Positions 1 to 64,000 are shown, counted from the stretch's first letter. The stretch: 64,000 nucleotides of DNA from Polyangiaceae bacterium (GCA_965222375.1 CBDCTZ010000016.1:352001-416000); one strand, 5' to 3'. Numbers and translations: made by a program. Notes: generated by a model from the sequence alone, not told the origin.

Positions 1-832
1 CTACGGCATGTGCACCTGGCCCTGCGAACCTGGCCAAGGCGTTTGCAACGCGGTGTCGGCGGGGTCGGGTTGCCACACCTTCGGCACGGCGCAGAGCTTC
101 TGTCTGCAACCTTGCAGCCTGTCTGCGTCGGGAAGCACCAAGTGCCATGGGCGCGTCGAGCAGGCCTGCGCGGATCTGGTCGACATGGGCGCGGGCGGGA
201 AGAAGACAATGTGCTTGCCCGCCTGCATTCAGGACACCGATTGCATTCCTCCGCCACCGCTGACTGACGCGGGCGCAGGCGATGCGAGTGCGCCGGATGG
301 CGGCCCGCCCGATGCAAGCAGCGGGTTTGGTCACTGCTCCATCGCCAGCGGGCTATGTCAGCCGGTGTCGCCGGGTTCATCCAGCATTGGCAAAGACTGC
401 TCGAGTTCGACCTGCAGCGACTCGGTGTGTACGCCCTTCAACTGGACCGCTCCACCGGATGCCGGCGTGGAAGCCGGACCCGGGTCGTCGATGGTCTGCT
501 CCGGAGGCTGCTCCCTCGGCAATCTATGCGGTTGGGACACCCAGGCGACGTTGGAGCCCCCCGCGGCGTGTCTGCTGCCTACGGATCCCCTCAACATTCA
601 GCTGGGCAACCTGGGGCAGTGCGTGCAGCTCTGCGGCTGCGGCAGCTCCTACTCGCCGGTATGCCCAACCGGTATGCAGTGCAACCGTTTCGACGCGAAG
701 TGGCTCAAGGGCACTCCGGTGGAAGCCGCGATCATCTCGCTCGGCCTGACCAACTTCGGCGCCGATGGCTACTGCGGTCCGCCGATTGACCCGTCGGGCA
801 AGCTGATCACGAGTGTGATGCAGGATTGCTGA
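1..832 (+). CDS. C-terminal part of a Cys-rich secreted/surface protein (5' truncated by window edge)
   Basis: Open frame from window start, many Cys-containing motifs and DAG-rich linkers typical of myxobacterial exported proteins. Confidence 0.7.
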   Translation, partial: YGMCTWPCEPGQGVCNAVSAGSGCHTFGTAQSFCLQPCSLSASGSTKCHGRVEQACADLVDMGAGGKKTMCLPACIQDTDCIPPPPLTDAGAGDASAPDGGPPDASSGFGHCSIASGLCQPVSPGSSSIGKDCSSSTCSDSVCTPFNWTAPPDAGVEAGPGSSMVCSGGCSLGNLCGWDTQATLEPPAACLLPTDPLNIQLGNLGQCVQLCGCGSSYSPVCPTGMQCNRFDAKWLKGTPVEAAIISLGLTNFGADGYCGPPIDPSGKLITSVMQDC

Positions 833-959
833 GCGGACCGCAACTCCGTACAGCCAGATCATGAGCACGGCGTCGTGTTGTTGATTTGAAACAGCAATCG
901 GTGATCAGCACGCTCATAGCTTCGTCGAACCCGTGTGGCGCGACGGAGCGGGGCGGCGG

Positions 960-1979
960 TCAGCTGCGGGCGAACATCGCTTGCATCCAGTAGGGGTAGA
1001 TGTTTGGCGGTGCGGTGAGCTTGGCGAGCTCGGCGAGCTCCTCCTCGGTCCACTCGACTTCGACGGCGACGAGGTTGTCCTCGAGCTGATCCATCCGCTT
1101 GGCCCCGATGATGACCGACGTGATGGCGGGCTGGCGGACCACCCAGGACAGAGCGAGGCGGGGAATGGTCGAGTCTTTCGCCTTGGCGAGGGCTTCGAGC
1201 TTGTCAACGACGTCGTAGCCTTTCTCCTTGTCGATGGGCGGAAAATCGAAGGTCGTGCGCCGCGATCCCTCCGGACTCTCTTGACCGCGCCGGTACTTGC
1301 CGGTGATGAATCCGCCGGCGAGCGGCGACCAAACCATGATGCCGAGGCCCTGGTCTTTGCACATCGGGATCAGATCCAGCTCGAGCTCGCGACCGAGCAG
1401 GGAGTAGTACGCCTGAAGCGAGACGAAGTGGGCGCCGGAGCCCGCGAGGCCGTTGGCTTTGGTGATCTGCCAGCCCGTGAGGTTGGAGCAGCCCACGTAT
1501 CGGACCTTGCCTTGGCGCACCAGATCCTCGAGGGCGCGCATGGTCTCCTCGAGGGGCGTTTTGGTGTCGGGCCCGTGGACTTGGTAGAGGTCTATGTGAT
1601 CCGTGCCGAGGCGCTGCAGGCTCGCCTCGCAGCCAGCGACGATGTGCTTGCGTGACAGACCGATGTTGTTCACGTCGCCGGTCCCGTCGCCGGCGGCCTC
1701 GCTCATGGGGCCGCGAACCTTCGTGGCGATGACGACCGAGTTCCGATCGACCCCGAGCTTCTTCAACGCACCACCGAGGAGCGACTCGGACTGCCCCATG
1801 CTGTAGATGTCGGCGGTGTCGAAGAAGTTGATGCCCCCATCGAGGGCACGCTTCACGAGCCCCGTGGCCCCGTCCTGCTCAACCTCGCCGATCCCGTAAA
1901 AGCCTTGCCCAAAAGTCATGCACCCAAGGCAGAGCTCGGAGACGCGAAGACCCGTGTTGCCCAGAAATCGATACTCCAT
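960..1979 (-). CDS. Aldo/keto reductase
   Basis: MEYRFLGNTGLRVSELCLGCMTFG, FFDTADIYS, SLQRLGTDHIDLYQVH, WSPLAGG motifs; AGGAGG SD upstream of ATG at 1979. Confidence 0.95.
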   Translation of the reverse strand: MEYRFLGNTGLRVSELCLGCMTFGQGFYGIGEVEQDGATGLVKRALDGGINFFDTADIYSMGQSESLLGGALKKLGVDRNSVVIATKVRGPMSEAAGDGTGDVNNIGLSRKHIVAGCEASLQRLGTDHIDLYQVHGPDTKTPLEETMRALEDLVRQGKVRYVGCSNLTGWQITKANGLAGSGAHFVSLQAYYSLLGRELELDLIPMCKDQGLGIMVWSPLAGGFITGKYRRGQESPEGSRRTTFDFPPIDKEKGYDVVDKLEALAKAKDSTIPRLALSWVVRQPAITSVIIGAKRMDQLEDNLVAVEVEWTEEELAELAKLTAPPNIYPYWMQAMFARS

Positions 1980-2125
1980 ATTGCCCTCCTGTTGGTGATG
2001 CGGGCGCGAAGCGTAAGGCAGAGGGGGACGCACCGCCATCCCCTGAGATCGGTCTTTGATGAGGCGATCTGGGCGGGCTGTGCTTGCGGTGATGTCGTCG
2101 CTGTGACGGTCTTGCTAGGACGGTC

Positions 2126-2153
2126 TTTACAAATGTACATCTAGATGTACATT
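2126..2153 (+). promoter_or_regulatory. TA promoter/operator: TTTACA-N16-TACATT overlapping perfect 22-bp palindrome AATGTACATCTAGATGTACATT
   Basis: Palindrome at 2132-2153 directly upstream of the Phd antitoxin; matches known autorepression of type II TA operons. Confidence 0.75.
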
Positions 2154-2159
2154 GGGAGC

Positions 2160-2438
2160 ATGGCAAAGAGTTACACGGTGGCCAGCGCTAGGGCGAAGTT
2201 GGCCAAGATCGTCGACGAAGTGGAGTCGGGGAAGGAAGTTGAGCTGACGCGGCGCGGGAAGAAGGTGGCTGTGGTGATGTCGGCCGCCAGGTACGCCCGT
2301 CTGCGCGGCGATCATGTGGCCTTCATGACAGCGTACGAGACCTTTTGCGAGGAGACCGACCTGAGCGAGGTGGGCGTTGAACCGGGGTGGGCGCGTGGTC
2401 TTCGCAGTCGCGACGCGGGGCGGACCGTCAAGCTGTGA
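2160..2438 (+). CDS. Phd/YefM family antitoxin
   Basis: YTVASARAKLAKIVDEVESGKEVELTRRGKKVAVV Phd signature; GTGA overlap with PIN toxin. Confidence 0.9.
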   Translation: MAKSYTVASARAKLAKIVDEVESGKEVELTRRGKKVAVVMSAARYARLRGDHVAFMTAYETFCEETDLSEVGVEPGWARGLRSRDAGRTVKL

Positions 2439-2857
2439 CCCGATTTCTTTTGGATACCAGCACGGTTTCTGCGGCTGTCTGGAAAACCCCGGACCGGGGC
2501 GTGCTCGAGCGGTTGACCGAGCACGGAGGCGAGTGCGCGACGTGTTCGCCGGTCTGGCATGAGCTGCAGTTTGGCGCGCGGCGACTTTCACGCGGGAAAC
2601 GTCGGGCTGCATTGGAGGCGTTTCTGGAGGAAGTCGTGCGTGCGACTCTGCCGATTCTGCCTTACGACGAGCGCGCAGCAGAGTGGCACGGCGCAGAGCG
2701 CGCGAGACTCGAACGCTCCGGCAAAAGGCCGCCATTCGTGGACGGCCAGATCGCCGCGATTGCTGTGACCTCGGGGATTCCGCTGATCACCGCGAATCCG
2801 GCAGACTTCAAATCCTTCAAGGGGCTCGTCGTTCAGAACTGGGTGGCCGGGCGATGA
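2435..2857 (+). CDS. vapC: VapC/PIN-domain toxin
   Basis: FLLDTSTVS...VWHEL...FVDGQIAAIA...LITANPADF PIN motifs. Confidence 0.9.
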   Translation: MTRFLLDTSTVSAAVWKTPDRGVLERLTEHGGECATCSPVWHELQFGARRLSRGKRRAALEAFLEEVVRATLPILPYDERAAEWHGAERARLERSGKRPPFVDGQIAAIAVTSGIPLITANPADFKSFKGLVVQNWVAGR

Positions 2858-2913
2858 CGGGCGACCGCTGAACGGTACGACTTCTTCCGCGGGACGTCTG
2901 CCGTATCCCCCGG

Positions 2914-3339
2914 TTACGCGGAGGCGTCGCCGAGCGGCTTGTCTGCGAACCACTTCACGAGCCGAGGCATCATGGTCTCGAAACCCGCGGGTATGTTGAT
3001 GCTGATGAATCGGCAGTTTTCCGCAGCAAAGTTCTGGAAGTCGTGGGATGTGCCGCCGGGGATCAAGGCATAGCTTCCGCGGGGAGCATCCGTTCGCTGG
3101 CCCTCGATGAACAGGCTGAGGGTGCCCTCCAGCACGTAGAAGATGTGGTCATCCGGATGCGAGTGAGCGCCCGGGCCCTCCGTTTGAGCGTCCAGCGACC
3201 ACTCGGAGATCGAGTACCGATTGTCAGTCTCATCGCCGTCCGCGAAAAACACGGCCCGCATGCGCCCCATGTCGTACTCGCGCCCTTCGTCCGGCCTGAC
3301 GACTAGCGGCTTCCGATCACTATCTCCTGAACTGGTCAC
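2914..3339 (-). CDS. Cupin domain protein
   Basis: PGAHSHPDDHIFYVLEG...IPGGTSHDF cupin motifs. Confidence 0.85.
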   Translation of the reverse strand: MTSSGDSDRKPLVVRPDEGREYDMGRMRAVFFADGDETDNRYSISEWSLDAQTEGPGAHSHPDDHIFYVLEGTLSLFIEGQRTDAPRGSYALIPGGTSHDFQNFAAENCRFISINIPAGFETMMPRLVKWFADKPLGDASA

Positions 3340-3932
3340 GCACGTTTCCCTTCATCGGACACTACACGAGCTAGGATCTGTTCGACCACCTCAGACTTCG
3401 CGTCGGCGTAGTTCTGCACGTGCTTCCAGCGCTGGGCTGCGAGCTCGCGCTTGGTTCGTTCGTAGAGCTCGCGGTCCTCGGTGTGGGTTCGCAGCCAGTC
3501 GCGAAACCCGATCATGCGGTCGATCTCGATGCACCCCGCGGAGAAGACGTGGAGGTTCACGTCTGTGTCCGACCCCTTGAATACGCGGTGCTCGTACCAC
3601 TCAGGTTCCCGGATCCGGAGGGTGTACCCCGCGGACTGCAGCGCCGGCACGTACCTCGGCTCGTTAGACGAGTCCTCGACAACCAAGAGAATGTCGATGC
3701 GCGGCTTTGCCGCAAGCCCGGGCACTGCAGTCGACCCGACGTGTTCCAGACACACGACGCTTTCGCCCAGCACATGCCGGATGCGCTCCGCTTCGCGAGC
3801 GAACAAGTCTGACCATGACGGATCATGGTCCACGATCAGAATGGACTCGTTGTGTGGCTCGAGCTCGCCAACCGTGTACGCGGCGATCTCTGCGTCGGTC
3901 GTGGGCTTGCGGCTGGGGGCGGAGGAGGACAT
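3336..3932 (-). CDS. GrpB family (nucleotidyltransferase-like) protein
   Basis: EHVGSTAVPGLAAKPRIDI...NLHV...FRDWLR...YADAKS signature. Confidence 0.9.
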   Translation of the reverse strand: MSSSAPSRKPTTDAEIAAYTVGELEPHNESILIVDHDPSWSDLFAREAERIRHVLGESVVCLEHVGSTAVPGLAAKPRIDILLVVEDSSNEPRYVPALQSAGYTLRIREPEWYEHRVFKGSDTDVNLHVFSAGCIEIDRMIGFRDWLRTHTEDRELYERTKRELAAQRWKHVQNYADAKSEVVEQILARVVSDEGKRA

Positions 3933-4634
3933 GTTCCTTCATGAGATCCGGTTGACGTCCTGACGGCAAGACGCGCCACACGTTCGGCCGGTACCGCTCG
4001 ATCTCGGCAACCCGTCCTTGTACGATACTTGGAGGTCACTGAGAAGGAGAACACGACGGCCATGCCAGCACACAGTCCAGACGGGTATTTCGGTGGCTCC
4101 TTGCGGAGTCGGACACGCTAGTGGCCATTCCGGGGTGGCCACCGTGAACGAGGTCGACGACGGCACCGCCCCGAGAGGTTCGCACCGTTTGAGCGTTTTC
4201 TTCGAAACGTGCCAACCAGCCTTCGCTGGTGCTTTGCACGCCGTCGAGGGAATCGCGCGCGCCACTCGTCAAGACCTTGAAGCAGGCCGCGTTGATCACG
4301 AATTGCTCAGGCGTCTATACGGGGACTATGAACCGCTGAACAATCTCGACGCTTTCATCAAGGCCGCGGAGCAGCTGTTCCCCGTGGGAAACTGCGGGAT
4401 CGCGTCGCTTCTGTTGCGAGAGAGATTGGGCCGAGGGCGGGTTCACACGGGAAGCTATGATGGTCACTGCACACGTTCCTCGTGCTCGCAGCGAAGATCG
4501 CGGTTGACATCACCGCCGATCAGTTCGGCGGGCCCCAAGTGTACGTTGGGCCTGTTCGTTTGCCATGGACCCACGAGCCGCCGAAAAATTCGTCGCACTT
4601 GGCAACAGGCAATGGGCCGACAAGGCCGCCAGTG

Positions 4635-4730
4635 CCTGCGCAAGGCCGAAGGGAACCCCTGAAAGGGGCAGGGCGGAACGGACACCAGGATGGAAAGCCG
4701 GTCGTCGCCTGCAGCAACGTCCTGTTAGGT
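4635..4730 (-). repeat. Truncated, degenerate attC (R''/L'' half, long class)
   Basis: Retains CCGAAGGGAACCCCTGAAAGGGGCAGGGCGGAACGGAC and CAACGTCCTGTTAGG; R' half missing. Confidence 0.8.
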
Positions 4731-4792
4731 GGTTCCCAGTGGCACTGCACGCAGGTCCACGTGTCGCCCGGTGTCAGGCGCAATCCGGACGT

Positions 4793-4843
4793 GCGGTATT
4801 CACTCGAGACGTGCACGGCGCGGTATTCACTCGAGACGTGCAC
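4793..4843. repeat. Tandem duplication, 27-bp period (GCGGTATTCACTCGAGACGTGCAC x2)
   Basis: Seen directly. Confidence 0.85.
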
Positions 4844-4916
4844 CGCGGGGTCCGCGCGGAGTAGGCTTTCGCCATGTTTCACCCGGGAGCCTGATCGCTC
4901 AGCGCCTCGGTCGACG

Positions 4917-5201
4917 TTAGAGCAGTGACTCGAGTTCGCGTCGCACCTCAGACCAGGGGCGTGCGGTATCAGGGTTCGCCTTGTGGGCGTGGAGGCGTCG
5001 GCGAACCAGGGCACGCTGGGCATCAGTGACTTCGAGTTCACCGGAATCGATCCTGTCAGCCAGGACACTAGATGCCAGTGTGCAAGCGAGCCGCACCGCT
5101 TCGTCTTGTGAGTCTCCGTAGACGACTACTCCAGGCAGTTCGGAGATCTCAGCCAACCAGCGCCCGTCCGCCTCCTGCTCGAGTGCGACAGTGAGTTTCA
5201 T
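4917..5201 (-). CDS. HicB-like antitoxin fused to addiction-module (TIGR02574-like) C-terminus
   Basis: LEQEADGRWLAEISELPGVVVYGDSQDEA (HicB N-terminus) followed by TDAQRALVRRRLHAHKANPDTARPWSEVR. Confidence 0.7.
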   Translation of the reverse strand: MKLTVALEQEADGRWLAEISELPGVVVYGDSQDEAVRLACTLASSVLADRIDSGELEVTDAQRALVRRRLHAHKANPDTARPWSEVRRELESLL

Positions 5202-5434
5202 CGTTTCAGGCCGACTAGGCTTGCACGGGCTTGTTCAAGGGCCTGCTCGGTAGAGATCGTGTGAGCCGTGCCATTGCGAAGTCGCTCAATTCGTCGTGCG
5301 ACCTCGTGTGCCCAGGCGTCTTCTGAGTTGTTCTTCGCGTCTTCGAGAGTCTGCGCAAGGCGAAGCGCGAGACGGGCACGCTCGTCCTCAGGAAGCCCAT
5401 GCGCTTCGGGGAGAAAGGAGTCTGACGAACGCAT
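5198..5434 (-). CDS. Addiction-module antitoxin protein
   Basis: LPEDERARLALRL...AWAHEVARRIERL motif; ATGA overlap with downstream gene. Confidence 0.7.
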   Translation of the reverse strand: MRSSDSFLPEAHGLPEDERARLALRLAQTLEDAKNNSEDAWAHEVARRIERLRNGTAHTISTEQALEQARASLVGLKR

Positions 5435-5504
5435 GTCGAGGTTGTAACACCACGGCTATGCAAACGCACGAGTGCTCGGTTTTCCGACGGCGGCGTGATG
5501 TCGC

Positions 5505-5598
5505 TCTGGAAGAGGTCGACCGACAGGGCGGCGTGACCGATCCGTCCGGCAACATCTGGTGGATCTCGACGCGGGTGGTCCAAGAGCCGTACGACTGA
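5505..5598 (+). pseudogene. C-terminal fragment of a VOC/glyoxalase (PhnB-like) gene
   Basis: DRQGGVTDPSGNIWWIST motif with no recognisable N-terminal part; left boundary approximate. Confidence 0.5.
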
Positions 5599-5642
5599 GG
5601 TGAGTGCGAGGCGCTCGACCAGGTTGCTCGGAGAGCCTCGGA

Positions 5643-6333
5643 CTAGCTCGAGCACCGGTCATCTGGACGGGAGGGAACCAAATGGCATCGCCGTCCGGAC
5701 CGGTAATACCCCAGCTTCTCCGCGACTCGGAGAGACGCCCAGTTGTCCTCCGCACAACTCCAAACAGCTGTCTTTCCGCGCTCGAACACACGCCGGAGAA
5801 CCACTCGCGCTGCGGCCTCAGCAAAACCCCGATTCCGGTACTCCTCCTTGGTAGTGTCAGCGGGCATCCGAAAGGGCGTCTAAGCGGGCGGCATGGCGAA
5901 GGTGCCCAGATTTGCGCGTGAGTGATGCCCAGATTTGCGCCTTCGGATGAGCGCGTGAAATTGGGCCTGGTGGGAACGACGCAAGTTCGAGGTAAACGTC
6001 ACCGATTACCCTTGGCTCCGAACCAAGCGCGCAGCGCACGTGATCCGCAACGTCCGCGGCTGCCTCCTCCGGAACGTTGAGACAACCCCACCCCGGAGCC
6101 ACCTGGGCAAGGGACCAGATTGTGTCGGCAGTGCCGAATGCGAACGGCTCGTCCGGGTACGGTCCGGGCCGGATGAAGCAGCCCAAGAGCTCCCCGCTCC
6201 CCCCGCGCACCGTCCAGGCCTCACAGATTCCACGCTGTAACAGGTGGACCGCCGCAGCCGTCCACGGCGACTCACCCAGTTCGGCAGCCAATGCCGTAAA
6301 CGCTGCTCGCGGCAACTTTGTCGGCCTAGCCAT
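5643..6333 (-). pseudogene. Disrupted GNAT acetyltransferase cassette
   Basis: Split over two frames (5857-6333 and 5643-5867); the second carries EEYRNRGFAEAAA...NWASLRVAEKLGY; 15-bp local duplication TGCCCAGATTTGCGC at 5903 and 5926. Confidence 0.65.
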
Positions 6334-6364
6334 GGCGACGCTGTCTCAGAAACGTGCGAGACCC

Positions 6365-6419
6365 ACCTGACGCGCTGCCGCTCATCTGCGGATCCGTCAC
6401 CTGCAGCGGCTTGTTTGGC
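6365..6419 (-). repeat. Short divergent attC (55 bp)
   Basis: Minus strand GCCAAAC-AAGCCG-CTGCAGGTGAC...GATGAGC-GGCAGCGC-GTCAGGT between two cassette-like genes; R' is GTC rather than GTT. Confidence 0.6.
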
Positions 6420-6474
6420 CGACACTTCGCCACCAACTCAACTACTCCCGTCCCAACCCCTCGCCTCCGAAACA

Positions 6475-7083
6475 CTACAAGTTCCTTGTCATGCGCACGA
6501 ACACCGTCGGCAGCAACTTGGACGCCGGCCAGCGCGAGGACTCGACCATCCCGCGACGCGCGTACAGCTTGCGCGCACCCTTGTTCTTCGCCGCGACATC
6601 CAGACAGAGCCGGGCTGATCCGGTGGCCCTGGCGCGTTCTTCCGCGTCGGCCATCAGAAGCGAGCCAATCCCGGCCCCACGCAAATTCGGCTCCACAGCC
6701 ATTCCCTGGATATAGAAATCTCCCTCGGCAAAAGTGTTCAAGATGCGCCAGAGCGGCCCCAGAAGTGTCCGCACGCACCCCATGCGGAACGCGCTGCGGC
6801 CGGCGGCACGCCTCAGGGGCTCCTCGCTGAAGCTGCGGTGCTGTGCGCCAGTGAACGCGGAGTTCATGCCGACAACCACACCATCGCGCTCGGCAAACAG
6901 CACGTGCTCGAACGAAAGCGAATGTCCGGGCTCGGAGAAGGCACTGGCGATGATCCGTTCCGCGTTTCGGCCGAGCATGAAGCCGAAGAAACTCTCGGCC
7001 GCCTGATCCATGTAGCGAGCGAAGAGCAGCCCTTCATCATGGTCCGGTGTCGCGGGACGTATCAGCACGGAGGCACTTCGCAT
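6475..7083 (-). CDS. GNAT acetyltransferase (cassette)
   Basis: IQGMAVEPNLRGAGIGSLL...NKGARKLYARRG. Confidence 0.85.
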   Translation of the reverse strand: MRSASVLIRPATPDHDEGLLFARYMDQAAESFFGFMLGRNAERIIASAFSEPGHSLSFEHVLFAERDGVVVGMNSAFTGAQHRSFSEEPLRRAAGRSAFRMGCVRTLLGPLWRILNTFAEGDFYIQGMAVEPNLRGAGIGSLLMADAEERARATGSARLCLDVAAKNKGARKLYARRGMVESSRWPASKLLPTVFVRMTRNL

Positions 7084-7160
7084 CTCTGTCCGCTCCTACC
7101 CTGATACACAGGTGCTCGGAAGCCCGCACCCGGTCATCAGCTGATAGAGCTTGTTCGTCC

Positions 7161-7240
7161 GCCTAACAATTGAGGCGTTCAGCAGCGAACGCCGAACAAC
7201 ATACGCAGACTCTATCACGCTGCAGGCGCAGAATTGCGCC
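7161..7240 (-). repeat. Truncated attC (L'/R' half)
   Basis: GCCTAACAATTGAGGCGTTCAGCAGCGAACGCC on + strand; similarity ends at about 7240. Confidence 0.85.
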
Positions 7241-7278
7241 GCGGTGGCGGTGTGCAAGGAAAATCCGCCGCCGTTCGT

Positions 7279-7698
7279 TCATCGCGCGTTCCTGATCGGG
7301 AGGCGGTCCCAAACGATGCGCGGCGCCAGGCTCCCATCCGGCACGGCCCGCACGGGCACGATGGCGCCCACTGGAAGCGTATCCGGCCATCCGCCACGCG
7401 GCGTGACCCGTATTTTCGAGATGTTGGGTTCGCAACCCGGGATCTCGACACGCAGCTCGAGCTCGACACTGACGTTCTTGTCACGGGACATCGCATCGGT
7501 ACAGTCGATGATTGAGAGGATCGTTGCCTGGCCCGGTACCGCCAACGCTTCGAAGCGGCGGTCGAGGAACCGGTTGGAGATGAGAAAGAGAACGACGGTG
7601 GGCACCATCAATGCGATGAACGCAACCGCGCCGCTGCCGCCGCCGTACACAGATTCGACGACCCCGCTTGCCACACAGCTCGCCAGCGCCGCGGCCAA
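7279..7698 (-). CDS. Hypothetical membrane-anchored protein (possibly 5' truncated)
   Basis: Hydrophobic segment followed by a beta-rich domain; no family recognised. Confidence 0.5.
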   Translation of the reverse strand: MAAALASCVASGVVESVYGGGSGAVAFIALMVPTVVLFLISNRFLDRRFEALAVPGQATILSIIDCTDAMSRDKNVSVELELRVEIPGCEPNISKIRVTPRGGWPDTLPVGAIVPVRAVPDGSLAPRIVWDRLPIRNAR

Positions 7699-8090
7699 GA
7701 CGACCTAGTCCAAAGCTCCACGGTCCGAGCTGATGGCACGTCTGCGGGGTCGGAGGTGTCGACCTTGCGTGCCGCCTGCCAATCGCGGCGCGGATCCACC
7801 GGCAAGAGGCGAACAGCCGCGTGGCGCCAGTGCAACGAAGGTCCGACAGCGCCCAGGCCCTCCACTGGCAGCGTAGCCGCGCGTTGTCGGGCTTCCTGAC
7901 AAGCTACGAGGACCTGAGCACCGCGGCCGGCGGACGGTTTCCACGTCATTGCCACAACCGACGTCGCGGAGCGTCTCGTCACGTCGCGGTAGGCCGCGTG
8001 GTCCTCGCCCGCAGGCACCGCCCGGTCTCACGCAAGCAATTGGTTTGACCGAACTAGCGGTTGATGCTCGGTTGCTTGCGGCGGTTCACT

Positions 8091-8150
8091 TTGCGGAGGA
8101 GCAGGGATTCGACCCCTGGGTGCCCTTTCGGGCGCGCGGTTTTCGAAACC
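8091..8150 (-). pseudogene. 3' fragment of tRNA-Ser(CGA)
   Basis: Minus strand GGT-TTCGAAA-ACCGC, long variable arm GCGCCCGAAAGGGCAC, T arm CAGGG-GTCGAAT-CCCTG, acceptor 3' strand CTCCTCC-G-CAA; D arm and 5' acceptor strand absent. Confidence 0.75.
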
Positions 8151-8316
8151 CAAAATTCTACCACGCTGCAGGCGCAGGGTTGCGCCGACCGCAGCGAAGG
8201 CTGCTCGGCGCAAGAACCCTGCGCGAGACCGAAGGGAACCCCTGGAAGGGGCAGGGCGGGACGGCCGCTATCCACTCAGAAAGCCGGCGGTCGTCTGCTG
8301 CAACGTCCTGTTAGGC
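8148..8316 (-). repeat. Truncated attC (long class, R' end replaced by tRNA fragment)
   Basis: Internal hairpin, 26-bp insert and CTGCTGCAACGTCCTGTTAGGC end present. Confidence 0.85.
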
Positions 8317-8844
8317 CGCCTTCGTGTCGATCCAGTATCGTCGTTTTGGTGTTTCGAGGTCGGGAGCGACGACGACGTTTTCGAGAACGCCGCCGTTCTT
8401 TTCGATAGCTCGGATGGACCCGATATTGTCGTCATCACACGTCACCAGCACGCGTTCGATACCAAGGTGATCGCGGGCGATGTCCATGGACAACCGGAGA
8501 ATTGTGGTCGCGTAACCTTGCCGACGAAACTCCGGCACGACGACGAAGCCAATGTGGCCCCCTACGCGAAGCAGAATCTCATTCAGTGAATGTCGGATCG
8601 ACGTACGGCCGACGATTCTTGCTCCGGCGAAAGCGAAGAGGAACGTCGATGGAACGTGATTCTGCGATGGTAGTCCGACGCCTCGCGCCCGCTCCGCGAG
8701 AATTTGGAGGTACCTCCGGAAAGGCACGCCCGGTTCATGGTAGTGCAAGAACTCCGGGAAGGTGGGCGATGTCGCCTTGTGAGCTCTGATGAACTCGTCC
8801 TCCTCGTCTTCCGTGGGATGTCTGAGCGTCAGCTCGCGCCGCAT
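8311..8844 (-). CDS. GNAT acetyltransferase (cassette)
   Basis: GGHIGFVVVPEFRRQGYAT...VTCDDDNIGSIRAIEKNGG; stop TAA lies in attC R''. Confidence 0.9.
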   Translation of the reverse strand: MRRELTLRHPTEDEEDEFIRAHKATSPTFPEFLHYHEPGVPFRRYLQILAERARGVGLPSQNHVPSTFLFAFAGARIVGRTSIRHSLNEILLRVGGHIGFVVVPEFRRQGYATTILRLSMDIARDHLGIERVLVTCDDDNIGSIRAIEKNGGVLENVVVAPDLETPKRRYWIDTKAA

Positions 8845-8870
8845 TCTCACCTGAGCTTGGAGAGTTGTAG

Positions 8871-9078
8871 ACCTAGCAATTGAGGCGTTCAGGAACGCCG
8901 CGAACAGCCTCACCCAAGACTACCACGCTGCAGGCGCAGGGTTGCGCCGCACGTGTCGAAGGGTGCTCGGCGCAAGAACCCTGCGCGAGACCGAAGGGAA
9001 CCCCTGGAAGGGGCAGGGCGGAACGAACGCCATCCAGTCAGAAAGCCGGCGATCGTCTGCTGCAACGTCGTGTTAGAC
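8871..9078 (-). repeat. attC, long class (208 bp), degenerate R' (GCTAGGT)
   Basis: Homologous to the array attC consensus with mutated core and L' box. Confidence 0.85.
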
Positions 9079-9088
9079 AGCTCTGTTG

Positions 9089-9463
9089 TCAGGGTGCGAG
9101 CTTGAATTCGACGTTTTCTCGAGTGACGTGGCACTCGTCGCTATCGTCAACAACGACGGTCTTCTTGGCGGTCTGGTATCCAGGCGCGGATACAGTAACC
9201 TCGTACGTTCCAAGTCGCTCACCGACGCCGAAGCAAGTGCAGTCGGTAGCGGCGGAGCACTGGAGAGCCTCCTGGAACTGCCCGTCCTGCGCGACGACGG
9301 ATGCGTTGCAAATCCGCTCTCCGGTTGCCTCGTCGCGAACGGTGACGTTGATGGAGTAGTGGAGACTAGCGTCGCAGGACTTACTGCTGCTGCAGTTTGG
9401 AAGGACGGCTAGCAGGGTCGGGCCGAGTAGTAACCACAAGAATCGACTGGAGGAAGCACGCAT
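9089..9463 (-). CDS. Secreted protein/lipoprotein with carboxypeptidase-regulatory/PEGA-like domain (cassette)
   Basis: Signal peptide ending in Cys; GTYEVTVSAPGYQT motif; ATG 4 nt after R'. Confidence 0.75.
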   Translation of the reverse strand: MRASSSRFLWLLLGPTLLAVLPNCSSSKSCDASLHYSINVTVRDEATGERICNASVVAQDGQFQEALQCSAATDCTCFGVGERLGTYEVTVSAPGYQTAKKTVVVDDSDECHVTRENVEFKLAP

Positions 9464-9467
9464 GTCT

Positions 9468-9680
9468 GTCTAACGATTGAGGCGTTCAGCAGCGAACGCC
9501 AGCAACAGCATACACAAAAACCCACCACGCTGCAGGCGCAGGGTTGCGCCGAAGGCAGCGAAGGCTGCTCGGCGCAAGAACCCGGCGCGAGACCGAAGGG
9601 AACCCCTGGAAGGGGCAGGGCGGAACGGACGCCATCCAGTCAGCAAGCCTGCGGTCGTCTGCTGCAACGTCTTGTTAGGC
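9468..9680 (-). repeat. attC, long class (213 bp)
   Basis: GTCTAAC...GTTAGGC termini on + strand, conserved L boxes. Confidence 0.92.
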
Positions 9681-9706
9681 GGCATGCGCTGGGCTACGCT
9701 TAGTTC

Positions 9707-9931
9707 GTGGACCTACAGCTGACAGCGGTTTTCAAGAAGGTACCGCAAGGGTACATTGCGTTCGTGGAAGAACTTCCTGGTGCGAACACCCAGGGCGCCA
9801 CGCTTGACGAGGCGCGAGAAAACTTGCGGGAAGCCGTCGAATTGGTGCTTGTTGCCAACCGCGAGTTCGCGCGTGAGGACGCCGGTGACGACGAAGTAAT
9901 CCGCGAGCAACTCAGGATCGCTAGCGGGTGA
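9707..9931 (+). CDS. hicB: HicB family antitoxin (inverted TA cassette)
   Basis: GYIAFVEELPGANTQGATLDEARENLREA. Confidence 0.9.
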   Translation: MDLQLTAVFKKVPQGYIAFVEELPGANTQGATLDEARENLREAVELVLVANREFAREDAGDDEVIREQLRIASG

Positions 9932-10113
9932 AGCGTCGCGATCTGATCCGGCATCTTGAGAAGAACGGTTGCCGGCTCCTGCGCGAGGGTGGAAGTCACT
10001 CGGTGTACGTCAATCCAGCGGCGAAGAAGGCATCAACTGTGCCTCGCCACTCCGAGGTCAACGACCATCTCGCGCGCAAGATCTGCAAGGATCTCGATGT
10101 GCCTCGCCCTTAG
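9928..10113 (+). CDS. hicA: HicA family toxin
   Basis: MKRRDLIRHLEKNGCRLLREGGSHSVY...VPRH. Confidence 0.92.
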   Translation: MKRRDLIRHLEKNGCRLLREGGSHSVYVNPAAKKASTVPRHSEVNDHLARKICKDLDVPRP

Positions 10114-10158
10114 CGGAGTGCGCTCCAACGGCCAGCCTGCGCGATGAGTCTGTGGTCC

Positions 10159-10369
10159 GCCTAACAATTGAGGCGTTCAGCAGCGAACGCCAGAAACAAC
10201 ACCACCCAAGACTACCACGCTACAGGCGCAGGGTTGCGCCGAACGCAGCGAAGGCTGCTCGGCGCAAGACCCCTGCGCGAGACCGAAGGGAACCCCTGGA
10301 AGGGGCACGGCGGAGCGAACGCCAACCAGTCAGAAAGCCGGCGGTCGTCCGCTGCAACGTCCTGTAGGC
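10159..10369 (-). repeat. attC, long class, 1-nt deletion in R''
   Basis: Ends CCTGTAGGC instead of CCTGTTAGGC. Confidence 0.9.
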
Positions 10370-10621
10370 GGGGTTCACCGTGACGTAGAACGCCGCTGGC
10401 GGGGGCAGCTCGGTGGCGGCGCTGGCGAAAGCATGCGCGGCAGCAATGGACTTAGTGTGAATGGAAACAACGTCGCCCTCGAACACGCAGCGATCCACGT
10501 ATGCCTTTGCGTCGACAAGAGAGAGCCCAAGGTGAGTGCAGAGCAGTCGGATTACTTCGACGGTCCCGACGCTAGCGGGACCACAGAAACGCGGGTCGAT
10601 CCGGAGTTGTACAGTGGGCAT
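10220..10621 (-). CDS. Hypothetical cassette protein with L7/L12 C-terminal-like motif; reads through into attC
   Basis: VEVIRLLCTHLGLSLVDAKAYVD; expected TAA in R'' lost by the deletion. Confidence 0.6.
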   Translation of the reverse strand: MPTVQLRIDPRFCGPASVGTVEVIRLLCTHLGLSLVDAKAYVDRCVFEGDVVSIHTKSIAAAHAFASAATELPPPAAFYVTVNPAYRTLQRTTAGFLTGWRSLRRAPSRGSLRSRAGVLRRAAFAAFGATLRL

Positions 10622-11010
10622 CAGTGATCACTTCGCGTCGGCGGCTGTAGGCGTGCCCTGATGTATCCGCGAGCCTCGAGATTGAGTCCCCACTCGTCGG
10701 TCCCGCGCGAAATGCCCAAGAAGTAAAGGTTCCGATCAAGTTGTTCAAAGTGCACATCGCAGTCGGACGCGCGCAACGACACCAGCGTTGATTCGTCGTC
10801 GACCTCTACCGTCACCCATGCGGGTTGGTCATCCCAGGGATGGACCTGAATTCGGTTTTTCTGGGTCGTCCAGACGTCGATAACCGTGCTTGTTGAACCC
10901 CCGACCCGAAGGACGTAGCGCGCAGCACCAGTTCGGACGATCTCAATCAAGACGTCGTCGGCAGCAAAGTCATCGACGTCGCCGCTGGGCTGGACCTCGA
11001 GGCGCATCAC
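10621..11010 (-). CDS. Hypothetical acidic cassette protein
   Basis: GGAGGA SD right after R'; stop overlaps start of next gene. Confidence 0.7.
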   Translation of the reverse strand: MMRLEVQPSGDVDDFAADDVLIEIVRTGAARYVLRVGGSTSTVIDVWTTQKNRIQVHPWDDQPAWVTVEVDDESTLVSLRASDCDVHFEQLDRNLYFLGISRGTDEWGLNLEARGYIRARLQPPTRSDH

Positions 11011-11016
11011 TCCTCC

Positions 11017-11203
11017 GCCTAACGATTGAGGCGTTCAGCAGCGAACGCCAGCAACAGCATAACCAAAAAACCACCACGCTGCAGGCGCAGGGTTGCACCG
11101 AACGCATCGAAGGATGCTCGGTGCAAGAACCCTGCGCGCAGGGCGGAACGGACGGTACCCGGTCAGAAAGGCCGCGATCGTCTGCTGCAACGTCCTGTTA
11201 GAC
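11017..11203 (-). repeat. attC, short class (187 bp)
   Basis: GCCTAAC...GTTAGAC. Confidence 0.92.
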
Positions 11204-11497
11204 CGCCCGGTCACGCCAGTAGCCTGGTCGGCGCTTGCAGTGTGCGATGGCCACAACCAGCACCACTTCTCCACGCACGCAGTACACGACTTCGTAGGGG
11301 AACCGCTGCAGAAGGAACCGTCGCGTTCCCTCAAGATGTGCTGGCCAGGCGCCGGGCGCTGCCACGATTTCGCGAAAGGCGCGACGAACCTCGAGTTCAA
11401 AGGCGGTCGCGGCTACGGGGTTGCGCTCGGCGTACCACTCTGCCGCCGCGCGAGCCTCGTCTGCAGCCTCGGCGAGTACATCAAGTACGACCGCCAC
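11198..11497 (-). CDS. RelE/ParE family toxin
   Basis: AADEARAAAEWY...TRRFLLQRFPYEVVY...VVAIAHCKRRPGYW. Confidence 0.9.
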   Translation of the reverse strand: MAVVLDVLAEAADEARAAAEWYAERNPVAATAFELEVRRAFREIVAAPGAWPAHLEGTRRFLLQRFPYEVVYCVRGEVVLVVAIAHCKRRPGYWRDRAV

Positions 11498-11720
11498 TCG
11501 CGATTGCTTTCAGGTCGTCCAACAGTTGTTCACCGGAAACAACGCGCGCCTTTCCGGCGTCGTAGGCCTGAACACGCTTTTGGATTTCGACCGCCCACGC
11601 GACGTCGCGGTCGGCGTCCGGTGGGGATTCATCCAGACTGTGAATTAGCTCGCCCAGGAGTTTCGCGCGGGCCTCAACTGGCAGACGGAGCGCTTCCTGC
11701 AGCAGTTGGTCGATATCCAT
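11481..11720 (-). CDS. Addiction-module antitoxin (TIGR02574-like)
   Basis: LLQEALRLPVEARAKL...AWAVEIQKRV; upstream of and overlapping the toxin. Confidence 0.85.
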   Translation of the reverse strand: MDIDQLLQEALRLPVEARAKLLGELIHSLDESPPDADRDVAWAVEIQKRVQAYDAGKARVVSGEQLLDDLKAIASGGRT

Positions 11721-11769
11721 GAACCCAGTGTACCAGAGCAAGCGGCCACGGCCAGATACGGCGTTGTCG

Positions 11770-11955
11770 GTTTAACAATTGAGGCGTTCAGCAGCGAACG
11801 CCAGGAACATCATACCAAAAAACCAAAAGGCTTCAGGCGCAGGGTTGCGCCGAACGCAGCGAAGGCTGCTCGGTGCAAGACCCCTGCGCGCAGGGCGGAA
11901 CGGACGCTACCCAGTCAGAAAGCCGGCGATCGTCTGCTGCAACGTCCTGTTAGGC
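11770..11955 (-). repeat. attC, short class (186 bp)
   Basis: GTTTAAC...GTTAGGC. Confidence 0.92.
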
Positions 11956-11961
11956 CGCCCG

Positions 11962-12321
11962 CTAACCCATAGACCTCGCAGCCGGGCCGTGCGGCTCTGG
12001 CCAGACGAACTTCACGAAGTAGATGGCCGCAGCCACGAAGCTGCCAACGAAGAGGAAGATGGCCCAAAGCACGCGAGCGTTCTGATCGAGTGCGGCGTTC
12101 TTGAAGACGTGTGCGACGTAGAAGACGAGGAGCGCAAGGACCTCAAGCATAGTGAGGACATGGAGAGCGAGCAGTGTTGGTATCGCAGAGGCGACCGCGG
12201 GCGGGTCCTGGCCAATGGTTGTGATCGTGGTGAGAAACGCTGCAAAGAAGAGCAGCATGTAGAGTGGAGGCCAGCATGTAGCGACGCCGACAAAGATCTT
12301 GGTGCGCTTGCTCAGTTGCAC
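11962..12321 (-). CDS. Small integral membrane protein (cassette)
   Basis: Three hydrophobic segments; fills the inter-attC interval. Confidence 0.75.
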   Translation of the reverse strand: MQLSKRTKIFVGVATCWPPLYMLLFFAAFLTTITTIGQDPPAVASAIPTLLALHVLTMLEVLALLVFYVAHVFKNAALDQNARVLWAIFLFVGSFVAAAIYFVKFVWPEPHGPAARSMG

Positions 12322-12346
12322 AGAAACCTACGGGCAAAGCCAGTCG

Positions 12347-12559
12347 GCCTAACGATTGAGGCGTTCAGCAGCGAACGCCAGCAACAGCATACCCAAAAAA
12401 CCAAAACGCTGCAGGCGCAGGGTTGCGCCGAACGCAGCGAATGCTGCTCGGCGCAAGAGCCCTGCGCGAGACCGAAGGGAACCCTTGGAAGGGGCAGGGC
12501 GGAACGAAGGCCATCCAGTCAGAAAGCCGGCGGTCGTCTGCTGCAACGTCCTGTTAGGA
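12347..12559 (-). repeat. attC, long class (213 bp)
   Basis: GCCTAAC...GTTAGGA. Confidence 0.92.
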
Positions 12560-12612
12560 GGCTGAGGGTGTCAGGTGCTGGAACAACGGACGCCAGGTGG
12601 TGTCATTAGATC

Positions 12613-13077
12613 GTGTGGGCAAGGGCGGCATTGACTCTCGTGCTGGCAATCGGATGTGAGCAACCGCCACCGGTAGAACTTGCGCGGGCGGGTGGGGCCG
12701 CTGGTGCCATCGAGAGAGCGCGCCAGAGTGTCATGGAGAATCACGCTTACGAGCGCCTCGCCTCGGCCAATGCACGGCTTGTGGTAGGCCACACCTGTTA
12801 CTACGGTGCGAAGCGCCCGCAAGGTTGGGCGGAGCTGAACGTGCTTGTGCGTGCACGTCGTGACGACCTGCTGTGGCGGTTGCAGCGAGCGCCAACGCCG
12901 GAAGCGCGCTTGTACGGCGCGATCGGCTTGCGGGAAACGGAAGCGGTTGGCCCGAAGTGGTTCAAAGTGCTGGTGGCGGCGGTCCGGGAGCCCGTGGCGA
13001 CGTGCAGAGGGTGCCTGCTTTCATCGGGTTCGGCGGTGGAAGCAGTTGCCGCGTACGATGACTGGGAGTCGGCCTAA
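12613..13077 (+). CDS. Putative lipoprotein in inverted orientation within a cassette
   Basis: LAIGC lipobox; TAA stop falls in the GCCTAAC of the neighbouring attC. Confidence 0.65.
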   Translation: MWARAALTLVLAIGCEQPPPVELARAGGAAGAIERARQSVMENHAYERLASANARLVVGHTCYYGAKRPQGWAELNVLVRARRDDLLWRLQRAPTPEARLYGAIGLRETEAVGPKWFKVLVAAVREPVATCRGCLLSSGSAVEAVAAYDDWESA

Positions 13078-13257
13078 CAATTGAGGCGTTCAGCAGCGAA
13101 CGCCAGAAACAACACCAACCAACAATATCACGCTACAGGCGCAGGGTTGCGCCGACCGCAGCGAAGGCTGCTCGGTGCAAGACCCCTGCGCGCAGGGCGG
13201 AACGGACGCCATCCAGTCAGAAGGCCGGCGTTCGACTGCTGCAACGTCCTGTTAGGC
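13072..13257 (-). repeat. attC, short class (cassette B variant)
   Basis: Appears identical to 21455-21640. Confidence 0.92.
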
Positions 13258-13259
13258 CG

Positions 13260-13700
13260 CTACGCTACTCCGACGCCTTCCGCGCCTGCACTTCCGGGTC
13301 CGGAAGGAGGCGGTATGTCGGCAACCAGCGCCTCGATGCGCGGCAAGCGAGGAGTGACAGCAGATCGGACCGTTTCAATGGATTGAGGTGCCGAAAAACG
13401 AAGGAGCAACACGTAGATCCCGCCAAAGGATCTGAGATAGGCATCGCCGGAGCGGCGTTTCGCGAAGCGATCAAGGCGGCCGCCGCGACGGAGCGGGGGA
13501 TCGAGACTGGCGAGTTCGTCCAAAACGATCTGCGCAGCGGGAGAGCGGCCGTCGTCCTTCACGTGTTCGCTGGAACACCAGAGCGTACCGCGACTGTCGA
13601 GCACGTAGGCGTAGATGGCGCGGGCATCGGCAGCCAAATTGGTCAGCACGCGCCGCAGCTCGGACGAGGCCGGCGTTTCAGGACCCATGCGCATTCCCAC
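13260..13700 (-). CDS. Cassette B hypothetical protein (copy 1)
   Basis: Same translation as 21643-22083. Confidence 0.75.
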   Translation of the reverse strand: MGMRMGPETPASSELRRVLTNLAADARAIYAYVLDSRGTLWCSSEHVKDDGRSPAAQIVLDELASLDPPLRRGGRLDRFAKRRSGDAYLRSFGGIYVLLLRFSAPQSIETVRSAVTPRLPRIEALVADIPPPSGPGSAGAEGVGVA

Positions 13701-13717
13701 CCACTGTCTCGACGTCG

Positions 13718-13904
13718 GCCTAACAATTGAGGCGTTCAGCAGCGAACGCCAGAAACAACATACCCAAACTCTACCACGCAGTCAGGCGCAGGGTTGCGCC
13801 GAACGCAGCGAAGGCTGCTCGGTGCAAGAACCCTGCGCGCAGGGCGGAACGGACGCTGACGAGTCAGAAAGCCGGCGGTCGTCTGCTGCAACGTCCTGTT
13901 AGGC
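13718..13904 (-). repeat. attC, short class (cassette A variant)
   Basis: Appears identical to the copies at 18403, 20244 and 22101. Confidence 0.92.
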
Positions 13905-13908
13905 AACG

Positions 13909-14274
13909 CTACGAGGACTTGCGGGTCAACCGTGACGCCACCTCGACCAACCCGTTGGTGATGACTTCCGGAAGCGGCGCCGCCAACTTCGTTCGGAGGA
14001 GCGCAGCGATGTCCATTGTGAACAGCACTTCTCCGCCAGCGAAGAGTGAGACGGTTTCGTCCTCCTGGTGCAACCCATCTGGCCACCACTTCCGCTGCCA
14101 CTCGATCCTCAGGGGCTGGTCCTGGATCGAAGCGCAACGGAGGACGACACTGGCGGGGTTGTATGCCGTTTCTGATTCCTGAATTTGAACAACCTCGAGA
14201 CCAAGTTCCTCGAGTCTTGCGCGGAGGTTGGAGACCGCCGCGGTGTCAGACAGGAAAAGGAAGGGCTGAGCCAC
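13909..14274 (-). CDS. Cassette A hypothetical protein (copy 1 of 4)
   Basis: Identical 121-aa translation in four places. Confidence 0.7.
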   Translation of the reverse strand: MAQPFLFLSDTAAVSNLRARLEELGLEVVQIQESETAYNPASVVLRCASIQDQPLRIEWQRKWWPDGLHQEDETVSLFAGGEVLFTMDIAALLRTKLAAPLPEVITNGLVEVASRLTRKSS

Positions 14275-14284
14275 CTGCGCGATT

Positions 14285-14471
14285 GCCTAACAATTGAGGC
14301 GTTCAGCAGCGAACGCCAGGAACAACATACCCAGACATTATCACGCAGTCGGGCGCAGGGTTGCGCCGACCGCAGCGAGGGCTGCTCGGCGCAAGAACCC
14401 TGCGCGCAGGGCGGAACGGACGCCATCCAGTCGAAAAGCCGGCGGTCGTCTGCTGCAACGTCCTGTTAGGA
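14285..14471 (-). repeat. attC, short class (cassette C variant)
   Basis: Appears identical to 18970-19156. Confidence 0.92.
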
Positions 14472-14493
14472 GGCGTCGTTCTTTAGCAGTCGA

Positions 14494-14883
14494 CTATTCC
14501 GTACGGCCAAGAGGCACCGCTTGGGACCAGCGAGCGCCCTCCTGACATTCGAGCATGGCGCCCTGGTTGTGTGCAACGAGACGGAGGGGCCGCGAGGTGA
14601 CGCACCGAAGGAAGGCATTCAGATCGCTCGCCATTGCGGTCATGAGCTCGTGGCGGGGCGTGTCATCGTACCCGTCGTAATCGCACCAGTCGGTGACCTC
14701 CAGTCCGGAGGAGTGCTTCGCGTCGACGAACCACTCGAGAACGTTGATGGCAGCGTGGACTGTCACGGAAAGCTCGTCCCGTGTGAGGACAATCTCAACA
14801 TACTCCGCGTGCCGCTGGACAACCACGCCCGGCGTTCCGGCGAAGGCCTCCACCGCAGCGACGTGGGGACGGAGAGCTTTCAC
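14494..14883 (-). CDS. Cassette C hypothetical protein (copy 1)
   Basis: GTG 5 nt after R'; same translation as 19179-19568. Confidence 0.7.
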   Translation of the reverse strand: MKALRPHVAAVEAFAGTPGVVVQRHAEYVEIVLTRDELSVTVHAAINVLEWFVDAKHSSGLEVTDWCDYDGYDDTPRHELMTAMASDLNAFLRCVTSRPLRLVAHNQGAMLECQEGARWSQAVPLGRTE

Positions 14884-14888
14884 CGTCC

Positions 14889-15075
14889 GCCTAACGATTG
14901 AGGCGTTCAGCAGCGAACGCCAGCCACAGCATACCCAAAAAACTACAACGCTGCAGGCGCAGGGTTGCGCCGAACGCAGCGAAGGCTGCTCGGCGCAAGA
15001 ACCCTGCGCGTGGGGCGGAACGGACGCCATCCAGTCAGAAAGCCGGCGGTCGTCTGCTGCAACGTCCTGTTAGGC
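14889..15075 (-). repeat. attC, short class (187 bp)
   Basis: GCCTAAC...GTTAGGC. Confidence 0.92.
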
Positions 15076-15524
15076 GGGCCCCGCCGTCTCTTGGACGTTG
15101 GCTTGCAGCCAGTGAACCAACGCCTCCAGGGTGAGCCGCCCCGAGGCGACGGACATTACGACGCTTTCCTGTTCGTCGTCCGTAGCGATGATTTCGAAAC
15201 CGTTCAGTACGAGGAAGACTTCCATCGCGGCGTGACCGATTCGCTTGTTTCCGTCGATAAAGGGATGACCTTGTATGAGCGCGAAACCAAGCGCGGCGGC
15301 TTTCTCAACAAGGGTTGGGTGCAGCTCGACACCATCGAACGTGGCGAGAGGTTGTGCGAGTGCGGATTGAACTCGCCCGAGGTCGCGCACACCGGCGGCA
15401 CCGCCGGAAGGTAACCGTTCAGGGGTAGGGCGCCTGGACACCGCGGTCTCGCGCAAGCGATCGAGATTGCTCCATTATTTCAATCGGCTTTCCATCTTCG
15501 CAAAAATGGGCGATTGGGACGCTG

Positions 15525-16979
15525 GTGAGCGATCCGCAGGCCGACCGTACCCGGCAGCTCGAGGCTGAAGTTGCAGCCAAAGATGCCCGCATCGCGGAGC
15601 AGGATGCGCGCATCGCGGAGCAGGATGCCCGCATCGCGGAGCTTGAGCAGCAGGTTGCTAGCTTGCTGGAGAAGCTGAATCAAAACTCGTCGAATTCGCA
15701 CAAGCCACCGTCCAGCGATCCCCCGGGCAATCGGAAGGAGCGTCGATCGCGGGCCAAGCAGAAGAAGCGCAAGCGAGGTGGGCAGAAGGGGCACCCGGGC
15801 AGCCACCGAAACTTGGTGCCGGAAGATCAGGTGGACAAGTTCGTCGACCACTTCCCACGCGAGTGCGAAAATTGCTGGAAACCGCTGCCGGAAGTCCGCG
15901 ACCCGCACGCCCATCGTCACCAGGTGACCGAGGTCCCACCCATCCGCCCGCACACGACCGAGTATCGTCGCCACGCGGTAGCCTGCGCAGGCTGCGCCCA
16001 TGTCACTTGCGCGCGCTACGACGAATCTCTGATCCCAACGTCCTCATTTGGACCTCGCCTGATGGCGTTAGTGGCTCTCTTTACGGGCGTGTATCATCTC
16101 AGCCGGCGCAAGGCGCAAGGGCTACTTGCCGATGTGCTGGGCGTCTCGGTTTCACTCGGCGCGATCAGTGCGGTCGAAGAGCGCGTCAGCGACGCGCTCG
16201 CGCCCGCGGTCAATGAAGCCTGGGACCATGCGGTCCAGGCCGATGTGAAACACACCGATGGAACAACCTGGTTTCAGGCAGGCACGACGATGTCCCTTTG
16301 GACCATCGCCACCGCGGCGGTGACGGTGTTCCGGATCCTCGCCGATGGCGCCAAAGACACACTCCGGCCGTTGTTCGGCGACCTGAATGGGATCTTGGTA
16401 AGTGATCGCGCCACAGCACTTACTTTCTGGGCGGCGGAGCGCCGGCAGATCTGTTGGGCGCATTTGCTACGTAAGTTTGTGTCGTTCTCGGAGCGCGATG
16501 GTCCCGCCGGCGCGCTTGGCCGAGACTTGCTCGGCTACACCGGCATCTTGTTCGATTATTGGCGCGACTACCGGGCGGGGAAAATGACCCGGGAGCGATT
16601 TCTGGCGTGGATGGCTCCGCTGCGGCAGCAGATGGAGGCTATGTTCGAGAAGGCTGTCCTCCTCGACATCAAGGACTTGTCGGGGTCGTGCGCCAACATT
16701 CTGAAATACAAGGAGGCGCTTTGGACCTTCATCGAGCGCGATGACGTGGAGCCGACAAACAACCATGCCGAAAGGGAACTGCGCGCTTTCGTGCTCTGGC
16801 GCAAGGGCTCGTTCGGAAGCCAGAGCAAGCGTGGCAACGTCTTCGCTGAGCGCGTGATGACCATCGCGCACACGGCGCGCAAGCAGAACAAGAACGTGCT
16901 GACTTTCCTCGCCGAGTCCTGCCAAGCTCGCATGGAGGGGACAAACTGGCCCTCCTTGTTCAAGACCGCAGCAGCTTGA
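15525..16979 (+). CDS. IS66-family transposase (TnpC-like)
   Basis: Coiled coil, NSSNSHKPPSSD, GGQKGHPG, CxxC zinc finger, HTDGT/VSDR/NNHAERELR DDE, QICWAHLLR. Confidence 0.95.
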   Translation: MSDPQADRTRQLEAEVAAKDARIAEQDARIAEQDARIAELEQQVASLLEKLNQNSSNSHKPPSSDPPGNRKERRSRAKQKKRKRGGQKGHPGSHRNLVPEDQVDKFVDHFPRECENCWKPLPEVRDPHAHRHQVTEVPPIRPHTTEYRRHAVACAGCAHVTCARYDESLIPTSSFGPRLMALVALFTGVYHLSRRKAQGLLADVLGVSVSLGAISAVEERVSDALAPAVNEAWDHAVQADVKHTDGTTWFQAGTTMSLWTIATAAVTVFRILADGAKDTLRPLFGDLNGILVSDRATALTFWAAERRQICWAHLLRKFVSFSERDGPAGALGRDLLGYTGILFDYWRDYRAGKMTRERFLAWMAPLRQQMEAMFEKAVLLDIKDLSGSCANILKYKEALWTFIERDDVEPTNNHAERELRAFVLWRKGSFGSQSKRGNVFAERVMTIAHTARKQNKNVLTFLAESCQARMEGTNWPSLFKTAAA

Positions 16980-16980
16980 G

Positions 16981-17394
16981 TCACTCAGTATCGGCCGCGG
17001 CGTCCACCGCCATCGGGAAGTACCGCGTCAGATGCTTGGAACCGACGCTCCGGATCTGCCCCGCACTCCTCAAACGCGTCATCGGTCGGTGCAGCTCGCG
17101 CACCGAAATGCCGACTTCCTCTGCCAGCGCCGCCATGCCCTTGCCGGGGCTCGCACAGATGGCCGCGTAGAGCCGCTGCCCAATCGCCGTAACTTCCTCG
17201 GGTGGACGGCGACGTCCCGTGCGACCTCTCGACCCTGTCGATGACTTCCGCGCCCTGGCAGCCCGCGTCTCCGCCACCGCGAAGCCTCGCTCGACCGCCT
17301 CCTGCGCGCTCCGCCGGCTTTCCGCGATGTGCTCCCGAACCAGCTGCTCGATCCGCTCCGACAATCCCTCGCTGTTACTCGTCGTCTTCGCCAT
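16981..17394 (-). CDS. Putative winged-helix DNA-binding protein carried inside the IS
   Basis: SPGKGMAALAEEVGISVRELHRPMTRLRSAGQIRSVG wHTH-like pattern; lies within the inverted repeats. Confidence 0.7.
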   Translation of the reverse strand: MAKTTSNSEGLSERIEQLVREHIAESRRSAQEAVERGFAVAETRAARARKSSTGSRGRTGRRRPPEEVTAIGQRLYAAICASPGKGMAALAEEVGISVRELHRPMTRLRSAGQIRSVGSKHLTRYFPMAVDAAADTE

Positions 17395-17509
17395 GCGCCA
17401 CGAATCTCACGTCCCGAGCCGGGCCCTCAACCCAACCCCTGAACGGTTACGCCGGAAGAGGCTACCAGGGCAGCGTGAAGCCTGAGCACCTCGCCGAGTG
17501 TCAGGAACC

Positions 17510-17707
17510 TCATCGAGCAAGCCGACGATACAACTCCGCGTTTTTCGACAGGACGCGGTTCGCGGCATTCTCGAAGTCGTCCGCCGGTTGACCTAGGAGG
17601 TCAGCGATTAGGGCGGAGGCCAACTGCTCTGCGGAGATGCCCAGTGACTTCGCCCTCTCGCGAAGGGCTTCGATCTGGGTTTCCGTCAGTTCGACCGGCA
17701 TTTGCAT
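17510..17707 (-). CDS. Antitoxin partner of Doc (ribbon-helix-helix-like)
   Basis: C-terminal FENAANRVLSKNAELYRRLA; ATGA overlap with doc. Confidence 0.8.
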   Translation of the reverse strand: MQMPVELTETQIEALRERAKSLGISAEQLASALIADLLGQPADDFENAANRVLSKNAELYRRLAR

Positions 17708-17791
17708 GCGAGAAGTGTAGCCGATTTTCTGACGACGGAAACCGGGGCCAACGAAGGCGCCACTCACCAACGCCGCAGCGCGAGATGCTCC

Positions 17792-18004
17792 GCCTAACAA
17801 TTGAGGCGTTCAGCAGCGAACGCCAGGAACAGCATACCCAAAAACCCACAACGCTGCAGGCGCAGGGTTGCGCCGAACGCAGCGAAGGCTGCTCGGCGCA
17901 AGAACCCTGCGCGAGACCGAAGGGAACCCCTGGAAGGGGCAGGGCGGAACGAACGCAGTCCAGTCAGAGCGCCTGCGGTCGTCTGTTGCAACGTCCTGTT
18001 AGGA
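17792..18004 (-). repeat. attC, long class (213 bp)
   Basis: GCCTAAC...GTTAGGA. Confidence 0.92.
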
Positions 18005-18397
18005 GGCTCCGTGGCGGATGGGGGCAAACTCGTTCGGACGCTCGTAAAAAACGCGTTCAAACCGTTCGGTGAGGAAGCTGTCGCTCGGGACCAGTTCGGC
18101 GTAGCGCTCGTTTGCGACGTGCTCAGTTTCGTCCGTCCACTGAGAGAGGACGGGATCCGTCGCCGCCCCGTTGAGGAAGGCGGCCACGTCCTGCAGACCG
18201 AAGTAGGAGAACCCGTCTGCAGCAGCAGCGAGTTCGACCGCTGTGAGGACATCGATGACATGGTGAACGCCGCCGTTCATCGCGATTCCGTGTGCTCGCA
18301 ACAGAGCCGCGAGGGCGGTGTCACCGGAGTGTGGTGTCAGACCGCCAGACTCCAAGGCTGCGCGGTTCCAAACCTGATCCGCGGTGGAAAGAGTCAT
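17999..18397 (-). CDS. Acidic helical cassette protein, DMP19/DUF4375-like
   Basis: AMNGGVHH...AAADGFSYFG pattern, acidic C-terminus; stop in R''. Confidence 0.6.
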   Translation of the reverse strand: MTLSTADQVWNRAALESGGLTPHSGDTALAALLRAHGIAMNGGVHHVIDVLTAVELAAAADGFSYFGLQDVAAFLNGAATDPVLSQWTDETEHVANERYAELVPSDSFLTERFERVFYERPNEFAPIRHGAS

Positions 18398-18402
18398 CGT
18401 CC

Positions 18403-18589
18403 GCCTAACAATTGAGGCGTTCAGCAGCGAACGCCAGAAACAACATACCCAAACTCTACCACGCAGTCAGGCGCAGGGTTGCGCCGAACGCAGCGAAGGC
18501 TGCTCGGTGCAAGAACCCTGCGCGCAGGGCGGAACGGACGCTGACGAGTCAGAAAGCCGGCGGTCGTCTGCTGCAACGTCCTGTTAGGC
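18403..18589 (-). repeat. attC, short class (cassette A variant)
   Basis: Repeat copy. Confidence 0.92.
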
Positions 18590-18593
18590 AACG

Positions 18594-18959
18594 CTACGAG
18601 GACTTGCGGGTCAACCGTGACGCCACCTCGACCAACCCGTTGGTGATGACTTCCGGAAGCGGCGCCGCCAACTTCGTTCGGAGGAGCGCAGCGATGTCCA
18701 TTGTGAACAGCACTTCTCCGCCAGCGAAGAGTGAGACGGTTTCGTCCTCCTGGTGCAACCCATCTGGCCACCACTTCCGCTGCCACTCGATCCTCAGGGG
18801 CTGGTCCTGGATCGAAGCGCAACGGAGGACGACACTGGCGGGGTTGTATGCCGTTTCTGATTCCTGAATTTGAACAACCTCGAGACCAAGTTCCTCGAGT
18901 CTTGCGCGGAGGTTGGAGACCGCCGCGGTGTCAGACAGGAAAAGGAAGGGCTGAGCCAC
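18594..18959 (-). CDS. Cassette A hypothetical protein (copy 2 of 4)
   Basis: Identical translation. Confidence 0.7.
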   Translation of the reverse strand: MAQPFLFLSDTAAVSNLRARLEELGLEVVQIQESETAYNPASVVLRCASIQDQPLRIEWQRKWWPDGLHQEDETVSLFAGGEVLFTMDIAALLRTKLAAPLPEVITNGLVEVASRLTRKSS

Positions 18960-18969
18960 CTGCGCGATT

Positions 18970-19156
18970 GCCTAACAATTGAGGCGTTCAGCAGCGAACG
19001 CCAGGAACAACATACCCAGACATTATCACGCAGTCGGGCGCAGGGTTGCGCCGACCGCAGCGAGGGCTGCTCGGCGCAAGAACCCTGCGCGCAGGGCGGA
19101 ACGGACGCCATCCAGTCGAAAAGCCGGCGGTCGTCTGCTGCAACGTCCTGTTAGGA
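18970..19156 (-). repeat. attC, short class (cassette C variant)
   Basis: Repeat copy. Confidence 0.92.
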
Positions 19157-19178
19157 GGCGTCGTTCTTTAGCAGTCGA

Positions 19179-19568
19179 CTATTCCGTACGGCCAAGAGGC
19201 ACCGCTTGGGACCAGCGAGCGCCCTCCTGACATTCGAGCATGGCGCCCTGGTTGTGTGCAACGAGACGGAGGGGCCGCGAGGTGACGCACCGAAGGAAGG
19301 CATTCAGATCGCTCGCCATTGCGGTCATGAGCTCGTGGCGGGGCGTGTCATCGTACCCGTCGTAATCGCACCAGTCGGTGACCTCCAGTCCGGAGGAGTG
19401 CTTCGCGTCGACGAACCACTCGAGAACGTTGATGGCAGCGTGGACTGTCACGGAAAGCTCGTCCCGTGTGAGGACAATCTCAACATACTCCGCGTGCCGC
19501 TGGACAACCACGCCCGGCGTTCCGGCGAAGGCCTCCACCGCAGCGACGTGGGGACGGAGAGCTTTCAC
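19179..19568 (-). CDS. Cassette C hypothetical protein (copy 2)
   Basis: Identical translation to 14494-14883. Confidence 0.7.
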   Translation of the reverse strand: MKALRPHVAAVEAFAGTPGVVVQRHAEYVEIVLTRDELSVTVHAAINVLEWFVDAKHSSGLEVTDWCDYDGYDDTPRHELMTAMASDLNAFLRCVTSRPLRLVAHNQGAMLECQEGARWSQAVPLGRTE

Positions 19569-19573
19569 CGTCC

Positions 19574-19760
19574 GCCTAACAATTGAGGCGTTCAGCAGCG
19601 AACGCCAGAAACAGCATACCCAAAAAACCTCAACGCTGCAGGCGCAGGGTTGCGCCGAACGCAGCGAATGCTGCTCGGTGCAAGAACCCTGCGCGCAGGG
19701 CGGAACGGACGCCATCCAGTCAGAAAGCCGGCGGTCGTCTGCTGCAACGTCCTGTTAGGC
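19574..19760 (-). repeat. attC, short class (187 bp)
   Basis: GCCTAAC...GTTAGGC. Confidence 0.92.
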
Positions 19761-19795
19761 AGCTGGCGGCCCGCGCGTCGAAGCACGTGCCGTCG

Positions 19796-20239
19796 TCAGC
19801 GTGGCTTTGTCGCAACTCCGCGCAAGATGTCGATGCGATTCGGGGGAGCGTTCGGAGACATGAAGTCGGGAATGGTTTCCGCCGTTCGTCGAGGCCTGCT
19901 CAGGAACTCCACAGGCCACTCCGTCACGCGGCGCTGCTTGACGTGGACGTACCGGCCGTCTTCGTGCTCATCAATGAATTCTTGTTGGACGATGAGCGCC
20001 AAGGGCTCTTGAGCGCCGCTGGTCTGCCTCGAAAACTCGAACGCTTCGTCACAAGACGCGAAAGCGTAGAAGTAGTCGCTCCCGTTGTCCTCGTCGTCAG
20101 CTCCTTCAGACGGACAGCACCAGACGCGATACTCGAGAACGCCGTCCCAGACATACCCCCCACCAGCGTGTGCTTCTGCAGGATAGGTGCCGACGAGCGC
20201 GGGATCCACGACGGGCGGATATGTGTCGTCTGCTCTCAT
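19796..20239 (-). CDS. Hypothetical acidic cassette protein
   Basis: AGGGYVWDGVLEYRVWC...RRVTEWPVEFLSRP; ATG 4 nt after R'. Confidence 0.8.
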   Translation of the reverse strand: MRADDTYPPVVDPALVGTYPAEAHAGGGYVWDGVLEYRVWCCPSEGADDEDNGSDYFYAFASCDEAFEFSRQTSGAQEPLALIVQQEFIDEHEDGRYVHVKQRRVTEWPVEFLSRPRRTAETIPDFMSPNAPPNRIDILRGVATKPR

Positions 20240-20243
20240 GCCT

Positions 20244-20430
20244 GCCTAACAATTGAGGCGTTCAGCAGCGAACGCCAGAAACAACATACCCAAACTCTAC
20301 CACGCAGTCAGGCGCAGGGTTGCGCCGAACGCAGCGAAGGCTGCTCGGTGCAAGAACCCTGCGCGCAGGGCGGAACGGACGCTGACGAGTCAGAAAGCCG
20401 GCGGTCGTCTGCTGCAACGTCCTGTTAGGC
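20244..20430 (-). repeat. attC, short class (cassette A variant)
   Basis: Repeat copy. Confidence 0.92.
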
Positions 20431-20434
20431 AACG

Positions 20435-20800
20435 CTACGAGGACTTGCGGGTCAACCGTGACGCCACCTCGACCAACCCGTTGGTGATGACTTCCGGAAG
20501 CGGCGCCGCCAACTTCGTTCGGAGGAGCGCAGCGATGTCCATTGTGAACAGCACTTCTCCGCCAGCGAAGAGTGAGACGGTTTCGTCCTCCTGGTGCAAC
20601 CCATCTGGCCACCACTTCCGCTGCCACTCGATCCTCAGGGGCTGGTCCTGGATCGAAGCGCAACGGAGGACGACACTGGCGGGGTTGTATGCCGTTTCTG
20701 ATTCCTGAATTTGAACAACCTCGAGACCAAGTTCCTCGAGTCTTGCGCGGAGGTTGGAGACCGCCGCGGTGTCAGACAGGAAAAGGAAGGGCTGAGCCAC
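20435..20800 (-). CDS. Cassette A hypothetical protein (copy 3 of 4)
   Basis: Identical translation. Confidence 0.7.
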   Translation of the reverse strand: MAQPFLFLSDTAAVSNLRARLEELGLEVVQIQESETAYNPASVVLRCASIQDQPLRIEWQRKWWPDGLHQEDETVSLFAGGEVLFTMDIAALLRTKLAAPLPEVITNGLVEVASRLTRKSS

Positions 20801-20810
20801 CTGCGCGATT

Positions 20811-20996
20811 GCCTAACAATTGAGGCGTTCAGCAGCGAACGCCAGAAACAACATCAACCAACCCTACCACGCTGCAGGCGCAGGGTTGCGCCGAACGCAG
20901 CGAAGGCTGCTCGGCGCAAGAACCCTGCGCGCAGGGCGGAACGGACCTCACCCAGCCAGAAAGCCGGCGGTCGTCTGCTGCAACGTCCTGTTAGGA
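20811..20996 (-). repeat. attC, short class (186 bp)
   Basis: GCCTAAC...GTTAGGA. Confidence 0.92.
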
Positions 20997-21024
20997 GGCG
21001 CGGTTCAGTTGGCGGAATGTACGT

Positions 21025-21438
21025 CTACGAATTCGCCGCCCGCTCGAGTGCTTCGCTGATGTCGGTGGCCCAGGACTTCGCGTCACGAAACGGACGTAAG
21101 AAGACGTGATCGTGTCCTGCGAACGCGAGCTCCATGTGCATCGCGGGGGCCCGCATGGCGTTCGAACTGTGCACAACGACAGGGTACCGGTGAGGCTGGC
21201 CGGCGAGGAAGGAAGACACGTCCTGTCCAGACCCCGGGTTTTCGCCCCGCAACGCGGGTGCGTCCAAGTCGCAATCAAGCGAAAGAACGTGGGCGCGTCC
21301 AGGGTGCAAGCGCAACCATGACAGCATTTCGTGCGCAGACTCGAAGAGCAGGAGCTCGCAGTCCACCAGCAACTTGAGGGCACGTCGCATCTCGGCAATG
21401 CGCCACACGTCATCCTCAAGCACAGCGATCAGCGTCAT
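21025..21438 (-). CDS. Stand-alone receiver-like protein, cyclic-phosphate-processing REC (cREC) type
   Basis: VLEDD...LSLDCDL...GSGQDV...VVHSSN motif series. Confidence 0.7.
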   Translation of the reverse strand: MTLIAVLEDDVWRIAEMRRALKLLVDCELLLFESAHEMLSWLRLHPGRAHVLSLDCDLDAPALRGENPGSGQDVSSFLAGQPHRYPVVVHSSNAMRAPAMHMELAFAGHDHVFLRPFRDAKSWATDISEALERAANS

Positions 21439-21454
21439 GAAGAGGTGGTCGTCC

Positions 21455-21640
21455 GCCTAACAATTGAGGCGTTCAGCAGCGAACGCCAGAAACAACACCA
21501 ACCAACAATATCACGCTACAGGCGCAGGGTTGCGCCGACCGCAGCGAAGGCTGCTCGGTGCAAGACCCCTGCGCGCAGGGCGGAACGGACGCCATCCAGT
21601 CAGAAGGCCGGCGTTCGACTGCTGCAACGTCCTGTTAGGC
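21455..21640 (-). repeat. attC, short class (cassette B variant)
   Basis: Repeat copy. Confidence 0.92.
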
Positions 21641-21642
21641 CG

Positions 21643-22083
21643 CTACGCTACTCCGACGCCTTCCGCGCCTGCACTTCCGGGTCCGGAAGGAGGCGGTATG
21701 TCGGCAACCAGCGCCTCGATGCGCGGCAAGCGAGGAGTGACAGCAGATCGGACCGTTTCAATGGATTGAGGTGCCGAAAAACGAAGGAGCAACACGTAGA
21801 TCCCGCCAAAGGATCTGAGATAGGCATCGCCGGAGCGGCGTTTCGCGAAGCGATCAAGGCGGCCGCCGCGACGGAGCGGGGGATCGAGACTGGCGAGTTC
21901 GTCCAAAACGATCTGCGCAGCGGGAGAGCGGCCGTCGTCCTTCACGTGTTCGCTGGAACACCAGAGCGTACCGCGACTGTCGAGCACGTAGGCGTAGATG
22001 GCGCGGGCATCGGCAGCCAAATTGGTCAGCACGCGCCGCAGCTCGGACGAGGCCGGCGTTTCAGGACCCATGCGCATTCCCAC
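21643..22083 (-). CDS. Cassette B hypothetical protein (copy 2)
   Basis: Identical translation to 13260-13700. Confidence 0.75.
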   Translation of the reverse strand: MGMRMGPETPASSELRRVLTNLAADARAIYAYVLDSRGTLWCSSEHVKDDGRSPAAQIVLDELASLDPPLRRGGRLDRFAKRRSGDAYLRSFGGIYVLLLRFSAPQSIETVRSAVTPRLPRIEALVADIPPPSGPGSAGAEGVGVA

Positions 22084-22100
22084 CCACTGTCTCGACGTCG

Positions 22101-22287
22101 GCCTAACAATTGAGGCGTTCAGCAGCGAACGCCAGAAACAACATACCCAAACTCTACCACGCAGTCAGGCGCAGGGTTGCGCCGAACGCAGCGAAGGCTG
22201 CTCGGTGCAAGAACCCTGCGCGCAGGGCGGAACGGACGCTGACGAGTCAGAAAGCCGGCGGTCGTCTGCTGCAACGTCCTGTTAGGC
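22101..22287 (-). repeat. attC, short class (cassette A variant; first cassette)
   Basis: Repeat copy. Confidence 0.92.
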
Positions 22288-22291
22288 AACG

Positions 22292-22657
22292 CTACGAGGA
22301 CTTGCGGGTCAACCGTGACGCCACCTCGACCAACCCGTTGGTGATGACTTCCGGAAGCGGCGCCGCCAACTTCGTTCGGAGGAGCGCAGCGATGTCCATT
22401 GTGAACAGCACTTCTCCGCCAGCGAAGAGTGAGACGGTTTCGTCCTCCTGGTGCAACCCATCTGGCCACCACTTCCGCTGCCACTCGATCCTCAGGGGCT
22501 GGTCCTGGATCGAAGCGCAACGGAGGACGACACTGGCGGGGTTGTATGCCGTTTCTGATTCCTGAATTTGAACAACCTCGAGACCAAGTTCCTCGAGTCT
22601 TGCGCGGAGGTTGGAGACCGCCGCGGTGTCAGACAGGAAAAGGAAGGGCTGAGCCAC
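22292..22657 (-). CDS. Cassette A hypothetical protein (copy 4 of 4, attI-proximal)
   Basis: Identical translation. Confidence 0.7.
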   Translation of the reverse strand: MAQPFLFLSDTAAVSNLRARLEELGLEVVQIQESETAYNPASVVLRCASIQDQPLRIEWQRKWWPDGLHQEDETVSLFAGGEVLFTMDIAALLRTKLAAPLPEVITNGLVEVASRLTRKSS

Positions 22658-22667
22658 CTGCGCGATT

Positions 22668-22720
22668 GCCTAACAGTAATTAGACCGCGATGGCGGTCTA
22701 AGGTGGCTGTCAGTCTAACA
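22668..22720 (-). other. attI: attI recombination site (crossover G/TTAGGC at 22674-22668; outer extent uncertain)
   Basis: Identity with the other cassette A copies stops just past the GCCTAAC core, where no attC follows; lies 5' of the divergent intI. Confidence 0.8.
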
Positions 22721-23034
22721 GAGCGGTGGGGCCCCGATAAATCGGGAAAGGGGGTGCGTGGTGCACGTTAGGTGGGTCCACCTAACGTGCGAAGACGAGG
22801 TCCATCTAACAGAGGGGACTGGGCGGACCGTTTGGCCTCCGAGCCGGCGTTCAGCCGTGCGGGCGAGTTGGATGGCCGGCGCGGCGTTGGTTGGGGGTGG
22901 GCAGTGCTCGCAAGGGAGTGGCGTTCGCCATGGCGTCGATCTGGTGTCGCCACTGCGCGGAGCGGAGTGGCGACCGGCTTTCTGAGGAGAAGGGGGCGCC
23001 CGGGGGGCGGCATGGATGTTGATGAGGCTGGGGC

Positions 23035-24009
23035 ATGGGTTTGGAGCGTCGGACTCAGTTGTTGGAGCAAATGCGTCAGGCGCTGCAGGTGAGGCACTAC
23101 AGTCCGCGGACTGAAGAGGCGTATGTGGCGTGGGTCGAGCGGTTCGTGCACCATCATGATTTGCGGCATCCGGCGGAAATGGGGGCGGAGGATGTTCGGG
23201 TGTTCTTGGAGCACCTGGCGTCTGCGGACCGGGTGGCTGCTGCGACGCAGAATCAGGCGCTGGCGGCGCTCTTGTTCTTGTACGCGAATGTGCTGGGCAT
23301 GCCGTTCGAGGAGGTTGGGAGCTTTGTGCGTGCGAAGCGGCCGAAGCGCTTGCCCGTCGTGCTTGGCGCCGGGGAGGTGGCCGCCTTGCTGGAGCAGCTG
23401 GATGGGGTGCCGCTCTTGATGGCGCAGATGCTCTACGGCTCGGGGTTGCGGTTGCTCGAGTGCGCTCGCTTGCGCGCGAAGGATCTGTGCTTCGAGCGGG
23501 GTGAAGTCTTGGTTCGGAGCGGCAAGGGAGGCAAGGACCGGGTGGCGCCCTTCCCGCGCACGTTGGAGAGGCAGATGCGGATGCATCTCGTGAAGGTGAA
23601 GCGCCAGCACGACATGGATCTGTCTCGCGGGGCGGGGTGGGTGTTCGTTCCACCTTCGCTGGCGCGCAAGTACCCGAATGTGGGTCGCGATTGGCCCTGG
23701 CAATGGGTGTTCCCCGCGACGCGGCAGTACTTTCACACTGCGACGGGGCAGACGCGTCGGCATCACTATCACCAATCCGCCTTGCAGCGCGCCGTGCGCG
23801 TGGCGGGTCGCGCAGCGGGGTTGAACAAGCGCGCGACCTGCCACGCGCTTCGCCATTCCTTCGCGACTCACCTGCTCGAACAGGGCTACGACATCCGCAC
23901 CATTCAGGAGTTGCTCGGCCATCGCTCAGTGGCGACCACGATGGTCTACACCCATGTGCTCAACCGCGGTGGCTTGGGAGTTCGCAGCCCGCTCGACGGG
24001 CTCTGCTGA
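23035..24009 (+). CDS. intI: Integron integrase
   Basis: Tyrosine-recombinase residues [35 protein letters not shown] plus the integron-specific insert [26 protein letters not shown]...RRHH. Confidence 0.98.
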
Positions 24010-24106
24010 GCGGATGAAGTCAAAGGCGCAGCCCGCTCGACGGGCTCTGCGGAGCGGATGAACCCAAAGGCCTAGCCCGGCCGACGGGCTCTGCTGAGCC
24101 AATGAA
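23983..24106. repeat. 44-bp-period tandem repeat (about 3 copies) overlapping the intI 3' end
   Basis: AGCCCGCTCGACGGGCTCTGCTGAGCGGATGAA-like units starting at about 23983, 24027 and 24071. Confidence 0.85.
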
Positions 24107-24183
24107 TCGAAGCCCGCCTGAAGTGCTCCGTCACCATCCACGAGGGTCGTTCGCGTGCCTCCGGCATGTATGAAAAACTGCGG

Positions 24184-24765
24184 TCAGCCCTCGCTTGCGC
24201 GAGGCGGAAACAACCGTGAGAGCTCCAGCTCGATGTCGGCGAAGGGCTCGATGCTCGACGTGTCGCCATCACCGTAGCTGCCGACTTCGACCCAGCTTTG
24301 GCCGTCGAGGCGAAGCGCCTCCAGCGTTCGGGCTTCGGGGTCGACGATCCAATAGTGGGCAACTCCGTGTTCGGCGTAGAGGCGACGTTTGGTCACGCGG
24401 TCGTGCGCGGCATTTCCAGGTGAGAGCACTTCGCAAACCCAGTCGGGGACGACGTCGATCGGTCGCGCATCCCAGGGATCGATTAGGCGCGAGCGTCGCC
24501 AGCCGGAGATATCCGGTCGTACGGCGTCGTGCTCCGCGAGGCGAACGTCGACCTCCAATAGGATCCACCACCCCCCAGGGCCGCCCCGACCATCATCGTC
24601 GTCGTAGGGTCCACCGACGAAGCGACCGAGGGTTCGTTGAACCCTCGAGTGTTTGGGTAGCGGTGAGGGAGTAACAGATATCTCGCCGCCCACGATTTCT
24701 GCGCGCGCGTCCGTTGGACCCTTCAATAGATCCTCGTAGGTTGCGCGCTTCTTCGCGGGCTGCAT
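24184..24765 (-). CDS. Uma2 family endonuclease
   Basis: AEIVGGEI...P...H, VRPDISGW, PDWVCEVLSPG, YWIVDPEARTLE. Confidence 0.92.
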   Translation of the reverse strand: MQPAKKRATYEDLLKGPTDARAEIVGGEISVTPSPLPKHSRVQRTLGRFVGGPYDDDDGRGGPGGWWILLEVDVRLAEHDAVRPDISGWRRSRLIDPWDARPIDVVPDWVCEVLSPGNAAHDRVTKRRLYAEHGVAHYWIVDPEARTLEALRLDGQSWVEVGSYGDGDTSSIEPFADIELELSRLFPPRASEG

Positions 24766-24974
24766 TGCTCCAACTATAGCCCCTCGGCGTCGATCCTCCC
24801 ATTACAGGCCGAGGCGAAAGAAGTGCCGTTGTAATTGCGAGAAGGAGGGCCAATGCGGGGTGGCTGGGCGCGCTGCTCAGCCTACGCGCCTGGGAACTGA
24901 AGCCAGAACATCAGCGCCCGTTCGCTCCAGCTCCGTGTGTCCGCGGTTAGCTATGGGGCGATACAGGATGCCAG

Positions 24975-25928
24975 CTACCTCCCCGCGCGCTCCTCATGGC
25001 AGGCGTAGCTGAACACCGTGCGTTGTTTGACCGCGCCGTTCTTGTCCAGGTGATGAAGCTCGAGCAGGTTGCCATGGGCGTCGAACTTGCAGTCGTGCCG
25101 GGAGGTGGCGCTGCAGTGTTTCCGCGTGGTGGCTTCACCGAGCTTCTTCCTGGACGGAGTCCCTCGGCTCAGGTCCGTGAAGATCCCACCGGCGACGTCG
25201 AGTTCGACTAGCGGCCTTCCAGAATTGCCCTCTTCAATGCCGCGTGGCGTTGCGGTAAGCAAGCGCCGACGCCTCGTGGGTTTGGCTTTCTTGTATGTGC
25301 GCGTCGAAACCATCTCGACCCGCTCGCCACAGGCGATGCAGCTGGCGGCTCCGGGCCTCTTGTTGATTGGCGCGCCGACATCGAGCAAGCAGATGATGCG
25401 CTCTCCAACGAAGCACAGGCTCTGGTCGTTGGTCGGGCACAGGCAGAGCAGGGGTTTGTCCGTACGAGGCGTCAATCCGACGGGCTTCGCGGGTCCCCTC
25501 GCGGCCACCCACGCGTCATCTTTGCGATCCTTGAACGAGTAGGTCGCCTCGTAGCTCCCGTTCTTGCGCTTGACCGACTCGGTCACTCGCCCGTCCGCAT
25601 GGCGCTGAAAGTTGCGCGTCTCTTGCTTCCAACGTTTGGGTCCGGAGCGGGCGACATGCGCAACGGAGCTGACGAAGCCCTTGCTGTCGTAGGAGTAACT
25701 GCTGCTCGCGCCGATCACGTCGGGTGCGGCAAAGTCGCGCCAGCAGGGGCCGGTCCAACGTTGGCTGGTTGGACCTACGTGTCGCCGCAGTGGCTTTCCG
25801 AGGGGGTCTGGAAGTTTCGGACCCGCCCTCTTTGGCGTGATGTCGCATGCCAGCGACACGGTTGCCGCGAGCCACAGGATGTATCGCCAAGACACCCTGC
25901 TGCGCTTTGAGCCTTCACACCCCTTCAT
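24975..25928 (-). CDS. Hypothetical lipoprotein
   Basis: VSLAC lipobox; YD/RHS-like short motifs (YSYDSKG, KFDAHGN). Confidence 0.55.
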   Translation of the reverse strand: MKGCEGSKRSRVSWRYILWLAATVSLACDITPKRAGPKLPDPLGKPLRRHVGPTSQRWTGPCWRDFAAPDVIGASSSYSYDSKGFVSSVAHVARSGPKRWKQETRNFQRHADGRVTESVKRKNGSYEATYSFKDRKDDAWVAARGPAKPVGLTPRTDKPLLCLCPTNDQSLCFVGERIICLLDVGAPINKRPGAASCIACGERVEMVSTRTYKKAKPTRRRRLLTATPRGIEEGNSGRPLVELDVAGGIFTDLSRGTPSRKKLGEATTRKHCSATSRHDCKFDAHGNLLELHHLDKNGAVKQRTVFSYACHEERAGR

Positions 25929-25980
25929 CGCTACTTTCGCTTTGCCTGGCCCGCCTGCTAGCGGAAACGCGCTGCGCCAG

Positions 25981-27288
25981 CTAGCGGGTTGGCGTTTGCG
26001 GTGGCTTGCTGACCCAAGCTAGGCCAAAAGCGCCCGGGAGGCAGCTGCTGTCTCCGATTGCGACTTCGCGCTTCTTCAGGTGGGTGCGCTGGATCTTCGG
26101 GATCTTGAGTCCGCAGATCTCGACTCGGCGCAGCGTAACGATGGACAGCAGTGGGTCGAGATCACGGACCTTGGTTTCAGCGACATCCAAGAACTGCAGA
26201 CGCTGGTGTTGCCATAGCGGCATCAGATCTGAGATGCGCGTACGGTTCACGTAGAGGTTTTCGAGCGCGCCGAGTTTCGCGACCAGTTTGAGGTCGCTGA
26301 AGTTCGTTTCGTCGAGCACCAACCACTCCAGCTTGGACAGTGCCGCGAGTGCGGAGAAGTTCGTCGCGGGCACTTTGCGTAGGCCGAGCATTTCGAGCGC
26401 GGTCAGGCCGCGCAGCGGAGTGAGATCGCTGACGCGGGTTTTGGCGAGGTTGAGACTCACCAGCCGCGACAGGCCGGCGAGGGGACCAATGTCGGAAACC
26501 TGTGTTTCGGAAAGATCCAGTTCCCGGAGTTGTGGCAGCCGCTTCAACGGGGCCAAGTCGCGCACGCCCGTGTCGTATAGGCCCAAGGACGTGAGCTGGC
26601 GCAAACCACTCAGGGGGCGGATGTCGTTGACGAAAGTGTCGCCGAGCTGAAGCCAGCGAAGCTTCTCGAGGCCGGCAAGAGGCTTCAGATCGCTGACGGG
26701 GCAGCCGTGCAGATCCAGCCACTCGAGCTTGTTCAGGGACTCCAGCGGCGAAAGCCCTTTGATTGCGACTGAACGCAGGTTGAGCCCGCGCAGCTGGGTC
26801 AGCTTGGATACAGGCGAAAGATCGATCTCCCGCGAGCCGCCGCTGTGGTGCAGCTTCAGGATCCGTAGGCTCTTGATGTGCCGCAGCGGCGCGACGTCGA
26901 GGCCCATGTTGCGGATCTCCAGGTATTCGAGCTGCGGCAGTCGCCTCAGCGGCGACAGATCGATTTCGCCGAGGCTGTCGAGGATCAGCTTCTTGAGACC
27001 CATCAAGCCGCTGAGGCGCTCGAGATCTAGATCCTTGGGCAGGTCGTCGCCCAAGTACCGAGCGCACTCCAGTTCGACTTCGGTTCCCTTCAAGACCCGA
27101 TTGCAGAACTCGACTGGGTAGCTCTGTCGCGATTGCTCGGCGGGCGGAGGTGCCGGGGCAGAGGTCACCGGCGCTGCGACCTCACCCCCGGTTGCCTTGG
27201 TCGCTGGCGCGCTAGCGGCGGGATGCGGCGGTGGCGCGCAGGCGATCGCCATGCAGCACGCGGCGACGAAAACCCAGGACGACTTCAC
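25981..27288 (-). CDS. Leucine-rich repeat (internalin-like) lipoprotein
   Basis: AIAC lipobox; 22-aa LxxLxxLxLxxTxVSDLxPL repeats. Confidence 0.92.
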   Translation of the reverse strand: MKSSWVFVAACCMAIACAPPPHPAASAPATKATGGEVAAPVTSAPAPPPAEQSRQSYPVEFCNRVLKGTEVELECARYLGDDLPKDLDLERLSGLMGLKKLILDSLGEIDLSPLRRLPQLEYLEIRNMGLDVAPLRHIKSLRILKLHHSGGSREIDLSPVSKLTQLRGLNLRSVAIKGLSPLESLNKLEWLDLHGCPVSDLKPLAGLEKLRWLQLGDTFVNDIRPLSGLRQLTSLGLYDTGVRDLAPLKRLPQLRELDLSETQVSDIGPLAGLSRLVSLNLAKTRVSDLTPLRGLTALEMLGLRKVPATNFSALAALSKLEWLVLDETNFSDLKLVAKLGALENLYVNRTRISDLMPLWQHQRLQFLDVAETKVRDLDPLLSIVTLRRVEICGLKIPKIQRTHLKKREVAIGDSSCLPGAFGLAWVSKPPQTPTR

Positions 27289-27754
27289 GGAGCGAGCCTA
27301 GCAAGACTTGCTCGCGGCTGCGGGGCTGGCGCGCGCTGAGCTTGGATTCTCGACGTCTGGGCGATGCTGGCTGGGCGAAAAAGACGAGCTTCAACTCGAA
27401 CCGGTGCGGGTGGACTGGGTGTGCCTATCGGGTAGACGCATTGCGGGCCCACGCCCTGCGAGCCCCAACAAGCTTCCGCCCGCGCCAAACTGCGAGCCCA
27501 AGCTCGCGCCCCTGCCCTCCGCGTCCGCCTCACCCCTTCAGAGTGCTGGGAGTAAGAAGCCCAGAGACGACGAAGAAGACAGCACGCCAATTTGGACCTT
27601 CCCACTCGTTGGCGCGGTTCTGGTGGCCATCGTGCTGGTGGTCGTCAAAAGTCGTGAGTATGCCAACTGGTTCTGCGCCGGGGTGGGCCACTCGCTCCAA
27701 CGCGGCCAACCGGCGTGGATTGGCATGACAGATCCGGGAGGCGGGTAGCCGTGC

Positions 27755-28759
27755 CTAGTCGTAGTAGGGGTCGAGGCGTAGCGCGCCCTTGCCCAAGGCC
27801 TGCACCCCCTCGCGGAGCTTCTCGTGTTGTCGCTTGCGCCACGCTTCGGCAGCGAGGCCGAAGACGGTTGGATCATCCAGGTCCACGTTCCAAGGCACCT
27901 GGCACAGCTGCTTCGCGCCCTCGACTTCGACCAAGCGAAGCGTGCCTCGAACCCGCCCCGGGCTGTACGTCTTGTCGGCTCGTTCCACTGGGCCGACACG
28001 CTCTTGCTCGTCGATCACGATGACGTGCTTAGGAAGCTCTCGGAGCTCGCAGGGCCCAAAAATCCGAGAGGGGGTCAAACATGCTGAGAACGGTGGGGAG
28101 CTCTTCAGTCCAGCCGGTTTCTTGCCGTCGAGCAATCTCCGGTCGAGTAGCGAGACTAAGTCTGAGGAGCGGGCCAAGGGCGGGCACTGCTTCTCGAGCT
28201 CAGTCCGAAGCGCGCGGCGCACGCGCTCGATCAGATCTCGCGCCACCCCCTCTCGCCTTGCTGCGGCTTCACGCTTGCCTTCATGCGCATCGAGCTCGCA
28301 ATCGGCAAGTTCGAAGGCGGTTCCCATGTAGCGCCACCCCGCACTGTCCTTCGCCATACACACCGGAGTGGCATGACCGCCGCCAAGCCAAGCGTTGTCC
28401 ACGTGATTCGTGCGCACGGCACCCGTGAGGCGGTAGACGGTCGCGGTCACTTTCGTGAGCTTCGCCTTGGCGCAATCCACCGCGAGATCACCCCTGCTGA
28501 GCCGAGCATGCTCGTAGACGGCGCAGACGTCTGCGGTGGCCTCTGGAGGAGATCGTCGGAGTTGATCCAGCTTGGCGCTGAGTTCCGACAGTCGCGAGTC
28601 CTTGCGCTCGTGAGTCTTGTTGACTGCGAGCAGCCCGAGACTACCGATGAGCAGCGTCATCAGCACTAGCCCGACTGCCAGCCACATCAGGCGACGGCGC
28701 CAGGGTGAAGGCTGCGAGTGAGCCGCGTTACCGGCACTGTTGGGCGTCAGGCTCGTCAT
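27755..28759 (-). CDS. Hypothetical membrane-anchored protein
   Basis: N-terminal transmembrane helix, 334-aa ORF. Confidence 0.65.
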   Translation of the reverse strand: MTSLTPNSAGNAAHSQPSPWRRRLMWLAVGLVLMTLLIGSLGLLAVNKTHERKDSRLSELSAKLDQLRRSPPEATADVCAVYEHARLSRGDLAVDCAKAKLTKVTATVYRLTGAVRTNHVDNAWLGGGHATPVCMAKDSAGWRYMGTAFELADCELDAHEGKREAAARREGVARDLIERVRRALRTELEKQCPPLARSSDLVSLLDRRLLDGKKPAGLKSSPPFSACLTPSRIFGPCELRELPKHVIVIDEQERVGPVERADKTYSPGRVRGTLRLVEVEGAKQLCQVPWNVDLDDPTVFGLAAEAWRKRQHEKLREGVQALGKGALRLDPYYD

Positions 28760-28922
28760 TGGGATCGCCTCCCTCGCTGGCTGGGTTGCGGGTTCGTCAT
28801 CGGACTCGTTGCCATCGCCCGTTGGGGTGTCAGGCTCGTCATCGCCCTCGCCGCACGGGTAGTGGGCTTGTCATGAACCTGTTTCCCCCGGTTTCCGGGC
28901 GGACGCCTGCTCGTGAGAATGC

Positions 28923-29315
28923 TCAATAGCTCTCGCTTTGCGGCAGGCCATCGTTGATGTCGTAGTAGTCACCCTTGTCGCCCACGAAAGTGTGCTTGGA
29001 GAGGCGAACGCCGGTGGGACAGTCGAACAGGCCCATGGCGACGGCGGTGAACTCGTAGCCCTCCCGGTTTGGCTTCCAGAACAGGGGCGAGCCGCAGGTA
29101 CCGCAGAAACCGCGCCGGACCTGCTCCGAGGATTGAAACCACGTCACGTTGTCCCCACCGTGAATCGTCAGGGCACCGCGCCGCACGTTCGCGGCGGCGA
29201 AGAAATGACTGGACGACTTTCGACACTGCGTACAGTGGCAGGCCTCCGGTTGATGCTCGAGCGCTCCCGCTACTTCGATGCGCACTGCGCCGCATAGGCA
29301 CTTTCCCTTCAACAT
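28923..29315 (-). CDS. GFA family (CENP-V/GFA) protein
   Basis: GKCLCGAV, CHCTQCRK, RGFCGTCGSPLFW; GGAGGAGG SD. Confidence 0.92.
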   Translation of the reverse strand: MLKGKCLCGAVRIEVAGALEHQPEACHCTQCRKSSSHFFAAANVRRGALTIHGGDNVTWFQSSEQVRRGFCGTCGSPLFWKPNREGYEFTAVAMGLFDCPTGVRLSKHTFVGDKGDYYDINDGLPQSESY

Positions 29316-29545
29316 CTCGAGCCCTCCTCCGCATGCGTCTCGAGTCAACTAGCCGAAGGCGCTCCAGGGTGCCAGTTACCACCGATTACTTGGCTGAGCG
29401 CGGTTCAACGCCAGGGTTGTCGGGGACTTGGGGGGTCGCGGAACAGGTGCGGCCCTGCTTTCCGTTCAGGTTGCCACGACCCCTAGCCGAGGGCACAATA
29501 TGGTTAGTGTAGAGTGATTGGTGTCCCTTGCCCAAAGGTCAAAGA

Positions 29546-31075
29546 ATGACGTCGTGTTCTAGTCTGCGGTTCCCTACAGTTCTTGTCTTGGGCCTCTGCG
29601 CGGCCTCTGCTTGCGGCGAAGGTGATGACGGCGGAGCCTCTGGCACCGGAGGTGTCGGCAACACGGCGGGCACGGGTGGAACTCAAGCCACTGGGGGTAG
29701 TGGTGTGGGTGGGAGCGGCGCGACCGGAGGAAATGCGGCCAGTAGCGGTGCGGGTGGGAGCGGCGCGACCGGAGGAAATGCGGCCAGTAGCGGTGCGGGT
29801 GGCAGCAACGTCGACGGCGGCGGTGGGCTCCCTTCGGACGCAGGAGATGGAGGCCCGAGCAAGGACATCGCCGCTATATCCGGTTCGGGAAAACCATCGT
29901 TGGGGCCGCTCGATGCCGGGGCATACAAGGAGGAACACGATCTTGCCTACGTCTTCACCAGCGGATCGAATTTTTATATTCGTGCTGGCTGCAAAGCGTG
30001 GAGCTCGCCAATCGTCGGCGGCGCACTGCTCTTCGATGGCGCGGGCAGCTACAAGAAGATGATCCACACCTGCCGCGCCCACAACATGCTCGGCATCAAA
30101 ACCCCCGGGCAGAATTTCAGTCCCAATTGGCACAATCAGTATCACATCGCCGTTTTCCCTGGGCCTGGGGGAATCATCACCAACCACACCAGGTTCAAGT
30201 GGGACAACGAGAACCACGCCGTGCCTGCCGTCAAGAACCCTGCTGGGTCGGGCGGTGTCGAGATGACACGCGTGTTCTACGACTACCAGGGCAAGCCTCG
30301 AAGCGCGCAGAGCTACTCTTGGGATGCCGCTGGCGGGATGTTCCCTCTCTGGAACGACGAAAAGGCGGCCCAGACGGTCTTCATCGATGCTCGTCGGGGC
30401 ACTCTCGGTCCGATGGACCTCCGGCTAGACACGAGCGATGTCGAGCTTTGGACCGCAACTGCCTCGAAGGTGAGCAAGCACTCCCTCAAGGCTTTCGTAG
30501 CTCAGTATCAAGCTCTCAGCATTTCAGGCATACCTGCACTTTGCGTTGGCGGTCGAGATCTCATCTTGGGACCGCGATTTAACGCAACGGATGTGCATTG
30601 GGCTCGCTGGGACTCCACAACCAGCTCGCTTTCTGCGCTGAAGAAGCTGCCCCTTGCCTCGAAAGCCAGGATCGACAGCTGCCACGGGGACGAGAATGGC
30701 ATCTTTGTCGTCTGGCGTGACGAGCTCGACAAACGTCGGCTGCACTATTGGCGTTCGGCCACCAGCGGACTTTCCGTCGAGCCTATCAAACACTTCGATC
30801 CCAGCACGTTACCAGCGATGACAGCCTTTCAGAAACCGCTCATCTATTCCAAGGTCACGCCATCGGGTCATTTCTTCGTCGTGGGTGACCGCATCTGGAT
30901 CGACTTGCAACAGCCTCAGCAACACACAGCGCTCAAGGTGGAGCCCGCGGTCAAGCTTCTCGACTCCCTGGCCCCCTATAAGCCTTTGGCCATTTCAAAC
31001 CAACTCGGGATGCTGGGGATCTACAAGACCCTCAAAGGCCCTGAGGTTCGTTACCACACGATCACATTGAACTAA
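29546..31075 (+). CDS. Hypothetical lipoprotein with Gly-rich linker
   Basis: ASAC lipobox, GGSGATGGNAASSGA repeats; start codon uncertain. Confidence 0.7.
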   Translation: MTSCSSLRFPTVLVLGLCAASACGEGDDGGASGTGGVGNTAGTGGTQATGGSGVGGSGATGGNAASSGAGGSGATGGNAASSGAGGSNVDGGGGLPSDAGDGGPSKDIAAISGSGKPSLGPLDAGAYKEEHDLAYVFTSGSNFYIRAGCKAWSSPIVGGALLFDGAGSYKKMIHTCRAHNMLGIKTPGQNFSPNWHNQYHIAVFPGPGGIITNHTRFKWDNENHAVPAVKNPAGSGGVEMTRVFYDYQGKPRSAQSYSWDAAGGMFPLWNDEKAAQTVFIDARRGTLGPMDLRLDTSDVELWTATASKVSKHSLKAFVAQYQALSISGIPALCVGGRDLILGPRFNATDVHWARWDSTTSSLSALKKLPLASKARIDSCHGDENGIFVVWRDELDKRRLHYWRSATSGLSVEPIKHFDPSTLPAMTAFQKPLIYSKVTPSGHFFVVGDRIWIDLQQPQQHTALKVEPAVKLLDSLAPYKPLAISNQLGMLGIYKTLKGPEVRYHTITLN

Positions 31076-31092
31076 CGGATGAGGATCTTTGG

Positions 31093-32085
31093 ATGAACTC
31101 TCGAGTTTGCTGCCTGCTCTTGACGGTTGTAGCTCTGTCATGCGGATCCGACGAGGACCCAGAAGGTGCTCCTGCTGGCGGGGCAGGCGGAACGGCGGGG
31201 GGCTCCGCAGGAGCGGCGGCCGGTGGCTCGGCGGGCGCAGCAGCCGGTGGCTCGGGGGGCGCAAGCGGAGGCGGGAGTTCGGGAGCCAGCGGAAGCGCTG
31301 GCTCGACGAGCGGTGGCTCAGCTGGTGCAAGCGGCTCGGCGGGCGCGAGCGGTAGTGCCGGCGCGGGAACAGGCGGCTCCTCTGCCTTCGACTATTTGAG
31401 CGATCTCAATTGGACCAAGACTCAGGGCATCAAGTCCGGCTTGGGTCCGCTGAAGGACGTCTCGGGTTACAACCCTCACATTCCACCTCCCAACATTGGC
31501 TTCGCTCCCATCTCGATAGATGGCGTGGTCTACCCAAAGGGCGTTGTGTGGTTTTCGAGTTGGGGCTCTTCGTTTGTCGAATGGTCCCTAGATGGCAAGT
31601 ACAAGAGCCTCACCATGAAGGTTCGAATCGACGACTATCGGCGGGGTAAGGTCGTCGACTCTGAATGGGCTTGTGCGAACTTTGCAACGGGAGAGTTCCT
31701 CTTCCTCTGCCGGCCTCCAAGCTATAAGACCGCCAAGGAGACGAAGTGTCCGACACCGGGGAGCTGCTCGATTGTCTGCCAGAACAACAACCCCAAGGAG
31801 CCGACCTGCAAGTTTGACAACTTGAAGATCGGTGCGGGTGGCAATGTCGTGATCAGTGGTGATGGCAAGACGTTGCACATGACCAAGGAGTTCTATGCCT
31901 ATGGTTCTGCTGCGGACGTCAACGTCGATGTCACCAACGTCCAAACGTTGCGCGTGCGGTTCAATGCTCGCCACACTGAGCAGCTCAACGCGCCGTATCG
32001 GTCGGGCCTCCCTGCTGCGGTGTCAATGAAGCAAGTTGGGTGGTTCGACTTGCTCGACCTTGCCGACGCTAAACTGCACTACTGA
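31093..32085 (+). CDS. Lipoprotein with NPCBM/NEW2-like carbohydrate-binding domain
   Basis: ALSC lipobox; [12 protein letters not shown]...SLDGKYKSL...IDD...GDGK...[10 protein letters not shown]...ADAKL. Confidence 0.7.
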
Positions 32086-32151
32086 CGCGTGCCATCCGGT
32101 CGACAGAGCGGAAGCTCGTGTCCGGCGAGTCGGCGTTCGGTGGTTTGCGAA

Positions 32152-34275
<2,124 letters not shown>

Positions 34276-34377
34276 GCTGCTATCGCAACAGCATGATTAC
34301 TGCTGCGGGCACCGCATGCCGCACTGCGGCACGACGGGCGACCCGTATAGCCCACGACGGGGCATAGCGGAAGCCAA

Positions 34378-35604
34378 ATGGGCAGGGTAAAAGGCAGGAA
34401 GCCCGTGCCTCTGGCCCTGCTAAAAAACTCAATCCAAACGTATGCTTGGGGCTCTCACTCCGTGCTGGCGGAGCTGCAGGGACGGCCTGCGCCCAGCGCG
34501 CAGCCCGAGGCAGAGCTTTGGATGGGGGCCCATCCGTCTGCGCCGTCCCGGCTGGAATTGCCGTCCGGAGAGCGAGCGCTCGATCGGGCCATCGCCGAGG
34601 CACCGCTAGAAGCGCTGGGCGAAGAGGTGGCCGAGGAGTTCGATGGGCGGCTGCCCTTCTTGCTCAAGGTGCTCGCGGCAGCCGAGCCGCTTTCGCTGCA
34701 GGCGCACCCCAGCCGCGCGCTGGCCTATGCGGGGTTCGCTGCCGAGGAACGAGCGGGCGTGCCGCGGGATGCGCCGAATCGCAACTACCGCGACGACAAC
34801 CACAAGCCCGAGCTGCTGTGCGCGCTGACGCCCTTCGACGCCTTGTGTGGCTTCCGGCAGCTCGCGGCGACGCAGCTGTTGTTGAAACAGCTGGGCGTGC
34901 CGGAGTTGGACGCATTCGCGGCTCGCCTCGTCGATGTGCCCGGGCTGCGCGGTGTGTTCGAAGAGCTGTATGCACTCTCCGCAGACGCCGCGGCGGATTT
35001 GGAACGTCGCGTCAGCGCCGCCTGCCGTGCGCATCGCGAACACACGCTGTTCGGAAGCTCTTACGGCTGGGCTTGCCGCCTTTCGGACAAATACGCTGGC
35101 GACATCGGCGTCGTCACGTCCCTCTTGCTCAATCTGATCCAGTTGAAACCCGGTCAGGCGCTGTATCTGCCTGCTGGCAACCTGCACGCCTACTTGGAGG
35201 GCGCAGGCATCGAGATCATGGCGAGTAGCGACAACGTGCTGCGCGGTGGCTTGACCGTCAAACACGTAGACGTGCCCGAACTGATGCGGGTGCTCGACTT
35301 TTCGCCGATCGACCCCCAGCCCGTGAGTGTGCGGGCGCCGGAGCTGGCTCGACAGCAGTACGTGACCGAAGCGCGAGAATTCTGTTTGGAAAGGGTTTCG
35401 CTCGAAGACGAGCTCATGCTGTCGCGTTCGCGCCCCGGTCCCGAAATATGGCTGTGCCACTCGGGCAGCGCGACCATCAGCGTTGGCCGCGAAACCCTTG
35501 CACTGACTCGGGGTGGTTCCTGCTTCATCCCGGCAACGTCTGCACAATTGGCGCTGCGCGGAAATGCAGTGCTCTTTCGAGCGTTGGTTGGCGCTTTGGC
35601 CTGA
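34378..35604 (+). CDS. manA: Mannose-6-phosphate isomerase, class I
   Basis: YAWGS, AELWMGAHP, LSLQAHP, YRDDNHKPE, EIMASSDNVLRGGLT. Confidence 0.95.
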   Translation: MGRVKGRKPVPLALLKNSIQTYAWGSHSVLAELQGRPAPSAQPEAELWMGAHPSAPSRLELPSGERALDRAIAEAPLEALGEEVAEEFDGRLPFLLKVLAAAEPLSLQAHPSRALAYAGFAAEERAGVPRDAPNRNYRDDNHKPELLCALTPFDALCGFRQLAATQLLLKQLGVPELDAFAARLVDVPGLRGVFEELYALSADAAADLERRVSAACRAHREHTLFGSSYGWACRLSDKYAGDIGVVTSLLLNLIQLKPGQALYLPAGNLHAYLEGAGIEIMASSDNVLRGGLTVKHVDVPELMRVLDFSPIDPQPVSVRAPELARQQYVTEAREFCLERVSLEDELMLSRSRPGPEIWLCHSGSATISVGRETLALTRGGSCFIPATSAQLALRGNAVLFRALVGALA

Positions 35605-35643
35605 CGAATCGAAGGTGTACGCTCGGCGCTTCCAACCCGGGAG

Positions 35644-36888
35644 ATGGCCATGAGCATGAGCGCGACGGAGCAGACCAACCACTTTCTGCAACAGGCCTTC
35701 GAGCTGCTGAATTTGTCGCCTCGCTACAAGACGCTGCTCATCACGCCGTCCCGCGAACTGCGGGTCGAGATCGCCATCGAATTGGACAACGGCGAAATCG
35801 GTAACTTCATCGGTTACCGCATTCAGCACGACAACTCCCGCGGGCCCTACAAGGGCGGCTTGCGCTACCACCCGGATGTCGACTTGGACGAGGTGCGATC
35901 TCTGGCCAGCTTGATGACTTGGAAGACGGCGGTCGTGGGTGTGCCCTTTGGAGGGGCGAAGGGTGGTATCCAAGTCGATCCCAGCAAACTGAGCCGACGC
36001 GAAGTCGAGGGTTTGACCCGTCGCTTCGTCGACCAGATCGGCGATCTGGTCGGCCCCAACGAAGACATTCCCGCCCCCGACATGAACACCAACGCCCGAG
36101 TGATGGCGTGGATCTTCGACGAGTACAGCAAGCGCTTCGGATACGCACCCGGCGTAGTCACCGGAAAGCCCGTGGAGCTGCACGGAAGTTACGGCCGCGA
36201 TGCCGCCACCGGACGCGGCTGCTTGTTCGCCATTCGCGAGGTGCTCCATGCCGACGACAAGAAGCTGGAGGGCACTCGCATGGTGGTGCAGGGCTTCGGC
36301 AACGTGGGCAGCTGGTTTTCGCGGCTGGCCCATGAACAAGGCTCCCGCATCGTCGCCACCAGCGACATCAAGGGCGGCATCTTCAACGGCGATGGCTTGG
36401 ACATCCCCAGGTTGATGGAGCACGTCAAAGAGACCGGCAGCGTGGTCGGCTTCCCGGGATCCAAGCCTGTTTCCAATGAAGACCTGCTGATCGCGGACTG
36501 CGACGTGCTGGTCCCGGCGGCCCTGGGCCACGTCATCAACTCCGAGAACGCTCGCGACATCAAAGCCAAGTACGTCTTGGAGGGTGCCAATGGCCCGACC
36601 ACCGCGGAAGCCGACGAGATCCTCGACAAGCGCGGCATCATGTCCGTGCCGGACATTTACGCCAATGCTGGCGGCGTGACCGTGTCCTACTTCGAGTGGA
36701 CCCAGAACACGCAGCAGTTTCGTTGGACCGAGAAGCAGGTGAACGAAGCCCTGGAGGACCACATGGTCCGTGCCCACAAGTCCCTCGCCAAGACCATGGA
36801 CGAGCACAAGTGCTCCATGCGCAAAGCGGCCTTCGCGCTCGCCATTTTGCGCGTCAAAGAAGCGACGGATCTCCGCGGACTTGGATGA
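35644..36888 (+). CDS. gdhA: Glu/Leu/Phe/Val dehydrogenase (glutamate dehydrogenase-like)
   Basis: RGPYKGGLRYHP, GGAKGG, PAPD, QGFGNVG, EGANGP, NAGGVTVSYFEW. Confidence 0.93.
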   Translation: MAMSMSATEQTNHFLQQAFELLNLSPRYKTLLITPSRELRVEIAIELDNGEIGNFIGYRIQHDNSRGPYKGGLRYHPDVDLDEVRSLASLMTWKTAVVGVPFGGAKGGIQVDPSKLSRREVEGLTRRFVDQIGDLVGPNEDIPAPDMNTNARVMAWIFDEYSKRFGYAPGVVTGKPVELHGSYGRDAATGRGCLFAIREVLHADDKKLEGTRMVVQGFGNVGSWFSRLAHEQGSRIVATSDIKGGIFNGDGLDIPRLMEHVKETGSVVGFPGSKPVSNEDLLIADCDVLVPAALGHVINSENARDIKAKYVLEGANGPTTAEADEILDKRGIMSVPDIYANAGGVTVSYFEWTQNTQQFRWTEKQVNEALEDHMVRAHKSLAKTMDEHKCSMRKAAFALAILRVKEATDLRGLG

Positions 36889-37943
36889 GAGCGGTCGCGC
36901 CGCTGCTCGCACTTGCTCTGCTCGCATGCGAGCGCAGCCACGCCACGCCCCTGGGCGCAGAGCGTCCTGCACCCGCTTCGTCGACAACCCGGGTCGGGCG
37001 CTCGGTTTCGCTGCCGGCGACGCGCAACGAGCCGAACTCCGGGCGCTCGGTTTCGCTGCCGGCGACGCGCAACGAGCCGAACTCCGGGCGCTCGGTTTCG
37101 TCCACGGCGACGCGGGACAATGCGAAGTCCTGGCGCGCGGGCGGCAAGTCGCCCCTCGGGCCCGAGCTCGAGGCGCGTTACGCCTGGCTCAAGGGCGCGA
37201 AGGGCGTTCCCGAAGTCGTCGACACCCTACCCCAGCGCTTTCCTGCCCCCGTTGGCTACAAGCGCATCCGCCACGAGCCCAATAGCTTTGCCGCGTTCCT
37301 GCGGGATTTACCCCTCGCGCCCGCCGATACACCGGTGACCAGCTACAAGGGCCGCGTGATTGTCCCCGTGGGCGACCCTCGCGTGGCGGGCGTGGTGGCC
37401 CTCGATATCGGCAAAGCCGACTTGCAACAATGCGCAGACGCCGTGATGCGCCTGCACGGCGAGTGGCAATGGTCCCAAGGCGGCCGCAACATGAGCTACC
37501 GCGCGGCGGCAGGGCCCTCGATCTCGTACCATCGCTACGCCCGCGGCGACCGCCTGGTCGCCAAGGGTGCGTCGCTCTCCTGGCGCACGGGCGGCCAGCC
37601 TTCGAGCGACTACGCCGGCTTCCGTCGTTACGTGGACAGCGTGTTCGCTTGGGCCAACACCGTCAGCTTAGAAAAGCAAGCCAAGCCGGTCAGCCACGAC
37701 GAGCTGGCGCCCGGCGACTTCTTCATCCTGCCCGGCAACCCTGGCCACACCGTGCTGATCCTGGACGTCGCCACCAAAGGCGAAAAGAAGCTCGCCCTCT
37801 TGGGACAAAGCTTCATGCCGGCACAGAGTTTTCAAATCCTGCGCCCACGAGAAGGCGAAGTCTGGTTCGAACTCGATCCCGACAGCGACGTCGACACGCC
37901 GTTCTGGCGCCCATTTCCGTGGACGAGCTTGCGGCGGCTTTGA
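36885..37943 (+). CDS. DUF4846-like lipoprotein; N-terminal 45-bp tandem repeat (GRSVSLPATRNEPNS)
   Basis: LLAC lipobox; DLQQCADAVMRL, ANTVSL, PGD..PGH, QSFMPAQ; ATGA overlap with the dehydrogenase gene. Confidence 0.8.
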   Translation: MRAVAPLLALALLACERSHATPLGAERPAPASSTTRVGRSVSLPATRNEPNSGRSVSLPATRNEPNSGRSVSSTATRDNAKSWRAGGKSPLGPELEARYAWLKGAKGVPEVVDTLPQRFPAPVGYKRIRHEPNSFAAFLRDLPLAPADTPVTSYKGRVIVPVGDPRVAGVVALDIGKADLQQCADAVMRLHGEWQWSQGGRNMSYRAAAGPSISYHRYARGDRLVAKGASLSWRTGGQPSSDYAGFRRYVDSVFAWANTVSLEKQAKPVSHDELAPGDFFILPGNPGHTVLILDVATKGEKKLALLGQSFMPAQSFQILRPREGEVWFELDPDSDVDTPFWRPFPWTSLRRL

Positions 37944-38300
37944 GCCGCGTCGACTGGTGGCTTCGCGAGTCCAAATCAGAGTTGTCCTTGCAACTCTGGA
38001 ATCAGGGTGTCGAAGCGCGCCTCGCCGTTTGTTTGTTTGGTTGGTTGGGGTCGCATCGCTGGGGCGGCGATGGAGCACGACTCTCGCGCTTTCTCAGGGA
38101 GTGCGTTGGGAGCGAGCCTGGGAGGCCCAGATCGAAGCCGCGTGAGGCACGCAGTACACATTTCGCACGTGACCCATGAGGTCCGGCGCTTTGGGCGCCG
38201 CGAGCTTCGCACAAACAGCTCACGTGCCCCAACTCGTTGGCGCCGCGTCCGCTCCTCAGCAGCGACCCGCCCAAGAAGATGGTCCGCGTGCCGTGGCTCA

Positions 38301-38391
38301 ATCCAGAGTTGCGGTTGCAACACTGGATCCATGTTGGTGCAGGAGCCCTCGGTGCCGGCTATTCAGAGTTGCAGCTGCAACACTGGATCCA
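38301..38391. repeat. Two 30-bp palindromic repeats AT(C/T)CAGAGTTGC-N4-GCAACACTGGATCC separated by about 30 bp
   Basis: Copies at 38301 and 38361; related copies at about 37975 and 54877-55118. Confidence 0.8.
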
Positions 38392-38419
38392 AGTCGAGTG
38401 AGGGGCGCCTCAACTCTCG

Positions 38420-39016
38420 CTACTGCTTACACGCGGATGCGCCAGCGTCTGGTTTGGCTTGTTTCATGGCGGCGGTGGCTAGCTCTTCAATGCGGGAGCG
38501 GCAGGCTGGGTCCAATGTGAAAAAGTAGCCGACATCGGGTTCGTAGACGCTGCCGCTCGCCGAGGTGCAGCCGCTGAAGAACATGAGAGACCCGAGGTCC
38601 TGGGGTTTGAACGAGGCTTCCGCTCCTTGGGTTAGCAGAAACGTATCCTGAGGGGCGCCGCCAAACTGGCGCAGGATGCGCACTTTGTACTTGATGTGCA
38701 CATAGCCCTTGGTGGGAGCGGGCGTTTTGCCGTCGGTGCCAGTCACCGACGCTTCGACAATCTCGCCGAGGCCGCTCACTTGGGTGGTGGCTGCGTTACC
38801 CGCGATCAGATCCCCTGGGGGTAAGCCTCCCTCGCAGGGTGGCTCGGCTCGGGGCGGCACCTCAGCGCTGGCCGCCGCGGGCGGAGCGTTGTCCGTGGGC
38901 TCCGCTTCGCCAACCGTGAGCGCGGGTGGCGGCGCTGCGCGCTGCGCGTCGCGGGTGCACGCGCCAGCTGCGCCCAACGCAGCACACACCGCTATCACCC
39001 ACGCCGAGCGTCGCAC
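38420..39016 (-). CDS. Hypothetical lipoprotein
   Basis: AGAC lipobox, Pro/Ala linker. Confidence 0.7.
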   Translation of the reverse strand: MRRSAWVIAVCAALGAAGACTRDAQRAAPPPALTVGEAEPTDNAPPAAASAEVPPRAEPPCEGGLPPGDLIAGNAATTQVSGLGEIVEASVTGTDGKTPAPTKGYVHIKYKVRILRQFGGAPQDTFLLTQGAEASFKPQDLGSLMFFSGCTSASGSVYEPDVGYFFTLDPACRSRIEELATAAMKQAKPDAGASACKQ

Positions 39017-39029
39017 GACGCAATCCTAC

Positions 39030-39455
39030 GCCGAGCACGGCAAAGGTGAGAGAGATGCTGAGAAAGAATGGGCCCGCGTCCGAGAAGAACAGCTCACTAA
39101 CGTCTGTGACGTAGGCTGAATCGCTGGAAAACGGACGTTCATTGAACCCGACGCCGCCACCGGGCGGTGGTTTCGGATGCAGTTTGACGGTCGGGCTGGG
39201 TGTGCCGCTGGCGAGGCTGACAAAGTAGGTCTCGGGCTGCAGGGCCGTTTCTTGGCTCGCCGAGTAGACCATCGCCTCCCCGACGCCGCTGCTACCTCCA
39301 GTCGTGCCGCCGCTGCCACCGGTGGCGCCACCTATGCCCCCATCGGTCCCAGCGCTACCACCACCGCCGCCGCTCTCGTCGTCGCTGCCGCAGCTGGCGA
39401 TGAACAAACCAAAGACGATGCAACCGACCCGCCCCCATCCCACCATGTTTTCCAA
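39030..39455 (-). pseudogene. Probable truncated Gly-rich lipoprotein
   Basis: IASCGSDDESGGGG N-terminus; frame runs on into the next gene; 3' boundary approximate. Confidence 0.4.
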
Positions 39456-39788
39456 GCTACTACCCAGAGAGACAGAGGTGGGGACAAACCTAACCCATCA
39501 CCGTCGGCGGGCTTCCGTTACGTCACGAGGTCTCGCAACCCGTAGCCGGAGGTTGCCTAGCGCTGAAACTCAACTCGGCACGATCGCGATTTGCCCGTCG
39601 CCAGCGATCACTCGCCAAAGCGCGATCGCAGGGGGGCGTGTGGCGCATTTCCTCTCTGCGTGGGCCCGTGTTTGCCGAAACGGGCAGGGCGGCGCGCGAC
39701 GCGTTCGGTTGCCACTTGGCTCCAGTGCGTTGACCAATCTCAAGATCAGGCCTGCGTAACCCGATCGGTGTGCGGTACAAGGCGATTC

Positions 39789-41324
39789 ATGGCGGCGAAA
39801 AAGAGCAGCAAGGGCGGCAACCGCCCCAAGAAGTCGCCAGGCAAGAGGGCGAAGTCAGCTGCGAAGCGCGGCGCGGTGCCCAGCAAGGGCGCGCAGCCGG
39901 CTGCGAAACGCGGCGCTGCTGCCGACACGGGTGCGAAGTCGGCGAAAGGCGGCGCGGCGTCCGGCAAGGGTGCGAAGCCCGCTGCGAAACGTGGTTCCGC
40001 GGCTTCACGCGGTGGGAAGCGCACGGCGCGGTCTAGCGCGTCCTCGGGGCTGAGCGGGGCTGCGCGGCGGATCGCGGAAGCTACGGGAAAGGCGCCGCCG
40101 CTGCGGCCTCGGGAACGGAAGCAGCGCCGCGCGCTGACTCATGTGGGTGGACCCATCGAGACGGCGGGTGACGCGCGGCTCGCGGAGGTGTTGCGCCGCG
40201 CGTTGGACGTCAGTGCGGATGAAAAGCGCACGCGAGCGGATGTACACGGATTTCACACTTATCCGGCGCGCATGCACCCGGACACGGCGTTTTCGCTGGT
40301 GATCTCATTGAGCCCGGAGGGCGGGCGGGTGCTCGATCCCTTTTGCGGCAGCGGCACAGTGGTGGCGGAGGCGCGCCGCGCGGGTCGTCGCGCTTTTGGT
40401 GTCGATGCGAACCCTCTCGCCTGCGAGCTCGCTTGGCTCAAAGCCCGGGGCATCACTGTGGACGAGAGCGCTATGCTCGCGGAAGCCGCGATGGAGATGC
40501 GGGAGCATGCGGACGTACGTCGCAAGAAGAAGCAAGGCGCCACGCAGCGTTACCCCCACGAAGACGTCGCACTCTTCGAGCCCCACGTATTGCTCGAACT
40601 AGACGGGCTGCGAGATGGGCTACGCTCCCTCCCGGGCAGCGACATCAGGCGCATGCTGTGGTTGGTGCTTTCGTCGCTGATTGGCAAAGTCAGTCGCCGC
40701 TCCGGGGATACGACTTCCGAAGCTGCGCCGCGGCGGCTTGGCGCGGGTTACACCGCCAAATTGTTTCAACGGCGCGCGGAAGAGCTCGGCAAGCGCATGC
40801 GGGAGTACTCGACGTCGCTGCCGAGCGGCGCACCGGCTGCAAAGGTCCGAACCGGTGACGCCCGGGACGTCGGTTACATCACCTCCGGTGGCATGGACTT
40901 GATCGCCACCTCGCCGCCCTATGCTGGTGTGTACGACTACTACGAGCATCATGCCGCGCGCCTGCGTTGGCTCGGCCTTCCCGCCTCACAATTCGAGTCG
41001 TCGGAGCTCGGCGCGCGGCGTCGGTTGGGCTCCCTGCCCTTCGCAAAAGCTCTGGGACGCTACCAGCAGGACTTCAATCGAGTCATCGAAGAGATGGCCC
41101 GGGTGCTCACCCCCAAAGGGCACGTCGCTTTTCAGGTCGCTGACAGCACCCTCGACGGGCGCGCCGTCCACGCTGACCGCTTGATCGAGCAGATGGCGGG
41201 CGCTCACGGCTTGGTGGTGGTGGCTCGCGCCAAACAGAAGCGCCCCAACTTCCACGCCGGCAGCCAGCGCGCCTTCGCCGGCCGCCCCCGCGCGGAGCAC
41301 TTGCTGCTTTTGAAGCGTCGCTAG
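39789..41324 (+). CDS. Orphan amino (probably N4-cytosine) DNA methyltransferase with Lys/Ala-rich N-terminal tail
   Basis: HGFHTYPARM, LDPFCGSGT (motif I), TSPPY (motif IV); AAKRG repeats. Confidence 0.8.
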   Translation: MAAKKSSKGGNRPKKSPGKRAKSAAKRGAVPSKGAQPAAKRGAAADTGAKSAKGGAASGKGAKPAAKRGSAASRGGKRTARSSASSGLSGAARRIAEATGKAPPLRPRERKQRRALTHVGGPIETAGDARLAEVLRRALDVSADEKRTRADVHGFHTYPARMHPDTAFSLVISLSPEGGRVLDPFCGSGTVVAEARRAGRRAFGVDANPLACELAWLKARGITVDESAMLAEAAMEMREHADVRRKKKQGATQRYPHEDVALFEPHVLLELDGLRDGLRSLPGSDIRRMLWLVLSSLIGKVSRRSGDTTSEAAPRRLGAGYTAKLFQRRAEELGKRMREYSTSLPSGAPAAKVRTGDARDVGYITSGGMDLIATSPPYAGVYDYYEHHAARLRWLGLPASQFESSELGARRRLGSLPFAKALGRYQQDFNRVIEEMARVLTPKGHVAFQVADSTLDGRAVHADRLIEQMAGAHGLVVVARAKQKRPNFHAGSQRAFAGRPRAEHLLLLKRR

Positions 41325-41405
41325 CGCCCCGCCGGCAGCCAGCGCGCCTTCGCCGGCCACCCCCGCGCGGAGCACTTGCTGCTTTTGAAGCGTCGCTAGC
41401 GCCCC
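41255..41405. repeat. 75-bp tandem duplication of the methyltransferase 3' end
   Basis: Units at 41255 and 41330, one visible mismatch. Confidence 0.9.
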
Positions 41406-41609
41406 TGCGCTTGGCGCTGCCAGCACTTGCCACTCTTGGCGCGGCGCCGAGCCCTCGGACGCCCGTCTCGAATTAGCGAGCCAGGACCGCGGCGAGAGGC
41501 ACGCGTCCATGGCCCGGAGCGCTGCGACAATCCGCCGCCCAAATGCAGACGAGGCCCGCCAGCTTGCGCTGACAGACCTCGCGCCGAGCACTCAGTGCTC
41601 TCTGCTCGC

Positions 41610-44405
41610 TTACTGAATGACTACGAGCTCGTCTTTGGTGTCGTCGTAGGCGTACAGCTTCTTGGCGACTCGGTCGAAACCGAGGCCGTATACGCTGCTG
41701 GTCAGGCTGGTGAAGTTCACCAGCTTGTCCGAGTAGGCCGCTCCACCGGGGTTGCACACGAAGAACACGTCGCCGGTGTAGCCCTTGTAGTAGATGAAGT
41801 CGGCCTTGCCGTCGTTGTTGTTGTCGTGGATGGCGAAGCCATTCTTGGTGGTGTTGAGGTCCCAGAGGTCCGTGATCAAGCTGACCGCACCGTTGCTGCG
41901 CTGGACCTTGATCAGACGCTCGCCGTCGCCACAGGCCAGGTAGAAGTAGGTGTCGTCGACACCGAGGCCCGAGCAGTAGCGCTGGCCGGGGACCGCCCGC
42001 TCGAAGGTGGCCGCAACGGGGAGCGTGCCCGTGGCGGGTACCCGCCAGATCTCCGTATCGGTCGAGGTCGAGGACTCGTGGGTCAGCATGTAGATTTGAC
42101 CCTTGTAGGAGTGCGCTCCAATCAGATCATCCGACGGAGAACCCGGGAAAGAAGCGTAGTCCTGGAGCATCCAGCCCACACCGCCGTTGGTGCTAATGCG
42201 CCAGATGCGGCCCTTGTTGCCGGAGCTCAGGTTGTCCAGGGTGTAGATGTTGTTGCCGTCGATCAACATCCCATAGCCCACGTTCGAGCTGCCCAGCACG
42301 GCCGCGGAGTACACGTTCTCCCAAGCGCCACCGGTCTTCTTCGTGCGGTAGAGGCCGGAGGTGCCGCCGATGTAGACCCAACCCGCGGGGTTGGTGTCTG
42401 CCTGGACGTAGTACTCGAAGATGCCGACCGTGCTCCCAGTGGAGTGCCGAGTGACCGTGGTACCAACCATGCCGCCGGCGCCCGGAGTGCAAGGCGGATT
42501 GACCACCTTGAAGGTCCAGGTGGGCGGGGGAACTGGCTTGTTGCAGGTCGAGTCTTCCAGGCCGGTCCAGCTGACGGTGACGTTGTCACCGGGCTTGAGG
42601 CCGGAGCTGGCGATGACGAGCTTCTTGTTCGAGTTCGACCACGTCACGCTCGCCGGGCTGGTGGACAGGTCGTAGGAGAGGTTCGTCGTCGCTCCCTTGA
42701 CCGTGATGATGCCCTTCGAGGGGTTGACCGCCGCGTCGAAGTCGACCTCGAGGTTCGGAGACAAGGTGGTTGTCGTGGAACCGTGCAAGGGCTGAACCAC
42801 CGTCGCTTTGGCTGCGAACACTGCGCAGTTGAGCTCCGTGATGTTGACCGTGAGGGGGTCAGACAGCACGCCGCTGCCGCTGGTCGTGTCGCGGATGTAG
42901 ATGTACACGGGCTTGTTCTGAGTAACGTTCGCCGTCACGTCCATCGACGTCTTGGTGTATTCGGAGAGGCAGGCCAGGCTCGGGTTCAGCGTCCCGCAGG
43001 TCTGGTCCGACACGACCATGGTCCAGCGCGTGCTGCCGGGCTTGTTGATCGAGATGTCGATGCTGCCGTTGAAGGTCGGGTTATATCGCATCACGACGTC
43101 CGGGCCCGTGAGGAATGAGGAGCCGCAGCTCGGGTTCGACGTCAGGTGATCCGCCTTGGTCGCGGTCCAGTTCACGGTGTTGGCGCCCTTCTTCACTTCC
43201 CAGGCCGTGCCGCAGTCCTCGCCCGTGATGGGCGCGGTGACGCAGCTGGGAGTGCCGCCCGTGGCGCTGCAGGTCTGCCCGATGGGGCAGGTAGTGACCG
43301 TCTGCCACTCTTTGCAGGTGTTGCCGAGCAGGTTGCAGGTCTGAATCGTGTTGAACTGGCAGCGCTGCTCGCCCGTGGTGGTGCAGGGGTTGGCGCAGGT
43401 GGGTTGACAAGCAGCCGTCTGAGCGCCGGTCAGCTTGCACAGCCACTCGGCACCCTTGGCGCTGCAGTCTTCGCCCGGTGAGAACACCAGGCAGCCGTTG
43501 ACGTCCTTCTTGCAGGTGTTGACCACGCTGCCGATGCAGGTCTGCAGGTTTTCCTTGGCGCACTGGTTGGAGCAACCGCTGACGCAGGCCTGGGCCGAGG
43601 CGTCGCAGCTTCCACCCGAGGCGGCGCAGTTTTCAGTGGTGCTCCAGTACAGGCAGTTGCTGCCGTTATCCAGGCAGGTCTGCAGGTCGTTGCCGCTGCA
43701 CTGCTTCTGGCCTGGCGTCGTGCACTGGCTGATGCAGGTGCCCGTGCACATGGCATTGCCGGAAGTGGCGTCGCAGGACTGTCCGGTTGCCGCGCAGTCC
43801 TGGCTCCCCGCCCACACCAAGCAGCCGTCGATGCCTTTTTGGCAGGTTTCGATCTGAGTGCCGTTGCAGTGGGTTGCGCCTTCCGTCGGGCAGGCGTTGA
43901 CGCAACCTTGGCAGCCCGCGGTCCCGTTCGCAGCGCTGCAACCCTGGCCCAGATCTTCACAGTTCGTGATGGGCACCCAGAGGCGGCAGCCCGCCTGGGT
44001 CTTGTTGCAAGACTCGATGACGTTGCCGTTGCACTGGGTCGAACCTTCAGTCGGGCAGGCATCGTTGCAGCAGCCGGTGATATTCAAGGTGCAATCGGGA
44101 TTGCAGCTCGCTCCGCCGGCTTCGTAGCCAACGTGTGAGCAGTCCTTCTTGAAGATCTGACCGTCGCAGTTCTCACCCGCCTCGACGACGCCGTTACCAC
44201 AGGTGCCGCACTGGCCCCCCGCGCACGATGCGCAGTCGGAGCTGCAATCGAAGACCGACTCACCGGCTTCGCAAACGTTGTTGCCGCAGACCGGGTCAGC
44301 CCCGGTGCCGGGCACAGCTGGGTCTGTGTCGCTGCCGCAACCAGCGAAGACGATTGCCATCGTCACCGCCAAACTCACCCCCAACCAGATGCGCGCACCT
44401 TTCAT
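41610..44405 (-). CDS. Large Cys-rich lipoprotein with Ig-like and propeller-like C-terminal regions
   Basis: FAGC lipobox, CGNGVVEAGENCD myxobacterial Cys repeat, repeated C..G..QC.GN..QTC units. Confidence 0.85.
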   Translation of the reverse strand: MKGARIWLGVSLAVTMAIVFAGCGSDTDPAVPGTGADPVCGNNVCEAGESVFDCSSDCASCAGGQCGTCGNGVVEAGENCDGQIFKKDCSHVGYEAGGASCNPDCTLNITGCCNDACPTEGSTQCNGNVIESCNKTQAGCRLWVPITNCEDLGQGCSAANGTAGCQGCVNACPTEGATHCNGTQIETCQKGIDGCLVWAGSQDCAATGQSCDATSGNAMCTGTCISQCTTPGQKQCSGNDLQTCLDNGSNCLYWSTTENCAASGGSCDASAQACVSGCSNQCAKENLQTCIGSVVNTCKKDVNGCLVFSPGEDCSAKGAEWLCKLTGAQTAACQPTCANPCTTTGEQRCQFNTIQTCNLLGNTCKEWQTVTTCPIGQTCSATGGTPSCVTAPITGEDCGTAWEVKKGANTVNWTATKADHLTSNPSCGSSFLTGPDVVMRYNPTFNGSIDISINKPGSTRWTMVVSDQTCGTLNPSLACLSEYTKTSMDVTANVTQNKPVYIYIRDTTSGSGVLSDPLTVNITELNCAVFAAKATVVQPLHGSTTTTLSPNLEVDFDAAVNPSKGIITVKGATTNLSYDLSTSPASVTWSNSNKKLVIASSGLKPGDNVTVSWTGLEDSTCNKPVPPPTWTFKVVNPPCTPGAGGMVGTTVTRHSTGSTVGIFEYYVQADTNPAGWVYIGGTSGLYRTKKTGGAWENVYSAAVLGSSNVGYGMLIDGNNIYTLDNLSSGNKGRIWRISTNGGVGWMLQDYASFPGSPSDDLIGAHSYKGQIYMLTHESSTSTDTEIWRVPATGTLPVAATFERAVPGQRYCSGLGVDDTYFYLACGDGERLIKVQRSNGAVSLITDLWDLNTTKNGFAIHDNNNDGKADFIYYKGYTGDVFFVCNPGGAAYSDKLVNFTSLTSSVYGLGFDRVAKKLYAYDDTKDELVVIQ

Positions 44406-44645
44406 GACATCGTCTCCCAATCACTTACGCCTTGCGTCGACACATTCCCCGACGCCACCAGCTCGAGTTTCTTGCACTCGAACTTTGACTTTTTCACGCT
44501 CTGCCCGGAGCGCTCAAAGCAGGCCCAGGCGGCTGAAATGACTGATATCGGCCCTCCGCGCAAGGGTAGACGCGGATTTTTCGTCTCGGCTGGAATTGTG
44601 TACCCCTGTCCAGATGCGCCCCGTCCGGACGCAAATCCGATGATT

Positions 44646-45476
44646 CTAGGGGTTTGCCGGTCGGTTGCGCCAGGCGCGCAAAAAGAGGGCGCCCACTCCC
44701 GCGACGATGGCCACGGTGGTGTGCCCGAGGCCCAAATGTATCGGGGCCGTCAGCGCGCAGTGCAGCTCGAGGGCCGCGACCCCCAGCAGGCCGGCGGCGA
44801 GAATCAAGAACACGGGACGCGCACTCTTGGGCTCCCGCGCGAGGCGCAACGCAACCCCACCCATCACGAGTCCGACGCCGCTGCCGTACAAGAAGCAACC
44901 CACGGCACGCGGAATCAAATCGTCTCCGACACCCACGACCGAAAGCGGATGGGCCATGTGCGCCTGGGGGAACGTGACAAATGCGACGGGAACGATGATG
45001 GCGATTGCGAGTAGCCCCCACTCGGCCATGCGCGGCGGCAAGGCGCGATCGAAGCGCCACAGCCCGAGTCGCACCAAAGCGACTACCAGGGCGACATAGG
45101 TTGCAACCGTCGCATATAGGCGCAGCCGCGGATAGACGTCGATATCCCCGCGCAAGCTGAACAGCGCGACTACGGTGAGTAAAACCGCGGCCACGCCGCC
45201 CACGACCGCGACTCGGCGAGCAGTGCTCCAACCCCGCAGTGCGTTCAGCCCGGACGACTCCGCCTCGAGTGCCGAGCGCAATCGACTCAGAGCCTCTCCG
45301 CTGGCGGCGGACTCTTCGGCCTCCCCGCTGAGCATGGCTTGCGCGAGCTCGGCGTCGTTGGCCAGCAGCTCCGCGCACGCTTCACAGCCCTCTGCATGGG
45401 CGAGAAGCTCCTCGCTTGGGGATTCCCCGGCGCGAAGGGCACGATGTAGGTGCTGGCAGGTGGACATGTCCGTCAT
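44646..45476 (-). CDS. Membrane anti-sigma factor (zinc-finger, NrsF/DUF1109-like)
   Basis: HAEGCEAC motif, multiple TM helices, LHC...H; ATGA overlap with the sigma gene. Confidence 0.75.
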   Translation of the reverse strand: MTDMSTCQHLHRALRAGESPSEELLAHAEGCEACAELLANDAELAQAMLSGEAEESAASGEALSRLRSALEAESSGLNALRGWSTARRVAVVGGVAAVLLTVVALFSLRGDIDVYPRLRLYATVATYVALVVALVRLGLWRFDRALPPRMAEWGLLAIAIIVPVAFVTFPQAHMAHPLSVVGVGDDLIPRAVGCFLYGSGVGLVMGGVALRLAREPKSARPVFLILAAGLLGVAALELHCALTAPIHLGLGHTTVAIVAGVGALFLRAWRNRPANP

Positions 45477-46033
45477 TGGCTTATGCCCTCGGAGGGAGGT
45501 GGGTTACCGAGTTCCGCCAGTTCCACCCGCAATGCGGCATATCCGCGGTGGGCTCGCACCTTGACTGCCGAAACGGAGGCATCGACCAGCTGGGCCACCT
45601 CCGGGAAGGGCAGCCCGGCCAGCCAGTGCAGTGCGATGACCTCGGCCTGGTCCTGCGGGATGCGCGCCAGAGCGTGGCGGAGGGCCTGGGCGGCGTCGAA
45701 GCGTTCGGCTCCGCGAGGGCCTTCCGAGGGGTCTGCGCGACCGTCCAGCTCCAGTGACGCTTCGGGCCGCCGCTTGCGGCGCCGGAACAGCTCGCGCTTT
45801 AGGTTGAAGCCGATGGTGAACAGCCAGGGACGCAGGCGGGCGTTGAGATCGAAGTCGTTCCGCGCGCGGTGAAGTTGAAGGAACGTCTGCTGCACGAGAT
45901 CTTCGGCCGCGGCGATGGAGAGATCCCGACCGAGCACGCGCGTGAGCATCGGCGCATAGCGACGAAAAAGTTCGTCGAAAGACGCGCTGTCGCCCCCCAC
46001 GTAGGCGCGCATCAGCTCCTCGTCGGTCTTCAC
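45473..46033 (-). CDS. ECF RNA polymerase sigma factor
   Basis: TDEELM...AEDLVQQTFL...RPWLFTI...EVAQLV...AVKVRAHRG. Confidence 0.92.
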   Translation of the reverse strand: MKTDEELMRAYVGGDSASFDELFRRYAPMLTRVLGRDLSIAAAEDLVQQTFLQLHRARNDFDLNARLRPWLFTIGFNLKRELFRRRKRRPEASLELDGRADPSEGPRGAERFDAAQALRHALARIPQDQAEVIALHWLAGLPFPEVAQLVDASVSAVKVRAHRGYAALRVELAELGNPPPSEGISQ

Positions 46034-46060
46034 TGACCCGGATTGTATGTGTCGGTCGAC

Positions 46061-46096
46061 AAAGCAAAAGGGGCGGCTCTGAAAAGCCGCCCCTTT
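46061..46096 (-). terminator. Rho-independent terminator
   Basis: AAAGGGGCGGCT/AGCCGCCCCTTT stem with T-rich tail on the minus strand, after the 46119 stop. Confidence 0.8.
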
Positions 46097-46118
46097 CCCG
46101 GGATTGCACTGGCTTTTT

Positions 46119-47603
46119 CTAGCGCCGACGCCGGCGACCCAGAGCGAGGGCTGCCAGGAATGCCGCCAGCGCCCCGCCGGGAGCCGAAGGCGTTTGGCTC
46201 GGCACCCGGCAGCCGCAGCCGCCGTCGTCATCGGCTTGCAGGGGCGGCATCGTTCCGCCGTCGGTGCCCGCGTCGGTCGCTCCGCCTCCGCCGCTGCTTG
46301 GCGTGCCGCCGGAGCTGACGCTTCCGCCCGTCGCTGCGCCGCCACCGCCCGCGCTGCCTGAACTTCCGCCCGCGCCCGCGCTACCGCTTGCGCCCGCGCT
46401 ACCGCTTGCGCCCGCACTTCCACCCGCGCCCGCGCTACCGCTTGCGCCCGCACTTCCACCCGCGCCCGCGCTACCGCTTGCGCCCGCGCTACCGCTTGCG
46501 CCCGCACTTCCACCCGCGCCCGCGCTACCCGATGCGCCACCGCTACCCGCTGCGCCCGCGCTTCCGCCCGCGCCGCCGGTTCCGCCACAGCCAGGGATCG
46601 GAGTGTTCACGCAGCCCGTGGTTGCCCCGCAACTATCCTTGGTGCAGGGGTCATTGTCGTTGCAGTTGATCTTCGTGTTGCTGCAAGCGCCCGAAGTGGG
46701 ATCACAGCTGTCGGTGGTGCAGAGGTCGTTGTCGTTGCAGTTTTTCGGCGTGTTCACACAGCCCGTGGGGGAAACGCAGCTGTCCACGGTGCAAGCGTTC
46801 TTGTCGTTGCAGTCCAGCTTGCCGGTGCCCTTGGTGCAGATCCCTTGAGAGCACACGTCTCCAACCGTGCACTTGTCGCCGTCGTTGCAGGGCAGCGTGT
46901 TGAAGGAGCTGAGGCATGCGCCGGTGTTCGGGTTGCACGTGTCCGTGGTGCACACGTTGTTGTCGTTGCAACTCTTCGGGGCGCCTGAAGCACACTTCCC
47001 CGCGCCGTCGCAGATGTCACCCGTCGTGCAGGCGTTGCTGTCCGAGCAGGTGAGGTTCTTGGGCAGGTTCACCGAGCGGCACTTGCTCGCGTCCGCCGCG
47101 GCACAGGTCCCGAAGACGCAATTCGTGGTGCCACCTCGGCCAAAAGTGCAGCCGCCTCCCCCCGCGGCGACGCATTGACCGGCGCCATCGCAGACGCCAT
47201 CGCAAGGATTGCCACTGATGGCCGGCCGACAAGCGGCCCCCTTGGCGGCGGGTGCGTTCACGCACGCACCGTTGAAGCATCTATTCGCGCAGGCTGCGTT
47301 GCCCAGGCTCGAGTTGGTTCCGCAGGTGGCGCCATTCATTGCAGTCGTGCCCGCGGCATCGAGCTGCGTGCAGGCTGCGCTGAAGGAGCCCGTGGGCGTG
47401 CAGATTCCTTGGCACTCCAAGAGCGGTCCCGAGCCGTCCGGATCACACGGCAACCCGACTGTGAAGTAGTTGCAGGGCCCGGTGATGGCCTCCTGGGTCG
47501 AGTTCGTGTCCTCTTCGAACACCGGGCTTCCATCATCCGCTGATGCGCACGCTGCCAGAGCGAGACCGGTGCCCGTTGCCAAAGAAATCCAGAGCCTACG
47601 CAT
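46119..47603 (-). CDS. Cys-rich repeat surface protein with MYXO-CTERM-type anchor (paralogue 2)
   Basis: CNDNNxCTxDxC repeats, Gly/Ala/Ser linker, DDGGCGCRVP-TM-RRRRR; GGAGG SD. Confidence 0.9.
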   Translation of the reverse strand: MRRLWISLATGTGLALAACASADDGSPVFEEDTNSTQEAITGPCNYFTVGLPCDPDGSGPLLECQGICTPTGSFSAACTQLDAAGTTAMNGATCGTNSSLGNAACANRCFNGACVNAPAAKGAACRPAISGNPCDGVCDGAGQCVAAGGGGCTFGRGGTTNCVFGTCAAADASKCRSVNLPKNLTCSDSNACTTGDICDGAGKCASGAPKSCNDNNVCTTDTCNPNTGACLSSFNTLPCNDGDKCTVGDVCSQGICTKGTGKLDCNDKNACTVDSCVSPTGCVNTPKNCNDNDLCTTDSCDPTSGACSNTKINCNDNDPCTKDSCGATTGCVNTPIPGCGGTGGAGGSAGAAGSGGASGSAGAGGSAGASGSAGASGSAGAGGSAGASGSAGAGGSAGASGSAGASGSAGAGGSSGSAGGGGAATGGSVSSGGTPSSGGGGATDAGTDGGTMPPLQADDDGGCGCRVPSQTPSAPGGALAAFLAALALGRRRRR

Positions 47604-47721
47604 GTGAAACCTCCCGTGGGGCGCCCGCGAGCGCCAAGGCAACACGGAACGTAGCTCAGGAGCGGGAGTGGGGCGAGGAATGGGCCTGATCTGGTCCCCG
47701 GCCTTTCGTCTTGGCGTTCAC

Positions 47722-47759
47722 AAACGCAAAACGGGGCGGCCTGGCAACGGCCGCCCCGT
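47722..47759 (-). terminator. Rho-independent terminator
   Basis: ACGGGGCGGCC/GGCCGCCCCGT stem plus TTTTGCGTTT on the minus strand. Confidence 0.8.
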
Positions 47760-47777
47760 CTCGTCTGTCGCGCAGGC

Positions 47778-49211
47778 CTAGCGGCGTCGACGGCGAGCGA
47801 GGGCAAGCCCCGCAAGCGCCGCCAAGATTGCGCCACTCGGAGCGTTTGGCCCCCGGCTCGGGACCCGGCAACCACAGCCACTGTCATCCTCGGCATTGAG
47901 CGGCGGTTTCGTTCCGCCGTCCGCACCCGCGTCCACGGCTCCGGTTCCGCCGGTCGCCGTCCCCGCGGTCCCGGCGCTGCCGCCGGTCGCAGAGCCTGCA
48001 GTCCCAGCGCTGCCGCCACCTGCACCCGCGGCCCCAGCGCTGCCGCCACCGGCGCCCGCGCTGCCCGCCGTCCCGGCGCTGCCCGCCGTCCCGGCACTAC
48101 CCGCAGAGCCGGCGCTACCCGCCGCCCCGGCACTGCCTCCACCGGCCCCGGCGCTGCCTGCTGCTCCAGCGCTGCCCGCGGTGCCGCCACCGCCAGCAGA
48201 ACCCGCCGATCCTGCGCTACCCGCAGCGCCTGCCGATCCCGCGCTACCGCCGGCGCCACCCGTTCCACCACAACCAGTAATGGGCTTGTTCACGCAGCCG
48301 GTGAGGGTCTCGCAGCTGTCCACGGTGCAAGGGTCCTTGTCGTCGCAATCGACCTTCTTGTATTCGCAGGCGCCCGTCGTCGAGTTACAGCCATCGAGGG
48401 TGCAAGCGTCCTTGTCGTTGCAGTTCTTCGGCGTATTCGAGCACCCCGACGCCGCGCTGCAGTCGTCCTTGGTGCACGCATTCTTGTCGTCGCAGTCGAC
48501 TTTGCCGTAGCTGCACAGCCCCGTCGCTGGGACGCAGCTATCCGTGGTGCACATGTCTTTGTCGTTGCAGTTCTTCGCTGCACCGGGGGAGCATTCACCC
48601 GCGCCGTCGCACAGATCGCCCGAGGTGCACAGGTTGCCCTCCTCGCAGGCCAGGTTCTGAGGGAGGGGCCACTTGACGCACTTGGTGGCGTCCGCTGCTT
48701 CGCATCCCAAAAAGACACAACTCTGAGCGTTCTTGCCGCGCCCATATCGGCAACCGTTGGTACCCGTGGGCACGCACTTGCCCGCGCCGTCACAGGCGCC
48801 GTCACACGGGTTGCTGGTCTTGGATACGGCTAGCCGACAGGCCGCACCCTTCGGGGCGTTGGCCTTCTTGCAAACGCCGCTCGAGCAGACGCCCGCCGAG
48901 CACGCGCCATCTCCGACACCTGCCAAGGTTCCACAAGCTGCGCCGTTCAGCGCCGTGACGCCCGCCGTGTCTTGCTTTACGCACTTCCACGCCGTCCCAG
49001 TCGCCACGCACATACCTTCGCACTCGGTCGCGGTGCCGCCGGCGTCAGGATCACAGGGAAGGCCCACCGTGTAAGCGTTGCAGCTGCCCGCGATCGCTTC
49101 TTGGATCGAATCCGTTTCCTCCACGGGGTCGGGTCCACCGTCATCAGCAGACGCGCACGCCCCAATCCCCATAGCCGTAGCTGCCGCCAATGAAATCCAA
49201 AGCTTCCGCAT
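47778..49211 (-). CDS. Cys-rich repeat surface protein with MYXO-CTERM-type anchor (paralogue 1)
   Basis: Collinear with 46119-47603; DDSGCGCRVP-TM-RRRRR. Confidence 0.9.
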   Translation of the reverse strand: MRKLWISLAAATAMGIGACASADDGGPDPVEETDSIQEAIAGSCNAYTVGLPCDPDAGGTATECEGMCVATGTAWKCVKQDTAGVTALNGAACGTLAGVGDGACSAGVCSSGVCKKANAPKGAACRLAVSKTSNPCDGACDGAGKCVPTGTNGCRYGRGKNAQSCVFLGCEAADATKCVKWPLPQNLACEEGNLCTSGDLCDGAGECSPGAAKNCNDKDMCTTDSCVPATGLCSYGKVDCDDKNACTKDDCSAASGCSNTPKNCNDKDACTLDGCNSTTGACEYKKVDCDDKDPCTVDSCETLTGCVNKPITGCGGTGGAGGSAGSAGAAGSAGSAGSAGGGGTAGSAGAAGSAGAGGGSAGAAGSAGSAGSAGTAGSAGTAGSAGAGGGSAGAAGAGGGSAGTAGSATGGSAGTAGTATGGTGAVDAGADGGTKPPLNAEDDSGCGCRVPSRGPNAPSGAILAALAGLALARRRRR

Positions 49212-49438
49212 CGTGAATCCTCCCGTGGAGCGCCCTTCCCAGCGCTGAGACCCTCAACTCTAACCCAATAGGCGCTTCTGGCGAAGCCTGACTCCAAAAA
49301 AGGAACCCAACATGCGCGATGTCAGCAACGCTCAGATCCCGAATGTGAGCCCTATCTGAGCGGACCATGATCTTTGCCTGAACGGACTTTGAAGACGAGT
49401 GGCTTGCACTTCTCACGTGCTCGCCGCAGGTTCCGCCC

Positions 49439-52400
49439 ATGACCGCGAAGGACGCAAAGCGCTTGCCAATGGCCGCGAAGAACGAAAACCGATTGGTGAA
49501 GGAGACAAGCCCGTATTTGCTCCAGCACGCGCACAATCCCGTGGACTGGTTCCCATGGGGGCAAGAAGCCCTCGAGCGATCGAAGCGGGAGGACAAACCT
49601 ATCTTGCTCAGCATTGGCTACGCGGCGTGCCATTGGTGTCACGTGATGGAGCGCGAAAGCTTCGAGAACGAGTCCATCGCGGAGTTCATGAACGAGCACT
49701 TCGTGTGCATCAAAGTCGACCGAGAAGAGCGGCCGGACATCGACGAAATTTACATGGCAGCAACCGTGGCGCTTTCCGGTGCCGGTGGTTGGCCCATGAC
49801 GGTGTTCCTGACGCCGGACCAGAAGCCGTTCTTCGCCGGCACTTATTTTCCGCCGACGGATCACCATGGTCGTCCGGGGTTCCCGACGCTGCTCCAGAAG
49901 ATGGCGGAGCTATGGGAAGGAGAGCGCGACACCTTGCTCGAGCAGGCTAGGGAGTTGACCGACCACGTGCGGGCGCAGGCGAGGGTGTCGCGTCCGACCG
50001 CGGTGAGCGATGCGTCCATCGGCGCAGCAGTGCAAAGCTTGTCGAGCTCCTTCGATTCCGAGTGGGGCGGATTTGGACCTGCGCCGAAGTTCCCAGCTTC
50101 GGCCTCTCTGCAGCTGTTGCTGCGCCATCACCAACGCAGCGGCGACGCGCGCAGCTTGGAGATGGTCGTGACGACTCTGAACGGCATGAAGAACGGGGGC
50201 ATCTACGATCACGTGGCGGGGGGGTTTGCTCGCTATTCCACGGACGATCGCTGGCTCGTGCCGCATTTCGAGAAGATGCTGTACGACAACGCGCAGCTCG
50301 CCCGGGTCTACCTGGCAGCCTTTCAGGTCACGGAAGACCCCGAGTATCGCCGAGTAGCCGAAGAGACCCTCGACTACGTGATCCGCGAAATGCAGGACGA
50401 GTCCGGCGGCTTCTACTCGGCGACCGATGCGGACAGCCAGGGCGTAGAGGGAAAGTTCTTCGTCTGGGATCTCGCGGAGCTCGCCATCATTCTGGGGCCA
50501 AAGGAGGCGGAGATCTTTTGCGCCTACTACGGCGTATCCGAGGATGGGAATTGGGAAGGGCACAACATTCTGACCACACCTCGCCCCATGCCCGAGGTTG
50601 CGGCGGAGCTGGGGTTGGAAACCGAAGCATTGCGGAGTCAGCTCGCAAAGCTGCGCGAGCAAGTCTATGCCGCGCGGCAGAAGCGCGTTCCGCCGCTGCT
50701 CGATGACAAGATCCTGACCGCTTGGAACGGGCTGATGATCGGCGCGATGGCCGAGGGCTATCGCGTCCTCGGCGATGCCCGCTACCTCGCGTCGGCGCAA
50801 TGTGCGGCGGACTACGTGCTCGCCAAGCTAGTGCGCGAGGATGGCGGACTGTTCCGCACGGCACGGGCAGGCCGCGCGCACCTCGATGCTGTGCTCGAGG
50901 ACTACGCCTACCTCACTGAGGCTCTGATCGATCTGTACGAGGCAGGCGGTGACGAAAAGTACCTGGAAGGGGCAGAGCGCGTGGGGGCTCGCGCCGTGAA
51001 AGACTTCGCCGACGAGGAGAGCGGAGCTTTCTTCTTCACCGCTCGGGGTCATGAGCCACTCATCACGCGCACCCGCGAGGGTCACGATGGCGCGTTGCCG
51101 AATGCAGGCGCGGTGATGGCCAGCGCTCTTCTGCGCCTCGGGCGCCAGTTGGATCGCGAGCCTCTGGTGGAACGCGCCAAAAGCTTCGCCGCCACCTACG
51201 GCCGCGAAATCGAGCGCATCCCGCGTGCTTTTTCGACCACCCTGGCGCTGGTGGACTCGTTGCTGTCTCCCCCGGTGGAGCTGGTCTTCGCCGGCGACGG
51301 CGCGGCGCCTGCACTTCAGGAGCTGCGTGCAGAGGTGGCCAAGGCATTTCTGCCGAATCGCGTGGTTGGTTTCGCGGCGTCCAAGCCCGACTCGACCGCA
51401 CGGGCGCTGCTCCGGGACAAGGGCGCCGTTGGCGGCAAGCCCGCTTTGTACATCTGTCGCGACTTCACCTGCCAGGCGCCCATTACCTCCCCGGCGCAGA
51501 TCGCCAGCGCGCTTGCCGCCCACACATCCTCTTTGAAGGATGCCCGAACGGCGAGCGTCGGCGTTTCGAACTTGGATGGTTGCGCGACTGCCGAGGGAAC
51601 CAGCCGCCTGGCACGGCGCCACATCAAGGCCCATGGCGAAAATGCCTACCGCTGCCTCGGCAGCTTGGATCTCCAGGTGAGTCGCTTCGGCTTTGGTGGC
51701 TACCGCGTGGACGACCGCGCTGGAGAGCACCGCGCTGCACTGCGCCACGCGCTGCAATCCGGTGTGAATCTGATCGACACCTCGACGAACTACACCGACG
51801 GCCATAGTGAGCGTCTGGTGGGCGAAGTGCTGTGGGACTTGGCCAGAGAAGGTGAGCTGGCCCGCGATGAAGTCGTGGTGGTGAGCAAGATCGGCTACGT
51901 ACAGGGCGAGAATCTCAGCCTGGCGGAGAGTCGGGAGAGCGAGGGCAAGCCCTTTGCCGAGATGGTCAAGGTCGGACGCGGGATGTGGCATTGCCTGCAT
52001 CCGGAGTGGCTCGAAGATCAGCTCGCGCGCAGCCGCGACCGCCTCGGTCTGAGCTGCGTGGACGTCTGCTTGTTGCACAACCCCGAGTACTATTTGAGCG
52101 AAGCCGCCAGTCGCGACATGCCGCTGCCCGAGGCCCGGGACGAGTTCTATCGTCGACTGACCCAGGCTTTCGTTTGGCTCGAAGGCGCCGTGAAGCGTGG
52201 CGAGATCCTCGCCTATGGCGTTTCGAGCAACACCAGCGTTGCAGCCACCGAAGATCGAGAAGCGACGGATCTGGCTCGCATGATCGCCGCCGCCGAGGCC
52301 GCCGCGGGCGCGAGTGGGCTCGGGCCCGACGAGCACCACTTTTGCGTGTTGCAGCTCCCTTTCAACCTTCTCGAGCCGGCCGCAGCGTTGCTCGCGAACA

Positions 52401-53107
52401 CCAGCGCCGTGCCGATGACCGTGTTGGATTACGCCGCCCAGAACTCCACGGCGGTGCTGATCAACCGCCCGCTCAACGCCCTCATCCCTGATGGCTTGTT
52501 TCGCCTTGCCGAGCCTGAAGAGTTCGAGTCGGGCGTTCCCATGGACGCAGCCATGGCGAAACTCGAGGCATTGGAGAAGGAGTTTCGCACCAACATCGCG
52601 CCATCGATTCAAACCGGAAAGGGTGCACCGCCGCCCCAGGCCTTGCTCGATTGGGCAAACCAGCTGACGCGACTGCCGTCGGACAAACTCACCGCCGCCC
52701 AGTGGGACGAAGTCGAAAGCCAGATCGTCACGCCGCGCACGACGCAAGTGCTCTCCGCCCTCGATCGCGGGATGCGAGGCCCCCAAGCGGACAATTGGCG
52801 CGAACTGCGCGGGCGTTACGTGGAAGCCCTCGATCGCGTGCTGCAAGCGTTCCGAGCCAAGGCCGTAGCGCAAACCGCCGAGAACAGTCGAGCTCTCACC
52901 GCCAAGCTCGACCCCACCTTGCCCAAGGAGCGCCGAGCCGCGCCGCTTTCCCAAAAGGCGCTCCACGTGCTGTCGAGCTGCCCCGGCGTCACATCGGTGC
53001 TCGTTGGAATGCGTCGCAAGCAGTGGGTCGACGACGTACTGCCCGTGCTTTCACTGGCGGACCTTCCCGAACCTGCCGCCAGCCTGAAAGCACTGCGCGA
53101 TGCCTGA
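49439..53107 (+). CDS. YyaL/SSP411 thioredoxin-domain protein fused to a C-terminal aldo/keto reductase domain
   Basis: [42 protein letters not shown]; then [23 protein letters not shown]. Confidence 0.9.
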
Positions 53108-53383
53108 AGCGTCAATGCTCGGGGTGGGCACGCGTGGGCGCCCCCGCTCCGGCACCTTCCCGGGTTTGTTCGAGCACACGCTCGATGCAGGGATTGCCGG
53201 TCGGCTGCTCGCCTCTCGCAGGCTCACCACGAGATAGCGTCGAGTTTCTCCCTGGCTTTCCATGGATTTCGACGCGAGCCCGGTGGCGCCCGGTGGCCGA
53301 ACCGGCTCGGCTTCACCTACATGCACCCACCTGGATCGGCGCACCGTCTGGCTGCTCCGGTGGGTCGATGATTAAATTGGATC

Positions 53384-54826
53384 ATGCGGCGCTTAATCAA
53401 AGGTTCGCTTGGTGTTTCTGTGGCTCTGGCTCTCGGGCTGACGGGTGCTTGCGGCAGTAGCGGCGGTGGCGGTGATGGCGCGACGGCCGGCGGTGGTGGG
53501 TCGAGCGCATCGACCGGAACCGGCGCTTCCGGCGGCACCGCGAATGCAGGGGGTGGCATCAACTTCGATGGCGGTGGAGCCACTGGTAACACCGGAGGCG
53601 TGGAAGACGGCGGCGCCTGCGCCACCGAGACCGCCAAGGGCGAGCAGGTCCCCCTCGATCTCTACATCATGCTCGATAGTTCTGGTTCGATGCTCGATAA
53701 GACATCGACGGGGCCGTCCAAGTGGGATGCCGTCAAGCAAGCCATCGATGGCTTCGTGAACGCACCTGGCTCTGCCGGGCTAGGTGTTGGCCTGCAGTAC
53801 TTCCCGCTGAACAAGCAAGGCGTACCGAACAGTTGCACCACCAACGCTCAATGCGGTTCGGGCGGCCCCTGCTTGCTCAAGACCTGCGCGGGTGGCGCTC
53901 AGATCACGCCGTGCTCAAACAACGGCCAGTGCGGCTTTCTCGGGCCCTGTGTGGATATGGGTCAATGCACGCTAGACCCGAACATCTACTGCGTTCCCAT
54001 AGGCGGTACCGCGTGCGGCGGCCCCTCTTCCAATGGCAATTGCGCGCCGATCACTTCCAGCTTCTGCACCAACGCGACCGAGTGCTCCAACACGCGCTAC
54101 GCAACCCCAGCGGTGAACATCGCGACGCTGCCCGGCAACGCGGGCGCCATCACCACCAGTATGAGCGGCAAGTCCCCCTTCGGGAACACACCCACGGGCC
54201 CTGCGCTACAGGGCGCCATCGACCACTCCAAGCAGTACGCCGGGCAGAATCCGGGTCATGTCGTTGTCACGGTGCTGGCCACGGACGGGCTGCCCACGTC
54301 CTGCAACCTGACCAACATCAACCAAATCGCTCAGCTGGCTCAGGCCGGATTCACTGGCACGCCGAGTATTCCGACCTTCGTCATCGGTGTGTTTGCGCCA
54401 TCGGACACGGCCGCAGCTCAGAACCTCAACGCCATTGCTGCAGCCGGCGGTACCAATACCGCCTTCATCATCAACACCAGTGGCAACGTGACGCAGCAGT
54501 TCCTGCAAGCCCTTCAGAAGATCAAGGGCCAGGCGCTGCCGTGTGAGTTCACGATCCCGGCGCCCTCGGGTGGTCAGGCCTTGGACTACAACAAGGTCAA
54601 CGTGAACGTGACCTCCAGCGGCGGCAGCACTCCGCTGCTCTACGTCGGCGATTCTTCCAAGTGCGACCCCGTCAAGGGCGGCTGGCACTATGACGTCGAC
54701 CCGACCAAGGGCGCCCCCACGAAGATCGTGGTTTGCCCCAGCACCTGCACCAGCTTCAAGAGCCAGACGGGTGCGCAGGTCGACATCGTCTTCGGCTGCA
54801 AGACCAACATCGCACCTCCCCGCTGA
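53384..54826 (+). CDS. vWA-domain lipoprotein with Cys-rich insert
   Basis: TGAC lipobox; DSSGS MIDAS, TPT, ATDG. Confidence 0.88.
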   Translation: MRRLIKGSLGVSVALALGLTGACGSSGGGGDGATAGGGGSSASTGTGASGGTANAGGGINFDGGGATGNTGGVEDGGACATETAKGEQVPLDLYIMLDSSGSMLDKTSTGPSKWDAVKQAIDGFVNAPGSAGLGVGLQYFPLNKQGVPNSCTTNAQCGSGGPCLLKTCAGGAQITPCSNNGQCGFLGPCVDMGQCTLDPNIYCVPIGGTACGGPSSNGNCAPITSSFCTNATECSNTRYATPAVNIATLPGNAGAITTSMSGKSPFGNTPTGPALQGAIDHSKQYAGQNPGHVVVTVLATDGLPTSCNLTNINQIAQLAQAGFTGTPSIPTFVIGVFAPSDTAAAQNLNAIAAAGGTNTAFIINTSGNVTQQFLQALQKIKGQALPCEFTIPAPSGGQALDYNKVNVNVTSSGGSTPLLYVGDSSKCDPVKGGWHYDVDPTKGAPTKIVVCPSTCTSFKSQTGAQVDIVFGCKTNIAPPR

Positions 54827-54876
54827 TCCCGGCCGCCCTGATTAGGCTCCCCCCGTCGCTCCATTTCTTGGGGTCC

Positions 54877-55118
54877 GATCCAGAGTTGCGCCTGCAACAC
54901 TGAATAGTCACCGCTGCGGTTGACACCGTGGTTCGCTTCCTCGGCGCGGATCCAGAGTTGCGCCTGCAACACTGAATAGTCACCGCTGCGGTTGACACCG
55001 TGGTTCGCTTCCTCGGCGCGGATCCAGAGTTGCGCCTGCAACACTGAATAGTCACCGCTGCGGCGGACAGCGTGGCTCGCTTCCTCGGCGCGGATCCAGA
55101 GTTGCGCCTGCAACACTG
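54877..55118. repeat. 72-bp tandem repeat, 3 full units plus a partial, with palindromic core CAGAGTTGC-GCCT-GCAACACTG
   Basis: Units start at 54877, 54949, 55021 and 55093. Confidence 0.92.
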
Positions 55119-55145
55119 GCTCAGGACTGAGGTATCCTCTGGACT

Positions 55146-55961
55146 GTGCCCCGCAAGCTCCCCTCCTGGACAATCTGCGCGTTGGCGCTGGTCGGCCTCG
55201 TCGCCTGCAGGGAGCGAGAAATCCGCTACCCACCCCAAAACCCACAAACCCCCGCCGCTCAGCCCGTCGCCACGGGCACCCCGCCGCCGCCTCCCGTGGC
55301 AGCGCCGACAGCTTCCACACCAGTCCAGCCCGCGCCCCCGCCGCCGGTCGTCGAAAAACCGCAGCCGCTCCCCAAGCAGGTCTTCGAGCCCGCACGTCGC
55401 TTCGCCAAGAAGACCAAGCTTAACTTGTACGGCTACCACACCAAGCGCATCGGCAACGCCGAGGGCTTCCTCGCGCCGATCATTCAAACCAGCGACGGTG
55501 GCTTTCTCGTCGTCGGCACCCGCAGGCCGCCGGGCAAGTATCGAGTTGGTGTATCGCGCCCGGTGGTTGCCAAGCTCGACGCGAGCGGCACCAAGGTGTG
55601 GGACCGCGTGTACAAGCGTGGCGGCTTCCTCGACTACGAGGGTGCCAGCGCCGTCGAGCTCAGCGACGGCTACATCGTTTATATCCTGTCCTACGTGCAC
55701 CCCGCGCGGGGTTCCGTCGTCCGCCTGCTGCGCCTGGACCAATCCGGCAAGAAGGTCTGGGATACGAAACTGCGCGGCAACGGCCGAGCCGGCACCCCGC
55801 ACCCCCAAGACTTCCAGCTAGTGGATTCGAAGATAGTGATGGAAGGTCACATCTACAAAGACGCCACCGAAACCGCCTACGGCTGGCGAGGCAGTGTCAG
55901 CTTGGACGGCAAGGTCCTCTCCGACGAAGTCGGCGCCGCGAATCCCTACAAGAAGAAGTAG
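55146..55961 (+). CDS. Hypothetical lipoprotein (Pro-rich linker, propeller-like blades)
   Basis: LVAC lipobox; IIQTSDGGFLVVG, KLDASGTKVW. Confidence 0.75.
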   Translation: MPRKLPSWTICALALVGLVACREREIRYPPQNPQTPAAQPVATGTPPPPPVAAPTASTPVQPAPPPPVVEKPQPLPKQVFEPARRFAKKTKLNLYGYHTKRIGNAEGFLAPIIQTSDGGFLVVGTRRPPGKYRVGVSRPVVAKLDASGTKVWDRVYKRGGFLDYEGASAVELSDGYIVYILSYVHPARGSVVRLLRLDQSGKKVWDTKLRGNGRAGTPHPQDFQLVDSKIVMEGHIYKDATETAYGWRGSVSLDGKVLSDEVGAANPYKKK

Positions 55962-56101
55962 GCGCTGAGCCGCACCTCGGATCGGTTTGTTGGTTTGGGG
56001 TCGGTTCGCGGGTGCATGCAGGGCCACTATTCTCGCCCTGGGCCACGAAGGTGCGCTCCCCATGCTGGGGCGCGCAGCTGCTGAGGGTAAACGTGTGTCC
56101 G

Positions 56102-56833
56102 TTAGGGTTTCACGCCGACGAAGAGCTCGTAGCCTCGGTCCAGATCCGAGTGCTCGTAGACTTTGGCGTGGGGGGTGAAGCCCACTGCGGAGAGGGAGTC
56201 GAGCCAGACTTGTCTCGAGAATAGTCCGTGGGTGTGGCGATCGTGCACAGAGCGTATTTCGCCGGGCTCGTCTCGGATCAAGAACGCGTAGTCAGCGACG
56301 CAAGTCTCGTCCTCGGGATCCGGGTCCCAGCCCCACTCTAGGTAGCGCAGGCCTCGCCGCCCATCGTCAGACCCGCCACAGGTCGTCTCCGGCACGAAGC
56401 GCTCTTTCGTTTCGTCGGGCGCGAAGAGCGCGACGCCTCCGCTTCGACAGTGGATGTAGGCGGTAGCCATGGCGCGTCGAAGGTCTTGCCGCGACGCCAT
56501 GTACGAGATGGCGTCGTGGATGAACACCGCATCGAAGGTTTCTCCGAGGCGAAGGTTTCGCATATCACCGACTACATGGCGAAGCTTCGGGTTGATTAGT
56601 TTCGACTGGGCCAACATACGTTCCGACAGATCCACCAAGGTCATCTTGAAGTTGGCCTTGAGGTGAAACGCGTTGTGCCCTCCGCCGGATCCGAGCTCCA
56701 GGAGCGCGCGTGGTGGCGAAGCCGCGTACTGCCGCAGCGCGCCCCTGAAGATGGCCGCTTCCTCCTCGTACTCCTCCACCGGTGACAAGAGCGGCCACCA
56801 TTCGGCGAGCTCATCGTACATGCGTTGATTCAT
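56102..56833 (-). CDS. Class I SAM-dependent methyltransferase
   Basis: LLELGSGGG, LVDLS, GDMRNL, FDAVFIHD. Confidence 0.9.
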   Translation of the reverse strand: MNQRMYDELAEWWPLLSPVEEYEEEAAIFRGALRQYAASPPRALLELGSGGGHNAFHLKANFKMTLVDLSERMLAQSKLINPKLRHVVGDMRNLRLGETFDAVFIHDAISYMASRQDLRRAMATAYIHCRSGGVALFAPDETKERFVPETTCGGSDDGRRGLRYLEWGWDPDPEDETCVADYAFLIRDEPGEIRSVHDRHTHGLFSRQVWLDSLSAVGFTPHAKVYEHSDLDRGYELFVGVKP

Positions 56834-57375
56834 CGCCGCGGCCTCCGCAGCCACGACGGTGGTTCTGAAGATCCGAACCAGCCCCAATCCGACAGGGTCT
56901 CGATGAAGCTCTCTCGATCGTAACGCTCGTAGTAGCGTGGGCTGAGCGCTGACACGTAGTAGCCGAGTTCCTCACCGGCTTCGGCCGCGTCATCCGGATC
57001 TTCTCGCGACACGATCAACGCACCTCGGCGACCGCCAAAGTCGGGAAGGTAGCCCGCGCAGGAGCGCGTGCGTCCCGACGGCGCGTAGAACGTGAAGGGA
57101 GATTCGAAGCGAAACCCCAAGTCCAGGGCGGCTTCACTCCACGCCCGCGCCATTCGCCCAAACAGGGACTCCAACGCGCTCGGATCCGTGATGGGCTTCT
57201 CCGAGGTGAGCCGATACGCTTCTGCTTCGATCGTCCCATCATCCATGAAGTCGACGGTCCAGATCTCGTCCGCGCCCACGGCGTGTACCCGCGTGCCATC
57301 CATCGAAGGGATCCGCTCAGAAAAATGCGTCCAGTGCGCCTCCCGCAGCCGCCGAATGAAGTCCTGCCGTTTCAT
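56830..57375 (-). CDS. Hypothetical protein
   Basis: ATGA overlap with the methyltransferase; ETLSDWGWFG...PSW C-terminus. Confidence 0.65.
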   Translation of the reverse strand: MKRQDFIRRLREAHWTHFSERIPSMDGTRVHAVGADEIWTVDFMDDGTIEAEAYRLTSEKPITDPSALESLFGRMARAWSEAALDLGFRFESPFTFYAPSGRTRSCAGYLPDFGGRRGALIVSREDPDDAAEAGEELGYYVSALSPRYYERYDRESFIETLSDWGWFGSSEPPSWLRRPRR

Positions 57376-57526
57376 TGCCGTCTGCGAGAATGGCAGAAAC
57401 TGCTGCGAGCTTCATCGCCAGAGTGCGGATTCGTGCACACTGGCGGGACAGCGACAGTCCACATCGCCCGGACGGGGACACCTCTTGGGAGGCCCGAACG
57501 GTTGTGCGGACCGCTGCTTCGGAAGT

Positions 57527-58258
57527 TCAACCCTTGCGCGCCAATTGCGCTTTGAGCTCTCGCACCTGGCGCTCTAGATCAGCCTTTGCCTCGCGTGCCT
57601 CTTGCTCCGCCTTCAAGCGTGCTTCGCGCTCGAGTTCCTCTGGGATGAGCCAGCGGGCGTGGCCCGCGGCGTCGTCGCTCAGTGTCACGGCGCCGGGCGT
57701 GACGTGCACCCAACCGCCGAGCGTCGATGACTGGTATGAGTCGCCGGCGTACACGCGGGCGAAGCTCCCACGTTCGTCCAGCTGCCAAACCTGTAGCAGG
57801 TGCGGACCGCCGAGGCGCGATGGACCATGCAGCTCCGGGTCGAGCACCAAGAGCTCGCCCACGCGGCAGTCGGCGTAGCGCTCTTGGATGTCGGCGTAGT
57901 CCTTGTAGGGGTGGGACTCGCTGACCACCTCAATGGCCAGGCGCGGTACCTCGTGCCCCGGTTTCCAAGTGCACAGGCTCGTGAGCTTCTTCGTATCCGG
58001 CGGCGCTGGCTCAATCAACGCCACATCCGGATCGAGCCCGACACGTGGATGTTTCTCCATCCAGCGCAGAGCCAGATTCCGCACGACCAGAGCGTCGCGC
58101 TGTTCGCGCTCGACCCAAGCGGTGAGCAATGCCACCAAGTACGTGACGAGCAAGTTGTGGGCGTGAGACTCGGGCACTGGTATCTCGGGCAGCACCCAAG
58201 CGTCGGCCTTTGGCCGCAGCCGATAACTAAGCTCGATCATTCGCGGCTCGCTCACCAT
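57527..58258 (-). CDS. Uma2 family endonuclease with coiled-coil tail
   Basis: PES..H, DPDVAL, LAIEVVS, LLVLDP. Confidence 0.85.
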   Translation of the reverse strand: MVSEPRMIELSYRLRPKADAWVLPEIPVPESHAHNLLVTYLVALLTAWVEREQRDALVVRNLALRWMEKHPRVGLDPDVALIEPAPPDTKKLTSLCTWKPGHEVPRLAIEVVSESHPYKDYADIQERYADCRVGELLVLDPELHGPSRLGGPHLLQVWQLDERGSFARVYAGDSYQSSTLGGWVHVTPGAVTLSDDAAGHARWLIPEELEREARLKAEQEAREAKADLERQVRELKAQLARKG

Positions 58259-58476
58259 GTCAGTGTACCGCGCGCTGGGGGCGCTGCGAGTCCGGCCGTT
58301 GCAGAGCGCGTGCCGACGCTAGGCGCGCCGCGAAACCGCTCGAATTGCCTGCGGACGCGGCTGCCCCGCGTGGCGCCCGCTGGCCACGCCAATGGTGGGC
58401 GCCAGGCGCGCGCGTTGCCGTTTGAATTTTGTCCTGGTGCATCGACGCCGCGGGCGAGGAAAGGTACCGGTGACCT

Positions 58477-58986
58477 GTGACGACTCTATCCAAGCTGATC
58501 TGGCGCTCGTTGGGATTGTCGCTTCTTGTCCTCTCGCCGAGCGCATGCGGTGGCAGTGCCCTGGCCGGCGCAGCGTCTCCCGAACGCGATTCACTGGGCT
58601 CGGATCTCGAGCAAAAGGCTGCCGAGCTGGAAGCGGAGCTCGCGCGCCTCGAAGCCAAACAGGGCGAGACGGTTGCCTCGGCTGACAGTGACGACAAGTC
58701 TCAGGACACCGAGCTGCCAGGTGACAGCAATATGGAAGACGCGGCGCCCGAGCCGGAAGCTGAGTCCGCCAAGGCTCCCTCATCCGCCCCGCCACCCGAA
58801 GACCGCGAGGTATCAGCGCGCGATCGCTGCAAGACGGCGTGCCGCGCTCTCAGTTCGATGCAGCGAAGCGCGGAGCGAATCTGCACATTGGTGAGCGAGG
58901 AACACGAAAAGTGCGTCTGGGCACGCGGGCAAGTGAAGGATGCGCGCAACCGAGTTGATCAGGCCGGTTGCGACTGCGAGGACTGA
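58477..58986 (+). CDS. Hypothetical lipoprotein
   Basis: PSAC lipobox; CKTACRALSSMQRSAERIC helical Cys motif. Confidence 0.7.
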   Translation: MTTLSKLIWRSLGLSLLVLSPSACGGSALAGAASPERDSLGSDLEQKAAELEAELARLEAKQGETVASADSDDKSQDTELPGDSNMEDAAPEPEAESAKAPSSAPPPEDREVSARDRCKTACRALSSMQRSAERICTLVSEEHEKCVWARGQVKDARNRVDQAGCDCED

Positions 58987-59022
58987 GGGGCGGAAATCGA
59001 ACCTCCGCCGACGGAGCCGTGA

Positions 59023-59571
59023 CTACGCTCCGTCCGACAGCAGGCCGGCGAGTTCGAACACGTGGTCATCGGCGGTATCGAGACTGCGCAGGGCGTCGGC
59101 GAGGCGGAGCACGTATTGGCTGTTGTGTCCGCTGGGTCCTGCGGACACGCGAACCTGCTCTGCGATTTCCGTCAGCGGCGCGGGGCCTAGATAGTTTTCG
59201 TTGTCGGCAGTGGCGACGTAGACCAGGCCGCGTTGCGTCAGAACCCGCTCGTCGCGCCCGTGCAAAGGAACTTGCAGACGCGCGTAGCCGCCCTTTTCGC
59301 GGTGGTCGAGGGTCGCGAGCACGTCCTCATGATGTTCGGGGGTGATCGAATACGCCATACCCCAACACTTCGCACCGGGGTCGGGCACGAGCGTGACCAC
59401 CCGCCCAGGTGCACCGGGTACTCCCCGGTGGTCCGTCGAGCCCTGCCAGAAGCGACGCGCGTAGTCGGTCACGTAGGCGGGCTCTTTCCGCGCAAAGGGA
59501 AAGGCGGGGCGCCACACTAGGGAGCCATAACCGAACACCCACGACTCTTTCGAACCGACAGACAACACCAT
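59023..59571 (-). CDS. chaC: ChaC-like gamma-glutamylcyclotransferase
   Basis: WVFGYGSLVW, FWQGSTDHRG..PGRVVTL, LDHREKGGY, GPSGHNSQY. Confidence 0.92.
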   Translation of the reverse strand: MVLSVGSKESWVFGYGSLVWRPAFPFARKEPAYVTDYARRFWQGSTDHRGVPGAPGRVVTLVPDPGAKCWGMAYSITPEHHEDVLATLDHREKGGYARLQVPLHGRDERVLTQRGLVYVATADNENYLGPAPLTEIAEQVRVSAGPSGHNSQYVLRLADALRSLDTADDHVFELAGLLSDGA

Positions 59572-59698
59572 CGAGCCTAGCCTCAGTGTCCGGCCGGCGC
59601 CCGTCCAATTGCGCTGACCAGGTTGCTACACGACAACACTGCGCGGGGCCCGTGCGTCCCTAGGAGCGCGTCGAGTCGCCGTCGGCCACACCGACGCT

Positions 59699-61468
59699 CT
59701 AGGAGCGTTTCACGCATAGCGCTTCGCCTCCGAGGTTCCAGGCGACCTGCGTTGCACCGATGGACAGCTCTTCCTGGTGATAGCGCATCCGCTTGTAGCT
59801 CAGCTGCTTGTCGATCGCGCCGGTCGGCAAGTCGACTCTCAATAGCTCGCCACCGTATCGGTCCTCCGTCCATGCGATCACCCACAGGGTGTCGCCATCT
59901 AGTGCCACCCCTTGAACGCGCCGTGCGAGTCCCAGTTTGCTCTGCTTTCCGCTTTCGCGATCGACGACGGTCACTTCGCGACCCGTCGTACACGCCAGGT
60001 GTCGCGCGTCGGCATCGAAACGTGGGTAAACGTAACTCTCGTCACCGGTGAAGCGGGCGATACGCCGAACCTTGCCCTTCGCATCCACGGTCACGATTTC
60101 CGATTGGTAGTTCGCACCCATGCTCCATGCGGGCGCGTGGGGTCGCCCCCAAATGGGCGCGGGACCCGGGATGCGCAGATCCCACGCGTGCAGCTCCTGC
60201 TCGGCCCAAGGTCGCTTCCGCCCGAGTTCGCGCACCACCGATGTCTCGCCCCGTTCGATCCACACCACGCGCTCGCTGGTGATGGCGAGGCACCGCACTT
60301 CGGGCCCGGTGGAGCACAGCGTTTCGACCGCGCCAGTTTCCAAGTCCACCTCGACAAGGTCGTGCTTGTCGAGTCGCGAAATGACGACACGCCGGCCATG
60401 GGCTGCGATGGCGCCCACAGACTTCAGATCGTTGCACAGCACGCGGCGCTCCCCGGGAGCCAGGAGCAGCAGTTCGGGGTTGTCTAGGGCGACGACCGTG
60501 CGCTGCCACTTGGGTACGTCGACAGCTACGACGAAGGCGAAGTCTCGCACGTTGTCGCTGCGTCCAATGCACGGGCCACCCGTTTTCGCCTCGAGGGGTG
60601 CAAGGCCTGCCTCGAGTCGTGCGCACGCGTCTGCATCCCCATGGCTGCGCGTCACCTTCCGCAACCGCGTCGCGAGGGTGTCGCTCACCATGCGACGTTC
60701 TTTGGGTTGCGCGTCCCAGCGCGCCAGAAAACGTGCAGCCCCGAATAGCTCGCCCTCGCTGCGCGCCGTTTCGGCTGCCTGAATGACTCGCTCGGTACCG
60801 AGCTCGAGAAGCAGTGCAGATGCCACGCCTTCGTAGCTGGGGAATCCACTCCAGGGGCCGAGACCGGCCGAGTACCATGCGAGCAGCGCGCGCGCGGAAT
60901 CGCCATCAGCCGCATCGAGGCGCGCCAGCGCTTCGTGCACATCAGGATCTCCCGGGCGCAAGAGCCGCCCGCCGCTATCGCCCTCGAGCTTGGGCAGAAA
61001 TTCGCGCAGGGGTTCCGGCGTCGCTCGGAGCCAGCGCTTGCGCGCTTTGGCAGAGCGATCCGCCGCTTGGCGATCTTCTTCAAATGCTTCTAAGGGTTCC
61101 TTCAGGCCCTGGTCCGCCAAGAACCGCAGCAAGCCCTCTCCGTCTTGGAGCAACTCATCTGACGATCGGCCATCGATGCGGATCGAGCGACCGTGATGCA
61201 GGCCCACGGTCGTCAGGGGCGCGTCGCCCTCGAAGAGCTCGATGCCCCAATCCCCCAGGCACATGCAATGGAAGGGCTCCTTGACGGGGACGACCTGCAG
61301 CCGTTCTACCAATTCGCGAGCTTTGCTACCCGAAAGCTCCAGTGCAACGCGCTTGCCCAGTGCAACGCCACGCGCCACTCCACCCTCGATGATCCGCGCC
61401 CGCGTGGCTGACGAAAACAGCGTGTCGGCCTCGCTGCTGGGTCGCTTGCGCTTCCACCACCAAATCAT
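59699..61468 (-). CDS. Hypothetical protein with propeller-like C-terminal region
   Basis: 589-aa ORF; FHCMCLGD and GPWSGFPSYE motifs. Confidence 0.7.
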   Translation of the reverse strand: MIWWWKRKRPSSEADTLFSSATRARIIEGGVARGVALGKRVALELSGSKARELVERLQVVPVKEPFHCMCLGDWGIELFEGDAPLTTVGLHHGRSIRIDGRSSDELLQDGEGLLRFLADQGLKEPLEAFEEDRQAADRSAKARKRWLRATPEPLREFLPKLEGDSGGRLLRPGDPDVHEALARLDAADGDSARALLAWYSAGLGPWSGFPSYEGVASALLLELGTERVIQAAETARSEGELFGAARFLARWDAQPKERRMVSDTLATRLRKVTRSHGDADACARLEAGLAPLEAKTGGPCIGRSDNVRDFAFVVAVDVPKWQRTVVALDNPELLLLAPGERRVLCNDLKSVGAIAAHGRRVVISRLDKHDLVEVDLETGAVETLCSTGPEVRCLAITSERVVWIERGETSVVRELGRKRPWAEQELHAWDLRIPGPAPIWGRPHAPAWSMGANYQSEIVTVDAKGKVRRIARFTGDESYVYPRFDADARHLACTTGREVTVVDRESGKQSKLGLARRVQGVALDGDTLWVIAWTEDRYGGELLRVDLPTGAIDKQLSYKRMRYHQEELSIGATQVAWNLGGEALCVKRS

Positions 61469-61591
61469 CCCGAAGCCATGATGTCACGACCCGCTCAGTA
61501 CCGACACATCTGCTAGCGAAGCGCAATGCGAGAGCAGAAACCCGCGCGACCGTGGCGGCGGCGCGACTGCAGTTGCCGACTGCGCGCGCCT

Positions 61592-62605
61592 CTACTCTGG
61601 CATCGTCGCGTCGACGGCTCTCTGGATGTCCTGGTCGATGCGTCCGTAGTGGGCGATGCGAACGTCCAGCTCGCGATTGCGCATAAGCGACAAGGCGCGA
61701 CGGATGGCGCTGGCGATCCAGCGCTTGTCGTTGCCGAAGGCGCCGCCACCGAGAAAGGTGAGCCATACCTTGCCGGAGCCGCGGCCCCGTTCTGCATCGA
61801 GGGTGGCGGCCAAGAGCGTCGCTTCGTAGGCCGCATCGAGGACGAGCGTTGCGAGGGGTTCCCAGAGCTCGAGGCCACCGCCGGTGTAGCCACACGGCAG
61901 CGCAGAGCAGAACGCTTGAGAGACTCGCGACGGCTGCTGTGGCTCGACGAATCGCCGCTCGAAGGTGACGCCGACGTCCCGATGCAAGCCGATCTTCACA
62001 TGACCGAGCAACTCATCGCGATCGAACTTCGCTAGCGCAGCGGCAAGCCGCTCCAAGCGGCTCACGTCCGAGAAGGTGTAGCCGTTCCTGATCTCCACGC
62101 AGCTTCCGTCCGGCCCCAAGCACGCTTGCACTTGGTCGAGGTTGTTCAGTTGACGATCCCGCGTCTGTCCCATGGCGCCGTCCACTTCCACGAAGTAGTT
62201 GCGCACCACCGTTGCAGCCCCAGCTGCGAGAGCGCAGGCAGGGCCCTGGGTTGGGTCGTCGTCATATTGCGTGACGCCGTCCTCGGGCAGCTCTTCGGGT
62301 CCAGCGAACTCCAAGCAATTGAACTGCGAGGCCGCTTGAAACATGGCGCCTTCGTTTTCCGGCAAGGCGTGTAACTCCAACACGTCCCCGATGGCTTCGT
62401 GCTGCACCCGCAGCCGACCTTTGCGAAGGCCAGTGGCGCCCGCACGCAATGCTGCCAAGGAGGGCGTCGAGAAATGACCGGCTGAAAAGGCCCGACCGTT
62501 CACCGTGGAGCGGAGCTGGTCACCCTCCAGCACGAAGCGCCCCTGCGTTTCCTGATAAGGCCCCTCGCGAAACCCGAACAGCTGCTCGAACCAAGTCACG
62601 CCCAC
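61592..62605 (-). CDS. Hypothetical protein, possible macrodomain/PARG-like fold
   Basis: QAASQFNCLE, DPTQGPAC, LTFLGGGAFGN. Confidence 0.7.
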   Translation of the reverse strand: MGVTWFEQLFGFREGPYQETQGRFVLEGDQLRSTVNGRAFSAGHFSTPSLAALRAGATGLRKGRLRVQHEAIGDVLELHALPENEGAMFQAASQFNCLEFAGPEELPEDGVTQYDDDPTQGPACALAAGAATVVRNYFVEVDGAMGQTRDRQLNNLDQVQACLGPDGSCVEIRNGYTFSDVSRLERLAAALAKFDRDELLGHVKIGLHRDVGVTFERRFVEPQQPSRVSQAFCSALPCGYTGGGLELWEPLATLVLDAAYEATLLAATLDAERGRGSGKVWLTFLGGGAFGNDKRWIASAIRRALSLMRNRELDVRIAHYGRIDQDIQRAVDATMPE

Positions 62606-62657
62606 GGGTCGAATCCTAGCTCAGGCGGGCACCGGGAAGCTCGTCGCTTTGGGGAAC

Positions 62658-63449
62658 TCAGGGTTTCCGTGTCAGCTGCTCTTCGAGCTGTCGTACGCGT
62701 CGCTCGAGGTCGGCCTGCGCTGCGTGCGCTTGTCGTTCGGCTTCGCGCCCCTCCCGTTCCGCGGCTTGCGCCTCCAGGCGTGCTTCGCGCTCGGCGAGTC
62801 GCGCGTCCCGCTCGGCGCGTTGGGACTCTTCCGGCGAGAGCCAACGTCTGCTGCCCGCCGCATCGTCGCTCAGAACGACGCCCTGGGGCGTTACCCGCAC
62901 GCAGGCGTCGATGGTCGGCGAACGATACGCGTCGCCAGCGTACACGCGCGTGAAGCTGCCATGTTCGTCTATCCGCCACACCTGTAGCAAATGCGGTCCG
63001 CCGAAGCGCGCGGGCCCTGAGAGCTCGGCGTCGATCACCCAGAGCTCGCTCACGCCGCAGTCGGCGTAGCGCTCTTGGATATCCATGTAGTCCTCGTAGG
63101 GATGGGACTCGCTCACGACCTCGATCGCCAGAGACGGCACCGCATGCCCCGGTTTCCAGGTGCACAGGCTCTTCAACTTCCGAGCATCCGGTGGCGCAGG
63201 CTCGATCAACGCCACATCTGGATCGAGCCCGACGCGCGGATGCTCCTCCATCCAACGCAGAGCCAGATTTCGAACCACCAGAGCGTCGCGCTTCTCGCGC
63301 TCGACCCAAGCGGTGAGCAATGCCACCAGGTACGTGACGAGCAAGTCGTGGGCGTGGGACTCGGGCACCGGAACCTCGGGCAGCACCCAAGCGTCCGCCC
63401 GCGGCGTTAGCCGGTAGGAAAGTTCGATCAGTCGCGGCTCGCTCACCAT
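62658..63449 (-). CDS. Uma2 family endonuclease with coiled-coil tail (paralogue of 57527-58258)
   Basis: Near-identical N-terminal half and upstream DNA. Confidence 0.85.
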   Translation of the reverse strand: MVSEPRLIELSYRLTPRADAWVLPEVPVPESHAHDLLVTYLVALLTAWVEREKRDALVVRNLALRWMEEHPRVGLDPDVALIEPAPPDARKLKSLCTWKPGHAVPSLAIEVVSESHPYEDYMDIQERYADCGVSELWVIDAELSGPARFGGPHLLQVWRIDEHGSFTRVYAGDAYRSPTIDACVRVTPQGVVLSDDAAGSRRWLSPEESQRAERDARLAEREARLEAQAAEREGREAERQAHAAQADLERRVRQLEEQLTRKP

Positions 63450-64000
63450 GTCAGTGTACCGCGCGCGGAGGGCGCTGCTAGCCTCGCCTTTGCAGCGGAC
63501 GTGCCGATCCTGCGCGGACCCACAAAACCGGTTCTTCATGGGCGTTGAGGACGGTTGTCGCGTGGCGCCACGCGAATCTCGCCACTTGGCGGGTCGCCAG
63601 CACGGCAAGGGGAGCGGGGTCGCTGCCGTCTCGCTTGCGCTGCTGCGGGGCCGAGCAGCGCTGCCGCTGGAGGCCATTCGCGAGAAGTTCTGTTTCGTTT
63701 CGCAATGGGCCCAGCGCAAAACGGACTGGTGTTGCCGCCTGCCGCCAGGCAAGTTGCGGAGCGTGGCGGTCATTTTTGGGATCCTGCTGTTCGTCAATGT
63801 CGGCATGCCCGTGGGTTGGGTCGTGTGGATGCGGCGGCCGCGGGATCCGAGCAATGCAAGCAGCTTGGCAGCGTCGCCGTCCCCAGCCTTCGCCTACGCC
63901 CAGGAGCGCACAAGCCCTACCAAACGTGCAAGTCGATGACGGCGGCATCCGGCATATGCGCCCGGGGCCCAACTTGGCAGACGGGCCCCTTTTTGGACTT

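What the first reader, a model, noticed from the sequence alone, without database searches (positions are those of the whole stretch)
4635..24009. Complete, apparently active chromosomal integron in a myxobacterium-like genome with a homogeneous attC family
Seen: intact intI, divergent attI, and about 20 small-gene cassettes separated by one closely related attC family over about 18 kb. Known: homogeneous attC families mark sedentary chromosomal integrons such as the Vibrio VCR and Xanthomonas XCR arrays. Inference: this is a lineage-specific super-integron-like platform in Myxococcota; several cassettes look host-type (lipoproteins), suggesting local cassette formation.
Basis: partly seen in the sequence, partly recalled or inferred. 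Interest (0 to 1): 0.8.

Follow-up and report, generated by a model that had tools for sequence, protein, structure and literature searches.

The report
Myxobacterial chromosomal integron, very long attC
This is a complete gene-capture platform (an integron) in the chromosome of a myxobacterium, with about twenty small gene cassettes, unusually long recombination sites and signs of very recent cassette copying; it is a good new example of a known kind of element, not a new kind.

Summary
intI (23035-24009, +) scores 423 bits on the integron-integrase model (cut-off 265) and keeps all catalytic residues. To its left lie an attI region (core 22668-22674) and, on the minus strand, 18 cassettes with complete attC sites. 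Three attC remnants extend the array down to 4636. The attC sites form one family (83-95% identical) and are 186-213 nt long, beyond the 57-141 bp range usually quoted. They have a covarying central hairpin and two length classes that differ by a 26-nt hairpin.

Only 13 cassettes are distinct. One is present four times and two are present twice, all 100% identical. The pair next to attI is an exact 1221-nt copy of an internal pair and ends in the attI core, which points to recent integrase action.

The host is Myxococcota (71 MYXO-CTERM hits, none in 14 controls). The locus is chromosomal, beside the H+-pyrophosphatase gene as in one congener (IntI 72% identical). IntI1 is only 47% identical. 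[quoted passage not shown]

Local cassette formation is not shown. Verdict: a new member of a known kind (sedentary chromosomal integron), of moderate interest. Earlier notes of this scan on the same stretch made the same two points.

The parts
23035..24009 (+). intI, integron integrase, 324 aa
   Evidence: TIGR02249 423.2 bits (cut-off 265), matched over 1-315 of 315 positions. Aligns over residues 7-321 to VchIntIA, PDB 2a3v, E 5e-85. R139, K164, H270, R273, H296 and Y305 and the IntI-specific patch are present.
22668..22810 (-). attI region. It holds the crossover core GCCTAAC (22668-22674; GTTAGGC on the minus strand), a 9-bp inverted repeat TTAGACCGC/GCGGTCTAA (22680-22701), GTCTAAC (22713-22719), a 26-nt palindrome with GTTAGGT/ACCTAAC (22764-22789) and CATCTAAC (22803-22810).
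   Evidence: Read from the sequence. The exact duplicate of an internal cassette pair ends at 22675, inside this core. Binding of IntI to these motifs is inferred, not tested.
22107..22673 (-). Cassette 1 (type A, copy 1 of 4): attC 22101-22287 (187 nt), ORF 22292-22657 (121 aa, no family).
21461..22106 (-). Cassette 2 (type D, copy 1 of 2): attC 21455-21640 (186 nt), ORF 21643-22083 (146 aa).
   Evidence: paralogue at 41% identity on C15
20817..21460 (-). Cassette 3 (E): attC 20811-20996, ORF 21025-21438 (137 aa, cREC_REC receiver-like domain).
   Evidence: PF20274 E 7.8e-07
20250..20816 (-). Cassette 4 (type A, copy 2): attC 20244-20430, ORF 20435-20800.
19580..20249 (-). Cassette 5 (F): attC 19574-19760, ORF 19796-20239 (147 aa, no family).
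18976..19579 (-). Cassette 6 (type B, copy 1 of 2): attC 18970-19156, ORF 19179-19568 (129 aa).
18409..18975 (-). Cassette 7 (type A, copy 3): attC 18403-18589, ORF 18594-18959.
17798..18408 (-). Cassette 8 (G): attC 17792-18004 (213-nt class), ORF 17999-18397 (132 aa, weak DMP19-like match below cut-off).
14895..17797 (-). Cassette 9: attC 14889-15075, a Fic/Doc toxin ORF (15070-15456) and a putative antitoxin ORF (17510-17800), split by an IS66-family element.
   Evidence: PF02661 E 5.5e-15
15411..17450 (+). IS66-family insertion sequence (2040 bp). Terminal inverted repeats GTAACCGTTCAGGGG, 8-bp target duplication GCCGGAAG (15403-15410 and 17451-17458), transposase 15525-16979.
   Evidence: NF033517 279.7 bits. 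Three other copies at 99.9-100% identity in the genome. Ends.
14291..14894 (-). Cassette 10 (type B, copy 2): attC 14285-14471, ORF 14494-14883.
13724..14290 (-). Cassette 11 (type A, copy 4): attC 13718-13904, ORF 13909-14274.
13078..13723 (-). Cassette 12 (type D, copy 2): attC 13072-13257, ORF 13260-13700.
12353..13077 (-). Cassette 13 (H): attC 12347-12559 (213 nt); ORF 12613-13077 lies on the + strand, i.e. reversed.
   Evidence: paralogue at 46% identity at C16:505 kb
11776..12352 (-). Cassette 14 (I): attC 11770-11955, ORF 11962-12321 (119 aa, hydrophobic).
11023..11775 (-). Cassette 15: attC 11017-11203; ParE toxin 11198-11497 and antitoxin 11481-11741.
   Evidence: PF05016 E 3.8e-08 and PF09720 E 1.3e-12
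10165..11022 (-). Cassette 16 (J): attC 10159-10370 (212 nt; right core degenerate, GTAGGCG), ORF 10621-11010.
9474..10164 (-). Cassette 17: attC 9468-9680 (213 nt); HicB 9707-9931 and HicA 9928-10113 on the + strand (reversed).
   Evidence: PF07927 E 1.6e-13 and PF21748 E 1.7e-06
8877..9473 (-). Cassette 18 (K): attC 8871-9078 (208 nt; left core ACCTAGC), ORF 9089-9463 (124 aa, lipoprotein-like, CarboxypepD_reg domain).
8150..8876 (-). Decayed cassette: attC remnant 8150-8315 (profile positions 46-185; crossover-side arm missing) and a GNAT acetyltransferase ORF within 8311-8913.
7161..7242 (-). attC remnant (profile positions 1-84), followed by unrelated sequence up to 8149.
   Evidence: (E 1.4e-19)
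4730..7160 (-). Fossil distal part with no recognisable attC: GNAT 6475-7083, ORF 5857-6333, and two ORFs matching an antitoxin family (5198-5434 and 4917-5201).
4636..4729 (-). Outermost attC remnant (profile positions 115-185, with the 26-nt insert), ending GTTAGGT.
   Evidence: E 4e-10; families D7, D9

Best explanation
This is a complete, sedentary chromosomal integron of a Myxococcota genome, and it has probably been active recently.

Architecture. IntI (23035-24009) is transcribed rightwards. attI lies just upstream of it. The cassettes run leftwards on the minus strand. Each cassette is a small promoterless ORF (or a toxin-antitoxin pair) followed by a 186-213-nt attC site.

How an attC folds. 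The plus strand is the recombinogenic bottom strand. Folded as single-stranded DNA it pairs its GCCTAAC and GTTAGGC ends, leaves a 5-nt unpaired spacer, carries three single-base bulges on its 3' arm, and encloses a branched centre with a conserved ~60-nt hairpin.

Mechanism. As in other integrons, IntI would excise cassettes by attC x attC recombination and reinsert them at attI by attI x attC recombination. The last such events copied internal cassettes: D-A to attI, A-B internally, and A once more. The distal third of the array has decayed, and one cassette carries an IS66-family element.

Shown here: the gene, the sites, the predicted fold with its covariation, the duplication endpoints, the chromosomal context and the distribution among relatives. 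Inferred: catalysis by this IntI, expression from a promoter near attI, and the orientation relative to replication.
For: IntI:
- TIGR02249 scores 423 bits against a cut-off of 265, and it is the only hit over the cut-off in the 10.56-Mb genome.
- It aligns full-length to the solved VchIntIA structure 2a3v.
- The catalytic residues R, K, H, R, H and Y are intact.

attC sites:
- There are 18 full and 3 partial sites of one family.
- For a typical 187-nt site the plus-strand DNA fold is -50 kcal/mol (z -5.0) against -44.9 for the minus strand.
- The plus strand is the more stable in 10 of 13 distinct sites.
- On 18 sequences from two species the recombinogenic structure pairs 93.3% of cells, against 32-42% when partners are slid by 1-3 columns. 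Nine pairs changed on both sides, against 3.2 +/- 1.3 in shuffles; 0 of 500 shuffles reached this.
- My estimate of the probability of the recombinogenic fold is at least 0.74 for 7 of 13 distinct sites, including all the duplicated cassettes.

Activity:
- 13072-14292 equals 21455-22675 exactly (1221 nt). The left end is at an attC core and the right end is in the attI core, where no homology to attC continues.
- 13718-14895 equals 18403-19580 exactly (1178 nt), with both ends at cores.
- A full attC of this family with a hybrid left core (GCCGAAC) sits alone on another contig, next to a Fic-TIR gene.
- A public short-read contig bridges cassette A, attI and intI (22258-24112).

Sedentary status:
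- The locus lies on a 3.48-Mb contig.
- In congener G003 an intI whose product is 72% identical lies about 700 nt from the homologue of the H+-PPase block (window 32152-36962).
- No transposition or conjugation genes were found among the flanking ORFs scanned from 26 kb left of the window to window 35.6 kb; only IS66/IS110 transposase genes turned up.
- IntI1 is 47% identical and sits with Burkholderiales in a quick tree, while G000 and G003 are sisters with SH-aLRT 99.
- The array has more than 10 attC sites, the threshold for sedentary elements used in PMC9024848 (passage seen).
Against: - No recombination was observed directly, and the laid public contigs show no circular-cassette junction.
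- No sigma-70-like promoter was found between intI and the first cassette, so expression of the cassettes is unproven.
- The attC sites lie outside the quoted 57-141 bp range (PMC5371416).
- The unpaired spacer is one-sided, and the second bulged base is C rather than the G that I recall for canonical sites.
- Six of 13 distinct attC sites have a low predicted recombinogenic fold (0.09 or less), and two have degenerate cores.
- The sister array in G003 is largely eroded.
- Four of 5 congeners have no IntI, so long-term vertical inheritance is shown for two species only.
- In three other family members with IntI, intI and the H+-PPase gene lie on different contigs.
Confidence: 0.88

Rival explanations
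1. The array is a frozen or decaying integron. On this view the identical duplicates arose by RecA-dependent unequal crossing-over or replication slippage between the 83-95% identical attC repeats, not by the integrase.
For: The long, similar attC repeats are good substrates for homologous exchange. Integrase-independent events between similar attC sites are reported for small cassettes (PMC5371416, passage seen). The distal array and the G003 array are eroded. No circle junctions were seen in the public contigs.
Against: The D-A copy ends inside the attI core, and attI shares only about 8 nt with attC, so homologous exchange cannot make this junction. All duplication ends coincide with the cores. 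IntI is intact. A lone cassette sits at a non-att site with a hybrid core.
Confidence: 0.06
2. The integron is part of a recently acquired mobile island or a mobile integron, not a resident chromosomal element.
For: It lies in a variable segment of about 58 kb: in G004 the homologues of C16:~325.9 kb and of window 32152 are about 1.4 kb apart. IntI is found in only 1 of 5 congeners and in 6 of 40 relatives, 2 of them as fragments. IS66 and IS110 genes lie nearby.
Against: The anchor gene is the same in G003, whose IntI is diverged to 72% identity. No tni, relaxase, conjugation or additional integrase genes were found in the ORFs scanned. GC3 of the cassettes is about 0.74, against 0.75-0.87 for neighbouring genes. 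IntI1 is 47% identical. The attC family is confined to this genus among 105 genomes searched, plus 1 metagenome contig.
Confidence: 0.04
3. The multi-copy cassettes are an assembly artefact of a repeat-rich region.
For: The copies are 100% identical. Public short-read contigs break at every attC and give ambiguous low-depth joints with sides of only 21-34 nt.
Against: Each copy has different neighbours, in a 3.48-Mb contig of a 16-contig assembly. One public contig bridges cassette A to attI and intI.
Confidence: 0.02

Closest known systems
Vibrio cholerae superintegron (VCR attC family)
   Same: intI with a divergent attI. Many small cassettes of unknown function separated by one homogeneous attC family with a branched variable centre. 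Toxin-antitoxin cassettes, some in reverse orientation. IntI aligns full-length to VchIntIA.
   Different: There are 18-21 attC sites here, against up to 203 cassettes. The sites are 186-213 nt, against predominantly 120-129 bp. The bottom strand here is inferred to lie on the lagging-strand template, whereas in Vibrio it is always on the leading-strand template (PMC5371416 passages).
Xanthomonas chromosomal integrons
   Same: [quoted passage not shown] There is erosion and a possibly impaired integrase in a sister lineage: G003 has Gln at the HxxR His and eroded attC sites.
   Different: Here IntI is intact and the proximal array shows zero-mutation rearrangements. The attC sites are far longer, and the host phylum differs.
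Class 1 mobile integrons (IntI1)
   Same: The same recombination logic and the same R-box core (GTTAGGC). The attI simple site resembles attI1 in layout; that comparison is recalled, not tested.
   Different: IntI1 is 47% identical and falls in another clade. There is no Tn402 or plasmid context. The attC sites here are homogeneous and long, rather than short and heterogeneous. No antibiotic-resistance family turned up in the family scans.

Membership tests
Integron (IntI + attI + attC cassettes) | Tyrosine recombinase of the IntI subfamily with the IntI-specific additional domain | tested here: met
   TIGR02249 423 bits against a cut-off of 265 over the full model. The patch ...[21 protein letters not shown]... 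aligns with VchIntIA.
Integron (IntI + attI + attC cassettes) | Intact catalytic residues (R, K, HxxR, H, Y) | tested here: met
   R139, K164, H270, R273, H296 and Y305, read. The positions are assigned from my knowledge of the tyrosine recombinase motifs.
Integron (IntI + attC cassettes) | attC sites: imperfect inverted repeats with RYYYAAC/GTTRRRY cores, an unpaired spacer, and extrahelical bases that mark the bottom strand | tested here: met
   Sixteen of 18 sites have RYYYAAC on the left and 17 of 18 have a GTTRRR-type core on the right. Covariation: 93.3% of cells paired, 9 pairs changed on both sides, 0 of 500 shuffles as high. The length of 186-213 nt is outside the usual range. The IntegronFinder model itself could not be run.
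Integron (IntI + attI + attC cassettes) | attI next to intI, divergent from it, at the junction with the first cassette | tested here: met
   The core at 22668-22674 lies 360 nt upstream of intI. An exact cassette-pair duplicate ends in it.
Integron (IntI + attI + attC cassettes) | Pc promoter reading into the cassettes | tested here: inconclusive
   The consensus scan found 0 sigma-70-like sites in 22250-23150. Myxobacterial promoters may not fit that consensus.
Integron (IntI + attI + attC cassettes) | IntI-catalysed attI x attC and attC x attC recombination | not testable with these tools
   Only indirect evidence: duplication endpoints at the cores, and a lone cassette with a hybrid core.
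Sedentary chromosomal integron | Chromosomal, more than 10 attC sites, homogeneous attC family | tested here: met
   A 3.48-Mb contig. There are 18 full and 3 partial attC sites, with median identity 89%. The threshold comes from PMC9024848.
Sedentary chromosomal integron | Same locus in related species (vertical inheritance) | tested here: inconclusive
   The anchor is the same in G003, and absent at that junction in G002, G004 and G005. In G019, G014 and G010 intI lies on another contig than the H+-PPase gene.
Sedentary chromosomal integron | attC bottom strands on the leading-strand template (25 of 30 SCIs in PMC5371416) | tested here: not met
   The plus strand is the bottom strand. Plus-strand GC skew is positive from C16:250 kb to 3.47 Mb, which puts it on the lagging-strand template. 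This is a frequent trait, not a strict criterion. It rests on skew alone: dnaA is on another contig and gene-strand bias is uninformative.
Mobile integron classes 1-5 | IntI close to a class reference and carriage on a transposon or plasmid | tested here: not met
   IntI1 is 47% identical, and the best plasmid-collection hit is 59% (Gemmatirosa megaplasmid). There are no transposition modules in the flanks. Classes 2-5 were not compared individually.

The most novel reading that the evidence does not exclude
The conserved, covarying branched centre that makes these attC sites 186-213 nt long may be a functional module of its own. It consists of a ~60-nt hairpin plus an optional 26-nt hairpin, and both are present in two species. 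[quoted passage not shown]
Probability: 0.12. Interest if true: 0.6.

Novelty: new member of a known kind. Interest (0 to 1): 0.4.

Why it matters
- It gives a well-resolved, apparently live sedentary integron in Myxococcota. In that phylum integrons are catalogued but, in the papers my three searches returned, not described in detail.
- Its attC sites exceed the 57-141 bp range quoted in the field. The 213-nt class would exceed a 200-nt size cap in detection software; that this is IntegronFinder's default is recalled, not checked. Such arrays may therefore be under-counted.
- It is a natural test case for how long and how branched an attC can be and still recombine.
- It is also a test case for the link between lagging-strand orientation, small array size and rapid cassette shuffling proposed from Vibrio and Xanthomonas.

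Tried and rejected
- Rfam at gathering thresholds on the whole window gave 0 matches. ARAGORN found 0 tRNA genes, so the tRNA-like stretch near 8090-8130 is not a tRNA gene.
- Promoter and terminator scans gave 0 promoter-like sites at attI. In the array there was 1 promoter-like site against 1.5 expected and 13 terminator-like sites against 13.2 expected, so there is no signal.
- My own generic attC scan (core motifs plus fold) recovered 15 of the 16 known sites lying wholly within its control stretch. It found none of another type in 1-9100 and nothing convincing in 22600-33000.
- The strict version of that scan found almost nothing in G003 or in other Myxococcota intI loci. G003's sites have degenerate cores, so this says little about attC lengths in relatives.
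- PADLOC gave no hit for 12 cassette or array ORFs. The protein atlas gave no usable hit for cassette A.
- Public runs: no RNA holder is listed.
- Four DNA-type runs (2 samples, 1 study, possibly the source of the assembly) hold the stretch as short contigs that break at attC sites. Eight low-depth joints with sides of 21-34 nt link attC ends to other attC starts. They are ambiguous at repeats and were not used.
- Gene-strand bias is about 0.5 everywhere, so it does not help with the replication direction.
- The idea that the long centre throttles folding of the recombinogenic form is not supported: the estimated fold probability is 0.74 or more for 7 of 13 sites.
- RNAalifold with RNA parameters prefers local arm hairpins over the long-range stem. 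I therefore counted pairs on the DNA-parameter structure instead.
- The careful maximum-likelihood tree did not finish. The quick tree (62 rows; one row with an internal stop was dropped, and 25 of the 80 loci were not used because they were short, partial or redundant) is what I report.
- A LexA-box check was considered but dropped, because the myxobacterial consensus is only recalled.

Full report
**What is there.** The window is C16:352001-416000 of a 10.56-Mb, 16-contig genome that is 98% complete. The 324-aa ORF at 23035-24009 (+) is an integron integrase.
- It scores 423.2 bits on TIGR02249 (cut-off 265) over the whole model.
- It carries the Pfam integrase and SAM-like domains.
- It aligns over residues 7-321 to the solved Vibrio cholerae integron integrase 2a3v, E 5e-85.
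- It keeps R139, K164, H270-x-x-R273, H296 and Y305 and the IntI-specific segment.
- It is the only hit over the family cut-off in the genome.

**The repeats.** Left of intI, the repeat finder shows one family whose two arms recur 19 and 20 times.
- Extracted core to core, there are 18 complete sites of 186-213 nt that begin with a GCCTAAC-type core and end with a GTTAGGC-type core.
- A profile built from them finds those 18, three partial sites (8150-8315, 7161-7242, 4636-4729) and nothing else of weight in the window.
- The 13 distinct sites are 83-95% identical, median 89%.
- They fall into a 186-187-nt class (12 sites) and a 208-213-nt class (6 sites, plus the remnants at 8150 and 4636). 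The classes differ by a 26-nt hairpin insert.

**Which strand recombines.** Three lines of evidence agree that the plus strand is the bottom, recombinogenic strand, as expected for an array that diverges from a rightward intI.
- Folded as single-stranded DNA, the plus strand pairs its first 8 and last 8 bases. It leaves ATTGA unpaired on the 5' arm and continues in a long stem with three single-base bulges, all on the 3' arm.
- The plus strand is the more stable strand in 10 of 13 distinct sites.
- Sixteen of 18 cassettes carry their ORFs on the minus strand.
That extrahelical bases mark the 3' arm of the bottom strand is recalled from the attC literature; the general description is in PMC5371416 (passages).

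**Structure support.** I aligned the 13 distinct window sites, the lone genomic site and four G003 sites (alignment A2). I then counted pairs on the structure predicted with DNA parameters.
- 93.3% of cells pair, against 32-42% when partners are slid by 1-3 columns.
- Nine pairs changed on both sides, against 3.2 +/- 1.3 in shuffles; 0 of 500 shuffles reached this.
- Five of the 10 pairs at the tip of the central hairpin show compensatory changes.
- The structure was derived from one of these sequences, which favours it in the slid control.
- RNAalifold with RNA parameters instead prefers local hairpins in each arm, so alternative folds exist.
- My estimate of the probability of the recombinogenic fold is 0.74-0.77 for 7 of 13 distinct bottom strands, including those of cassettes A, B and D. 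It is 0.09 or less for the other 6, five of which are among the most distal complete sites. Fixed pair indices may under-score the variant sites.

**Cassettes.** Starting from attI the order is A, D, E, A, F, B, A, G, [Fic/Doc TA + IS66], B, A, D, H (reversed), I, ParE TA, J, HicAB (reversed), K.
- Family matches are few:
  - a cREC_REC-like receiver domain (E);
  - ParE with its antitoxin;
  - HicA with HicB;
  - Fic/Doc;
  - a CarboxypepD_reg lipoprotein-like protein (K);
  - a weak DMP19-like match (G).
- Cassette A (121 aa) matched nothing in Pfam, NCBIfam, PADLOC or the atlas; the other scanned cassette ORFs without a family (B, D, F, H, I, J) also gave no PADLOC hit.
- An IS66-family element (15411-17450) with an 8-bp target duplication splits the Fic/Doc cassette. 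It has three other near-identical copies in the genome.
- Further left the array decays. There is a GNAT cassette with a truncated attC, a half attC at 7161-7242, about 2.4 kb with another GNAT gene and two ORFs matching an antitoxin family but no recognisable attC, and a last attC remnant at 4636-4729.

**Evidence for recent activity.**
- The four A copies, the two B copies and the two D copies are each 100% identical.
- Block 13072-14292 (D-A) equals 21455-22675 exactly, over 1221 nt. It starts at the first base of an attC core and stops one base past the GCCTAAC core of attI (22668-22674). Beyond that core attI has no similarity to attC.
- Homologous exchange between attC repeats cannot create such an attI junction. 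Insertion of an excised two-cassette circle at attI can.
- Block 13718-14895 (A-B) equals 18403-19580, over 1178 nt, again core to core.
- A complete attC of the family also lies alone at C15:716810-716993. Its left core is changed to GCCGAAC, and it sits downstream of a 402-aa Fic plus TIR-like gene that matches defence-system models. This is what integrase-mediated insertion at a non-att site would leave. Such insertions are the subject of preprint 10.1101/2022.09.11.507474 (abstract seen in the listing).
- A degenerate copy lies at C16:279257-279435.

**Host and context.**
- The genome has 71 MYXO-CTERM matches over the cut-off, against 0 in 14 control genomes. That this domain is specific to Myxococcota is my knowledge of the family.
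- Full-length IntI relatives occur in 4 of 40 related genomes: G003 (same genus, 72% identity), G010 (63%), G019 (58%) and G014 (55%). Fragments occur in 2 more.
- G001, G002, G004 and G005 of the same genus have none; G001 is only 88% complete.
- In G003 intI lies about 700 nt from the homologue of window 32152-36962, which starts with the H+-pyrophosphatase gene. In this genome 8 kb separate them.
- In G004 the H+-PPase block is about 1.4 kb from homologues of C16:~325.9 kb. G002 and G005 also lack intI there.
- The integron therefore sits in a variable segment of about 58 kb. That segment otherwise holds ordinary accessory genes and IS66/IS110 transposase genes, with no conjugation or Tn402-type genes.
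- In G019, G014 and G010, intI and the H+-PPase gene are on different contigs.
- The attC family itself was found by BLAST in G003 (25 matches), and only as weak partial matches in 2 of 100 other family genomes.
- Its conserved 22-mer occurs in a single 1452-nt metagenome contig.
- G003's sites include both length classes but are mostly truncated or have degenerate cores. Its IntI has Gln at the HxxR histidine.

**Relation to mobile classes.**
- IntI1 is 47% identical. The best hit in the plasmid collection is 59%, on a Gemmatirosa megaplasmid.
- 579 relatives in genome contigs were found across many phyla; the 80 kept are 48-61% identical.
- A quick maximum-likelihood tree of 62 rows puts G000 with G003 (SH-aLRT 99) and IntI1 with a Burkholderiales sequence (89). 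The backbone is mostly unresolved, with 28 of 59 inner branches drawn open. The careful search did not finish.

**Orientation relative to replication.**
- Plus-strand GC skew on C16 is negative up to about 250 kb and positive from there to 3.47 Mb. At the integron (356.6-376 kb) the plus strand therefore has leading-strand composition, which makes it the lagging-strand template.
[quoted passage not shown] The five exceptions are all Xanthomonas, with at most 22 cassettes. Lagging-strand placement favours attC folding and excision.
- The small, reshuffled array here fits that picture.
- Caveats: dnaA lies on C15, with no skew switch there, and gene-strand bias is flat. This rests on skew alone.

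**Comparison with what is known.**
- The architecture and the inferred mechanism are those of a sedentary chromosomal integron.
- It resembles the Vibrio superintegron in its homogeneous, branched attC family and its TA cassettes.
- It resembles the Xanthomonas integrons in size, orientation, fixed locus and erosion in a sister lineage.
- What differs is the attC length. The range 57-141 bp is quoted in PMC5371416, with Vibrio sites at 120-129 bp.
- What also differs is the host phylum. Integrons in Myxococcota/Deltaproteobacteria are mentioned in surveys (PMC9668308; PMC8352920). A study of Myxococcaceae isolates found none (PMC13616975, passages).
- My three literature searches returned no paper describing an attC family of this length or an integron of this genus. 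Supplementary tables of those surveys were not opened and may list it.

**Verdict.**
That claim rests only on host-like GC3 and on distant paralogues for 3 of 23 ORFs tested.
- This is a new member of a known kind, with three points worth a specialist's attention: the very long structured attC sites, the zero-mutation cassette copies that end in attI, and the lagging-strand orientation.
- Earlier notes of this scan on the same stretch state the first two points; I reached and checked them independently.

Noticed in passing
L140 3011-3194 (G000 C15:716810-716993) and L140 3385-4593: A lone full-length attC of the same family lies outside the integron. Its left core is changed to GCCGAAC. It sits downstream of a 402-aa Fic plus TIR-like ORF (PADLOC TIR effector E 7.7e-49, PycTIR 1.2e-35, SoFic 2.5e-22). 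It looks like a defence-type cassette inserted at a secondary site.
   Followed up: partly
L141 (G000 C16:279257-279435): A degenerate attC-like remnant (54 bits on the profile) lies 77 kb left of the distal end of the array.
   Followed up: no
window 23983-24114: Three tandem 44-nt units (93% and 73% identical to the first) lie here. The first overlaps the last codons and the stop of intI, and each holds a small GC hairpin. Function unknown.
   Followed up: no
L010 (G003 C171) and L041/L042: The congener's IntI has Gln in place of the HxxR histidine. Its attC sites of the same family are mostly truncated or have degenerate cores, so its integron appears to be decaying at the same locus.
   Followed up: partly
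G000 C16 about 200-250 kb; C15:939378-940739: GC skew switches from negative to positive (origin-type) near C16:250 kb. However, dnaA lies on contig C15, whose skew is negative throughout with no switch at dnaA.
   Followed up: partly
window 15411-17450; G000 C16:336101-338142, C5:207780-209821, C5:608223-610267: A 2040-bp IS66-family element is present in four copies at 99.9-100% identity. It therefore looks recently active. One copy lies inside the integron and one lies 20 kb to its left.
   Followed up: partly
window 24010-32150 and G000 C16:325.9-352 kb: A segment of about 58 kb around the integron is absent at the corresponding junction of congener G004. It holds Uma2, LRR, GFA, a sigma-54 activator, an MBL-fold protein, a polysaccharide lyase and a Ser/Thr kinase gene, among others.
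   Followed up: partly
L144 (metagenome contig, 1452 nt): This is the only metagenome contig with the attC 22-mer. It holds the end of one attC, a spacer of about 236 nt and the first 112 positions of another attC, and then diverges.
   Followed up: partly
window 46122-46226 and 47781-47885: Two MYXO-CTERM sorting signals at the ends of minus-strand ORFs; they are unrelated to the integron.
   Followed up: no
window 8090-8130: A tRNA-T-arm-like stretch (CAGGGATTCGACCCCTG) abuts the truncated attC at 8150. ARAGORN calls no tRNA here, and its origin is unexplained.
   Followed up: partly

Follow-up and report, generated by a model that had tools for sequence, protein, structure and literature searches.

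Results

The window analysed here, 64,000 nucleotides from the genome (10.6 Mb, 64% GC) of a soil-type Polyangiaceae bacterium, carries a chromosomal integron made up of an intact intI, an adjoining attI region and a cassette array that extends leftwards (Table 1). A sequence-only reading had taken the repeats of the array for attC sites, and this identification holds: the integron is real, with an integrase that reaches 423 bits on TIGR02249 (cut-off 265). The first cassette is joined to the attI region directly after GCCTAAC-A, at 22675, and the attI region contains several more TAAC motifs and two palindromes. The open reading frames of the array are small, lie on the - strand between attC sites spaced 567-2903 bp apart (18 sites), and include ParE/antitoxin, HicAB, Doc and GNAT genes, a gene content typical of cassettes. 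These features strongly indicate that the attC sites belong to a genuine sedentary chromosomal integron. A tRNA scan of the window returned none.

There are 18 full attC sites between 8872 and 22287, with RYYYAAC...GTTRRRY-type cores at their ends, besides decayed remnants; the attC bottom strand corresponds to the + strand. The sequence-only reading had placed 18 copies within 9468-22287. The number stands, and 17 of the sites do lie in that range; the eighteenth (8872-9078) falls just outside it, together with a partial nineteenth (8122-8316). Thirteen sites measure 186-187 bp, as had been stated, and the long class, given as 208-213 bp, had to be corrected to 207-213 bp (207, 211, 213, 213 and 213 bp). 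What distinguishes the long form from the short one is a 26-nt insert with a small hairpin of its own. The 18 sites represent 13 distinct sequences, and ends of the ...TAAC / GTTAG.. type were found in 17 of the 18; in detail, the exceptions are GTAGGC at site 10159 and CCTAGC, in the 5′ core, at site 8872.

Table 1. Features of the integron, in window coordinates
Feature	Coordinates	Strand	Evidence or remarks
intI, integron integrase, 324 aa, intact	23035..24009	+	TIGR02249 423.2 bits (cut-off 265), profile 1-315 of 315
attI region, approximate extent	22676..22800	.	cassette-copy identity stops at 22675; sequence reading
attC, 187 bp, first cassette (A, copy 4)	22101..22287	+	hairpin 22169-22221
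attC, 186 bp, cassette E copy 2	21455..21640	+	hairpin 21522-21574
attC, 186 bp	20811..20996	+	hairpin 20878-20930
attC, 187 bp, cassette A copy 3	20244..20430	+	hairpin 20312-20364
attC, 187 bp	19574..19760	+	hairpin 19642-19694
attC, 187 bp, cassette B copy 2	18970..19156	+	hairpin 19038-19090
attC, 187 bp, cassette A copy 2	18403..18589	+	hairpin 18471-18523
attC, long form, 213 bp	17792..18004	+	hairpin 17860-17912, then 26-nt insert
IS66-family insertion inside Doc-toxin cassette (transposase 15525-16979)	15410..17450	+	PF03050 99.5 bits; Fic/DOC 56.4 bits; a 2041-nt contig corresponds exactly to 15410-17450
attC, 187 bp	14889..15075	+	hairpin 14957-15009 (reference copy, quoted in the sequence-only reading)
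attC, 187 bp, cassette B copy 1	14285..14471	+	hairpin 14353-14405
attC, 187 bp, cassette A copy 1	13718..13904	+	hairpin 13786-13838
attC, 186 bp, cassette E copy 1	13072..13257	+	hairpin 13139-13191
attC, long form, 213 bp	12347..12559	+	hairpin 12415-12467
attC, 186 bp	11770..11955	+	hairpin 11837-11889
attC, 187 bp	11017..11203	+	hairpin 11085-11137; two compensatory pair changes within the genome
attC, long form, 211 bp	10159..10369	+	hairpin 10226-10278; R′′ core GTAGGC, one T missing
attC, long form, 213 bp	9468..9680	+	hairpin 9536-9588
attC, long form, 207 bp, degenerate 5′ arm	8872..9078	+	hairpin 8934-8986
Partial attC, far array end	8122..8316	+	111 bits; hairpin 8172-8224, 26-nt insert and 3′ arm; without R′/L′ arm
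attC relic	7161..7240	+	36 bits; only 5′ arm, linker and start of hairpin
attC relic	4640..4732	+	20 bits; only 26-nt-insert-like segment and 3′ arm

Analysis of the individual sites strongly indicates that a modular variable terminal structure (VTS) of unusual length, 130-155 nt, is enclosed by canonical R and L arms, which have an unpaired 5-nt spacer and, in the 3′ arm of the + strand, single unpaired T, C, T and G bases. The modules of this VTS are an A/C-rich unstructured linker of 34-35 nt, a 53-nt three-tier hairpin of about -21 to -28 kcal/mol present in each full site, the optional 26-nt mini-hairpin and a 35-nt tail. The linker, already noted as A/C-rich from the sequence, precedes the hairpin on its 5′ side and is indeed 77% A+C (347/450 nt); its A+T content is 52%, compared with 36% for the genome. 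The reference hairpin folds as DNA with -27.7 kcal/mol (z -6.6), and 0 of 200 shuffles were as good. Its 14-nt apex has 18 matches on the + strand between 8191 and 22188 (at most two mismatches) and 21 in the whole window, where 1.83 were expected and none of 100 shuffles reached 21. A known stable DNA mini-hairpin motif, GCGNAGC, was considered for the apex, GCGAAGGC, which is similar to the motif as given in the available text of PMC13037366 yet does not match it. Rfam searches with E up to 1 matched no family, the exception being a sub-threshold hammerhead II match at 6138-6187 (24 bits, gathering score 37).

Folding of the + strand as DNA placed the hairpin in the minimum-energy structure of all 13 distinct sites (hairpin z -4.9 to -8.4), and both attC arms paired with each other in 10 of the 13. 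When the two strands were folded, as the sequence-only reading had proposed, a whole 187-nt site was far more stable than its shuffles on either of them (z -6.85 and -6.44). An alternative fold suggested by RNAalifold, with a self-folded 5′ arm and a 3′ arm paired to an internal segment, was rejected as a conserved feature: the latter pairing is no better than in shuffles (median z -0.19; 4 of 37 below -2). The arm-to-arm duplex reaches -17 to -30 kcal/mol in most sites.

Homologous attC sites were found in four of five genomes of the same genus, where the hairpin has a different sequence and retains its pairing. The hairpin had been called conserved, and compensatory changes bear this out. 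In a MAFFT-only alignment, built from sequence only, of 30 distinct hairpins, 12 of the 22 hairpin pairs were changed on both sides, and 90.3% of cells paired, compared with 30-47% when partners were slid, a level that 0 of 500 shuffles attained. On a model-fitted alignment, which counts G.U as a pair, the number of compensatory pairs was 18 of 22. De novo RNAalifold recovered the outer and apical hairpin stems. The arms covary as well (13 of 27 pairs changed on both sides among 38 distinct sites of four genomes), their helices being 85-96% paired. The asymmetric bulges of the hairpin were kept in 22 of 30 folds on the 3′ side and in 21 of 30 on the 5′ side, and the architecture persists at roughly 60-70% sequence identity between genomes. 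Within the present genome, the hairpin of site 11017..11203 shows a G-C to A-T and a G-C to T-A change, and the apical stem of site 8872..9078 is held solely by G.T pairs on the + strand. In a relative, sites extend up to 220 nt; the arrays of relatives also contain hairpin-less attC sites of 90, 125, 133 and 141 nt with the same arms, coexisting with hairpin-bearing ones. These results strongly indicate that the attC family is restricted to the genus and that the hairpin belongs integrally to the site and is inherited vertically with it, sequence change having left the hairpin's pairing and asymmetric bulges in place. Since relatives preserve the pairing by compensating mutations, the hairpin is probably a working part of attC rather than a stray insert; because they also keep sites with the same arms and no hairpin, sites can persist in an array without it.

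The array bears marks of cassette movement. Cassette A is present in four copies, one of them the first cassette, at attI. The copies are identical over 575 nt, from the G of GCCTAAC up to GCCTAAC-A, and occur in three left and three right contexts. Blocks of two cassettes, E+A (1221 nt) and A+B (1178 nt), occur in duplicate, again with exactly these boundaries, and identical cassette copies terminate exactly at core sites. Judged from these sequence patterns, the attC sites look recently active and still recombining. Contigs from four public DNA-type runs of one study break at the attC repeats, and their eight joints, with short sides of 21-34 letters and a low depth of 2-5, are too weak to be relied on.

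We also compared the two strands. Both fold almost equally well, for the site and for the hairpin. Hairpin pairs on the + strand comprise 29 G.T against 7 A.C, a count that is biased because the model-fitted alignment treats G.U as a pair and that owes 10 of its 29 cells to a single column; the arms show no such asymmetry (29 versus 32). A common G.T variant of the hairpin folds 2.7 kcal/mol better on the + strand. The G.T excess is a hint that the + strand is the one that folds. The GC skew of this strand is positive between about 160 kb and the end of the 3.48-Mb contig, which would place the attC bottom strands on the template of the lagging strand; the skew is slight (+0.014), and dnaA lies on a different contig from the array.

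The contribution of the hairpin to arm pairing was modelled at equilibrium by comparing native sites, sites with the hairpin deleted and 40 hairpin shuffles per site. Twelve of the 13 distinct sites could be evaluated, since no arm constraint was obtained for site 8872. In nine of the 12 the arms paired with a probability of 0.14-0.54, and deletion or shuffling of the hairpin shifted this probability less than 3-fold in 11 of the 12, in no consistent direction. In this model, a job for the hairpin in arm pairing is not supported.

Discussion

The sequence-only reading had suggested that the hairpin might be a captured REP- or MITE-like mobile element. Like such palindromic repeats it is a compact, G+C-rich, imperfect palindrome of comparable size, and it sits in an attC interior that is modular. 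REP/MITE repeats are dispersed, however, whereas this hairpin is confined to attC sites. The genome search that the reading had called for found, at up to 10 substitutions in the 53-mer, 19 copies in the array and one in a solitary attC on another contig, and no free-standing copy outside attC sites or attC relics in 10.6 Mb. Matches to a hairpin covariance model in four genomes were confined to array regions and one attC relic, and a metagenome scan with the exact 30-nt hairpin pattern returned a single contig, with the match again inside an attC of a cassette array. A REP/MITE origin is largely refuted for this genome, and we regard it as highly improbable. A neutral passenger is another way to account for the hairpin: an ancestral attC would have gained a palindromic insert that was inherited family-wide through a common template, its stems staying complementary through hairpin-templated (quasi-palindrome) correction during replication and not through selection. 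Compensatory-looking change can arise in inverted repeats by such correction without selection, as is established for quasi-palindromes. The unaffected equilibrium arm pairing, the 90-141 nt sites without the hairpin in relatives' arrays and the indels of the modular VTS, such as the 26-nt insert, would all fit this account. Templated correction should erase asymmetries, yet both bulges stay in most folds during stem turnover and the architecture is retained between diverged genomes, which makes a mere passenger unlikely.

The hairpin could instead act at the RNA level, in cassette transcripts, by giving 3′ stability, by offering a processing site or by insulating one cassette from another. 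attC structures in mRNA influence the expression of downstream cassettes, and the - strand, the sense strand of the cassettes, likewise folds well. The hairpin is not followed by a U-tract, however; a T-rich stretch on the - strand lies at least 10 nt from the hairpin stem and is not conserved, and Rfam offers no match. A scan for terminator-like sites gave 13, no enrichment over the 15.0 ± 3.6 of shuffled sequence, and did not pick up the nested hairpin, so that the role in termination once suggested for it found no backing. The G.T pairs favoured on the + strand would, moreover, become A.C mismatches in the sense RNA. We consider an RNA-level function quite improbable.

Our preferred reading, to which we give rather better than even credence, is that of a recently active, genus-restricted attC family in which the hairpin is an integral element selected as a single-stranded DNA structure of the bottom strand, with a kinetic or architectural role and not a gain in equilibrium stability. 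By folding locally and fast, the hairpin would engage about 40% of the interior, which is G+C-rich. Hairpin and non-pairing linker would together prevent mispairing between the long VTS and the arms, or flattening of the VTS, and the hairpin might serve as a nucleation point for a site that is folding from the template of the lagging strand or being extruded out of duplex DNA.

Published attC sites measure 57-141 bp (PMC5371416) and their VTS 20-100 nt (PMC4889954). The earlier claim of oversized sites is correct: at 186-213 bp, with a VTS of about 130-155 nt, they lie outside these ranges as described there. Because length is descriptive rather than mechanistic, the excess marks a variant of attC and not a non-member. 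In the available text of the literature on long attC, attC length, Myxococcota attC and attC covariance models, no site above 141 bp was reported; the supplements of IntegronFinder and of attC-taxonomy work may list longer ones. The closest known counterparts are the VCRs of Vibrio cholerae and other sedentary-integron attC sites, which share species-specific high similarity, R and L arms, spacer, extrahelical bases and a long branched VTS (PMC5371416), and whose arrays, as here, carry toxin-antitoxin cassettes and many unknown ORFs. VCRs are, in contrast, mostly 120-129 bp, within the 141-bp attC maximum (PMC5371416), whereas the present VTS contains a discrete 53-nt hairpin that covaries across the genus and an A/C-rich linker. 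Long and short attC classes within one lineage are also found in Treponema succinifaciens (132 bp) and T. brennaborense (115 bp), for which an evolutionary change in length has been proposed (PMC3607928); both lie inside the 141-bp range, and their description in the available text of that source contains no conserved nested hairpin. A Polyangiaceae metagenome-assembled genome, L019 (152-154 bp), and a genome of the same genus, G005 (150-151 nt), do have attC sites above 141 bp with a conserved nested hairpin in the VTS, although that hairpin (GCCCGTGGTA...CCACGGGC) and the arms differ in sequence and the sites are about 35-60 bp shorter. As the sites of both genomes share these properties, an oversized, structured VTS may be a trait of the Polyangiaceae.

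The default maximum attC size of IntegronFinder is 200. With that setting, the five sites of 207-213 bp would be rejected and those of 186-187 bp would pass. The limit can be changed with --max-attc-size, for which PMC13616975 used 300. Where attC length is capped, or the site's interior is treated as a gap without structure, cassettes may go unnoticed in integron surveys of Myxococcota and other environmental phyla.

The VTS is usually regarded as a variable, unconserved loop; here it has a fixed modular interior whose hairpin is kept by compensatory change. The natural series (90, 125-141, 186 and 213 nt), in which the arms stay the same and the hairpin is present or absent, lends itself to studying how VTS structure governs folding, the choice of strand and the use of the single-strand or the cruciform pathway. 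A bolder proposal, which we put forward tentatively and hold to be possible though rather unlikely, adds the hairpin as a fourth functional determinant of attC to the spacer, extrahelical bases and VTS. As a self-folding module whose bulges are conserved, it would, helped by the easily melted linker, nucleate folding or cruciform extrusion in a giant site that could not otherwise be extruded; alternatively, a host or integron factor would bind it and so gate the recombination of cassettes. If this were true, Polyangiaceae integrons would use a structurally extended attC grammar that is absent from current attC models.

Organization of the integron and its cassette array

The genome (10.56 Mb in 16 contigs, 64% G+C) carries in this window, C16:352001-416000, an intact integron integrase gene, intI; the nearest counterpart found among the species-representative genome collection, at 62% identity, belongs to a Polyangiaceae MAG. 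The array extends to the left of intI, with small ORFs on the − strand that include ParE with an antitoxin, HicA/HicB, a Doc toxin gene and GNAT acetyltransferases, several others having no family. The Doc-toxin cassette is interrupted by an IS66-family element, and contigs of public runs break off exactly where it starts and stops, which would be expected of an IS present in several copies. Eighteen full attC repeats with GCCTAAC...GTTAGGC-type cores lie between the ORFs, 13 of them distinct in sequence. The sequence-only reading had described oversized attC sites with a conserved nested hairpin, and this description was borne out: 13 sites measure 186-187 bp and five measure 207-213 bp. The span that it gave holds 17 of the 18 full sites.

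Coordinates of the integron features and of related sites elsewhere (window positions unless a contig or fetched locus, L, is named)
Feature	Position	Strand	Remarks
intI, integron integrase, intact	23035-24009	+	TIGR02249 at 423 bits (cut-off 265), covering profile positions 1-315 of 315
attI region	22676-22800		two palindromes and several TAAC motifs
IS66-family element within the Doc-toxin cassette	15410-17450		transposase with DUF6444 N-terminus; small HTH ORF on the opposite strand
Partial attC, decayed	8122-8316		left of the full sites
attC half-site, decayed	7161-7240		left of the full sites
attC half-site, decayed	4640-4732		left of the full sites
Degenerate attC relic	73 kb upstream of the window		found with the hairpin-only covariance model
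Integrase-less small attC cluster	contig C15:716131-716994 of this genome (L018:4131-4995)		186-bp giant-family site and ~135-bp attC-like site
Second long attC class, 150-154 nt	L019:8387-12184 (Polyangiaceae MAG); L015:5719-5869; L016:3566-3715		own conserved nested hairpin

In the attI region, the first palindrome has a 9-bp stem (TTAGACCGC..GCGGTCTAA, 22680-22701) and the second lies around 22765-22790 (ACGTTAGGTGG..CCACCTAACGT); together with the TAAC motifs they may serve as IntI binding sites. At the opposite end of the array, beside the truncated last attC, a stretch at 8083-8160 (− strand) resembles the 3′ two-thirds of a tRNA, in that it has a long hairpin like a variable arm, a T-arm-like CAGGGGTCGAATCCCTG and an acceptor end. 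Neither ARAGORN nor Rfam gave a hit on this stretch, and a genome-wide blastn-short search found no second copy of it; it could be an attachment-site remnant.

The array bears probable marks of cassette movement. Cassette A is present in four copies without a difference in 575 nt, starting at the G of one GCCTAAC and ending at the A that follows the next; they lie in three different left and three right contexts, with one copy standing first at attI. Two blocks are duplicated as well, E+A over 1221 nt and A+B over 1178 nt, with the same exact ends. Such a pattern is what would be expected if IntI had excised cassettes and reinserted them at attI. The cumulative GC skew of contig C16, which contains the window, reaches its minimum near 160 kb and then rises to the contig end, and dnaA lies on contig C15, not C16. 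If the + strand is leading here, the attC bottom strands form part of the template for the lagging strand, the rarer orientation of chromosomal integrons, which has been linked with arrays that hold at most 22 cassettes (PMC5371416); the present array has about 19.

Anatomy and folding of the attC sites

Read along the + strand, each site begins with R′ (GCCTAAC), a 5-nt unpaired spacer and a 22-nt 5′ arm, followed by a linker of 34-35 nt that is 77% A+C (347/450 nt) and by the hairpin; last come a tail of 35 nt, the 3′ arm and R″ (GTTAGGC). In the long form a 26-nt insert, which forms a small hairpin of its own, separates hairpin and tail. The hairpin comprises 53 nt, in which three successive stems of 10, 7 and 5 bp are capped by a 4-nt loop; a 3-nt bulge on the 3′ side parts the first stem from the second, and a 2-nt bulge on the 5′ side parts the second from the third. 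Because single unpaired T, C, T and G bases lie on the 3′ arm, intI stands to the right and the cassette ORFs are on the − strand, the + strand was assigned as the attC bottom strand, following the described layout (PMC5371416, PMC2727003).

Whole sites folded far better than their shuffles, with z −6.85 for one strand and −6.44 for the other. The hairpin by itself reached −21 to −28 kcal/mol, and its z on the + strand lay between −4.9 and −8.4. At 14970-14996 and homologous positions, the apical loop is rich in purines when read on the + strand (GAAG, GAAT and GGAG among others), and 29 of the 30 distinct hairpins have G as the first base of this loop. The hairpin apex, GCGAAGGC, is one base off GCGNAGC, a very stable DNA mini-hairpin motif (PMC13037366).

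Covariation of the hairpin

In a model-fitted alignment of 38 distinct sites, 93.5% of cells were paired, against 27-41% when the partners were slid; 31 of 49 pairs were altered on both sides, a count matched by none of 500 shuffles, and 18 of the 22 hairpin pairs were compensatory. Because this alignment is biased towards structure, the pair count was redone with 30 distinct hairpins aligned by MAFFT only. There, 90.3% of cells were paired (30-47% when slid) and 12 of the 22 pairs were compensatory, again unmatched in 500 shuffles. Compensatory changes, whose absence would have spoken against the sequence-only reading, are clearly present in both alignments, although the counts exceed the number of independent events because the sequences are related. 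Within the genome itself, one site carries two compensatory changes. RNAalifold, unaided, recovered the outer and apical stems; an alternative fold that it suggested was no better than chance. The bulges kept their positions as well, in 22/30 folds on the 3′ side and 21/30 on the 5′ side. Hairpin pairs contained 29 G.T on the + strand versus 7 A.C (arms, 29 versus 32), and this excess, to which one column contributes 10 of the 29 hairpin cells, is a hint that the + strand may be favoured.

Distribution of the hairpin and of its relatives

Where chance would give 1.83 matches to the hairpin apex in the window, there were 21. Allowing up to 10 substitutions, the 53-mer had 20 matches genome-wide; the array accounts for 19 of them, and the remaining one lies in a solitary attC on contig C15, where a small ORF separates this 186-bp site from the different attC-like one. 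Across five genomes of the genus, a hairpin-only covariance model, applied to 150 first-look candidates per genome, matched solely cassette-array regions and the degenerate relic. In metagenomes, the exact 30-nt hairpin pattern occurred in a single contig, again as an attC in an array fragment. In these searches the hairpin is confined to attC sites and their relics and therefore is not a dispersed REP- or MITE-like element, contrary to the capture that had been proposed.

Homologous attC sites were found in four of five other genomes of the genus, and none turned up among the 35 genomes searched of other genera in the family and order. A whole-site covariance model gave 43 strong matches in the window and fetched loci; in a looser search the relatives' sites measured 87 to 220 nt among the matches listed. 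Many of them keep the architecture with a diverged hairpin sequence, and four (90, 125, 133 and 141 nt) keep arms and cores with no hairpin and are natural deletion or precursor forms. Against 80 intI loci of many phyla, the model made arm-level matches only (62-154 nt). The longest, 152-154 nt, came from a Polyangiaceae MAG and contain a different conserved nested hairpin, GCCCGTGGTA..CCACGGGC, common to this MAG and, in a second attC class of the genus, a same-genus genome.

Possible roles of the hairpin

A role in termination, also proposed from the sequence, did not hold: no T run follows the hairpin, and terminator-like sites are not enriched. Rfam returned no family match for the hairpin. 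In an equilibrium model, deleting or shuffling it left the arm-pairing probability, 0.14-0.54 in 9 of 12 evaluable sites, essentially the same. This leaves a single-strand structure that has been preserved together with its asymmetries, and its role is best read as a putative kinetic or architectural one within the bottom-strand DNA. Rapid local folding of the hairpin would tie up the G+C-rich interior, and the non-pairing linker would act as a spacer that lets the distant arms meet or extrusion begin. A protein-binding role would be an equally putative alternative. Chief among the rival readings is an inherited, neutral palindrome whose complementarity is upheld by templated correction; the conserved bulges speak against it, if not decisively.

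Relation to known attC sites

The --max-attc-size setting of IntegronFinder has a default of 200. This option is present in the published tool (PMC13616975). Reported attC lengths are 57-141 bp, or 56-141 bp in mobile integrons and mostly 120-129 bp in chromosomal ones (PMC5371416), with up to 132 bp in Treponema (PMC3607928) and a variable terminal structure, which here houses the hairpin, of 20-100 nt (PMC4889954). No published attC longer than the known range was found in the literature searched; supplementary tables could list such sites. The sequence-only interpretation is partly supported: the conserved nested hairpin stands and shows compensatory changes, whereas REP/MITE capture and termination fall away. 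The giant sites, modular in build and with a nested hairpin that covaries, make up an attC family restricted to the genus.
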